The position numbers and the translations under genes are program-made. Under the pieces are notes generated by a model. The model was not told the DNA's origin and did not search any database. It saw nothing but the letters and a program-made list of their open reading frames with translations. This document shows, one piece after another, positions 1 to 64,000 of a stretch of DNA of 64,000 nt; positions within the stretch are counted from its first letter, which is position 1; each line of letters opens with the position of its first letter. The stretch comes from Tubiluchus corallicola (Eukaryota > Animalia > Priapulida): positions 1 through 64,000 of the forward strand of contig JAQGDQ010000731.1 in NCBI GenBank assembly GCA_030141605.1, written 5' to 3'.

Positions 1-357
1 TGCTAAACTGTTTTTGTTAAAGTTCTGTTCCTTGTTCATTTTCAATTTTTTCCTATTCGGAGCTTGCAAGCTTATCTGTCGAAGGCAGAATTTGGTTAAA
101 AGTAAAGCGAATTTATTGAATGGATATGGTTCTTTAAATTTGTAGCATTTACGTAATAGATGCTTAGATAAGATATAAGACGTCTTTATTTCATACACTG
201 TGATAGAATAAATACAAATTAGCCTTTAATGAAAGGCGAATTCGACGAACGACTATAGGAGCCCTAAAAACACTGGCCTTATTTATTGTATATTTACAGA
301 ATTTGGTTTATAGTGGCTTGGCTCAAATTATTAGAAAAATATTATTACTATATATTT

Positions 358-633
358 TATAATAATAATAATAATAATCTTTATTTAAAGTCGGCTTTTG
401 GGTCAGCAATTAACATTAGCTCAAAGAGCTATTATCGCCGACTGTAAATAACAACCTACAACTATATAAGAGAGACTATTATTACCCTACTTTTACCCTA
501 TATACCACGCATCAGGCAGGCAAAGCAGTTACCATTTTGGTACCAAGTCTTTGGTATGTCCCGGCCACTGGTTTGAACTCACGACCTCCCAGACGGAAAG
601 CAGGCGCATTACCACTAGACTGAACCGTGTGGT
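358..633 (-). mobile_element. tRNA-derived SINE, present only in duplication copy 1
   Basis: The minus strand reads accacacggttcagtctagtggtaa (A-box-like), gagttcaaacc (B box), cataccaaagac...aaaatggta, then aataaag(att)n. The paralogous site near 8970 is empty. Confidence 0.8.
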
Positions 634-1677
634 AAAAGTGTAAAATTACTAATTTTTATAGGCCCATTATAAAATTCCAATGCATGTTAATCGATATGAA
701 TAGTTATTAGAATAAGAATTGACAAGTTATCAGTATCTTCGCTGGGAATTACACGATGTTGTGCTTTGTTAAGGGAGGCCGCAAGTAGATTGTTGCCACT
801 GTAGCTAAATATTGAGATTGCTACAAATTATTACTTAAAGGCAGGAGTCACAGCTGGGGCTCCTAAATTTTAGGAGTTGGGGTTGGATCTTAAATCCTAT
901 AAGTTGGAGCCAGGGTGGGGGGTTTAATGTACCGATTCCACAGCCTAAAAGGAGTCGTTTAATCACAACTGGGATCCAGGTAAATGCATAAAAAGTGATC
1001 AAGGTAAAAAGCAAACATGAAGATAGTTATGAATAGTTAAAAATAGCAATGGTGATGAACAAATCATTGCAAACCAGCAGTTAGCTGATTAAAACTAACT
1101 AAAACTAACAGTAGAAAATGCGATAATTAACTTTAGTAACAAAAATATACAAAAATTTCCATAATTAAAATTAATTATACTGTGCTAGTTTTAGTTAAGT
1201 AATGACTAACTGTTGGCTTGTAATAACTTGTAATATTGCTATTGCCATATAATGCTAATACATTATATATATATTGTATATTATCTATCTATCTATCTAT
1301 CTATATACTAGTATATATTTAGTATATATTATACTAAATGCATTATATAATATATTAGACATATTATTACATGTATTATGTACTATGTGTAATATATATT
1401 TATTACATTACTAACTTTTTATTTTTCATGATTCATTGATAAGCTTTTCTACAGTCCTTTTGAATTGTGTTAGATATTAGCCATTAATTTTTATTAATTT
1501 GCTTTTTGATTTTTCAATGCTCATACACATTACCTAATATTTGTCAAAATTCAGAAAACAATGAGAGAAAGAAGAAGAAAGAACACAATTAGAAATCCAG
1601 TAACAGTGTGGGCAGAACAGGAAAAAAGCGTGAGCAAGATTTTCCCTGACCTGTCTGTTGTTCTTACAAAGCTATTC

Positions 1678-1895
1678 TCCTACTTATGAACTAGATTTTT
1701 CTCTGTGATTCTGGATTTGAAATGTTCCCCACAATACAAAGCTAACGTTGTACTTATGAACTACATCTTTTCCCTGTGTTCCTGGATTTGAAATGTTTCC
1801 CACAATACAAAACTAACGTCCTACTGATGAACTAGATTTTTCCCTGTGATTCTGGATTTGAAATTTTTCCCACAATACATACTTACTTATGAACT
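1678..1895. repeat. Minisatellite of about 65-70 bp (tacttatgaactagatttttccctgtgattctggatttgaaatgtttcccacaatacaaa), about 3 copies
   Basis: Directly visible tandem units; the paralogous, longer array is at 10055-10440. Confidence 0.85.
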
Positions 1896-2042
1896 GGTAA
1901 ATTGATGTGAATTAAATTCAAAGTAAAAATGACTGTGTCACTAAATTTGACGTTTTGTCATTTGTTGGTAAGCAATATTGGAAGTTTCTTCAATTCTTTT
2001 CTTTTTTACAGAAATATATCCTTCATCTTCGGATTTGCAAAG

Positions 2043-4598
2043 ATGGATCAGGCAGTACAAGTAGTTCCTGGATTTGTGAAAATTGAAAGTGATGTTTTAG
2101 ATGAATCCACAGATGTTAAGGTGCAAACTGACAATGTTCCTGTAAAAACCGAAAGTGATGCTGAATCAGTGAAAATAAACATCAACAAATGCAAAGTAGA
2201 AGAGTGTGACAGTCAAGGACATGAAACTTCTGTAAAAACTGAACCTGATGTGAAAATAGGTAACATAGATAACAGTAGCATTGATGTAACTTCACAAAGG
2301 AGAGTTCACACTGGAGAAAAACCTTTTAAGTGTTCTCAGTGTGGGACTGCATTTGCTCACGCACACCATTTAAAAGCACATTTAAGAATCCATTCTGGAG
2401 ATAGACCATTTAAATGTAATCAGTGTGATGCTGCATTTGCTCAGACAAGTGGATTGAAAACACATTGTAGAGTTCACACTGGAGAAAAACCATTCAAATG
2501 CAATCAGTGTGATGCGGCATTTGCTTATACAAGTAGTTTGAAATTTCATTTAAGAATTCACACTGGAGAGAAACCTTTCAAATGCAGTCAATGTGAAGCT
2601 GCATTTGCTCATTCAGGTGGACTGACAGTACATTCAAGGACTCATACAGGAGAGAAACCTTTCAAATGCAGTCAATGTGAAGCTGCATTTGCTCATTCAG
2701 GTGCACTAACAGTACATTCAAGGACTCATACAGGAGAAAAACCTTTCAAGTGTTCTCAGTGTGCTGCTGCATTTGCTCATATAAGTAGTTTGAGAACACA
2801 TTCTAGAACTCACACTGGCGAGAAACCATTCAAGTGCATGCGGTGCAATGCTGCTTTTGCTCAGGCAGGTGGACTGAAAGTACACACAAGAACTCACACG
2901 GCAGAGAAGCCTTTCAAATGTAATCAGTGTGCTGCTGCTTTTACTCAGAGAAGTACTCTGAAAGAACATTTAAGAATCCACTCTGGAGAAAAACCATTTA
3001 AATGTAATCAGTGTGATGCTGCATTTGCTCAGTCAAGTGGATTGAAAAAACATTTAAGAATTCACACTGGAGAAAAACCTTTCAGTTGTAGTCAATGTGG
3101 TGCTGCTTTTGCTCAGGCAGATGGCTTAAAAGTGCATTTAAGAATTCACACTGGAGAGAAACCATTCAAATGTAGTCAATGTGAAGCTGCATTCGCTCGT
3201 TCAGGTGCACTGACAGTACATTCAAGGACTCATACAGGAGAGAAACCTTTCAAATGCAGTCAGTGTGAAGCTGCATTTGCTCATTCAGGTGCACTGACAG
3301 TACACTCAAGAATTCATACTGGAGAAAAACCTTTCAGTTGTAGTCAATGTGGTGCTGCTTTTGCTCAGGCAGATGGCTTAAAAATACATTTAAGAAATCA
3401 CACTGGAGAGAAACCATTCAAGTGTAGTCTGTGTGATGCTGCCTTTACTTCATCAAGTGTTTTGAAAGGCCATTCAAGAACTCATACTGGTGAGAAACCA
3501 TTCAAGTGCATTCGGTGCAATGCTGCTTTCGCTCAGGCAGGCGGACTGAAAGTACACACAAGAACTCACACTGGAGAGAAGCCTTTCAAATGTAATCAGT
3601 GTGCTGCTGCTTTTACTCAGAGAAGTACTCTGAAAGAACATTTTAGAATCCACTCTGGAGAAAAACCATTTAAATGTAATCAGTGCGATGCTGCATTTGC
3701 TCATACAAGTGGATTGAAAAAACATTTAAGAATTCATACTGGAGAAAAACCATTCAGTTGTAGTTTTTGTGGTGCTGATTTTGCTCAGGCAGGTGGCTTA
3801 AAAGTACATTTAAGAATTCACACTGGAGAGAAACCTTTCAAATGCAGTCAGTGTGAAGCTGCATTTGCTCATTCAGGTGCACTGACGGTACATTCAAGGT
3901 CTCATACAGGAGAAAAACCTTTCAAGTGTTCTCAGTGTGATGCTGCATTTGCTCAGACACATAGTCTAAAAGTTCATTTAAGAAATCATTCTGGAGAAAA
4001 ACCATTTAAGTGTAGTCAGTGTGAAACTGCATTTGTTCAGGCAGGTGACTTGACAGTACATTTAAGATCTCATACTGGAGAAAAACCTTTTAAATGTAGT
4101 CAGTGTTGTGCTGCATTTGGTCAGTCAAGCACTCTTAAAGCACATTTTAGAATTCACACTGGAGAGAAACCGTTTAAGTGTTATGAGTGTGATACTGCTT
4201 TTACTCGGAGAAGTGCTCTGAAAGTACATTTAAGAATCCACTCTGGAGAAAAACCTTTTAAGTGTAATCAGTGTGATGCTGCATTTGCTCAGAGAAGTGC
4301 TCTGAAAGTACATGTAAGAATCCACTCTGGAGAAAAACCATTTAAGTGTAGTCTGTGTCATGCTGCATTTGCTCAGAGAAGTGCTCTGAAAGTACATTTA
4401 AGAATCCATTCTGGAGAAAAACCGTTTAAATGTTGTGAGTGTGATGCTGCATTTGCTCAGGCAAGTGGTCTAAGAGTTCATTTAAGAGTTCATTCTGCAG
4501 AAAAACTGTTTAAGTGTAGTCAGTGTAAAGCTGTATTTGTTCAGGCAGGTGACTTAACAGTACATTTAAGATCTCATAATGGAGAAAAAACCTTTTAA
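2043..4598 (+). CDS. Tandem C2H2 zinc-finger protein ZNF-1, 27 intact fingers, acidic N-terminus
   Basis: ORF 1929-4598 with 28-aa C-x2-C-x12-H-x3-H repeats and TGEKPF linkers. A polypyrimidine acceptor ttttttacAG at 2010-2011 implies the first ~28 ORF codons are intronic; the first ATG after it is at 2043 (MDQAVQ). Confidence 0.92.
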   Translation: MDQAVQVVPGFVKIESDVLDESTDVKVQTDNVPVKTESDAESVKININKCKVEECDSQGHETSVKTEPDVKIGNIDNSSIDVTSQRRVHTGEKPFKCSQCGTAFAHAHHLKAHLRIHSGDRPFKCNQCDAAFAQTSGLKTHCRVHTGEKPFKCNQCDAAFAYTSSLKFHLRIHTGEKPFKCSQCEAAFAHSGGLTVHSRTHTGEKPFKCSQCEAAFAHSGALTVHSRTHTGEKPFKCSQCAAAFAHISSLRTHSRTHTGEKPFKCMRCNAAFAQAGGLKVHTRTHTAEKPFKCNQCAAAFTQRSTLKEHLRIHSGEKPFKCNQCDAAFAQSSGLKKHLRIHTGEKPFSCSQCGAAFAQADGLKVHLRIHTGEKPFKCSQCEAAFARSGALTVHSRTHTGEKPFKCSQCEAAFAHSGALTVHSRIHTGEKPFSCSQCGAAFAQADGLKIHLRNHTGEKPFKCSLCDAAFTSSSVLKGHSRTHTGEKPFKCIRCNAAFAQAGGLKVHTRTHTGEKPFKCNQCAAAFTQRSTLKEHFRIHSGEKPFKCNQCDAAFAHTSGLKKHLRIHTGEKPFSCSFCGADFAQAGGLKVHLRIHTGEKPFKCSQCEAAFAHSGALTVHSRSHTGEKPFKCSQCDAAFAQTHSLKVHLRNHSGEKPFKCSQCETAFVQAGDLTVHLRSHTGEKPFKCSQCCAAFGQSSTLKAHFRIHTGEKPFKCYECDTAFTRRSALKVHLRIHSGEKPFKCNQCDAAFAQRSALKVHVRIHSGEKPFKCSLCHAAFAQRSALKVHLRIHSGEKPFKCCECDAAFAQASGLRVHLRVHSAEKLFKCSQCKAVFVQAGDLTVHLRSHNGEKTF

Positions 4599-5447
4599 AT
4601 GTAATCAGTGTAATGCTGCATTTGGTCAGTCAAGCCATCTCAAAGCACATTTTAGAATTCGCACTCGTGAGAAACCTTTCAAGTGCAGTCACTGTGAGGC
4701 TTCATTTGTTAACTCAGGTCATCTTAAAACGCATTGTAGGATTCACACTGGAGAAACCTCATTCAAGTGCAGTCAGTGTGATGCTGCATTTGCTCATATA
4801 TAGGCCATGTGAAAGCACACTTTAGAACTCACACTGGCAAAAAACCGTTCAAGTGCAGTCAGTGTGATGCTGTTTTTACTCATACAAGTAGTTTTAAAGT
4901 GCATTTGAGAACTCACAAACGAGAAAAACCTTGCAGGTGCAATCAGTGTGATGCTGCATATGCTCATACAGATAATCTGAAAGTAAATGCAAGAATTAAC
5001 ATTGGAGAAAAACCATACAAGTGCAATGAGTGCGGTCCTGCATTTACCACATCAGGTAGCCTAAAACACCATTTAAGAAAGCACACTGGAGAAAGACCAT
5101 TCAAGTGTAGTCAGTGTGCTGTTGCATTTGCTTTAACAAGTTCTTTAAACATACGTTCAAAAACTCACTCTCGAATAAAATGGTTTAAGTTTGTCATTGT
5201 GCTGCCACATTTAAATGGTTTAGCAATGTAGAGAGCGCACACTACAAGAAAACTTTTTAGGTGTGATCAGTGTGTTGCTACTTTCCTTAAAGCAGGTAAA
5301 TTAAAGGTACATTCAAGAACTCACAATAGTTCACTTATTTAAGAACTCAAACCATTTAAGTGTATTAAGTGTGATGCTACTTTTGCTTGTTCGGCTTTTC
5401 TAAGTCATCACCATCAAGAGATTCACAAAAGGAAAACATATCTTTAA
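4599..5447 (+). pseudogene. Decayed former 3' part of the ZNF-1 coding exon (about 10 fingers), now out of frame
   Basis: Aligns with ZNF-2 fingers 12-22 up to the same terminal stop. Lesions: +1 A at 4585-4590, 2-nt insertion with TAG at 4801, one finger deleted near 5045, small deletions near 5190 and 5230, TAA at about 5340, and His-to-Arg/Asn changes. Confidence 0.9.
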
Positions 5448-6811
5448 CCCTTTTGCTAGTTAGTTGCTTTTTAACTAGCCATATTGATTTTTGCACGTTT
5501 TTCAAAAACTTCTTGTGGTGTGTTTCTAAAACAGAATCTTGTAAATAAACAAATAGCTGTTCGTTATTGAGTACTAATATTGAATATTTGTTTTATTTCT
5601 ACACATGAACACACATGCATGCATTCACACACACATACACCATTATAAATAAGCATGTACTTATATTTAGAAAGCAGTTTTCACAAATCACATGACAACG
5701 AACAATGATCTTCAAGTGATTTATTAAAGGGAAAGAACAGGGATATTTTAAAGTACATCCAAACAAACTGTCCATGCAAGGTTACATGACTTAACATTAC
5801 CCTTTTGAAAGATTTATGTAACTCGAAAAGAAAATGTTTACTAATTTAAAATATTTGTGCCACCTGGCAAAATGGCACTGCATCGCCATCCCATTAATTC
5901 AGCAGAAAACACAATATTGATCTTATCCACAAGATAAAGTGATTCAAACTTTTGCTTAGTTAGTGACGTGTGCACTGCGAAAGCTCTGATTATTTTTTAA
6001 ACTTTACACAATGTTAAACCTGCTTCAAATGAATTACCATTAAAATGGGTGCAGTTAACAGTCAACAATGAAATTCTATTTTACTAGTTTTACACACGTT
6101 ACTCCTAACATAAACTCCGTGTGCAATACGAGAGTAACTAAGTGATAAAAATTTGCAGGACGAATTTTTTAAGCTTTATTTTTTGCATTTTCTTGTGCTT
6201 TAATCTGGACACTTTATAATGCAAATCCTTTCATACCCACGCAAGTATTTCATACATAAACTTCACGTGATTTTGTTTCTGATGCAAATTCACTTGCAAA
6301 CTGAATAAGTAGAAAAGCTCTTTCAGTTCTGTAAGCTGGCAAAACTTCCTACTAGCGTAATAAATAAATGTAAAAATGGCTTTGCTTAAGTGACAAGATT
6401 TAGCATTAAATTCAGTCTCAAGTCCTCCATGTCTGCTGAAGAAAAGGATACCGATTTGCCAATCGAAAGTAATTTTCCTAAATGAAACGAAAAAGCCTCT
6501 TACTTAAGTTAGTGCATTTAAATCTTTGCAATTAAGTTTGTACATTTAAGTCTTGCACTTAAGTGAGTGCATTTAAGTTAGTGCATTTAAATATTGCACT
6601 TAAGTTTTCACTTAAATTACTTAAAAACCAAAATTAAGATTTAAAAAACTCAAAGACTGGTCTCCTGACTGTAATGAGGCGTGACATTTTTTATCTGGTA
6701 TAACATTTTGCTTACTGGAGAATTTGCTTTGTCGAACTTAATCCTGGACATTTCTCGATACAACAGAACTGATTTTAAAACACCTGTTAGATAAATATGT
6801 ATAATATATAT

Positions 6812-6878
6812 TAATATTAGTATTAGTAATAGTATTGGTATTAGTATTAGTATTAGTAGTAGTACTAGTAGTAGTAGT

Positions 6879-6927
<49 letters not shown>

Positions 6928-7004
6928 ATAGTAGTTGCAGTAGTAGTATTAGTGTTAGTAGTAGCAGTAGTAGTAGTAGTAGTAGTAGTAGTACTAGTAG
7001 TAGT

Positions 7005-7035
<31 letters not shown>

Positions 7036-7250
7036 TTAGTATTAGTAGTAGTTGTAGTAGTAATAGCAGTAGTCGTTGTAGTAGTAGTAGTGGTAGTAGT
7101 AGTAGTAGTAGTAGTAGAAGTAGCAGTATTAATATTATTATTAGTATTAGTATTAGTATTAGTATTAGTATTAGTATTAGTATTAGTATTAGTATTATTA
7201 TTATTATTATTATTAGTAGTAGAGGTAAAGGTATTATTATTATTAGTAGA
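6812..7250. repeat. Compound microsatellite (TAG)n/(CAG)n/(TATTAG)n/(TAT)n
   Basis: Directly visible; it produces the spurious poly-L/T/V ORFs. Confidence 0.95.
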
Positions 7251-8105
7251 GGAAACTTTTGAGGTAAATAGTTCTTCCACTGTACACACCACTTCCATGA
7301 ATAATGAATTAGCCTATAATCAATACCTACACATGTTTCCACTGACCTGCTTCCTCATTATAATGATGTAATATATCATCCTTGCTATAGGCATTATAAA
7401 GTGCATCAATTAAATTTCAGTGGATGATTTTGATAGTGTGCATCTAATTAGTTTCACTAAAATATACAAAGCTCTCAATGGAACAGGTTCGACTGGGACC
7501 GCTATGTATGTTCCATTAATTCTTCATTTTATATTGCACAAGTGCCACAAGCTAATTTACATACTTGGAAAGTGCTTCCCATTAGTACATTGTTCTGTCT
7601 AGCATTCTTTATAATTTCAGATAGGTGATCTTTAAAATCAAATAGTTTATTATCTAGAAATAATCAAAGGTCTTTCTCACAAACACAAAAAACCAGTTAT
7701 GCCAGAATTGCACTTGCATCAAACATTGTGAATTTATACTCATGTTATACTGCCACAGATACCACCTTAAACTTGTTGAGATGGAACTGCATACCATTTT
7801 CAAATGCCCAATCATAGAGCCCTTATAGGTCCATTTGAATGTCACTACAGCTGGCAAAGAAATCATATTCTACCATATTGCTGTCGTCTGCAAAAGACGA
7901 GGAGAATTGCTCATACAAACTGGGCAATTCATTTATAAATATCACAAATCAACACAGACCTAATTCCGAACCTTGAAGTACACTGCTAGTTACTATCAAA
8001 ACAAGTGAATTGCATTCTTTTTTCCAAGAAGCTAACTATCAATTTTAGAACTGAAAATTACGCTATAAATTTCAAGTTTCGCTAATTTAAAGTGAGGAGG
8101 TACAA
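7250..8105 (-). mobile_element. Degraded non-LTR retrotransposon (CR1/L2-like) reverse transcriptase 3' fragment
   Basis: The minus strand at about 7995-7870 translates as VTSSVLQGSELGLC*FVIFINELP...SFADDS (compare VPQGSVLGP..F..FINDLP..FADD). WKNYLP near 7280-7260 matches the C-terminal WNxLP motif. Confidence 0.8.
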
Positions 8106-8169
8106 CAAAAAACGCAATATTAAGTTTTTATAATTATCTTTATTTTGCTTGTATAATAGATATTGCTTG

Positions 8170-8445
8170 TGTATGTTTTTAACGTTTCATTGAAAATTTC
8201 AAAAGATGCAAACTAAAGCATTGATAAAATTATAATAATTGTATCACAATTGATGTTGATTGTAAAACGAATTGATAATTGTAACAACAACAATACTGAA
8301 AATATAATATACAATATTGAAAATTTCAAAAAGACACAAAAGTGAAGCATTGATAAAATTATAATAATTGTATCACTATTAATGTTGATTGTAAACCAAT
8401 TTGATAATGGTAACAACAGCAATATTGAATATACAAAATATAAAA
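8170..8445. repeat. Tandem repeat of about 128 bp, about 2 copies
   Basis: aagcattgataaaattataataattgtatcac occurs at about 8216 and about 8345. Confidence 0.75.
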
Positions 8446-10054
8446 TAACAGTAGTACTAGTAGTAATAATTCGTGAAATTAGGTACGTAATCATCAAAGA
8501 TGCCTAGTGGGTTTTAAAAGAATCCAGTCTGAAAAGAATTTGCATTTCTCTGAATCACTGCACAATGGTCGATTCGTTAAATTAAGGTTGCCCGCCTTGC
8601 TAAACGGTTTTGTTAAAGTTTTGTTCCTTGTTCGTTTTCAAACTTTTCCTATTCGGAGCTTGCAAGCTTATCTGTCGAAGGCGGAATTTAGTTAAAAGTA
8701 AAGCGAATTTATTAAATGGATATGGTTCTTTAAATTTGCAGCATATAAGTAATAGATGCTTACATAAGATACTACGTCTTTATTTCACACACTGTGACAG
8801 AATACAAATTAGCCTGGCTTTAATGAAACCATTTGAATAGAAAAAAGTGTGTGAGGACAGCGTACGACTATAGAAGTCCTATAAACACTGGCCTTATATA
8901 CTGTTTATTTACAGAATTTGGTTTATGGTGGCTTGGCTAAAATCATTAGAAAAATATTATTGGTATATTTTTATAGGCCCATTATAAAATTCCAATGCAT
9001 GTTAATCTATATGAATAGATATTAGAATAAATTGAAAAGTTATCAGTATCTTCACTGGGAATTACACGTTGTTTCGATTAGTTAAGGGAGGCTGCTAGTA
9101 GATTGTTGCTTCTGTAGCTAAATATTGAGATTGCTACAAATTATTACTTAAAGGCAGGAGTCAGAAATGGGGCTCCTAAATTTTAGGAGTTATGGTTGGA
9201 TCTTAAATCTTATAAATTGGAGCCAGGGTGAGGTGTTTAATGTACCGATTCCACAGCCTAAAAGGAGTCGTGTAATACCTCAAGAAATGGCTTAGATACA
9301 ATGACGACATAAATGTCGCATAAATAACACATTTTCTCGTAACTTGTACCTCAATTTAAACACAACTGGGATCCAGGTAAATGCATAAAAAGTGATCAAG
9401 GTAAAAAGCAAACATAAAAATAGTTATGAATAGTTAAAAATAGCAATGGTGATGAACAAATCATTGCAAACCAGCAGTTAACTGACTAAAACTAACAGTA
9501 GAAAATGCGATAATTAACTTTAGTAACAAAAATATACAAAAATTTCCATAATTAAAATTAATTATACTGTGCTAGTTTTAGTTAAATAATGACTAACTGT
9601 TGGCTTGTAATAACTTGTAACATTACTATTGCCATATAATGCTAACACATTATATATATTGCATATTATCTATGTATCTATCTATCTATATATATATATA
9701 TATATAATACTAAATGCATTATATAATATATTAGACATATTATTATATACATTATGTACTATGTGTAATATATATTTATTACATTACTAACTTTTTATTT
9801 TTCATGATTCATTGATAAGCTTTTCTACAGTCCTTTTGAATTGTGTTAGATATCAGCCATTACTTTTTATTAATTTGCTTTTTGATTTTTCAATGCTAAT
9901 ACAAATTACCTAATATTGGTCAAAATTCAGAGAACAATGAGAGAAAGAAGAAGAAAGAACACAATTAGAAATCCAGTACAGTGTGGGCAGAACAGGAAAA
10001 AAGCGTGAGCAAGATTTTCCCTGACCTGTCTGTTTTTCTTACAAAGCTATTCTC

Positions 10055-10440
10055 CTACTTATGAACTAGATTTTTCTCTGTGTTCCTGGATTTGAAATGT
10101 TTCCCACAATACAAAACCAACGTCCTACTGATGAACTAGATTTTTCTCTGTGATTCTGGATTTGAAATGTTTCCCACAATACAAAACTAACATCCTACTT
10201 ACGAAGTAGATTTTTCCCTGTGATTCTGGATTTGAAATGTTTCTTTCCTGGGATTCTTGATTTGAAATGTTTCCACAATACAAAGCTAACATCCTACTTT
10301 TGAAGTAGATTTTTCCCTGTGATTCTGGATTTGAAATGTTTCTTTCCTGGGATTCTGGATTTGAAATGTTTCCACAATACAAAGCTAACAGCTTACTTAT
10401 GAAGTAGATTTTTCCCTATTATAATTTAAAATGTTTCCCA
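10055..10440. repeat. Minisatellite paralogous to 1678-1895, with extra units and sub-units
   Basis: Repeated gattctggatttgaaatgtttc cores. Confidence 0.85.
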
Positions 10441-11071
10441 CTATTGTATAGTGCAACAGAATGCTTGTTTCTTTTGGAAACGTTTTGAGACTGATTTTAC
10501 AAAATGTTTTCAAAGTGTTTTATAATGCTTTTCTTTTCTCATTCAAAAGCAGCTGATTGTTGGTTCACAAAATGTCCAAAATTAAGAACCAATAAAAAAC
10601 TTTTCAGTACAACTATAGATAACCCTCTCTGTCAATGTGTTTCTCTATCAAATTTAGAATTCATGAAGGCTGTTTTTTAACAAACTTCAAAATGGCAGTC
10701 ACATCAAAGGCTATGGTTTAAACGTCGCAAAACTTAATAAGTCTGCACATTTTGTGAATGTCAGCAGTTTCTCAAAGGTCATGTGCATTGCTTGATTTTG
10801 CTCTGCTGTCAAAACACCAATCATTATTTAAACATTGTGCACATAAATTGTTGCTATAAAATATGCTGATTGCATGCTGCTGTTTTAAAAAAATGTTTTA
10901 ATGCTTGAGAACTTTTGTAGTTAAAGTGGTAAATTGGTGTGAATTAAATTCAAAGTAAAAATGACTGTGTCACTAAATTTGACGTTTTGTCATTTGTTGG
11001 TAAGCAATACTGGAAGTTTCTTCAATTCATTTCTGTTTTACAGAAATATATCCTTCATCTCCGGATTTGCA

Positions 11072-13459
11072 ATGATGGATCAGGCAGTACAAGTAGTTCC
11101 TGGATTTGTGAAAATTGAAAGTGATGTTTTAGATGAATCCACAGATGTTAAGGTGCAAACTGACAATGTTCCTGTAAAAACCGAAAGTGATGCTGAATCA
11201 GTGAAAATAAACATCAACAAATGCAAAGTAGAAGATTGTGACAGTCAAGGACATGAAACTTCTGTAAAAACTGAACCTGATGTAAAAATAGGTAACATAG
11301 ATAACAGTAGCATTGATGTAACTTCACAAAGGAATGGAAGACTTAAACCTGAACCAGGTGTTTTAGCTCATGCTGTGGAAGATTTAGCAGATGATAAATT
11401 TTTCGCAAATGTGAACAAAGAATGCAAGGAGCTGCTATCTTTTCAGACTTCTCTTTCTGATCCTGTTGTTAAAGACATTCACAACGTAGCTAATTCCATG
11501 CAAGAATCATGTCAATCACGCAGAATCATATCTGCTATGTCAAGCGCAGTGAAATTGCCTTCACAAGTTCATATTAGTAAGAAGCCTTTCAAGTGTAGTC
11601 AATGTGATGCGGTATTTACTCGTGCATATACTCGGAAAGTGCATTTAAGAATTCACTCTGGAGAAAAACCATTTAAATGTTGTGAGTGTGATGCTGCTTT
11701 TACTCAGAGAAGTTCTCTGAAAGTACATTTAAGAATCCACTCTGGAGAAAAACCATTTAAATGTTGTGAGTGTGATGCTGCTTTTACTCAGAGAAGTGCT
11801 CTGATAGTACATTCAAGAATTCACTCTGGAGAAAAACCGTTTAAATGTGGTGAGTGTGATGCTGCATTTATTCATGCAGGCAATCTCAAAATGCACCTTA
11901 GAATTCACACTACAGAGAAACCTTTCAAGTGCAGTCAGTGTCCTGCTGCGTTTGCTTACTCACGTCATCTCAAAAAACACTTTAGAACTCATACTAAAAA
12001 AAAATCTTTCAAGTGCAGTCACTGTGATGCTTCATTTTCTTGTTCAACCCATCTTAAAACACATTGTAGAGTTCATACTGGAGAAAAACCATTCAAGTGC
12101 AATCAGTGTGATGCTGCATTTGCTTATACAAGTAGTTTGAAATTGCATTTAAGAATTCACACTGGAGAGAAACCTTTCAAATGCAGTCAATGTAAAGCTG
12201 CATTTGCTCATTCAGGTGCACTGACAGTACATTCAAGGACTCATACAGGAGAAAAACCTTTTAAGTGTTCTCAATGTGGGGCTGCATTTGCTCGTGCACA
12301 TCATCTAAAAGCACATTTAAGAATACATTCTGGAGATAAACCATTTAAATGTAATCAGTGTGATGCTGCATTTGCTCAGACTAGTGCTCTAAAAGTTCAT
12401 TTAAGAGTTCACTCTGGAGAAAGGCCATTTAAGTGTAGTCAGTGCGAAGCTGCATTTGTTCAGGCAGGTGACTTGACAGTACATTTAAGGTCTCATACTG
12501 GAGAAAAACCTTTTAAATGTAGTCAGTGTAATGCTGTATTTGGTCAGTCAAGCCATCTCAAAGCACATTTTAGAATTCACACTGGAGAGAAACCTTTCAA
12601 GTGCAGTCACTGTGAGGCTTCATTTGCTAACTCAGGTCATCTTAAGACGCATTCTAGAATTCACACTGGAGAAAGACCATTCAAGTGCAGTCAGTGTGAT
12701 GCTGCATTTACTCATATAAGCCATGTGAAATCACACTTTAGGACTCACACGGGCGAAAAACCATTCAAGTGCGGTCAGTGTGATGCTGCTTTTGCTCATA
12801 CAAGTAGTTTAAAAGTGCATTTGAGAACTCACACTCGAGAAAAACCTTATAAGTGCAATCAGTGTGATGCTGCATATGCTCACACAGATAGTCTGAAAGT
12901 ACATGCAAGAATTCACACTGGAGAAAAACCATACAAGTGCAACGAGTGTGGTGCTGCATTTGCAAGTAGAGGTCGTCTGAAAGTTCATTCAAAAATTCAC
13001 ACTGGCATCAAACTGTTCAAGTGCAATAAGTGTGATGCTGCATTTACCACATCAGGTAGCCTAAAAGACCATTTAAAAAATCACACTGGAGAAAGACCAT
13101 TCAAATGTAGTCAGTGTGATGCTGCATTTGCTTTATCAAGTACTTTAAACATACATTCAAAAACTCACTTGCGAGGAAAATGGTTTAAGTGCCGTCAGTG
13201 TGATGCCACATTTAAATGGTTTAGCAATCTGAAAATACATTCGAGATCTCACACTACAAGAGAACTTTTTAGGTGTGATCAGTGTGATGCTACTTTCCTT
13301 AAAGCAGGTAAATTAAAGGTACATTCAAGAACTCACAAGAGCTCACTTATTCAAGAACTCAAACCATTTAAGTGTATTAAGTGTGATGCTACTTTTGCTT
13401 GTTCGGCTTCTCTAAGTCATCACCATCAAGAGATTCACAAAAGGAAAACATATATTTAA
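11072..13459 (+). CDS. Tandem C2H2 zinc-finger protein ZNF-2, 22 fingers; paralogue of ZNF-1
   Basis: Intact ORF 10961-13459. Acceptor ttttacAG at 11042-11043, then ATG ATG at 11072/11075. The N-terminus is nearly identical to ZNF-1 up to DVTSQR. Confidence 0.94.
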   Translation: MMDQAVQVVPGFVKIESDVLDESTDVKVQTDNVPVKTESDAESVKININKCKVEDCDSQGHETSVKTEPDVKIGNIDNSSIDVTSQRNGRLKPEPGVLAHAVEDLADDKFFANVNKECKELLSFQTSLSDPVVKDIHNVANSMQESCQSRRIISAMSSAVKLPSQVHISKKPFKCSQCDAVFTRAYTRKVHLRIHSGEKPFKCCECDAAFTQRSSLKVHLRIHSGEKPFKCCECDAAFTQRSALIVHSRIHSGEKPFKCGECDAAFIHAGNLKMHLRIHTTEKPFKCSQCPAAFAYSRHLKKHFRTHTKKKSFKCSHCDASFSCSTHLKTHCRVHTGEKPFKCNQCDAAFAYTSSLKLHLRIHTGEKPFKCSQCKAAFAHSGALTVHSRTHTGEKPFKCSQCGAAFARAHHLKAHLRIHSGDKPFKCNQCDAAFAQTSALKVHLRVHSGERPFKCSQCEAAFVQAGDLTVHLRSHTGEKPFKCSQCNAVFGQSSHLKAHFRIHTGEKPFKCSHCEASFANSGHLKTHSRIHTGERPFKCSQCDAAFTHISHVKSHFRTHTGEKPFKCGQCDAAFAHTSSLKVHLRTHTREKPYKCNQCDAAYAHTDSLKVHARIHTGEKPYKCNECGAAFASRGRLKVHSKIHTGIKLFKCNKCDAAFTTSGSLKDHLKNHTGERPFKCSQCDAAFALSSTLNIHSKTHLRGKWFKCRQCDATFKWFSNLKIHSRSHTTRELFRCDQCDATFLKAGKLKVHSRTHKSSLIQELKPFKCIKCDATFACSASLSHHHQEIHKRKTYI

Positions 13460-14040
13460 CCCTTTCGCTAGGTAGTTGCTTTTTAACTGGGCCACATTGA
13501 TTGTTGCACGTTTGGCAATAACTTCTTGTTGTGTGTTACTAAAACAGAATCTTGTAAATAAACAAATAGCTGTTCGTTATTGAGAACTAATATCGAATAT
13601 TTGTTTTATTTCTACACATGCACCCGTTATAAATAAGCATGTACTTATATTTAGAAAACAGTTTTCACAAAACACATGACAACGAACAACATTCTTCAGG
13701 GGAACATACTATGCAGTAAGGTATTGTGGAATGCACTTAGCTTTAGATGCTGATTGGCTTGTTAGCATTAGTTGTTGCAAAGCAGCCACAATCCCACGGC
13801 TGTTAAACTTTTCTACAATGTTTTGCGTAGCCGAAATAGTAAAATTAACAAATTTTAGGCAGAGGTGTGCCATCTTCCGTAGTTAAAAGATTAATGAATT
13901 CACTGCTTTGCTCTTTAGAAAGAACAACACAGATTTCACATTAGGGAAAACCTTTTAGTCATCAATGTAATGTTTTATTTACTCCTTCAATGACCAGTAC
14001 TTTGATTCCTTCAGCACTGCACCACTCAAAATGGGTAAAT

Positions 14041-14520
14041 TACTAGCTTACATTGCCAGCTCGCTACAGCCCAAGCTGTGCAGTGCCCTGCTGCTACTTA
14101 TTGATGCTTACTAGCTTACATTGCCAGCTCGCTACAGCCCAAGCTGTGCAGTGCCCTGCTGCTACTTACTGATGCTTAGAGGTTTACATTGCCAGCTTGC
14201 TACAGCCGAAGATGTGCAGTCCCTGCTGCTACTTATTGATGCATTCTAGCTTACATTGCCAGCTTGCTACAGCCCAAGCTGTGCAGTGCCCTGCTGCTAC
14301 TTATTGATGCTTACTAGTTTACATTGCCAGCTTGCTACAACCGAAGCTGTGCAGTCCCTGCTGCTATTTACTGATGCATTCTAGCTTTCATTGCCAGCTT
14401 GCTACAGCCGAAGCTGTGCAGTGCCCTGCTGCTACTTATTGATGCTTACTAGCTTACATTGCCAGCTTGCTACAGCCCAAGCTGTGCAGTGCCCTGCTGC
14501 TACTCCAGGAAAAACCAAAA
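14041..14520. repeat. 68-bp minisatellite x7, derived from dispersed repeat family R1
   Basis: Unit tactagcttacattgccagcttgctacagcccaagctgtgcagtgccctgctgctacttattgatgct. The array ends in ccaggaaaaaccaa, as R1 copies do. Confidence 0.9.
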
Positions 14521-16489
14521 GATGTACTGCATTCACGTGCCAATAAAATAATAAAAAAATAAAAAATATACATAATCGTAACTGCACATTTATAAATGAA
14601 ATCTGTACTTTGTATATTTAATGTAAAAATGTTACATTATGCATTTCGTGTGTGAAAACTAGGTGCCACCACTCTGTCCTCCCTTTTGATTCGTTCATAA
14701 ATTAGTATGAAATAAATTATGTACGTGAAGATATACTTACAAGTAAAAAATAAAATATTCAATGATACGATAATAAAACTAGTTTTTTTATTTTGCATTG
14801 ATTTGTTTATTTATAACGTGTCATAATTAAATCAACAAAATAAAGAGGGGTGATTTTTTTTTCAGGTAAATTTTACTTTGCTTTTATAACACAATCATCT
14901 AGGGTCAAACAACCGTTAATAACCAGATAATTATAGTAACAAACGCCTCGCTTGGTGGTAAATGTACGTAATGTGTTACACTATGCAAACCGCAATAAGC
15001 CTCTTCATAGTTCCAGTGACAGATGATGATCATTAAAAGGCAAAGGTTAAGTGAACCAAACAACGCATTTGCGTACACTTAATGTACACACAAAGGGCAC
15101 ACATTTGTGTATCCTTTGTGTGAGGCGTTGTCAACGCAACTTGACAACACCTCACAGCCCCTGCTACTATAATAGTAACAGTTTTAATAGTTCTGCTGGA
15201 ACCTTAGCTAGTTCAGTTTTTCTTGCTGCCAAGCAAGATTCTGTTAGTAAATCACTCTACATACAGACTAATGCATAATTAAGTAAAGTCCATGTAAAAA
15301 TAACTTAAGTTGCTGAACTGATGCAGCAAACAGCTTTTCTTTTACCCGCGTGTCATGTGACGGTTAGAGCTAAGACGAGTTGTTATGGTACACTTGACCT
15401 TCGACCTACAGCAACTGCACGTGTGAACAACAAAACAGTGAAAAGGCTTATTGTCATTCTTCATATAAAATCAATTAACTTTTTGACTTTACATAGAAAA
15501 AAATTTTTTAGCATTCTGCCTGCTCTGAATGTCTGAAGGAGACGTAATGGGCATAATAATGAGAGTCAAAAGTCTCCTGTTTATTCCCAATAAATTTCTG
15601 TTGGACGTTATTTATACTTCCTGTTCGTATATCTGTCACTCACAACACGAATTACGCAGTTCAATTATTAAGTGAAAGTAAGACACTCAATTCGACTCAA
15701 AAATGATACAACTGTCAGCAATGTGTTTGCAATATTTTTGCCTGCCAAAATAAATTTGTACAATTCTGTTCATAAGTGACTAACTAAGGGCAGTAAAATA
15801 GCAAAAAACATTTTAAAGTAACTTTCTCAACATTTTAGGAATATCTCCAAAATCATAACAATTATTTATATAATATTAATCAGCACGCAAAACAAATAAA
15901 TTATTAGTTTTACATTTTAGGTAAACTCTTCATCAGCATTTTTAAGTACAACTCAGTATACTGTTAAAATGTTGATTAATTCACTGTTAGAGGCATTTCA
16001 GTTTCTCTGTAAAGCTTGACCTACACAATTAGACACCAAAATATGATTTTCTATGGCGACCAGCTAGAGAAGGCAAGGATAGTGTGAACAAAGCTTTAGA
16101 AATTTATGCAAGAACGAGTTCTTTTGCAGAGCTTTAAGCTAAAATTCCAGCCATAAGATGGCAGTACTTTTCAACTTCTCAACTTAAAAATATCAGCGGG
16201 CAATGACGATGAGGTTCATGCCCAAACACAGAAAGTGCGAGTAGTGTGGGTTCAATACTACCCCTGGGTGATTTCGTTTGTAAACTTTGGCTGTTTGTAT
16301 CGTAGAGGGAGAATGTACGTACGTGAGTAGTGATACTCCATTCATTCAGTAGTTTATCTTAGACGGATAATTTTGGTAATGAGTAGACCACAAACACCTC
16401 CGTCAGAGGTCCTGCTTTTGAACGATTTACTGCATGGGAATGAAGATGAAAAATAAACAAATGAATAGCTGATTTCACAGTGCAGAAAA

Positions 16490-16890
16490 ATTAAACCCTT
16501 GTTTCCTGCGGACTTCTTATCTATGGAACTCGAAAATGGGCCTATTGGAATATTACTTTACTGCTATAATTTAATCCTGGACATTTTTTGTTACAACTAA
16601 ACTGATTTTAAACCCTTGTTTCCTGCAGACTTCTTATCTATGGAACTCCACAATGTGCCTATTGGAATATTACTTTACTACTATAATTCAATCCTGGACA
16701 TTTCTCGTTGCAACAAAACTGATTTCGTCTCTTCCTTATGGAAAAGGTTCCGGCTATAATTCAATCCTGGACATATCTCATTACAACAGTACTGATTTTG
16801 TCTCGTTTTCCTAGGGAAAAGGTTTCTACTATAATTCAATCCTGGACATCTCTCATTACACCAGTACCAATTTTGTTTCGTTTCAAACGG
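16490..16890. repeat. Degenerate tandem repeat with core ctataattcaatcctggacatttctc..acaac..actgatttt, 4 copies; solo copy at about 6738-6790
   Basis: The core recurs at about 16564, 16681, 16754 and 16829. Confidence 0.8.
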
Positions 16891-17150
16891 GGTTCTTAAT
16901 TGTGGAATTCAACACCAGAAAATCATGTTTCTGTTAGTTACGTTCTCGCGTGATTCAGGAAAACAATCATCAAACATTTTCAATCAAAAGCAATCAGTCG
17001 TAAGAGAGCTGTTTACTTGATCTGTCAACCAATTCAGTTAATCACTCTTAATGGTTGCTTCATACCATGATTGGCCCTGCACCTTCACACTGTATATAAA
17101 CTGACTGATTACACTTAAATGGTTCTCTTCATTAACATCTAAAATTTTCG

Positions 17151-18263
17151 TCATATAGAAGCAGTATTTCGTGGACATCGTTTTCGTGACTTTACGCGTG
17201 TATGGCTTACCAGATGACGCTTCAAACTGCGAGGATCAACATAAGCAGCTGCACACAGCTCACACTTAAATGGCTTTTCTCCTGTGTGAGTTCTCAAGTG
17301 AAACTTCAATGTGCGTGACTCAGAAAATGCAGAACCACATTCCTCACATACAAATGGTTTCTCTCCAGTGTGAATTCTCTGGTGGTTCTTTAGATTGGTT
17401 GCTGAACTGAGTGCAGCACCGCATTGAAAACACTTAAATGGTTTTTCGCCAGTGTGAGTTTTGAGGTGATCTTTTAAATTACTTGACTGAACAAAAGCAG
17501 CTGTGCAGTAAGTGCACTTGAAGCGTTTGTCTCCAATATGCATTCTCACGTGTCTTGTCAAAGTGCCAGACTCAGAAAAGGCAGCAGGACAAAGAGTACA
17601 TTGAAAAGGTTTTTCCCCAGTGTGAATTCTGGCATGACGTCTAAAGCTACTCGAGTCAGAAAAAGCAGCTGCACATTTGTCGCATTTGTAAGGCTTTTCT
17701 CCGGTGTGAATTCTCAAGTGCTGCTTGAGGTGATTTGATCTAGCAAAAGCAGCTTCACATTCGCTGCATTTGTAAGGTTTTTCTCCGGTGTGAGTTCTTA
17801 CATGTTGGGTCAAATTCCCAGAATAAGTAAAGGCAGCGTCGCAATAAAGGCACAAATAACGCTTTTTTCTTGTGAGGGTTTTCAAATGTCTCTCGTCGTT
17901 CCCTACATTAAACTGGTCAAGTGTTTCGGCTGATGCATTGTCTTCAGTCTTTGCATCAGTAAACTCAGCTTGAAGGTCAACGTCTGATGGTTCATTCCCA
18001 TCAATATTTGCATCAGTAAACTCAGTTTGAGGATCAACAACTGATGGTTCGTTCCCATCAATATTTGCATCAGTAAACTCAGTTTGAGGATCAACAACTG
18101 ATGGATCATTCCCTTCAATATTTTCACTTTCATCTGATTCCGTTTTAAAAGACACAAAGTGATCTTGCTCATCTAGACTTGTTGGCACATCATCATCACT
18201 TCCATTAATTTCCGTTTCTTCAGACTTCGTTTTCAAGAAAACTGATTCCACCGTCTTGTTCAT
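17151..18263 (-). CDS. C2H2 zinc-finger protein ZNF-3, 8 fingers, acidic N-terminus with a 19-aa repeat x3
   Basis: ORF 17151-18275. Minus-strand acceptor gtttttacAG at 18292-18291 is followed by an in-frame TGA, then ATG at 18263. A 57-bp coding repeat lies at about 17950-18121. Confidence 0.92.
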   Translation of the reverse strand: MNKTVESVFLKTKSEETEINGSDDDVPTSLDEQDHFVSFKTESDESENIEGNDPSVVDPQTEFTDANIDGNEPSVVDPQTEFTDANIDGNEPSDVDLQAEFTDAKTEDNASAETLDQFNVGNDERHLKTLTRKKRYLCLYCDAAFTYSGNLTQHVRTHTGEKPYKCSECEAAFARSNHLKQHLRIHTGEKPYKCDKCAAAFSDSSSFRRHARIHTGEKPFQCTLCPAAFSESGTLTRHVRMHIGDKRFKCTYCTAAFVQSSNLKDHLKTHTGEKPFKCFQCGAALSSATNLKNHQRIHTGEKPFVCEECGSAFSESRTLKFHLRTHTGEKPFKCELCAAAYVDPRSLKRHLVSHTRVKSRKRCPRNTASI

Positions 18264-18344
18264 CTCAGCCGACAAAAACTTAACTCACTTCTGTAAAAAC
18301 AAATAAATAATTAACTTAATTAACTGACTGACACCAGACAGCAT

Positions 18345-18790
18345 GTGTATGCCTGCATTGCAAAACAGTCCATAACTCAGCAATTAAGCTTTTCCAGTTA
18401 TTCACATATCCTTAATCTCCATTTCACCACGATGATTTTGATACCAAGTTTATCGCTCTATGTTTTTCTAAGCTGAGATAATCCACACTGAACTTGAGAT
18501 GCAGGCCATGCAGTGAAAAATCATAAACTTGAGAAAAATCATTGTTAAAGTTAGCCATTATTTTGTGTTGCATTTCTAATAAACACTTAGCAACCGCGCA
18601 AATATTGGTTGCTACAGACTTAAAGAGAGCACATTGAAATTATGTTTAAATCCAGTAGATGGCTCTTCTTGATGAAGATCTGGGTTTGGCAACGGAAAAT
18701 ACCCAAAGCAAAATGACTGATTCCAGAAACTGCTATCGAAATTTGAAAATACAAGTTTTTTGTAGTTGCATTATTAATTTCTAGCCTGAA
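18345..18790 (+). mobile_element. Dispersed repeat family R2 (probable non-autonomous DNA transposon)
   Basis: tgtttaaatccagtagatggctcttcttgatgaagatctgggtttggcaacggaaaa recurs in reverse complement at about 31520, 32520 and 52800. Confidence 0.75.
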
Positions 18791-19200
18791 AGTGGATACG
18801 GGGTTGAGGTATTAGATTTTTAGTATTTTTCAACCTTTGATAATTTGAAGCTAGAATATAAAAGTGCAGTATATTTAGCATTTGTTTTGACGAAAAACAA
18901 AGAATTGACATTTGAACAAATTTTTGGTGCATTCTACTTTTGGTGCAATCATAACATAGTTTTAACTATGCTGACTCACGGACAGTTTTGGTTTGCAAGT
19001 GCACATATGCCGTCTGAAGTAACGAAATGAAGTGTCGTGGGTAAGCTATAAAATCACGTGACAGGGGAATCACCGTACAAAGAAGTGAGAGGCAAAAGAA
19101 TAGGAAAATGTAGTGTAAATTTTTATAAAGCAACCAAAAAAGGTCATTTCGCATTTACTCTAGCAAAGTGTAACTGGTTTTTGCAAATTTGACTTTACCT

Positions 19201-20068
19201 GTATGTTAGACTACTGAAGTTTTTTACTTTAACATAAGTGCATATACAGTACATATGTTTTTCTCACTTTAACATAAGTGCATACAAACTACATGTGTTT
19301 TTCTCACTTTAACATGAGTGCATACAAACTATATGTGTTTTTCTCACTTTAACATGAGCGCATACAGTGTATGCTATGTATGTTAGACTACTGAAGTTTT
19401 TTACTTTAACATAAGTGCATACACAGTACATATGTTTTTCTCACTTTAACATAAGTGCATACAAACTACATGTGTTTTTCTCACTTTAACATGAGTGCAT
19501 ACAAACTATATGTGTTTTTCTCACTTTAACATGAGCGCATACAGTGTTTTTCTCACTTTAACATAAGTGCATACAAACTACATGTGTTTTTCTCACTTTA
19601 ACATGAGTGCATACAAACTACATGTGTTTTTCTCACTTTAACATAAGTGCATACAAACTACATGTGTTTTTCTCACTTTAACATGAGTGCATACAAACTA
19701 TATGTGTTTTTCTCACTTTAACATAAGTGCATAGAAACTACATGTGTTTTTCTCACTTTAACATGAGTGCATACAAACTACATGTGTTTTTCTCACTTTA
19801 ACATGAGTGCATACAAACTATATGTGTTTTTCTCACTTTAACATAAGTGCATAGAAACTACATGTGTTTTTCTCACTTTAACATGAGTGCATACAAACTA
19901 CATGTGTTTTTCTTACTTTAACATGAGTGCATACACACCACATATGTGTCTTTCTTACTTTAACATGAGTGCATACACACCACATATGTGTCTTTCTCAC
20001 TTTAACATCAGTGCATACACACTACATATGTGCTTTCCACTTTATAATGAGTGCACACATTACATATG
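19201..20068. repeat. 40-bp minisatellite (tctcactttaacatgagtgcatacaaactacatgtgtttt), about 20 copies, with a higher-order duplication at the left end
   Basis: Directly visible; the tatgttagactactgaag block recurs at about 19202 and 19379. Confidence 0.95.
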
Positions 20069-20859
20069 ACAAATTACATGTCTAATACAGGCCGCTCCTA
20101 TGCAATTTACTTAAAAACTGTCGGTAATTGACTCAAATAACTTCGCATAATTGACTCTATATATTTCCTTCACGTACTTAAAAACAAAACACCTTGTTTG
20201 TGACCAAAGAGCTTTTACTGTTTTTAAATCATCTTTACGTCGATTTTGTGCACTATAATATATGTAGAACATTACATTATCATATCTGCTAATATGGAAG
20301 CATAGTGGTGACTGCAATTAGACTCTTTGGTTCTGTAAGCTAAACATTTAATCACTTCACCATCAGTTTGTTTTTGAAGCCCCTGCTGTTTTTGAAACAA
20401 GGTCATCACCAACTGCAGCTCAAGCACTAAGTGACTAGGTGTTTTGAGTGAATATGTGCAGCCTATGACAACAGATTTTCAACGTTTTTACCACTATCAG
20501 AATTTCATAAACTACTTCTTGGTGAAAAAATTAATCTTCATTTGCCTGTAATCTACTGTACATAAAATTTACCAGTTAATTGCCATGAAGTCACTCTTTC
20601 CAATACAGGATGCCCTGGTAGGTAGGCAGTTTCATTAGTCATGAAATTTAAAAGAATTTTTATTTAGGTCCTAATAGGGCCAAAAACTTTTCGAAATATT
20701 TCCGAAAAAAAAATTCTGATTTATTTATTCAGTCACAGAAAATTATGCAATGCCAACAATTTCTTTATTCAGTCACATGTCATAACTTTTTGACCGAATA
20801 ATGTCATGTTCAGTATTTTTAGTGTTCTATAGTTATCTCAAATAATAATGTTCATTTTC

Positions 20860-21545
20860 ACAGAACTCTATACACAACGTCAGAAATGTACAGGGCATAG
20901 AAACGCTGACTGCCCGCGAGCAATCGTGAGAGCAGCACAGATCATCATGTTGCACTAAGCAATCATATCGATTAGGTGATCGATCTGCAAAAATCGACCC
21001 GCACCTGGACTCTGGTAGAGTACACAAACACCAACTGTGACGCGCAAGCGGTTAAAACGTAGTTCAAACAATTTGTGATATTAGTAGTTGTAATCAGTAG
21101 ACAATCTATTTGCAACTTTTTGTAGCTTACGCTACATCGCCAATAATTATCAATAACGAGGTACAAAATTGAGAGCTGATCATTGGACGTGTAACTTAGC
21201 TAATGTCCTACATCAAGAAACGCAAACCTGAACATCTAAACGCAATTTACGATCACGTTTATTCAGCACTTCCTGCAGTTCCTTTATTTGTACAAAAAAG
21301 AAGAGTAAATCTTACATTTTAATACAGAATTTTATTACAGCAAGATTACAGCAACTTTGCATTATTTTCCGAGTCAGAAGTAACCATCTTAATGCTTTCA
21401 TGGAGTTCTTAGCGCACCGCTTTTCGACAAGTGGTGAAAACGCTTTATTTCAGGTCCAATTTATTGCTTCCACCATCATTTAAAAATTTTGCTCTTTTTA
21501 CAAATAATTAGTCTACCACTAGTTCAGATTCAGTGCTCAGTAAGT
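20860..21545. promoter_or_regulatory. Candidate bidirectional promoter and 5'UTR exons for head-to-head ZNF-3 (-) and ZNF-4 (+)
   Basis: Local CpG enrichment, ETS-like cacttcc at about 21268, plus-strand donor GTAAGT at 21540 and minus-strand donor-like GTAAGC at about 21130. Inference only. Confidence 0.4.
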
Positions 21546-22308
21546 CTTAAAAAGTGAAGTGCTAATAATTTTATTACTATGCTTATTGCATTTACTCTTG
21601 CAAACTTATTACTGAGATTAACTACCTATAAGCGTACAGTATTTTGCAACAACTTTTATTCTTTTGCCCACTATAATAAATTGTCGAGCTGCGTGCAAGA
21701 GCAATTACTGTTATAGGAGGTTCAATTAACTTCAATATTTAATTGCTTATTATCTAACGTCTGTAGATCATTTTCAAAGTCTGGACTCCAATTGTCAATC
21801 TCCTCATGCACTCAAACAGGCAATTTTTTTCGTGTTTTAACAATCTGCCTATTTATTTTACCTCAGATCATCAAAAATCGTGCTGCAACTTTTTAGTGAT
21901 TCCATTATACATCCGCTTGCTTATGTCTAAAAATTATGCTTGTGTTGCAAAGTATATTTCAGTTGCCATTGTTTTTATTTTTATGTTTCCGTTATCAGTT
22001 TTTTATTTTCAGTTCTTGTTTGATTTTTTTTATTATGCACTTATTATTACTGTGTATGAATTGTATTAACACGTTATAAGCATATCAATTTAACGTCATT
22101 CGTAACAATTAAATTTTTATTATAAGCAGTACTAACACTAATACACTGTAGCATATCGCTTATAAAAATGTTCATCACTAAGCAAAGAGCAGCTGACTAG
22201 ATGACCAATTGGTCTTTTGCTGCCCTTTCTTCACATTTTTGTTTCTAAATTAATTTTATTGTAACTGTGCGTGTGTTGCAAGATAAACAAAAGATTATTA
22301 TATATCAC

Positions 22309-22342
<34 letters not shown>

Positions 22343-22989
22343 GCTATGTATGTTTTTCATACAATAGCAGTTAAAGTTACAGGTTATACAAGGCTTATTT
22401 TGGATGGTGCAGTCCATAATAGTTTTACCACTAAACATGGCTGAGACGTCTTAATTGATTACAGTTGTTCAAACAAATTCATGATCAATTTCTGTCCATT
22501 TGAACTGGATATCTAGAAATTGTTTCATTTTTTGCTAACATCAGAAATCATGAATATCACTTAAGTATTCATGGATTAAATTTCTGAAAGGCTTGCCTCA
22601 CTACTACTGCATAATAATAGTTCACCATATGTATTAATATTTTATTATTTTTACATACTTGAACTGCAGTGCATTCGTTTTGTAAAACTTTATTTGTATC
22701 GTATTTCTACGTTTCGTTTTACTCTGGAATTTTTTTATTGTCTGCGGTTTTGGTTGCTTGGTTTTTCTATTTGTTTGTTTACAAAAATGAAGGAACAAAT
22801 AAAGAGGCAAAGCTGTTGGTATTCGCATCTTTTGTGCTGCTTGTGCCAATACAGAATAGATACTAGGCCTTATTGTTTTCAAGGAAATTAAGTATCTTTG
22901 ACTTACAATTAATGCATGAATCGGAAGAGCGGGGTGAATTTTTCTATACGTTGGTCACTGTGTGATCTATGGCTAACATTTTAATGTTT

Positions 22990-23362
22990 GCGATTACTAA
23001 GATTTTCCTTATTGTTTAAACAGGATCATTACGAGGTAGAAGTTATACAACATAGGATTTGCTCTGTTTAAATTCTTATCTGACGAGCTACTGGCTTCAA
23101 ACTTTCTATAAGTTTTGAAGTCTACTGTCATTATGCTGATCACGTCAGATTTTTCGTGCACTAGAATATTATAAGTACCATAATAATTGCACTAAAGACA
23201 ACTGTTGGCAAGAAAAAATTCACAATTTTGAATAGCTATGCTTCAGCATTAATAGTTATAGTGAAAAAGATCCGAAAGTAAGAGAAAATTTCTATGATGA
23301 GCTTGATAACTATAAAAGTACTGTACCAAAAAGTCATATTTTGGTAATCTGTAGAGATTTAC
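22990..23362 (+). mobile_element. Degraded RTE-like LINE AP-endonuclease fragment
   Basis: About 23220-23360 reads TILNSYA...SEKDPKVRENFYDELDNYKSTVPKSHILVICRD, resembling the YAP..EEFY..L...VPK...IIxGDFN segment of RTE endonucleases. Confidence 0.65.
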
Positions 23363-23745
23363 GTTGTGTTTTGTCATGTTTGGTAAGATTGTGTACGCCT
23401 GCTTCACTTTTTATCTGTCTCTTTGTTTTATGTTTTGTTGTATCTTCTCATCTATTGCTTTACCTTTTTCTTTATTTTTGTTGTTCTGTTTAACAGCTTT
23501 TGAAGTTCAATCATGCCAAAATATTTGTACCTTTCATCTATTACCTTATCTTTATTATTTCTTTATTTTTCTTTGTTCTGCTTTTAGCAGTTTTCCAGAG
23601 TTTAGTCGTTTCAAATTATTTGCAGTTTTGTAGCTAAGCAGAGACAGATATTGGAACAGCACAATTACGGAACACTCTAATTATGTAACATTAAACATAA
23701 TTTTTCATTTCAGAGTTAAAGGTGGAAGTGAATAATTTGATTAAA

Positions 23746-25221
23746 ATGAATGAACCTGAGAAACCGGATTCTGTCGTTGTAAAAGATGAAGTCAATGTTA
23801 CACAAAATACAGTAGGAGATTCTTATAAGGAAGATCCATTAGAACATGATATAAAAGTCGATGTTTTAACTGTAAAAGCAGAAAATATTTCAGCAGTTAA
23901 TGTAGAAAACAGTTTACATGTTGAAGGAACAAATTACGATGTTAAAGCTGTTGATATGTTCATAAAATTATCTGATGGTAAGTTAGTTAGAAGCGATAAG
24001 TTAAAGTCACACATTAATTCATGTGCGGATGACATGCCTTTTAAATGTGAGTATTGCCATGCTGCTTATCGTCACTATGGATCTTTAAAGCGACACTTGA
24101 GAAAACATACCGGTGAAAAACCATTTAAATGCACTCAGTGCAATTCTGCTTTCATTCAATCATACAGCTTAAAGATTCATTTGAGAACTCACACAGGTGA
24201 GAAACCGTTTCAATGTAATTACTGTGATGCAGCTTTTCCTCACATGGCAGGAGTGAAAAGCCACTTGCGAACTCACACTGGAGAAAGGCCTTTCAAGTGT
24301 GAGCATTGTGAATCTGCTTTTCGCTGGTCAAGTGACTTAAAACGGCACTTGAGATCCCACACAGGCGAGAAACCATTTAAGTGTAAACAGTGTGAGGTTG
24401 CTTTTACCTGGGCGAGTGCTTTGAAGCAACACGTACAAACACACACAAGGGTGAAAGCATTTAAATGTATTGAGTGTGATGCTGCTTTTGGAAGATCAAG
24501 CCATTTACAGCGGCACATGCAATCTCACACTGGACAGAAGCCATTCAAATGTTATCAGTGCAGTGGTAGTTTCACTCAGATGAGTACATTGAAGGCTCAT
24601 CAAAGGATTCACACAACAGAAAAGCCATTTAAATGCGATAAGTGTGAATCTGCTTTTGCTTGGTCAACTAATTTAAAAAGGCATGCAAAAACTCATTTGG
24701 GAAAGAAGACATTTAAATGTAAGCAGCATGGTATTGCTTTCGCTAGTGCAAGTATTTTGAACAATCATTTAAAAACACACATTGACAAAAAGCAATTCAA
24801 GTGTGTTGAGTGTTCTGCAGCATTTGTTCAGTCAGGTCATTTGAAAGAGCACCAAAAAACTTACAGTAAAGCAAAAACTTATATATGTGTCCAGTGCGAT
24901 GCATCCTTTGCTCGGTCACACACGTTGAAGCAACACTTGAGGATTCACACAGGAGAGAAACCTTACAAATGTGGTAATTGTCATGTTGCTTTCACTCAAT
25001 CAGGATCACTAAGAGAACATCAGAGGATCCACACAGGAGAAAAACCTTTTATGTGTTCACGTTGTGGTGCTGCTTTTATAAGCTCAAGTCATTTGAAAAG
25101 ACATTTACAAACTCACACAGTGGAAAAGCCTTACAAGTGTTCACAGTGTGATGCTGCCTTTAAACACTCTGGCACACTTAAGAATCATCTAAAGATACAC
25201 ACAGGAGAAAAAATACTTTAA
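23746..25221 (+). CDS. C2H2 zinc-finger protein ZNF-4, 14 fingers (fingers 9 and 10 degenerate)
   Basis: ORF 23722-25221. Acceptor tttcatttcAG at 23712-23713; first ATG at 23746. The frame is open back to the acceptor, so an upstream coding exon is possible. Confidence 0.92.
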   Translation: MNEPEKPDSVVVKDEVNVTQNTVGDSYKEDPLEHDIKVDVLTVKAENISAVNVENSLHVEGTNYDVKAVDMFIKLSDGKLVRSDKLKSHINSCADDMPFKCEYCHAAYRHYGSLKRHLRKHTGEKPFKCTQCNSAFIQSYSLKIHLRTHTGEKPFQCNYCDAAFPHMAGVKSHLRTHTGERPFKCEHCESAFRWSSDLKRHLRSHTGEKPFKCKQCEVAFTWASALKQHVQTHTRVKAFKCIECDAAFGRSSHLQRHMQSHTGQKPFKCYQCSGSFTQMSTLKAHQRIHTTEKPFKCDKCESAFAWSTNLKRHAKTHLGKKTFKCKQHGIAFASASILNNHLKTHIDKKQFKCVECSAAFVQSGHLKEHQKTYSKAKTYICVQCDASFARSHTLKQHLRIHTGEKPYKCGNCHVAFTQSGSLREHQRIHTGEKPFMCSRCGAAFISSSHLKRHLQTHTVEKPYKCSQCDAAFKHSGTLKNHLKIHTGEKIL

Positions 25222-25858
25222 CTCTCAGCCCAGTTTTAATATTTTAGCGTTTTTCAAACATGCTTTTAATTAAAAATTTTCCATTCCAAAAGTTTGTTTA
25301 ACTGACTCTTTGTTATGATACCTCTAAAAGACTCTTGGCTTTTCAATAACCAAAGTTACTTACAAAGTTTGCAGATTAAGTGCTGCTTTTGGTATTTAAG
25401 CATTAATCACATACTCAGTTCTACTCAATTAAGTGAAGTTTGCAATTACGGGGTTGGAGAACGGATAAAATCGGTTTGTATTGTTTTTAATGGATTTATC
25501 AATCCGTTTGTCAGACCTTCATTATGATTTATTTTTTCTGCTGTTCTTTGGTATTGACTTTTTGTTCCACAGGTGAATAATATTTACGCGTTTCGGATGC
25601 TACATACATAAAGGCTAATTTATGTGTAAAACTCCTTTTTTATTTGAAAAAAAATGTTTTATTTTTAAGAATACTGAAATTGAACTGAAGAGTTGGTATA
25701 CTAGTTGCAACTATTAGGATCTAAGAAGTATTTATTTAACATTAAATTTTGTATTACTGATATACATGCTTGTGTCTCTATACTGTAAGTTTGTGATTTT
25801 TATGAATATGTATAACATCACCGAAATACTGTTGCTAAAAGTATAACTGAAATATCCA

Positions 25859-26532
25859 GTAGGTAAATGCATGTGTTTTCACTGTAGGTAAATGCATGTG
25901 TTTTCACTGTAGGTAAATGTATGTGTTTTTCCTGTAGGTAAATGCATGTGTTTTCACTGTAGGTAAATGTATGTGTTTTCACTGTAGGTAAATGTATGTG
26001 TTTTCACTGTAGGTAAATGTATGTGTTTTCACTGTAGGTAAATGCATGTGTTTTCACTGTAGGTAAATGTATGTGTTTTCACTGTAGGTAAATGCATGTG
26101 TTTTCACTGTAGGTAAATGCATGTGTTTTCACTGTAGGTAAATGCATGTGTTTTCACTGTAGGTAAATGTATGTGTTTTCACTGTAGGTAAATGCATGTG
26201 TTTTCACTGTAGGTAAATGTATGTGTTTTCACTGTAGGTAAATGTATGTGTTTTCACTGTAGGTAAATGTATGTGTTTTCACTGTAGGTAAATGCATGTG
26301 TTTTCACTGTAGGTAAATGCATGTGTTTTCATTGTAGGTAAATGCATGTGTTTTCACTGTAGGTAAATGTATGTGTTTTCACTGTAGGTAAATGCATGTG
26401 TTTTCACTGTAGGTAAATGCATGTGTTTTCACTGTAGGTAAATGTATGTGTTTTCACTGTAGGCAAATGCATGTGTTTTCACTGTAGGTAAATGCATGTG
26501 TTTTCACTGTAGGTAAATGTATGTGTGTTCAT
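25859..26532. repeat. 25-bp minisatellite (actgtaggtaaatgYatgtgttttc), about 27 copies
   Basis: Near-perfect tandem units with a single C/T variant position. Confidence 0.96.
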
Positions 26533-27739
26533 TTATACTATTATTAGCAATCTCTATTGCTTAATTCAGCAGAAAAAATGTGGTGTGATAAAAGAGGAAC
26601 TACGTTCTCTTTCAGAGGATGACAATTTCAATCAGTAGTCAGTGAATTTTTACTTAATGCTAGTGATTTACCTGATTTTAATCAGTTAATCAGGACATCA
26701 AAGGTATTTTAACTAATACAATATAACCTGTTAATTATCTTTTTTGTAATTATTTTTTGTTACATAACATTCTCATTTTTGGCTTTTGTATTGTTTGTAC
26801 TTGTATTGAAAAATATGTACTGTACTAACAAGTATGTAATAAAATCATGATAATAATAAAAAAGCAGAATTCATAATAATAAATTATTAATTCAGTTAAC
26901 GTTTTCGAAACTTTACTGTTTAATCAGTACAATAGAAAGACAAACCAACTGAGCAAAATCATAATAGTTATTCATCTAAATAAATTATATAGGTGCTACA
27001 ATAGAGAAAGAATATCACAATATTATCACAATAACGAATGACTTAAGTTACGATAGTAAAATAGAGGATGTTCCAAAAGAAACTGCACAGCAGAAACCTG
27101 ACAAATTATAACAAAATTAATACTGATATAAGGTAAGTAATACATTACTTCAAAGCAGTAAGCATAATACAATTTTATGTATAAGAAAACTTGTTATCCA
27201 TATTTTCTACTGTCTCTTGCAGCAATTATTCCTAATGCACTTTTAACATTGAGCGGTACATTTAATTCCGCATTTACACAAAACTGAAAATACCGATTGA
27301 GGTAGTTTTAAGTGACTTTAATTTGTCCCAGTGAGAATCATTAAGTATTCAAGTTATTAATTGAAGAATTATCGAATTTCTCTAAACCACCTGCTCTAGG
27401 ACTGCAAAAAAGTTGGTACTAAGCAAGTTTTGTTTATTATAACGAGGTGGATTAATACACACACGTCTAAACAAATACAGCCAGTTCGCATTATAAGTGG
27501 GTGGGGAGGTAGGGGGTGTCTGACTACATTAAAAATAATCATTGTCATTTACGGAACATCTAAATGTTACGTTAAGTTGTTTCTCTAAAAAAACAACTAA
27601 ATAAACAAAACTTTGTAGCACAAATTGTTTATAAAATTACTTTTAATGGCAACATTTTTTCTGCAGATCTGCGTGACACACAATTTTGAGTTTAACTGCA
27701 CCATTCGAAATAGGTCTTATAAGACTTATGAATTTTCTG

Positions 27740-28385
27740 TTACTGTATGCACACAGACATAACTAAATGATTACAAATTAGGTATTATTCTGTTCAGAAG
27801 AACCTCGGCTATGAAATCATGCTATTTGCTTAAGCATTTATGACTGATTTAGTTGGATAAAGTAAAGAAAATCGCACCTTTTTCAGGCACCGCAACTTAG
27901 GCTATTAAGTAACCTATTCTGGTGTGCACTTGCTTGATCGTACACTTTATTTTATTGATTATCTGCTTGCCAAAACCCAAGAGAACCGTCTACTATACAG
28001 ACTTCCAGGAAAAACCAACCGATCAGCCAAATAGAAATTAACGTCATTTCATCTTTCAGCTGGAATTTATTGTTAAAAATAGAGCAGACTTGCAGCGAAA
28101 GTGTATCAGATTGTTGCATCTCAATAGTTGAAATTATCTGCACCAGCCAATTTCACACAAGTAATACTGTACATTGTTACAGTGCAAACACTGCAGTTAC
28201 TAAAAGCTTTTTCAATTTTTATGTCAAAAATCAATTTTTAATTTGACGAAAGCAAGCAAGTGCAAGTCCACATATAATCTTGCGAAAAAATGGATGGAGT
28301 GAGGAGTAGAAACCTACAAAAATTATCAAATGCTGTAATCACTGCTTAATAAGTGCGCAGATTTGTGATCAAACCTGGAGTTAAA
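27740..28385 (+). mobile_element. Dispersed repeat family R1 (probable non-autonomous transposon)
   Basis: acacagacataactaaatgatt...ttttcaggcac...ctggtgtgcacttgcttgatcgtacac...gagtagaaacctacaaaaattatc is shared with 46295-46740 (+), 37600-38170 (-) and 33270-33490 (-). Confidence 0.75.
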
Positions 28386-28405
28386 TAACATATAAGGACA
28401 ACACT

Positions 28406-30244
28406 TTAACTAATTTCGTTTAATTTTTTAGTATTACTGACTAATTTGAAATACTTAGCACTTGACGCATTTAGATGTGTTCTTCTGTGCTGTTGCAAAT
28501 TTGAAGACCAAGCAAATACTGCATCGCATTGGTCGCACTTAAATGGCTTTTCCCCGGTATGAGTTCTCTTATGGTGCTTCAGATCAGTAGCCCATGTAAA
28601 GGTGGCTTCGCAGTGAGAACACTTAAATGGTTTCTCTCCACTGTGGACTTTTCTGTGCTTGTAGAGAGAAGATGACCGTGCAAAGGCATCTCCACATTCG
28701 GTACACATAAATGGCTTCACACCAGTATGAGTTATCACATGTGCAGACAAACCGTTAGCCCCAGCAAATGTAGCATCACACAGGGTACATTTAAATGGCT
28801 TCTCACCAGTGTGGCTTCTTTTATGACGTTTTAGGTTACTAGCCTGTATAAAAGCAGCTCCGCACTCACTGCACAAAAACTGTTTCTCACCCATGTGAGT
28901 TTTTTTGTGCCTGTTCAAATTTGAAGTACAAGTAAAAGTGGCCTCACATTCACTACATTTAAAAGGTTTCTCGACAGTGTGCACTTTCCCATGCTTCTTT
29001 AAATCTGACACTTGAAGAAATGCTACTCCGCATACAGTACACATAAATGGTTTTTTATTGGCGTGTTTTTCCCCATGAGAGTTTAGAGTGGAGGTATATG
29101 TAAAAGCAGCATGGCAATCAGTACATTTGCATGGTTTTTTACAGACAGGAGTTTCTGTATGCTGATTTAGCTGAGATTCAAGTGTGGTGTCACATTCATT
29201 ACATTCAACTAGTTCATCATTGTCACCTTTTGCAGTTACGTTCAATATAGGTTTGTGTTTAAACATTAGCCTAGACTCATATTGAAAAGGCACGACATCT
29301 GATGACTGATTTGGCTTAACGGGCATCCCAGAATTCAGCACATCAACTTGCTTTTGACTGTAGAAAGCTGGTGATGATAACTCTGAATGTAACGGATTAC
29401 TTAGTGTTGATCTCGGCTCAGTCACTAAATTAGTTTCATCAGTTGATGAAACACTTGGTTTAGTCACCAAATTAGCGCCATTAGTTGACACTGCACTTGG
29501 TTCAGTCACCACGTTGGCTCCACCAGTTGACACTGCACTTGGTTCAGTCACCACGTTGGCTCCACCAGTTGACACCGCACTTGGTTCAGTCACCACGTTG
29601 GTTTCACCAGTTGACACCACACTTGGTTCAGTCATCACATTGGTTTCACCAGCTGACACTGCACTTGGTTCAGTCATCATGTTGGTTTCACCAGCTGACA
29701 CTGCACTTGGTTCAGTCATCACATTGGTTTCACCAGTTGATGCTGCACTTGGTTCAGTTACCACGTTGGTTTCACCAGTTGACGCCGCACTTGGTTCAGT
29801 CACCACATTGGTTTCACCAGTTGACGCCGCACTTGGTTCAGTCACCACATTGGTTTCACCAGCTGACACTGCACTTGGTTCAGTCACCACGTTGGCTCCA
29901 CCAGTTGACACTGCACTTGGTTCAGTCATCACGTTGGTTTCACTAGCTGATGCTCCACTTGATTCAGTCACCACATTGGTTTCACCAGTTGACCCTGCAC
30001 ATGGTTCAGTCATCACGCTGGTTCCGCCAGTTGATGCTGCACTTGGTTCAGTAACCACGTTGGTTTCACCAGTTGATGCTGCACTTGGTTCAGTAACCAC
30101 GTTGGTTTCACCAGTTGATGCTGCACTTGGTTCAGTAACCACGTTGGTTTCACCAGTTGATGCTGCACTTGGTTCAGTCACCAAATTTGTTCCACCAGTT
30201 GATGTTGCATGATGCCCTGGCTGACTGATGCATGGCTGAATCAT
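28406..30244 (-). CDS. C2H2 zinc-finger protein ZNF-5, 8 fingers plus 1 degenerate, N-terminal 14-aa Ser/Thr-rich repeat x19
   Basis: ORF 28406-30274 has an in-frame TAA at 30283-30281 and first ATG at 30244. Candidate 5'UTR intron 30404-30518 (cag|GTAAAT ... tttctgcAG). Confidence 0.9.
   Translation of the reverse strand: MIQPCISQPGHHATSTGGTNLVTEPSAASTGETNVVTEPSAASTGETNVVTEPSAASTGETNVVTEPSAASTGGTSVMTEPCAGSTGETNVVTESSGASASETNVMTEPSAVSTGGANVVTEPSAVSAGETNVVTEPSAASTGETNVVTEPSAASTGETNVVTEPSAASTGETNVMTEPSAVSAGETNMMTEPSAVSAGETNVMTEPSVVSTGETNVVTEPSAVSTGGANVVTEPSAVSTGGANVVTEPSAVSTNGANLVTKPSVSSTDETNLVTEPRSTLSNPLHSELSSPAFYSQKQVDVLNSGMPVKPNQSSDVVPFQYESRLMFKHKPILNVTAKGDNDELVECNECDTTLESQLNQHTETPVCKKPCKCTDCHAAFTYTSTLNSHGEKHANKKPFMCTVCGVAFLQVSDLKKHGKVHTVEKPFKCSECEATFTCTSNLNRHKKTHMGEKQFLCSECGAAFIQASNLKRHKRSHTGEKPFKCTLCDATFAGANGLSAHVITHTGVKPFMCTECGDAFARSSSLYKHRKVHSGEKPFKCSHCEATFTWATDLKHHKRTHTGEKPFKCDQCDAVFAWSSNLQQHRRTHLNASSAKYFKLVSNTKKLNEIS
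29410..30205 (-). repeat. Coding 42-bp minisatellite x19 (STGETNVVTEPSAA)
   Basis: Unit ttggttcagtcaccacgttggtttcaccagttgatgctgcac on the plus strand; 19 units counted in the protein. Confidence 0.95.
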
Positions 30245-30629
30245 GCTCAACAGTTGTGATTTGCAATTTTTCAATGTTGGTTAAAAGCTTCCGTGTGCTT
30301 TTTACTTTTCAGCTAAAAAGGTAATTTCCAAAAAATCACTGAATTTGCAAAAACAGCGCAGCCAATTACGTAAATTAGGGTGGGGTTGATTGACAAATTC
30401 CTTCTGCAGAAATGTTTATAATTTTTACAATGTTCTAAATTTAGCTAATTAAATTATATTAATTACTAGTGGCAACTGCCACATTGTCACATATAAATAA
30501 TAATAGTCTGTAATTTACCTGGTTACAAACCACGTCAGGTACAACATGGCTAAAAGTACAGGCTGCACTGATAAACATTTTTCACTCAGACAGTTGGCAA
30601 CGGCAACAGCAGAAAGATGGGCATGTTGC

Positions 30630-30665
30630 TCCGTCATCATTTTGCGCACTTCCGGATGCGTGTTT
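30630..30665 (-). promoter_or_regulatory. Candidate ZNF-5 core promoter (ETS/GABP-type CCGGAAGTG followed by YY1-like caaaatga)
   Basis: The minus strand reads ccggaagtgcgcaaaatgatgacgg about 130 nt upstream of the splice donor at 30518. Confidence 0.45.
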
Positions 30666-31439
30666 TTGCCAACTTTCTGCAACAAACAAATAAATAAACA
30701 GCTAAATAAACAAGGTGCAACGCCACCTAACATATGAGAATAAGCACAAATAACAAACCCGGTTTTTGGTTTGTTTTTTATTGGCTTTTAGTTATAACAC
30801 TTCCATAAAAAAATCCTAATTACAGTTTTTAAATGTTACAAAAATTTCCTCATACTAAACTTGCTACAACCAAATTCACCTGTGCTAAACTTACTAGTAA
30901 CAAACTTATTGTGCAACTTGTATCATTTGCTAGGCCTCAGCATATTTGACACTCATAGATCCAGTAATATGTGGCTGAGTCAGTAGATAGTCTAGAAATT
31001 ACCAGATTTTCAGCAGTAAAATTTTGTTATCATTCTTTATCTTATCAAGTTGCCAAACTGTGGAATATGTTGCAAAAAGAGAATTTAGAATGTGTAACGA
31101 TTTAAATAAGTTTAAAGATTCTGTAAAAATATGTTCAAAAAATGCCTGGTTCTTCAATGCACAACTGTCAGTGCTGCATAACATGTCATGTAAGTGCTGT
31201 TTAACTTGAAGAGTTACCTATAAAGTTATAATCTTGTACTTCTTAATATTGCAACTATGTTGTATAAAAAATTCCTAAGTCTGTAATGCAATATATGTGT
31301 GCTTACAAGCCAAAATCATACATAAGTTGGTATAGTTAAAACTACGTTATGACGCTTCAAAGACGAATAACCGAAAAATTTGCAACATACTACTTTTTTC
31401 ATAAAAGCAAACACTAAATACATTGTACTTTACCCCATG

Positions 31440-31850
31440 CCTATTTTTCTGATTAGACACTAGTACTGCAATTGTATAAAACTTGTATTTTCAAACTCTG
31501 CTTGTGGAAGCAGGCTTTTTTTCTGTTGACAAGAGCAGATATTCGTCAGGAAGAGCCATCTACTGGATTTAAACACATTTTCAGCGTGATGTTGGACGGT
31601 ACATCGGTTGCTAAGTGTTTTGTAAAAACAGAACAAAAATGGCTGACTTTAACAGAGATTTTTTCAAGATTATATTTTTCAGAGTGTAGCCTGCAACTCA
31701 ATTTTAACTAGGATTATCTCAGCTTAGAATAGCTGAGTACTGAACTTGGTATCAAAGTGATTCTCATGAAATGGAGATTCACTAATATGTGAATAATTAG
31801 AAAAGCTTAACTGCTGACTCATGAATGATTTTGCTATGCAAGCACAAAAA
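31440..31850 (-). mobile_element. R2 family copy
   Basis: Reverse-complement match to 18345-18790 (gaagagccatctactggatttaaacac; aaaatggctgactttaaca; cttggtatcaaa). Confidence 0.72.
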
Positions 31851-32389
31851 TGAATGCTTAATCAGTCATTTTGCTTGTAAACCCTGTTGGAATATTTTAG
31901 ATCAATGTTGTAATTATTCTGTTAAACATCATCTGAATCAAATCAATCCAAGTTTATTTCTCTCTGTAACACTTCAGAAGCGAATACACATACAGAAATG
32001 TACTCGATTGCCGATCCATTTGTGATTGACCCAACTCGCTATGAATCTCTTACATAGCCACACTAAACACAGTATAACTTGTATTTCTCCATTTCTAAAA
32101 AAATGTGTACTACTGCCCCAGGTGGCAGCTCTGTATGGCATGTATTCTTGTCAGTCAGGTTCTCCGCTCACACATTTACATGCAATGTAGAAATTTTTAT
32201 TTCGTTTTACTTCTTTTTATTTGTTGGAAAATAGCCCTCGGCTAATGTTTTCTTTGAAATATGTGAGCATGTATATCAAAACGTTATCATGTTTCAAAAT
32301 AGGATGACCTAAAAAGTTGGTCAAATGTCAATTTTTCGTAAATTATAAAACCAAACGCGAAATATATTGGACTTTCACATTCTATGCTA

Positions 32390-32780
32390 TTAAATTATCA
32401 AGAGTGATCAAAAATGCTAAAAATTTAATTTTATAACTTCTTACCCACTTTTCTGTAATACTAATACTGCAATCGTAAAAAACTTCTGATGGTAGCTCGT
32501 GGAAGCAGTCATTTTGCTTCGGTTTTTTCTGTTGACAAGCCTGGATCTTCGTCAGGAAGAGCCATCTATTGGATTTAAACATAATTAGACGAGTTCTCTA
32601 ACAGAAGGTCCGTAGGAACCAACGCTTGTGCAGTTGCTAAGTGTTTTGTCAAACAAAGAAGGCGACAAAAAACAATGGCTGACTTTAACAGTGATTTTCT
32701 CAAGATTATGTTTTTCAGTGTTGAGCCTGGACCTCAACTCAATGTGGATTATTTCAGCTTAGAAGTAACATAGACGTCAT
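32390..32780 (-). mobile_element. R2 family copy
   Basis: gatcttcgtcaggaagagccatctattggatttaaacat...atggctgactttaacagtgatttt. Confidence 0.72.
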
Positions 32781-33269
32781 AAGCATTAAAATGAATAATA
32801 ATTAAAGTACACCACTTCACCTCAGTGCACTCTGGTATGGTACACTCCGCCTAGACACATCTTAGACACACCGCTAAATAAATAGCAAGAAGTGGCTACG
32901 TGTATCAGTTGTATCGTTGCAATAAGTTTGACTAGTACTGAAACAGTTCAGTAATTTGTTGTTGTAAATAAACTTGTTTTAGATTACATTATTAAAAAAT
33001 AACAGAAAACTGACCTTAAAACAGGTAAACACAGTAGTAGTTCTTGCCAAAACTAGGCACTGTTAGCGTATTACAGACATTTTTAAGAAGCGCTACTTTA
33101 CGAAACGACTTATTCATGGAATTCACAATAATTTTTGCTTCTTCTTGTGTGCATCACACCACTTGATGGAAACCCAAAAAGTTACTCTCTTCACGACCGT
33201 AAGTGTTTGCTGCATCATTCTGCATGGGTTATAGAATAGCTATTGTTATTAAATACCGATTACATTATA

Positions 33270-33490
33270 TATGATCATTTTTGTAGGTTTCTACTCTTTG
33301 CACTATGAATTTTAATGCAAAATTATTATAAACTGCATTAACTTACCTTAGACTGGTCATCGGCTGATCAGTAGGTTTTTCCCAGAATAGCAGCAGAACA
33401 CTCCACAGTTTGAGCTTTAGCAAAAACATGCGAGCAGTAAAGTAGTTTGTACTATCATGTAGGTGTACACCAGACTAATTAAACATAATT
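33270..33490 (-). mobile_element. R1 family copy (internally deleted)
   Basis: tttttgtaggtttctactc...ggtttttcccagaatagcagcagaac...gtgtacaccagact matches 37660-38045. Confidence 0.7.
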
Positions 33491-36400
33491 AGTGACCTAT
33501 TGACCTGCTTCTTTGTGTATATTATTTGTATGCAATTGTACGCTTGGCTACCCATGCGTTTTTGATGCTTTAAGTGATATATTGTGAACCTGATGATCAC
33601 AACTTTTCCTGAACTTTTTCAGGTGTTTATTGAACAAACATAGTTCGATACTGCTCTTTTAATGCTTAGGTTCTAAAAATGTTCTGTGTCTTTATCATCT
33701 GTTTTTTTCTTCATAAAAATCCCACTGGTGTCACACTTTCTGAATGTTGGTGCACACGCTTTCAAAATCATCCGGATCTCTGCTGAAAATTTATGGCAGA
33801 AACCACCTCATTTTTTTCTTTGCACGCGGTTGAAAAGTCTACTATCCCGACTTTAATAGAAGCACTTTTGCAAGATGGTTATCTGGCAGCATCTCTCCCT
33901 GAGGTGGCTTTTGTTGAATGTAAGTTATAATTATCACATATATATATAAACGTTCTACGGAAAGGTCTACATGTGTTTGCATACTACTGTAAGCATACAT
34001 GTAAACTGTTTTCTGAAGGTTGTTTGGTAGGCACTTTTTCTTTGAAAATACTGTGACAAATGATATACAGTAACACACTTACACACATTAACCTAATTGT
34101 GCTGCTGAATTCATTACATACTTTATTGGGAAATTTGTTTTTCTTCAGTTGAGTGATTATTTGTCATCACCATCACCTTCCTCGCCACTGCAATAGCCTT
34201 TTGTCATTGTTTGATTGGTCGTCAGCCAATAGGTTTCTACAAAAAAATACCAAAATTAATATGAATATAAATAAGGTGCATATATACGAAGCTTGTGAAG
34301 CTGAACAGTTCACTAATCGCTAATAGCAATAAAAAGCCTGAAAGGTATGAACTAATCATTAGACACAATAAGCAATAAGCACTTTAATAGGCCTAGAAGA
34401 ACAAGGCATCTTCCCAATACCCAATTTTGAAAATGCCAGTAAAACAGACATGTATTACTGCTATAAAAAGGACAAAGGTCGGAAAGCGAGGCAGGAAAGC
34501 GATGAATAAATCTTTTATTTGTAACGATTATTTCACTAGCAAAACCAGCAAAAATACTAAATGATAATTTTGTCAAGTTTGAGTAAGCAGGTTTACTGAC
34601 TAGGTTTAGTATTGCTTAACTTCAGTCTCTAATAATTGTGACAATTCAAATAATCCCTTTAGAAAACGTGTGACGTTATAATCAAGACATATTTTATCTA
34701 CAAGTAAAACCTCATGGTCAATCAGCAAATTCTTGAAAATATAAAGACTGGCTTGTGAATGTAGTTTTATTAAAAGCGTAATCTAAGGGCAACACTAATT
34801 TTTTTTGCAGCAAGCACATGGTGGGTCAAAATAGAATCTATATTTTTCTGAAAACTTAAAACTTTGAAACACAGAAAAAAATATCTCGTGTCACAGTGTG
34901 TACAGTAATTATGAATTTATTGATAATTAGAAAGTGCATATGGTATAAAACAACTTTAAAACGTTCAGTACGGCAAAGAGGTAAAGGGTACATACGTTGT
35001 TTACACAAGTTTTAGTGTTGGTTATAAATAAACCCAATTCACGGACTGCCGTTATTATTCCTTTAAATCTTTTAATTTTTTGATCGAGGTAAGTTGTCTA
35101 CTGACGTATGCTTTGTGTCTTTCTTTTTTTGCATTCTTGCCAATATGCTCTGCTGTAATTTGCCACTTATTTCTGTTAAGTAGTTCGCAACATGTATAAT
35201 AACTTATCACTTCACATTTTGCAACATTCTTTCTTTGCAACAGCGTGATTTCCCGTAGTTAAACGTTTTTTCAATGTCATTCTGTTGTTGTTGATGTCGC
35301 CATGGTTGTTGACGTCTTTGTACGTCTTTGTCACTTGATCCTTGTTTTCTCGTTGTCATTCTAACAGTGCTACAGCTGCTTTTGCTGATTCCACTCGTTA
35401 AACCTCCTCCTTTACACCTACGAACTGGAATGTTGCAAAACTGATAAATTTTTTACTACATCGAGGACTTTGGCTTAGAAGGGGTTGAGATGTGCTAGTG
35501 ACCAGTACGGCATTCGTGGTGTGGTGTAAGATCTCTGGAGGGGTTTTGTTGGCGTGATATATGTTCGTGTGCGGCATTGGGTGCATGGTGTGGTGTTGTG
35601 GGGTGCTATGCTGTAGGTGTGGTGTGGTGTAGTGGGTAGTGTGGTGCAGGTAATAGTGTGTAATACAATTTTTTGTGGGGTTTTGCCATTTGAAATTATT
35701 TCCTTTAGGCAGATTCTTGTGTTGTTTATTAATTATTTGCAGAATGTGGCCAAAAATATGTAACTTCACACCTTCTGCTGTTCATACTTTCAAGATCGAT
35801 GAGAAATTCTAGTTCAGACTGCCCATTTTCACGTCGACAGACGGAACATAGAATTTTGCTGCCATGTACACTACTAGACAGTTCTAAAAGTTTAGTATAG
35901 AGTGCCATCTACGTGGCAGAACATAGAGCGCTGCTGCCATGCAGAACATAGAATATGCTGCCATCTGGCAGTAGAAAGCAAAACAAACTTCAGGTATAGT
36001 TTTATTATTTATGTAATACAACACAGTATACATATTTAGCATATGTTACACACAAAAAAATAATACAACAGAAAAAATAAAGAGAACAGAAATGACAATT
36101 GTTAACTTTATTCAGTTATACAGACAAATTTATTTTGACTCTTGTAACACAGGAAAAATCAAGTACATAGCAAAATAAGTTATTAATGAAGCAAAAACAA
36201 AAAAATAAAGTCATAAAAGAAAAAAAGAAAAACTATTGCAAAAACATTTTATTGCGTCTATTAATATTTTGCTACGTAATTGTTTGGTTGGTCAACAAAG
36301 TTAACTAATTGTTTGTTTGAACTAAATATCAGGAATTAATTTTGTGCTTACAGATCCACAATACATTTAAACAGTTTCATTTAAGTCTTTGTTTACTTTA

Positions 36401-37142
36401 TTTTTGCTTACAAAACTCTCTGCCAAAAACGAAACACTTTTATTACTGTTACATTTATTATTTTGTGAGTTTTATTGTGATATTTTACCTTTTATTACTG
36501 CTCAGCAAATACCGTTATAAATTTATACTAAAACAGCGCCATGCAGATGTATTTTAGTATAAAAGCCAAAATTCAGAGCTAAATGAGCTAGAATACAAGT
36601 TTTTTTTCAAGGCAGAACTTGAAAATGTGAATCAGAATAGACGTTTTATTAGGTAGAATTATTTTGAGAAATTTCACATCTCACAAAAACATATAAGGTA
36701 AGTGAATGTATTTGGTTTAAGTGAATGCTTCCATATTATGCAGGTTTTTATTGTCAAATAGTCTTTTCTACACAAACTACACAGGCTTTTATAGCATTGG
36801 TTTGTGGAATTACAGTGATGATTGAACAACACGTCTTTCATTTATATCTATTTAATTCAACATGCAATATTTTTGGCATAGCATGGATTTTGCCATCTGT
36901 CATTTAATTTAATAAGGTCTAAACTTTGTTCAAAATTTTGGCAATCATCTTCTGATCGATCATTAACTAAACATTCAATAGTGACAATCGTCTCGGGATT
37001 AAAGGATGGAATGTTTAGTAACTGAGTTTCGTGAGTATTCAATGTTAATTAATCGATAAGGGTTCAATAGTATTGGTAATTTACTCAATTTGAGTTTAAA
37101 CTTTCTTCAGTATCTTTTTTACAGAATTTCTGTTCATGCTTT

Positions 37143-37172
37143 ATATAAAACTATAATTGTATTGCTTTAGTG
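37143..37172 (+). promoter_or_regulatory. TATA box (TATATAAAA) and Inr-like ttagt for protease gene A
   Basis: TATAAAA at 37144-37150, about 50 nt before the signal-peptide ATG at 37195. Confidence 0.55.
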
Positions 37173-37194
37173 TCAAAACTGATTAGATGTCAAG

Positions 37195-50360
<13,166 letters not shown>

Positions 50361-50929
50361 AAATAAACTTTACACGTTAAAGTATTTCACTAAGTCAGTG
50401 ATTTGTAACAGTGACAGATTACATAATAAAACTTTACTCGTTAATGTATTTCATTAAGACAATGTAACAGTGACGCTTTATATAATTAAACTTTACTCGT
50501 TAATGTATTTCACTAAGTCAATGATTAAATAAACTTTACTCGTTAATGTTTTTCACTAAGACAATAATTTGCAGCAGTGACACCTTATATAAATGAACTT
50601 TTTTCATTAATGTATTTCACTAAGACAATAATTTGTAGCAGTGAAACACCTTATATAAATAAACTTTACTCGTTAATGTATTTCACCAAGACAATGATCG
50701 GTAACAGTGATAATTTATATAATTTAGCTTCTAGAAAAACAGAAGAATAGCTTCTCCCCAACCAATAATTTAAAGTATCAAGCCACGAACCATTAATGTG
50801 TTGTTCATGGGCTGAATGATGGTTGGGTTCTTGCTTCAAACAGGAGTTACATGTCTTTTAATAAGGCAAATTAAAAGTTTTAATAAAGTTGTAGTGTTAT
50901 AACTATAATATGAGTACTATTTTGGGTGG

Positions 50930-51480
50930 CCCATTTAAATGGTTCAAAGCTAATGAACTTTCTCTTAATGCAGATAAAACTAAAAGTGTCTACAACTTCA
51001 CCCAAATTCCGACCTTCTAATGATCGATGGTTCCCCTATTGAACGAATTTATTTTTTAGACACGTTACACGAAAATCTAGACTGGAATCCGCAGATTAGA
51101 ATTAATATGATTAGCCTGAAAATAGCCAATTACGTAGTAGTCGTTTCTGATTTCATACCACATATAACAAACTATGCTGCATTTTATGGGGCGCACTCCA
51201 TCCATTGAACATAGGATCTCTTTCTGTGCTCCTTTACGTAAGATTATTCGAATTTTTCATGGCTTACTTAAATTCACACCTCAAAGAATTCAACAAATGA
51301 TCATTGACGACTTCGTTAAATATAAGATAAGCATGTTCATGGACAAAACTAACTTTGAATCTCTGCCATCATTTTTTCGTTAATCCTGTTAATCGTTCTT
51401 AAATTGATATTAAAGTTTGAGTATGTATAGTGACAGGCTGACCCATAGTGTATTTCTGTTCATAAATGAATATATATATT
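50930..51480 (+). mobile_element. Degraded LINE (CR1/L2/Daphne-like) post-RT fragment
   Basis: 50940 reads WFKANELSLNADKTK (compare WFxxNKLSLNxxKT); about 51050-51100 reads FLDTLHENLDWNPQI (compare FLGxxxDENLxWxxHI). Confidence 0.72.
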
Positions 51481-52689
51481 TTTCGATGTACTAATTGCAA
51501 TCTGATATTTATTCTCATCCACATCATTTCACTAACATAATCTTATTAATTCCGATCTCCTACACTCTCTACTATCATTCCATTGTTTTCACCTTCCTTC
51601 TTGAACACCCTTACACCTGCACCATTATGTGCGTAAAGTCACACAGGTAATGCTTCTGACTATAATGCACGAGTAACAATTTATATAAATGACCTTGTTT
51701 CTTTGACGTCTAATCGTATTCTGTAACTGAACTACGACATAAATTTGCAACGTAAACAACATCATCTGTGATGAATTAAGATATCGCCGAGATATAAGAA
51801 ACTGACATACCTTATTTCTCAGTTTTGTAATCTTTATTGTAAATGTTTGGAGAGCATTTAAGGAAGCGGTGTTCAGTATTTCTTGTTAACGTATATAAGT
51901 GCGTATATAAAGGGTTACTCACCCGACGACCAATTAGTCTTTCGCAACCCTTTCTCCTGCACCTATTGCACTTATTTTTAATTACTTGTAATTTTTAAAA
52001 TGTTAATGCATGCAAACTTGTAAATTTGTAAAGTAATTTTTTGTACCACAAAATTAGCAAAACAAAACAAACAATGAACACAATTGTAAAATTTGACTAA
52101 AGAGACTTCATAGTTTTATCAATAAGACTGGTATCAATTAGCACCCGTTCTAAATGTAATGTGATTTACACTATGGCCAGGAAACATTCATTAATTATTT
52201 TGTGTCAAAAAATTGATTATTTTAATACAACTATTATTCGTTTGAAGCTTAACAATGGCATTAAATAGTAAAACAGATTTCGATATAACTGTAAAAACAT
52301 TTGCTTTGAAAAACATTTTTATCTCAAAAGACATACGAAGAAAAAAATCACTGGATGTAACGATACGTGATGATGACACTAGTGAGTAAACCCATATAAC
52401 AATAGTTTACATGGGACCTAACGTAGTAGAAACTCTATTCTTTGTATGAGTTGCTAGTTTATTGCTTTCATAAGATAACATTATCATATTGCAGTTTCAT
52501 TGAATAAATTTAACATGATTCTAATTACACTTGAAAGCACTTAATGCTTATTAAGTCAGGTTCACACTGGCCTTAAAAGGTCTCATGTTAATTTTTTGTT
52601 TTTCTAACAAATGCTAAATGTTTTGGGCTTTAATATTCTAGCATCAAATTGTCAAGAAAATGTTTAGGAATACTAGAAATCAAATTTTA

Positions 52690-52880
52690 AAAGCCCGTGC
52701 CCACTTTTCTGTCTAGAAACTAATACTACGATTGAGAAGAACTTGTGTTTTCAAACTCCTAGTATCTCATGACAGAAACCATTTTGCTTTCGTTGTTTTT
52801 TCTGTTGCCAAGTCTAGATCTTCGTCTGGGTGAGCCATCGACTGGACTTATACACCTTTCGTACAGTTGCTAAGTAGTAG
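52690..52880 (-). mobile_element. R2 family fragment
   Basis: tttttctgttgccaagtctagatcttcgtctgggtgagccatcgactggactta matches the other R2 copies. Confidence 0.65.
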
Positions 52881-53351
52881 TACTTAGGTATCTTTGATAC
52901 ACTGTGCGGGATTTCTTTTAGTAAAAAAATTGGTGACAAATTTTTTAGCTAATTATTTCTTATAACAATTACCATTAATTCCTCTTTTATCTGCAATAAA
53001 AAATTATAAAATGTGCTTGTTATACTTTATATAAAAGCTTATCAATATTATAATGGCTGTCAAGTTTAGCGACTAAGACCCAGACATTATTTTGTTCGAT
53101 TTATTTTATGTTAACCTTTGGTTCCATTCTTTGAATGACTGCGAATGTAAATAACGCCACCTAGAGCATTTATACCAATTACTGTTTACAGTTGTGCTAT
53201 ATGTTTGTTTAGAATTCGAAGTGTACAACATCTTTGTGCTGTGACCACCTTTACCAAAATTTACATTCAAATCTGACAAAACAAAAATACAGGTCATCAA
53301 ACACAAAAAAATGTTAGACTAGCGAAATTGAACTAATAAGGATCGTAATGA

Positions 53352-53423
<72 letters not shown>

Positions 53424-53456
53424 CATCATCATCATCATCATCATCATCATTATTAT
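53352..53456. repeat. (ATT)n(ATC)n microsatellite
   Basis: Directly visible. Confidence 0.95.
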
Positions 53457-53944
53457 CTTGCTCTGTTGCAAATGTAGTGGTCGTGAAAAAGGCCTGGAAT
53501 TGCGTCACAGCCATGGTTATTATCAGTGATCGCCGCCATTGTGGAGGAGAGTGAGATTTGTCTACAAACGAAATTCTGTTATACCTTTATTATTATTACT
53601 TTTTTTTGTTTTAAACTTTCATTGAGACTTAAAAACTTATCGATGTAAATACTCAGGAAAAACGGTACCAATTATCTCGGCGTTCAAGCAGGACAAATAA
53701 ATGATAGTACAAAATGTAAAACTAAAAGTATGTAAATTTTAACATTATAAACAGATGAGTAAGAATATATAAGCGGCTGTCAAAACTTTTTTTACAATAA
53801 AAATAATAATTATCATTTAGTAACAAAAACTGTAAAACCTAAATGCGTTTATTTAGAGAGTAGACCAGAAATTGATGACAACAGATTTGTAGTCACTAAA
53901 TCTAATATTGCAGCAGTTGCAGATAAATGATAGATAAATTGTAA

Positions 53945-54460
53945 TCTCTCTGTCACGTCCAAGTGATAACTGGGCATCTTTGCTCTTGATCTTTCTGTCA
54001 CGTCCAAGTGATAATCGGGCATCTCTGTTCTTGACCTCTCTGTCACGTCCAAGTGATAATCGGGCATCTCTGCTCTTGATCTCTCTGTCACGTCCATGTG
54101 ATAACTGGGCATCTCTGCTCTTGATCTCTCTGTCATGTCCATGTGATAACTGGGCATCTCTGGCTCTTGATCTCTCTGTCATGTCCAAGTGATAACCGGG
54201 CATCTCTGGCTCTTGATCTCTCTGTCACGTCCAAGTGATAACTGGGCATCTCTGCTCTTGATCTCTCTGTCATGTCCAAGTGATAACCGGGCATCTCTGC
54301 TCTTGATCTCTCTGTCATGTCCATGTGATAACTGGCATCTCTGCTCTTGATCTCTCTGTCACGTCCAAGTGATAACCGGGCATCTCTGCTCTTGATCTCT
54401 CTGTCACGTCCAAGTGATTACTGGGCTTGTGTGCTCTTGATCTCTCTGTCGCGTCCAGTG
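53945..54460. repeat. 45-bp minisatellite, about 11 copies, just upstream of the ZNF-6 acceptor
   Basis: Unit ctctctgtcacgtccaagtgataactgggcatctctgctcttgat. Confidence 0.95.
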
Positions 54461-54578
54461 TGTTTTGTAGATGTTTGTAAAATGCATGTTATTAACAAGG
54501 TTAGGAAACTGTTTTGTATGCTAACTAATTTTTATCATATAACTTTTTGCAGAATTTTGCATTGCAAAGTTGTTAAAA

Positions 54579-55970
54579 ATGGATCAGGAAGTGACATTGG
54601 ACACAACATCTGTGAAAGTTAAATCTGACATTGTAGTAAACGTGTCAAAGGACTCCACTGACAGCAAAACAGCAGATGATAATGTAGAAAATAACAACAC
54701 GCAAGTAAAAACTGAAGATGATATTTCAACAACTATTATAGAAAGTAGTGAAGCAGCAGATTGCAGATTTGAAAGTAATGAAATTTTTGTAAAAACTGAA
54801 CATGGCGTATTTGCTGAAAATATTATGGAAAATAGTGATGTTTGTAAAGCATTTTACACTATGAATAAGCCACCTAATCTTATGAACAAGAAAACTGATT
54901 ATAATCGCTTAGCAAATTCTTCAACCAATTGCTTGGAAGATGAAACAACTTATGCAAGTGTTTCAGTTGATGCCTTGGAAAGTTGTTCACAAGGTTCAAT
55001 GACTGATTGTCTATTAGCTGTAACAGAACGTGAATGTTTATCTCAATCAGTAGAAAATGTTCAAAATTGTTTGCCATGCAAAAGTGAGGTTTGTGATTCT
55101 GCTTCTGAATGCCATCAGAATGAGATGTTTTTCAATCATTCAGATTTGACTGGATCATACAATCTCACTTCAGATGTACAAACAACAAATTCACCATGTC
55201 AGCCTTATAAGTGCAGTCATTGTGCTTCTTTATTTCTTCGATCAAGTGATTTCAAAGAGCATCAAAGAATTCACATGGAAGATAAGCCCTTCAAGTGTAC
55301 TCAGTGTGATGCTTCTTTTGCTCGGTTTCGTGAATTGAAATTGCACATGAGGTCTCACACTGGGGAAAAACCTTTTCCATGCACACAGTGCAATGCTGCT
55401 TTTGCTCGAAGACCTTATTTAAAACGACATATGATAACACACTCAGGTGAAAAACCTTTTAAGTGTACATGGTGTTCTAGTGCTTTTGGTATTCCTAGTA
55501 AGTTGAAAGAACATATAAGAAATCATACAGGCGAAAGACTTTTCAGATGCACGTGGTGTGATGCTAGTTTTACTCGCTCACATTATTTAAAGAATCACGT
55601 GAGGATACATACAGGCGAAAGACCATTTAAGTGCACATACTGTGATGCTGCATTTACACAACATCATGGTTTGAAGCAGCATCTGAGGAGACATACTGGG
55701 GAAAAACCATTCAAGTGTACTCTGTGTGATGCTGTTTTTGCTAGTACCCATAGTCTCAAGTGTCACATGAGGTGTCATTCAGGAGAAAAACCATTCAAGT
55801 GCACGCAATGTAATGCTGCTTTTGCTCAGCCTAGTAATTTGAAAGAGCATATAAAAATTCATACAGGGGAAAAACCTTATAAGTGTACTCTGTGCTCTGC
55901 CAGTTTTTCTCACTCTAACAGTTTGAAACGGCATGTTAAGAGTCATACAAGAAAAACTTTTAAGAAATAG
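54579..55970 (+). CDS. C2H2 zinc-finger protein ZNF-6, 9 fingers, acidic N-terminus
   Basis: ORF 54570-55970. Acceptor tttttgcAG at 54551-54552; ATG at 54579. The start MDQEVTLDTTSVKVKSD resembles ZNF-1/2 MDQAVQVVPGFVKIESD. Confidence 0.93.
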   Translation: MDQEVTLDTTSVKVKSDIVVNVSKDSTDSKTADDNVENNNTQVKTEDDISTTIIESSEAADCRFESNEIFVKTEHGVFAENIMENSDVCKAFYTMNKPPNLMNKKTDYNRLANSSTNCLEDETTYASVSVDALESCSQGSMTDCLLAVTERECLSQSVENVQNCLPCKSEVCDSASECHQNEMFFNHSDLTGSYNLTSDVQTTNSPCQPYKCSHCASLFLRSSDFKEHQRIHMEDKPFKCTQCDASFARFRELKLHMRSHTGEKPFPCTQCNAAFARRPYLKRHMITHSGEKPFKCTWCSSAFGIPSKLKEHIRNHTGERLFRCTWCDASFTRSHYLKNHVRIHTGERPFKCTYCDAAFTQHHGLKQHLRRHTGEKPFKCTLCDAVFASTHSLKCHMRCHSGEKPFKCTQCNAAFAQPSNLKEHIKIHTGEKPYKCTLCSASFSHSNSLKRHVKSHTRKTFKK

Positions 55971-56226
55971 TCTTGGCTTTAAAATGGCTAATGATTCAGC
56001 AAATTTTTGTAAGAAAAGTTGTGAAATCGAGGCATAATATTTCTAATTCTGACTTTAAGAAAGGTCAATTTCCTTTACCACATGGTGGAGTTTGATCAAT
56101 TTGCTGTTGTTTAAGCTTTTCCCTGATAATTAACTGTCATATAGACGTTTGCTACATAGACAAATAATGTACTTTACAACGAAAAGATTAGAATAATGAT
56201 TGGATGAAGAAGTTCATATTCTGATG

Positions 56227-56953
56227 GGGGACAGGACGTTTGGGGGAGCAATTTAGGCGCAAGACACTTGGCCACCAGAATCCCCGCATGCTGTGTTTGT
56301 GTGCAAAAAGTGTCTTTGTTACACTGCTAAACATGATGTCTACGGCTTATTAGGTAAACCCTTTTCAACTTGTTAGTTACAAGCTAATTTTTGAAATTTA
56401 CCTAGAGTTTTTGTAAGGGCGTAAATGATTGATTTTGTGAATATGATCGTCTAATTGACAGTAAAAATAACTAAAACATTCACCATGCTGCTGAACGCAG
56501 ATGGAAATCATGCGTGTCACAAGAGTTGCCATGAAGAAGCTTCATTATGAAAGTTTTAATTATATATTAAGCATTTTCTCTCATTAATTAATCAACTTTC
56601 TTTCCAATAGGTAGCTGGTATGGACAACTTAACTTAAAGTATACCTGACACTTGATGAATAGTTACACGTTAATGTTAGGTTATCATCGCCTCGAGTGGA
56701 ATAATTACTGCTAATGATGTACAAATAAATCTCGCTGTTCATGTTACTGACATTTCTCAATTGTCCATTTTGAAAACTTCATTCCACTAATGGTAGAGAA
56801 AGTGCAGAAAGGCAATTAACTGCTTTTAATTGTGTTATTAGACATTATGAGAGTTGGAACATTTAGTACAATATCAAATTTTGCTGGTGCCCAAATGTCT
56901 CGTGCCGAAATGTCCCGTGTCCAAATGTCTCGGGGCCCAAATGTCATGTACCC
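56227..56953. mobile_element. MITE-like element with terminal inverted repeats and 15-bp subterminal repeats
   Basis: Left end ggggacaggacgtttggg...gacacttggccaccag; right end ctggtgcccaaatgtc...cccaaatgtcatgtaccc (reverse complement gggtacatgacatttggg). Confidence 0.65.
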
Positions 56954-58247
56954 TTGGATTGGGAAACTAATTCTTAATATAAAAATAATTTACCAACATC
57001 CGCCTAAGCAAAAACATGGCTTTTATTCAGACACAAACATGAGTAATTCTGTCACGATTATGCAACAAAAAATAAATGAAAATACATCACAAAAAATGCA
57101 AAATACAAAAATCGACAATGTGACAAGTAGACAAGAAAAATACTAAATTTGAAACTTACATATTGTGTGATACAAAGCTAAATGACGGAAAAAAGGAAAA
57201 GTTATGTTACTCCAACACAATTCTTTCTCTGACCAATGGTTTTGATATGTTGCATAAGTTGTGTCTGAATAAAAACCATGGCTTTGCTTAAATGGGTGTT
57301 GGCAGTCATTTTTATTATTAAGAGTCCATATTGTTTGAAAGAGAGTCCATAATTGTTAAACATAGCCTTTTTCTGATTTTTTTTGTAAAAAGACACTAAA
57401 TAAATCTGTATCAAATTATTATGATTAAGAACAAAATTAATGTTTTTTTGTTGCTGAATTTATATTATTAATGTATGCTGTTGGCACTAAAATTCAGTGG
57501 TTTCTGACTTTGTTTTGGGGGAATATGCATATAAAAGCAGTACTATATTAATTTTGCATATTTTTTACTTAACTTTATAGGAAAACCAGACCTTTCATTG
57601 ATTCATATTAATTTACTGTCTTAGGATATACATTTTCTTGCCAATAAACCCACTTGGCAATTGTTTCTTGTAATAGAGAATATTATTTTTATATTTCGAT
57701 TGCACATTTCTATTAACTTTTTTCTTTAGTCTTATATTTCCATTATGTAGTTACTATTAAGCCTATATACTATACTATACGCCTACATTTTATTAGCGTT
57801 ATCAGACTTTAGGATCGCTTTCATGTATTTTATGGAAAATTTTGAGACATTTCTTGTTATCATTCAATTGTATATTGTTCACTGTGTCACATCTGCTAGC
57901 TTTGAATGTATATGTCTTTATTTATATGTATTTGTATATATGTATATCTATTTGTGTTTCGTATAAATTTATATTACTTAATTACTATGATACATTGTTC
58001 TCTAAACTGTAGCATTATACAAAAAGCACAAACAGTAAACATTTAACAAGGAGAATAATTCGAGAACAATAAGAATTTATTTTATTTAAAGCTTTTTAAA
58101 AATACGTTGTGCAAAATTTTAGGCAATCAAAGATATTATTTGCCTTTAGAAAGTGACACTCATAGCAGAAGTGGTGAGACAATTTTTTCTTAAAATTATA
58201 AGACAATACCTGAAAGTTCTTTTTTATTATTTACTTTGATTTTTTAT

Positions 58248-58609
58248 TCATTTAATCATTAAAAAACTCGTAGACAATATTGTAATTATAGAGATCGCTG
58301 TTGTGTCATGTCCTAGAGCTCCTTCAGATGTTACAGGGGCGACAAAACCTTCGTCTCCAAACGTATTCCTTGAATAAGCCCGCTGAATATTAATCCACGT
58401 TAAATAATAGCTAATTCTTGCTGCCACAACGACTGAACGTTCATTATATCGTGGCTGACCGTCCTGTAGAAAATAAGTAGTGCCTTGAAAAATGCCAACA
58501 ACTTCCAGAGTTAGTGGGTTTAATAAAAACGGTGCACCAGAATCGCCCTACAGAAAGAATATAAATAAATAAATATATATATATATATATAATAAATTTA
58601 TATATAAGC

Positions 58610-58645
<36 letters not shown>

Positions 58646-61600
58646 GCATATATTTATGCATGCAGATACTACGCACTTATACTCATGTATGCACACACTC
58701 ACCGCTTCATATGAGTCTGCATGCATGTGATTTATGTGTGTGCGTAAATTTGTGTGTGTGATAATTATAGTAATAAATCGTCATACATATTAATACATTC
58801 AAAACTTCCATGTCATAATTACAGGTGTATTTTTTAACAAAGGATTAGAAAGATCTAAATGTCGTTTATTTATTAAAAAGATGCAGCTTTACAGATTGTG
58901 TGCGGTTATCAATTGATATGCCAATTATGCCGATGATTTTTTATAAACATGTCCCCAATTTCTTCACATTAGAGAAACTTACCCGTCCAGTGTTACACCT
59001 AATTTCACACGTATTTTTAGTGAAATTTCACTTTTTTAATACAAAGCGAGTTTATTGGCAGTTTGTATTATACCTTATTGCTTTCAGATGTTTATTTGGG
59101 GTTTGTTTGCTGTTTTTAAAAAAATTAATGAGTCTGGTAGCAAAGGCACAAAAAATTTTGCACATCAACGCATTAATAATCAATAAGACGCGAACATCCT
59201 ACACAGTGTTCATTGATAAATATTTATCTAACGCAAACCCTGAAGTAGCTTTTGCTGTAACAAACTTAAAGCCTGAATACAAGAGAATGATGCTAGAACC
59301 ATGCAATCGTGTAGCTTCTAAGCGAGAATCGCCCAAAATGGAACCTCCAATTAACTTGTTACCACTCCTCTTGGTGAAAGTGCCCAAACATGTGACCGAC
59401 ATTATCGTGTAGCCCTGTTTTCGTCTTTCCAAAGAACTAAATACATCCGTGTGTCCCACCATGCGCTGCTATAACTTTTTCTTGCAGGCTGCTTGGTTAA
59501 GATTTAAAAATAAATCGAAAGGCGTGTCCAAAAAACACCCTTGTTCAGGAAACCGTGGCCCTCCTGCGAGTTCTAACTGTAACACCCACCGTTAAACGGG
59601 CTACCCAACCATTTCCGACTACCAGCAATACGACCCATTCCTGATCTACAGAAATACAGTTATAAGTTTTGCAAAAAAACGGACAAAAAGGGCCATTTGG
59701 GTGGAGGGGGTGTTCGCTCTAGGGCCCCAATTCGAACAAAGACTTGCGGCTTCAATGAGATGAGGCGACACTAGAGTCAGGTTCTTTCATTTGATACATA
59801 GATAACTGAAAATGGTGCAGCAGTTAGAGCTGTAGCCTCGAGTCTTATATATACATGCATATATATTATATTGTATTCCCCTGCCAGTATTACACTATCC
59901 CCTGCAGTACAATATTAATGCATAATCCAGAAAACAATTAAGCTGAAAGAAAATAAAAATGGACTAATTTATTTAATTTAACAAAAATCTCTTGAAATTC
60001 AGGCTTACATTTCGTAATGTGACGCAAGTTAGTAGCTTACAAATAACGTTTTCTCATTATCTCCTTATACGACCTTGGTAATCCAATCAGTATCACTTGG
60101 TTGAAGACATGACAGAATGAAGTTGATATATTTCTTATGCATTTTTTTGAGATTCATTGAATTTTTAGACTTGATAAAGTAGACTCCCGAAGAGTGAGAT
60201 CAAATTCAACAAATTAAAATCAGAATTGTACTACATTCTTCAATTTCATTAAAATGTCTAGATATTCTTTAACTCTTTACAGGTAAACTCTTCATATTTA
60301 AAAAAAAACTGCAAGTTCAATTATCTGGCTAATAATTGACTCCAGATAGCAGCTGGTTGGACGTTTTTCAGCAAAACTACACTTGCCCTTCAGAATTGGC
60401 CAGGAATAACTTCGTGAAAAATTTTGCAAATGTTTGTTGTATTCTGTTTCAGTAATAGAAACAAAATTGTTGCATTTTACTTCAGTAATGGAGACTAAAT
60501 CACTGCCATGTTTCTTGCATTTTACTTCAGTAGTAAAGACAACATTACTACCATGTTTTCCAATAATATTTTAATCCAGTAAAAAACTTAGGATTGTAAG
60601 TACATCTGGTATGTCTTTCCCTCAAAAAACTAATGTCGCTTTTCCCACAAATAATGTAAATTGCCCAATGAGATTAAATTTAGTGAATTAAAATTTGTCA
60701 TTTTGCTGAATCTTATGCCATTCATGTATTTTATAAGAATTAGTCTACCATGGTTATTACTTACAAAGCCACCAATACGTCCTGGGTGATGTGCACAGAT
60801 GAAAATCCTTTGGTCATAGGAGCTGCAATTACCCCGATCAGTAACTACGAAGTAAGCCTTCTTCAACCGATCTTGTAGTTCGTTTGGTCTGTCTGAAATA
60901 TTCGTATTGGTGTCAGCTACATTTCCCTACTGCTAATGTAGTTCAATTCAATCTGCCTAATAGAGTACGACTAATAAAAGCAGCAAATGTGAAGACAAAA
61001 CAGCTCTCTGTGAATCATAACACCTGGAGGATGACAAATTCTAAAGCACTAACATTAGTTTTCACAAGAAATTTATCTATTTGATTAATTTCAAGTCTTT
61101 GAAAAGTTAAATTATAAGAAACATTGCCCACCACTCCATATATCTGTTCCCCCACCCTACAAGAGTAATTACTCGGTTTAAGTAACTAATTCTGTCAGAT
61201 GTGGGCATTTGAGCAGGTCGAATATATTCGCTGAACACAACAGGCCGATTTAATCGTATAAGAGCAAAGTCATGATGTTCTTCATGCAGTTTGTAAAAGT
61301 GAACCTGCAATAACAAAAACAAATAAAATTTAGAGACACTTGCATGTACTTCAATCTGGCCTGACATGAGATATCAGAAAATATTACTAAATATCAAATC
61401 CAGGCCTAAGTGACTGCATCGAAATTGGGGATGGGGGTGCAAGAACATCCATCATTAAACTGCTGTTTGGTGCCTCGTAAAGAAACCTAAACCCTAGCAC
61501 AACTTAACCTGTGAAACATTATTTGCATTGTTTGTAAGCCCTAGAGTAACTAATTAAATGGGCAGGATTTTCTAGAGGACTAAAAACATAGAAATAACCA

Positions 61601-63540
61601 GAAAATTGTCCCCATGGAAATTCAGCATGACCTGACTGCAGATGTCACTCCAAAGTACAGAAAGCGAAGCCTGTCTCTATATAATGCATTCCCAAACTTG
61701 TGTAGACGTCAACGTCAGAATGAAAACTAGATAGAAACAAAGGGTGTGTTAATTCTAGCCCATGAGAGTCGAGATATATGTAGAAATTAGTTTCTACTTC
61801 CTTCCTACAGAAACGTTTGCTAGATTACAAGGAAAATATTACCATCATGGTACATGTGGTGTTGACAGCCAAAGATACATATCTCAACAAATGACATCAA
61901 GATGTTACTAAACCCTTTATATTATAGTATGTGATGGAAGATAAAACTTACATAGCGTTCATCTCTTGCGTGATTTAAATGGATGCTCCCAAGAAATACC
62001 GTAATGTGTGGCCCTGGTGCTATGTGACTGCAAAATAATTATAACTGCTTGTAAGCAATTGCAAACCTCATATTTTAAATACTTCAACTCAACTACATTT
62101 GCATCTTAGATTTCTCACTCTGAAAAACCATAAGGCCTGAATTGGTACAAGTAATAAACTTAGTAACTGAAAACACCTTGTACAAAAGCGACCACTAGAA
62201 TATTGATTACTGGGGGAAGCAGTATGACGTACACACACTTGTGTACACGTCTCTGGTATTTTTTGTGTGACTTTAATTGCTATTATGCTAATGGTAACCG
62301 AAATAAAAATCTATACAAATGAAAAGACTATATATGAAAAGACTCAAACTGTCTACAGAAATATAACTTATTTTAAGCATCTGCTTGGCAACATTACAGT
62401 GGATACTTACTCTCTAAAAGTGTGAGCTACTGTTAGAACATGTCTGTCATCGATAAGCACTCCTCCAGCAACAACGGGAATACCAGGAAAATCTGGGAAA
62501 GGAGGACGAAGTAACCTGACCTTCAAAAATGCACAATTGTTACTACACACTGAGAGCTTACGGGTTGCATTTCTGCATCAACAAAAGACGTTAGTTAATT
62601 CCTTCCCGACGGGCACATACATTTACCCATTATCTGTGACGGGCAAAAACAGCGCCTTATTAGCTTTCGACTCTCCAAATTCAATAAAATTTGGAAAAGA
62701 AACGACTAACGTACAAGTAACTAATATCAAAACAAAATCAGTTTCTTCCTTTTCTAAATTTAAATAAGTTGTTTTGCAAACTAATGAATAAAAATTTTGC
62801 TTTGCACTTCTGCAGTAACTCGGGATAGAATCGACGTTCATTTGCTCAGGCTATTATTAGGACCCCGAGGTAATTTTTGCGACACCTGGGAGTGTATTCA
62901 CAGAATGTAACGGCAGCTTGTGTTGTTCAGTTTTGTAAGCTGACTTGGTGTTTTTTTTTGCATAATCAACTCACAGCCAATCATTAAAGCTTATCAGCGA
63001 TTGAAATGCCTAGAAACTATAAGTTTATTACCTTATAACTAGTATGCATTTATTTGTGGTATGTTATTACATGAAAAATTGCATGCATTGTATGCGCTTT
63101 TTTTAAATTTAGAAAGATTTCACGATATGATCAGACTAGAATTATAGTTGATTTCGCAGAATGGGACAGTAACCAAATTGTTACTGTTCCATTCTGTACT
63201 TTTCAACTGATAGCTGTCAGACTTCGTCTTTCCACCAGTGAAAAATCTGTGCAAAATCGTGACTTAGTTTTTGTCATAAGAACTTCTCAATGCACTTTTT
63301 AAAATCACAAAGAAAATAGTCCTTTGCACTAGTAACTTCAAGATTGTCATTACTTTAATCCTTAAATTTGATTTTAAAAAATTGTAATACCATTCTAGCA
63401 TTTCATTGAAATGAAGCAAAATAAAAAAAACTGCAAAAAGTTACTTTTTGAACTACAAGAAATTTGAACACAAACCATAAATGGAAATTCTCCTTCTTCA
63501 GCATTTTCTCCACCATGAAGTCTCGGTTCAACCAGCAGCT
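58248..63540 (-). CDS. S1A serine protease paralogue (gene B), 5' end outside window. Exons (minus): 63540-63476, 62520-62411, 62027-61952, 61304 to about 61135, about 60890-60765, 58547-58248
   Basis: Same intron positions as gene A. Encodes LLVEPR|LHGGENAEEGEFPFM; VVAGGVLIDDRHVLTVAHT; VFLGS; HDFALIRLNRPV..VGWG; ICAHHP; GDSGAP..RISYYLTWI and the hydrophobic tail AISIITILSTSFLMIK*. The junction between about 61135 and about 60890 is uncertain. Confidence 0.85.
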
Positions 63541-64000
63541 CTGTAACAAGTATTGTTTTCTACTTTAAAAATAATAACAAAAAAGCAAATTTCAACTTTT
63601 TACTATCAGTTTGCTTTGTAAAAAGTCGTTGATTACGTGTCCATGAAGCCATATTAGACGATATTCGTTCCATGTTGCAAGGTTTATAATGTTGTAGTGG
63701 GTGCATAGGTCATTTTTTGGCTTTAATTTAGTTTTCAATTACTGCCACGGTGCTGCCACCTGTTTGTTTATTTAGTTGGTAGTTAGCTTATAACAGTAGT
63801 CACTCTTTTAAAATTGAATCACCTAATGTCCTTCAATACATTTTGGCCTTTCGTGAACTATTAGTAGTAGTTATATGACATTTTACCCGCCTTATTGTTC
63901 TCTCTGCCATTGCTCTATTTCCCTGACTGTGATGAGCATTATGAATGTGAATTTCTTACGAATTTATTGTTGTGACATTGCTGTTCTTAAGGCAACTTGG

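What the first reader, a model, noticed from the sequence alone, without database searches (positions are those of the whole stretch)
2043..55970. KRAB-less tandem ZNF family whose only shared non-finger feature is clustered psi-K-x-E (SUMO-type) motifs: candidate lineage-specific repressor or TE-surveillance system
Seen: six single-coding-exon C2H2 genes with acidic N-termini that are barely alignable yet keep reusing one motif. ZNF-1/2 have VKIESD, VKTESD, CKVE and VKTEPD (plus LKPEP in ZNF-2); ZNF-3 has FKTESDE and AKTED; ZNF-4 has VKDE and VKAE (plus LKVE just after the acceptor); ZNF-6 has VKTEDD and VKTEH. In ZNF-3 and ZNF-5 an in-frame stop between acceptor and ATG excludes an upstream effector exon via those acceptors. 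Fingers carry a family signature C-x2-C-x-A-A-F instead of the usual CGKxF. Known: psi-K-x-E with downstream acidic residues is the SUMO acceptor (NDSM) consensus; SUMO recruits H3K9 silencing machinery; vertebrate KRAB-ZNF clusters repress transposons. Inference: an independently expanded ZNF family using poly-SUMO tails as its effector, sitting among the transposons it may target.
Basis: partly seen in the sequence, partly recalled or inferred. Interest (0 to 1): 0.8.

Follow-up and report, generated by a model that had tools for sequence, protein, structure and literature searches.

The report
Zinc-finger cluster with SUMO-motif heads
Six related zinc-finger genes of an unidentified animal sit in one cluster, and five begin with an acidic stretch enriched in SUMO-attachment motifs that likely helps them repress their targets, but the same motif-rich heads occur on zinc-finger proteins of fish, insects and other animals, so this is likely one more case of a widespread design, and a role against transposons is untested.

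Summary
The six C2H2 genes and the quoted motifs are real. Psi-K-x-E is enriched in the N-termini: 9 observed, 1.14 expected over five distinct genes, 0 of 10,000 shuffles. Corrections: ZNF-1/2 are one recent duplicate (2 changes in 86 codons); ZNF-5 has no motif; ZNF-2 and ZNF-6 heads align (37% over 84 aa), so the motifs are inherited. No KRAB, ZAD, BTB, SCAN or SET match in 326 flanking ORFs or the six heads; the heads have no homologue in 1.84 billion proteins. The main result goes against novelty: among 240 retrieved ZNFs the motif is enriched 6.0-fold in 39 named non-tetrapod proteins (29 with two or more), 1.8-fold in 154 KRAB-bearing ones; psi-R-x-E is not enriched. The scan noted the same layout in seven other windows from other genomes. 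No transposon targeting is shown: local repeats are old and non-coding, and contact residues show no positive selection. No splice data were obtained. Best reading: a lineage-specific ZNF family with likely SUMO-dependent repressive tails. The open idea is the general one: such tails may be the default effector of KRAB-less ZNFs.

The parts
2043..4598 (+). ZNF-1: 851 aa, 27 fingers, 94-aa head with VKIE, VKTE, VKTE; recent duplicate of ZNF-2 lacking ZNF-2 residues 87-171, with internal finger-block duplications
4599..5448 (+). Decayed 3' tail of ZNF-1: copy of the last fingers of ZNF-2 broken by frameshifts and stops
11072..13459 (+). ZNF-2: 794 aa from the second of two tandem ATGs (11075), 22 fingers, 171-aa head with VKIE(12), VKTE(34), VKTE(64), LKPE(90); acceptor at 11044, phase 2, open
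17151..18263 (-). ZNF-3: 370 aa, 8 fingers, 135-aa head (27% D/E) with FKTE(39) and a 19-aa repeat x3; acceptor at 18290, phase 0, in-frame stop before the ATG
23746..25221 (+). ZNF-4: 491 aa, 12 fingers, 98-aa head with VKDE(12), VKAE(43); acceptor at 23714, phase 1, open, with LKVE in frame before the ATG
28406..30244 (-). ZNF-5: 612 aa, 8 fingers, 369-aa head made mostly of 19 copies of a 14-aa Ser/Thr/Glu unit; no psi-K-x-E; acceptor at 30312, phase 1, two in-frame stops
54579..55970 (+). ZNF-6: 463 aa, 9 fingers, 209-aa head with VKTE(43), VKTE(71); first 82 aa align with ZNF-2; acceptor at 54553, phase 1, open
30519..30665 (-). Candidate first exon of ZNF-5: CCGGAAGT motif, a donor-like site at its end and a short ORF with no Pfam match (unverified)
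20800..21300 (.). CpG-rich patch at low read depth between the divergent ZNF-3 and ZNF-4; candidate shared promoter (unverified)
18282..19105 (.). High-copy non-coding repeat upstream of ZNF-3 (contig depth in the thousands); three more copies at 31446-31852, 32296-32774, 52585-52854, 70-73% identical
27695..28348 (.). Second non-coding repeat family; other copies or pieces at 33260-33478, 37613-38253, 46232-46683, 70-80% identical
362..651 (-). About 290-bp insertion present upstream of ZNF-1 and absent from the ZNF-2 copy; A/B-box-like head and (TAA)n tail read by eye, SINE-like

Best explanation
These six genes are paralogues of one lineage-restricted tandem C2H2 family, and five carry an acidic head enriched in psi-K-x-E motifs that is likely unfolded, likely SUMOylated and likely serves as their repressive effector in place of a folded domain such as KRAB. 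Shown: the genes, the motif excess, shared descent of at least the ZNF-1/2 and ZNF-6 heads, no catalogued effector domain, finger turnover by duplication and deletion. Inferred: (1) the finger arrays bind DNA; (2) Ubc9 with an E3 ligase attaches SUMO to several of the lysines (about 0.8); (3) the SUMO moieties recruit SIM-bearing co-repressors and dampen or silence the bound loci (about 0.55); (4) repeats or transposons are the main targets (about 0.3). The design is not special to this lineage: KRAB-less tandem ZNFs of many animals carry the same kind of tail. ZNF-5 lacks the motifs and would work otherwise.
For: Motif excess 9 vs 1.14, and 5 vs 0.03 for the longer psi-K-x-E-[SDP]-D form, a pattern chosen after seeing the data; the psi-R-x-E control is 0 vs 0.25 here and not enriched in the named animal groups, so the lysine matters. 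Motifs stay in register between ZNF-2 and ZNF-6 while their fingers are only about 69% identical in DNA. No KRAB/ZAD/BTB/SCAN/SET match in 326 of 326 flanking ORFs of 45 aa or more or in 6 of 6 heads. Acceptor phases differ (2, 0, 1, 1, 1) and two genes have stops before the ATG. No CtBP, HP1 or EH1 motif and no SIM excess in the heads (patterns recalled). AlphaFold gives no confident fold (mean pLDDT 38, alignment of 4). The window genes are each other's nearest neighbours by finger-scaffold profile among 246 proteins, ZNF-5 being the loosest. In human cells SUMO motifs mattered in at least 149 of 166 repression domains that hold one (10.1101/2022.08.26.505496, passages). Motif density falls where KRAB is present: 0.89 per 100 aa in 39 named non-tetrapods, 0.45 in 38 KRAB-less tetrapod, 0.25 in 154 KRAB-bearing proteins; window 0.87.
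Against: ZNF-5 has none and ZNF-3 only one canonical site. In the Drosophila screen SUMO sites were no more frequent in repressive domains than in other fragments (PMC9890238, passage); 12.3% of human non-repressing tiles also hold the motif. Acidic heads can equally be activators (recalled). ZNF-4 and ZNF-6 are open in phase 1 and ZNF-4 has LKVE in frame before its ATG, which hints at upstream coding sequence. Contact positions in 14 close finger pairs show pN 0.08 against pS 0.135 overall (other positions pN 0.036): faster change but no positive selection. The comparison set is biased and not independent (orthologues, internal repeats), and KRAB-less vs KRAB-bearing tetrapods differ only at p 0.08.
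Confidence: 0.55

Rival explanations
1. Ordinary lineage-specific transcription factors for host genes; SUMOylation of the head tunes stability, nuclear location or synergy rather than being the effector, and the acidic head may activate.
For: The motif is enriched even in KRAB-bearing proteins (1.8-fold); no SUMO-site enrichment in Drosophila repressive domains; ZNF-3 to -6 are old, intact paralogues (fingers 62-70% identical in DNA) with no sign of positive selection in the testable pairs; cephalopod C2H2 expansions are tied to nervous-system expression and their link to transposons is called open (PMC12513265, passages).
Against: Density is three to four times higher where no KRAB is present; no other known repression or folded module was found in the heads.
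Confidence: 0.25
2. The real effector lies in an unseen upstream coding exon, and the motif-rich stretch is only the linker, as in ZAD-, SET- or FiNZ-type genes.
For: Open frame from acceptor to ATG in ZNF-1/2, -4, -6; three genes share phase 1; LKVE before the ZNF-4 ATG; ZAD- and SET-bearing ZNFs of other animals also carry psi-K-x-E linkers (P0045, P0073, P0047, P0176); exons shorter than 45 codons were not scanned and the ZNF-1 upstream region runs off the window.
Against: 0 of 326 flanking ORFs match such a domain; stops in ZNF-3 and ZNF-5; differing phases; all six ATGs have a purine at -3 and lie 26-68 nt after the acceptor; self-BLAST shows no upstream block shared among ZNF-3 to -6 other than repeats.
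Confidence: 0.12
3. Dedicated transposon-surveillance system of KRAB/FiNZ type, in an arms race with young elements, including the repeats in this window.
For: Rapid finger duplication and deletion in ZNF-1/2; metazoan-wide correlation of ZNF and retroelement numbers and de-repression after FiNZ knockdown (PMC10547256, passages and Discussion).
Against: No transposase or reverse-transcriptase match in 326 ORFs; local repeat copies are 70-80% identical, so old; pN below pS at contact positions; no binding data.
Confidence: 0.25
4. The motifs are a by-product of composition or of small internal duplications of one word, with no function.
For: psi-K pairs are themselves in excess (24 vs 13); heads contain tandem repeats; four of the nine sites are the same word, VKTE.
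Against: Composition-matched shuffles reject chance; the Arg control is not enriched; the pattern recurs in unrelated heads across phyla.
Confidence: 0.05

Closest known systems
FiNZ-ZNF genes of cyprinid fish (Wells et al. 2023, PMC10547256; passages, Discussion and part of the supplements read; PMC11603059 passages)
   Same: Lineage-specific, clustered tandem C2H2 genes with an acidic N-terminal piece that matches no known domain; a cyprinid protein retrieved here (P0088) has 8 psi-K-x-E sites in its non-finger parts.
   Different: FiNZ is a conserved 28-aa unit on its own coding exon; here head and fingers share one exon, the heads are poorly conserved and one has no motif. FiNZ genes show positive selection and knockdown de-represses transposons; neither is shown here. 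The proposed FiNZ cofactor is TRIM33; 'SUMO' does not occur in either main text.
KRAB-ZNF genes of tetrapods
   Same: Tandem cluster, one finger exon, TGEKP linkers, finger duplication and deletion, decaying copies.
   Different: No KRAB match; Ala instead of Lys after the second Cys (0 of 85 Lys here; Ala in 7 of 3165 tetrapod fingers); KRAB-bearing proteins have about a quarter of the motif density.
KRAB-less tandem ZNFs of teleosts, insects, crustaceans, molluscs, sea urchin, Clytia and lamprey (P0020, P0160, P0163, P0035, P0152, P0145, P0176, P0214, P0227, P0002)
   Same: Acidic non-finger segments with clusters of psi-K-x-E at the same density; Ala-type fingers in Oratosquilla, Aplysia and Solemya.
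   Different: No sequence homology of the heads (0 hits); some carry ZAD or SET in addition; none of those listed is functionally characterised to my knowledge.
SUMO-site repression domains of human factors such as SP3 and MGA (10.1101/2022.08.26.505496, passages)
   Same: Short psi-K-x-E sites in unstructured regions as the feature needed for repression.
   Different: Measured in human cells on mostly conserved factors; not shown for a lineage-specific invertebrate family, and not enriched in the Drosophila screen.

Membership tests
Tandem C2H2 ZNF genes (five or more fingers) | Array of at least five C2H2 fingers with TGEKP-type linkers | tested here: met
   8 to 27 fingers per gene; Pfam PF00096 and PF13465 above cut-off in 6 of 6
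KRAB-ZNF | KRAB-A domain on an upstream exon | tested here: not met
   No match in 326 ORFs of 45 aa or more or in the six heads; shorter exons and DNA left of the window not covered
ZAD-, BTB-, SCAN- or SET/PR-ZNF | The named folded domain N-terminal to the fingers | tested here: not met
   Same scans; domains split over exons shorter than 45 codons could be missed
FiNZ-ZNF | Acidic unit on a separate first coding exon | tested here: not met
   Motif-bearing head and fingers lie in one uninterrupted ORF in all genes; upstream exons unverified
FiNZ-ZNF | Sequence similarity to the 28-aa FiNZ consensus | tested here: inconclusive
   The consensus was not found as text; the head profile found 0 proteins in 1.84 billion, which argues against homology
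Transposon-repressing ZNF families (KRAB, FiNZ) | Positive selection on DNA-contact residues | tested here: inconclusive
   14 finger pairs from ZNF-1/2 only: contact pN 0.08, other pN 0.036, pS 0.135; not above neutral, small sample
Transposon-repressing ZNF families (KRAB, FiNZ) | Binding to transposons and de-repression on loss | not testable with these tools
   No genome is held, no binding predictor or ChIP data
SUMO-site repression domains | psi-K-x-E in excess of composition | tested here: met
   9 vs 1.14 pooled; absent from ZNF-5
SUMO-site repression domains | NDSM-type acidic patch after the core motif | tested here: inconclusive
   7 of 9 sites have two or more D/E in the next ten residues, mean 2.3 vs 1.9 expected
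SUMO-site repression domains | SUMO conjugation and lysine-dependent repression | not testable with these tools
   Needs bench assays

The most novel reading that the evidence does not exclude
Clustered SUMO-acceptor sites in a disordered acidic tail are the default, repeatedly re-invented repressive effector of KRAB-less tandem zinc-finger families across animals, from cnidarians to teleosts, and folded handles such as KRAB partly replaced them; this cluster is one instance in which the tail is the only effector. My paper searches found no paper that states this.
Probability: 0.35. Interest if true: 0.75.

Novelty: new member of a known kind. Interest (0 to 1): 0.33.

Why it matters
How the many KRAB-less zinc-finger expansions of invertebrates and fish act on chromatin is open: Wells et al. 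say so for FiNZ and for 'dozens' of other families. A short, easily evolved SUMO tail would explain how new families gain repressive power without a folded domain, and it is testable with simple lysine mutants. This locus by itself adds little: it is one more example, from an unidentified animal without a held genome or transcripts, and one of its six genes lacks the motif.

Tried and rejected
Whole genome: none held, so genome-wide paralogues, MEME-type analysis and repeat families could not be examined. Transcripts: no RNA holder listed. One stretch, 17870-24030, was laid on two runs: X1 covers intron and repeat sequence and behaves as DNA; X2 matched only repeats; none of the 15 joints shown, of 30, has GT..AG or CT..AC ends; so no evidence on upstream exons either way, and the ZNF-1 frameshifts were not checked against reads. 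Homologues of the heads: 0 of 214 candidates at E up to 10; 0 of 1.84 billion with a four-sequence profile (a poor alignment, so weak). Whole-protein searches returned only generic finger matches (best 120 of 7913 and 120 of 7924) and did not name the organism. ESM Atlas gave no answer. Rfam 0 matches; ARAGORN 0 genes. A guess from memory that the repeats look bryozoan is unverified; a paper search on it found nothing. Inverted SUMO motifs (5 vs 2.36, p 0.08), SIM-like words (7 vs 11.6), CtBP, HP1 and EH1 motifs (0 each) are not enriched. The AlphaFold model was too poor for a fold search. PMC11749891 (Panoramix SUMOylation) was not held and is known only from a reference list. No complex prediction was run. 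Dropped before counts: ZNF-1 in pooled tests; ORFs under 45 aa, low-complexity ORFs and ORFs overlapping the ZNF genes in the Pfam scan; 9 unnamed proteins in the KRAB comparison (231 of 240 used). Three supplementary files of PMC10547256 and all bioRxiv supplements were not seen and may bear on the claim that SUMO motifs were not noted.
Full report
Setting. The window is 34% G+C animal DNA with spliceosomal introns, many short tandem repeats and CpG depletion (o/e 0.53). No genome is held and the organism was not identified. Six long ORFs encode C2H2 arrays of 27, 22, 8, 12, 8 and 9 fingers at the coordinates listed under parts. An EGF-trypsin gene lies between ZNF-5 and ZNF-6.

Observation. 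Counting [VILFM]-K-x-E in the heads gives 3, 4, 1, 2, 0, 2. Because ZNF-1 and ZNF-2 differ at only 2 of their first 86 codons, ZNF-1 was left out of pooled tests. The other five give 9 against 1.14 expected, with 0 of 10,000 composition-matched shuffles reaching it; without ZNF-2, 5 against 0.83, p 0.0007. ZNF-5 contributes nothing: its head is mostly a 14-aa unit repeated 19 times with no lysine in the first 110 residues. The acidic tail of the NDSM consensus is barely above composition (2.3 vs 1.9). The ZNF-2 and ZNF-6 heads align at 31 of 84 residues, E 2e-6, with the motifs in register, so these are inherited sites in a diverging homologous head and not independent reuse.

Family. Ala follows the second Cys by two places in 71 of 85 fingers and Lys in none; the full A-A-F occurs in 50 of 85. 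By finger-scaffold profile the six genes are each other's nearest neighbours among 246 proteins; ZNF-5 is the loosest and is outranked by one or two outside proteins in the lists of ZNF-3 and ZNF-6. The heads have no detectable homologue. So a lineage-restricted expansion is likely. The Ala signature is a lineage marker but not unique: it dominates in two Oratosquilla proteins (8 of 12, 11 of 18 fingers) and an Aplysia protein (14 of 21). ZNF-1 shows active turnover: loss of ZNF-2 residues 87-171, internal finger blocks 90-99% identical, and a decayed copy of the last ZNF-2 fingers behind a frameshift. ZNF-3 to -6 are old; their fingers are 62-70% identical in DNA on average.

Is there a hidden effector exon? 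Pfam scans of 326 flanking ORFs of 45 aa or more (both strands) and of the six heads gave no KRAB, zf-AD, BTB, SCAN or SET match; the only credible hits were EGF and trypsin exons. The acceptors lie 26-68 nt before the ATG in phases 2, 2, 0, 1, 1, 1; ZNF-3 and ZNF-5 have in-frame stops there, while ZNF-1/2, -4 and -6 are open and ZNF-4 has LKVE in frame. This favours non-coding first exons but does not prove them. The head of ZNF-2 gives no confident fold (pLDDT 38, shallow alignment), which is weak support for disorder.

Is the motif special to this lineage? No. I used the 240 proteins listed by two finger searches as a comparison set and shuffled their non-finger segments. Fold enrichment of psi-K-x-E: teleosts 7.7 (15 of 17 with two or more sites), arthropods 5.8 (8 of 9), other named non-tetrapods 3.5 (3 of 7; Clytia 7 sites, lamprey 5, sea urchin 4), molluscs and nemerteans 2.8 (3 of 6), amphibians 1.9 (20 of 50), amniotes 2.2 (57 of 142); the window gives 7.5. 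The control psi-R-x-E is at or below expectation in all named groups and 3 vs 2.0 in the nine unnamed proteins. Split by the listed KRAB annotation: 0.25 sites per 100 aa in 154 KRAB-bearing tetrapod proteins, 0.45 in 38 KRAB-less tetrapod proteins (p 0.08) and 0.89 in 39 named non-tetrapods (p 3e-7 against the KRAB set). The set is biased and its members are not independent, so these p-values are only indicative. After this measurement I looked up the scan's earlier notes: 7 of 8 listed describe the same layout in other genomes; they are unchecked AI notes and add no independent proof.

Transposons. Read depth shows high-copy repeats at 18282-19105, 19930-20547 and 21578-22401. Copies within the window are 70-80% identical and match no transposase or reverse transcriptase. 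A SINE-like insertion at 362-651 is younger than the ZNF-1/2 duplication or was lost from the other copy. Nothing links the fingers to these elements. In 14 close finger pairs, contact positions change about twice as fast as the scaffold (pN 0.08 vs 0.036) but stay below the synonymous rate (0.135), so positive selection is not shown.

Mechanism. The most likely reading is that the arrays bind DNA and the heads are multiply SUMOylated and recruit SIM-bearing co-repressors. The support is indirect. In a human screen, SUMO motifs mattered in at least 149 of 166 repression domains that hold one, but 12.3% of non-hits also hold one (10.1101/2022.08.26.505496, passages). In a Drosophila screen the sites were not enriched in repressive domains (PMC9890238, passage). 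The link from SUMO to H3K9 methylation in invertebrates is recalled and was seen only as titles in a reference list. I put SUMOylation at about 0.8, repression at about 0.55 and transposons as main targets at about 0.3.

Comparison and novelty. The closest described system is the FiNZ family (PMC10547256; passages, Discussion, seven supplementary files searched, three not), which is acidic and lineage-specific but has a conserved unit on its own exon and direct evidence of transposon repression. Membership in KRAB, ZAD, BTB, SCAN, SET and FiNZ families fails on the tested features. Lineage-specific C2H2 clusters are well known (also PMC12513265, passages). The word SUMO does not occur in the main text of PMC10547256, PMC11603059 or PMC12513265, and seven searches found no paper that proposes SUMO tails as the general effector of KRAB-less families; subscription journals are largely missing from that library. 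Verdict: a new member of a known kind, interest 0.33; the cross-phylum generalisation is the part worth pursuing.

Noticed in passing
window 38900-50220 (+): A multi-exon serine protease gene between ZNF-5 and ZNF-6: an EGF exon near 38900-39017 (Pfam EGF), a second EGF-like exon near 40845-40961 that holds an in-frame stop (read by eye), and trypsin exons near 45026, 45939, 47849, 49258 and 50044 with the His, Asp and Ser motifs present.
   Followed up: partly
window 61110-61373 (-): An exon of a second trypsin-like gene on the minus strand (Pfam Trypsin E 3e-7).
   Followed up: no
window 29418-30209: ZNF-5 head: 42-bp unit x19 kept in frame, Ser/Thr/Glu-rich and almost free of lysine; a natural motif-less control within the family.
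   Followed up: partly
window 30519-30665 (-): The candidate first exon of ZNF-5 holds a 40-codon ORF that would stop just after the likely splice junction, so a possible upstream ORF; no Pfam match.
   Followed up: partly
window 14040-14504: A 68-bp tandem repeat x7 whose unit matches part of the second dispersed repeat family (14458-14518 vs 37940-38000, 88%): a minisatellite grown from a repeat fragment.
   Followed up: no
window 39730-40137: A 24-bp unit x17 that resembles the start of the nearby EGF exon, inside a partial duplicate of 38786-38917.
   Followed up: no
window 2043-4598 and 11075-13459: ZNF-1 and ZNF-2 coding regions are far more CpG-depleted (o/e 0.16, 0.28) than the window (0.53); may reflect gene-body methylation or amplification of CpG-poor fingers.
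   Followed up: no
proteins P0001-P0240: psi-K-x-E density in non-finger segments falls from non-tetrapod to KRAB-less tetrapod to KRAB-bearing ZNFs (0.89, 0.45, 0.25 per 100 aa).
   Followed up: partly
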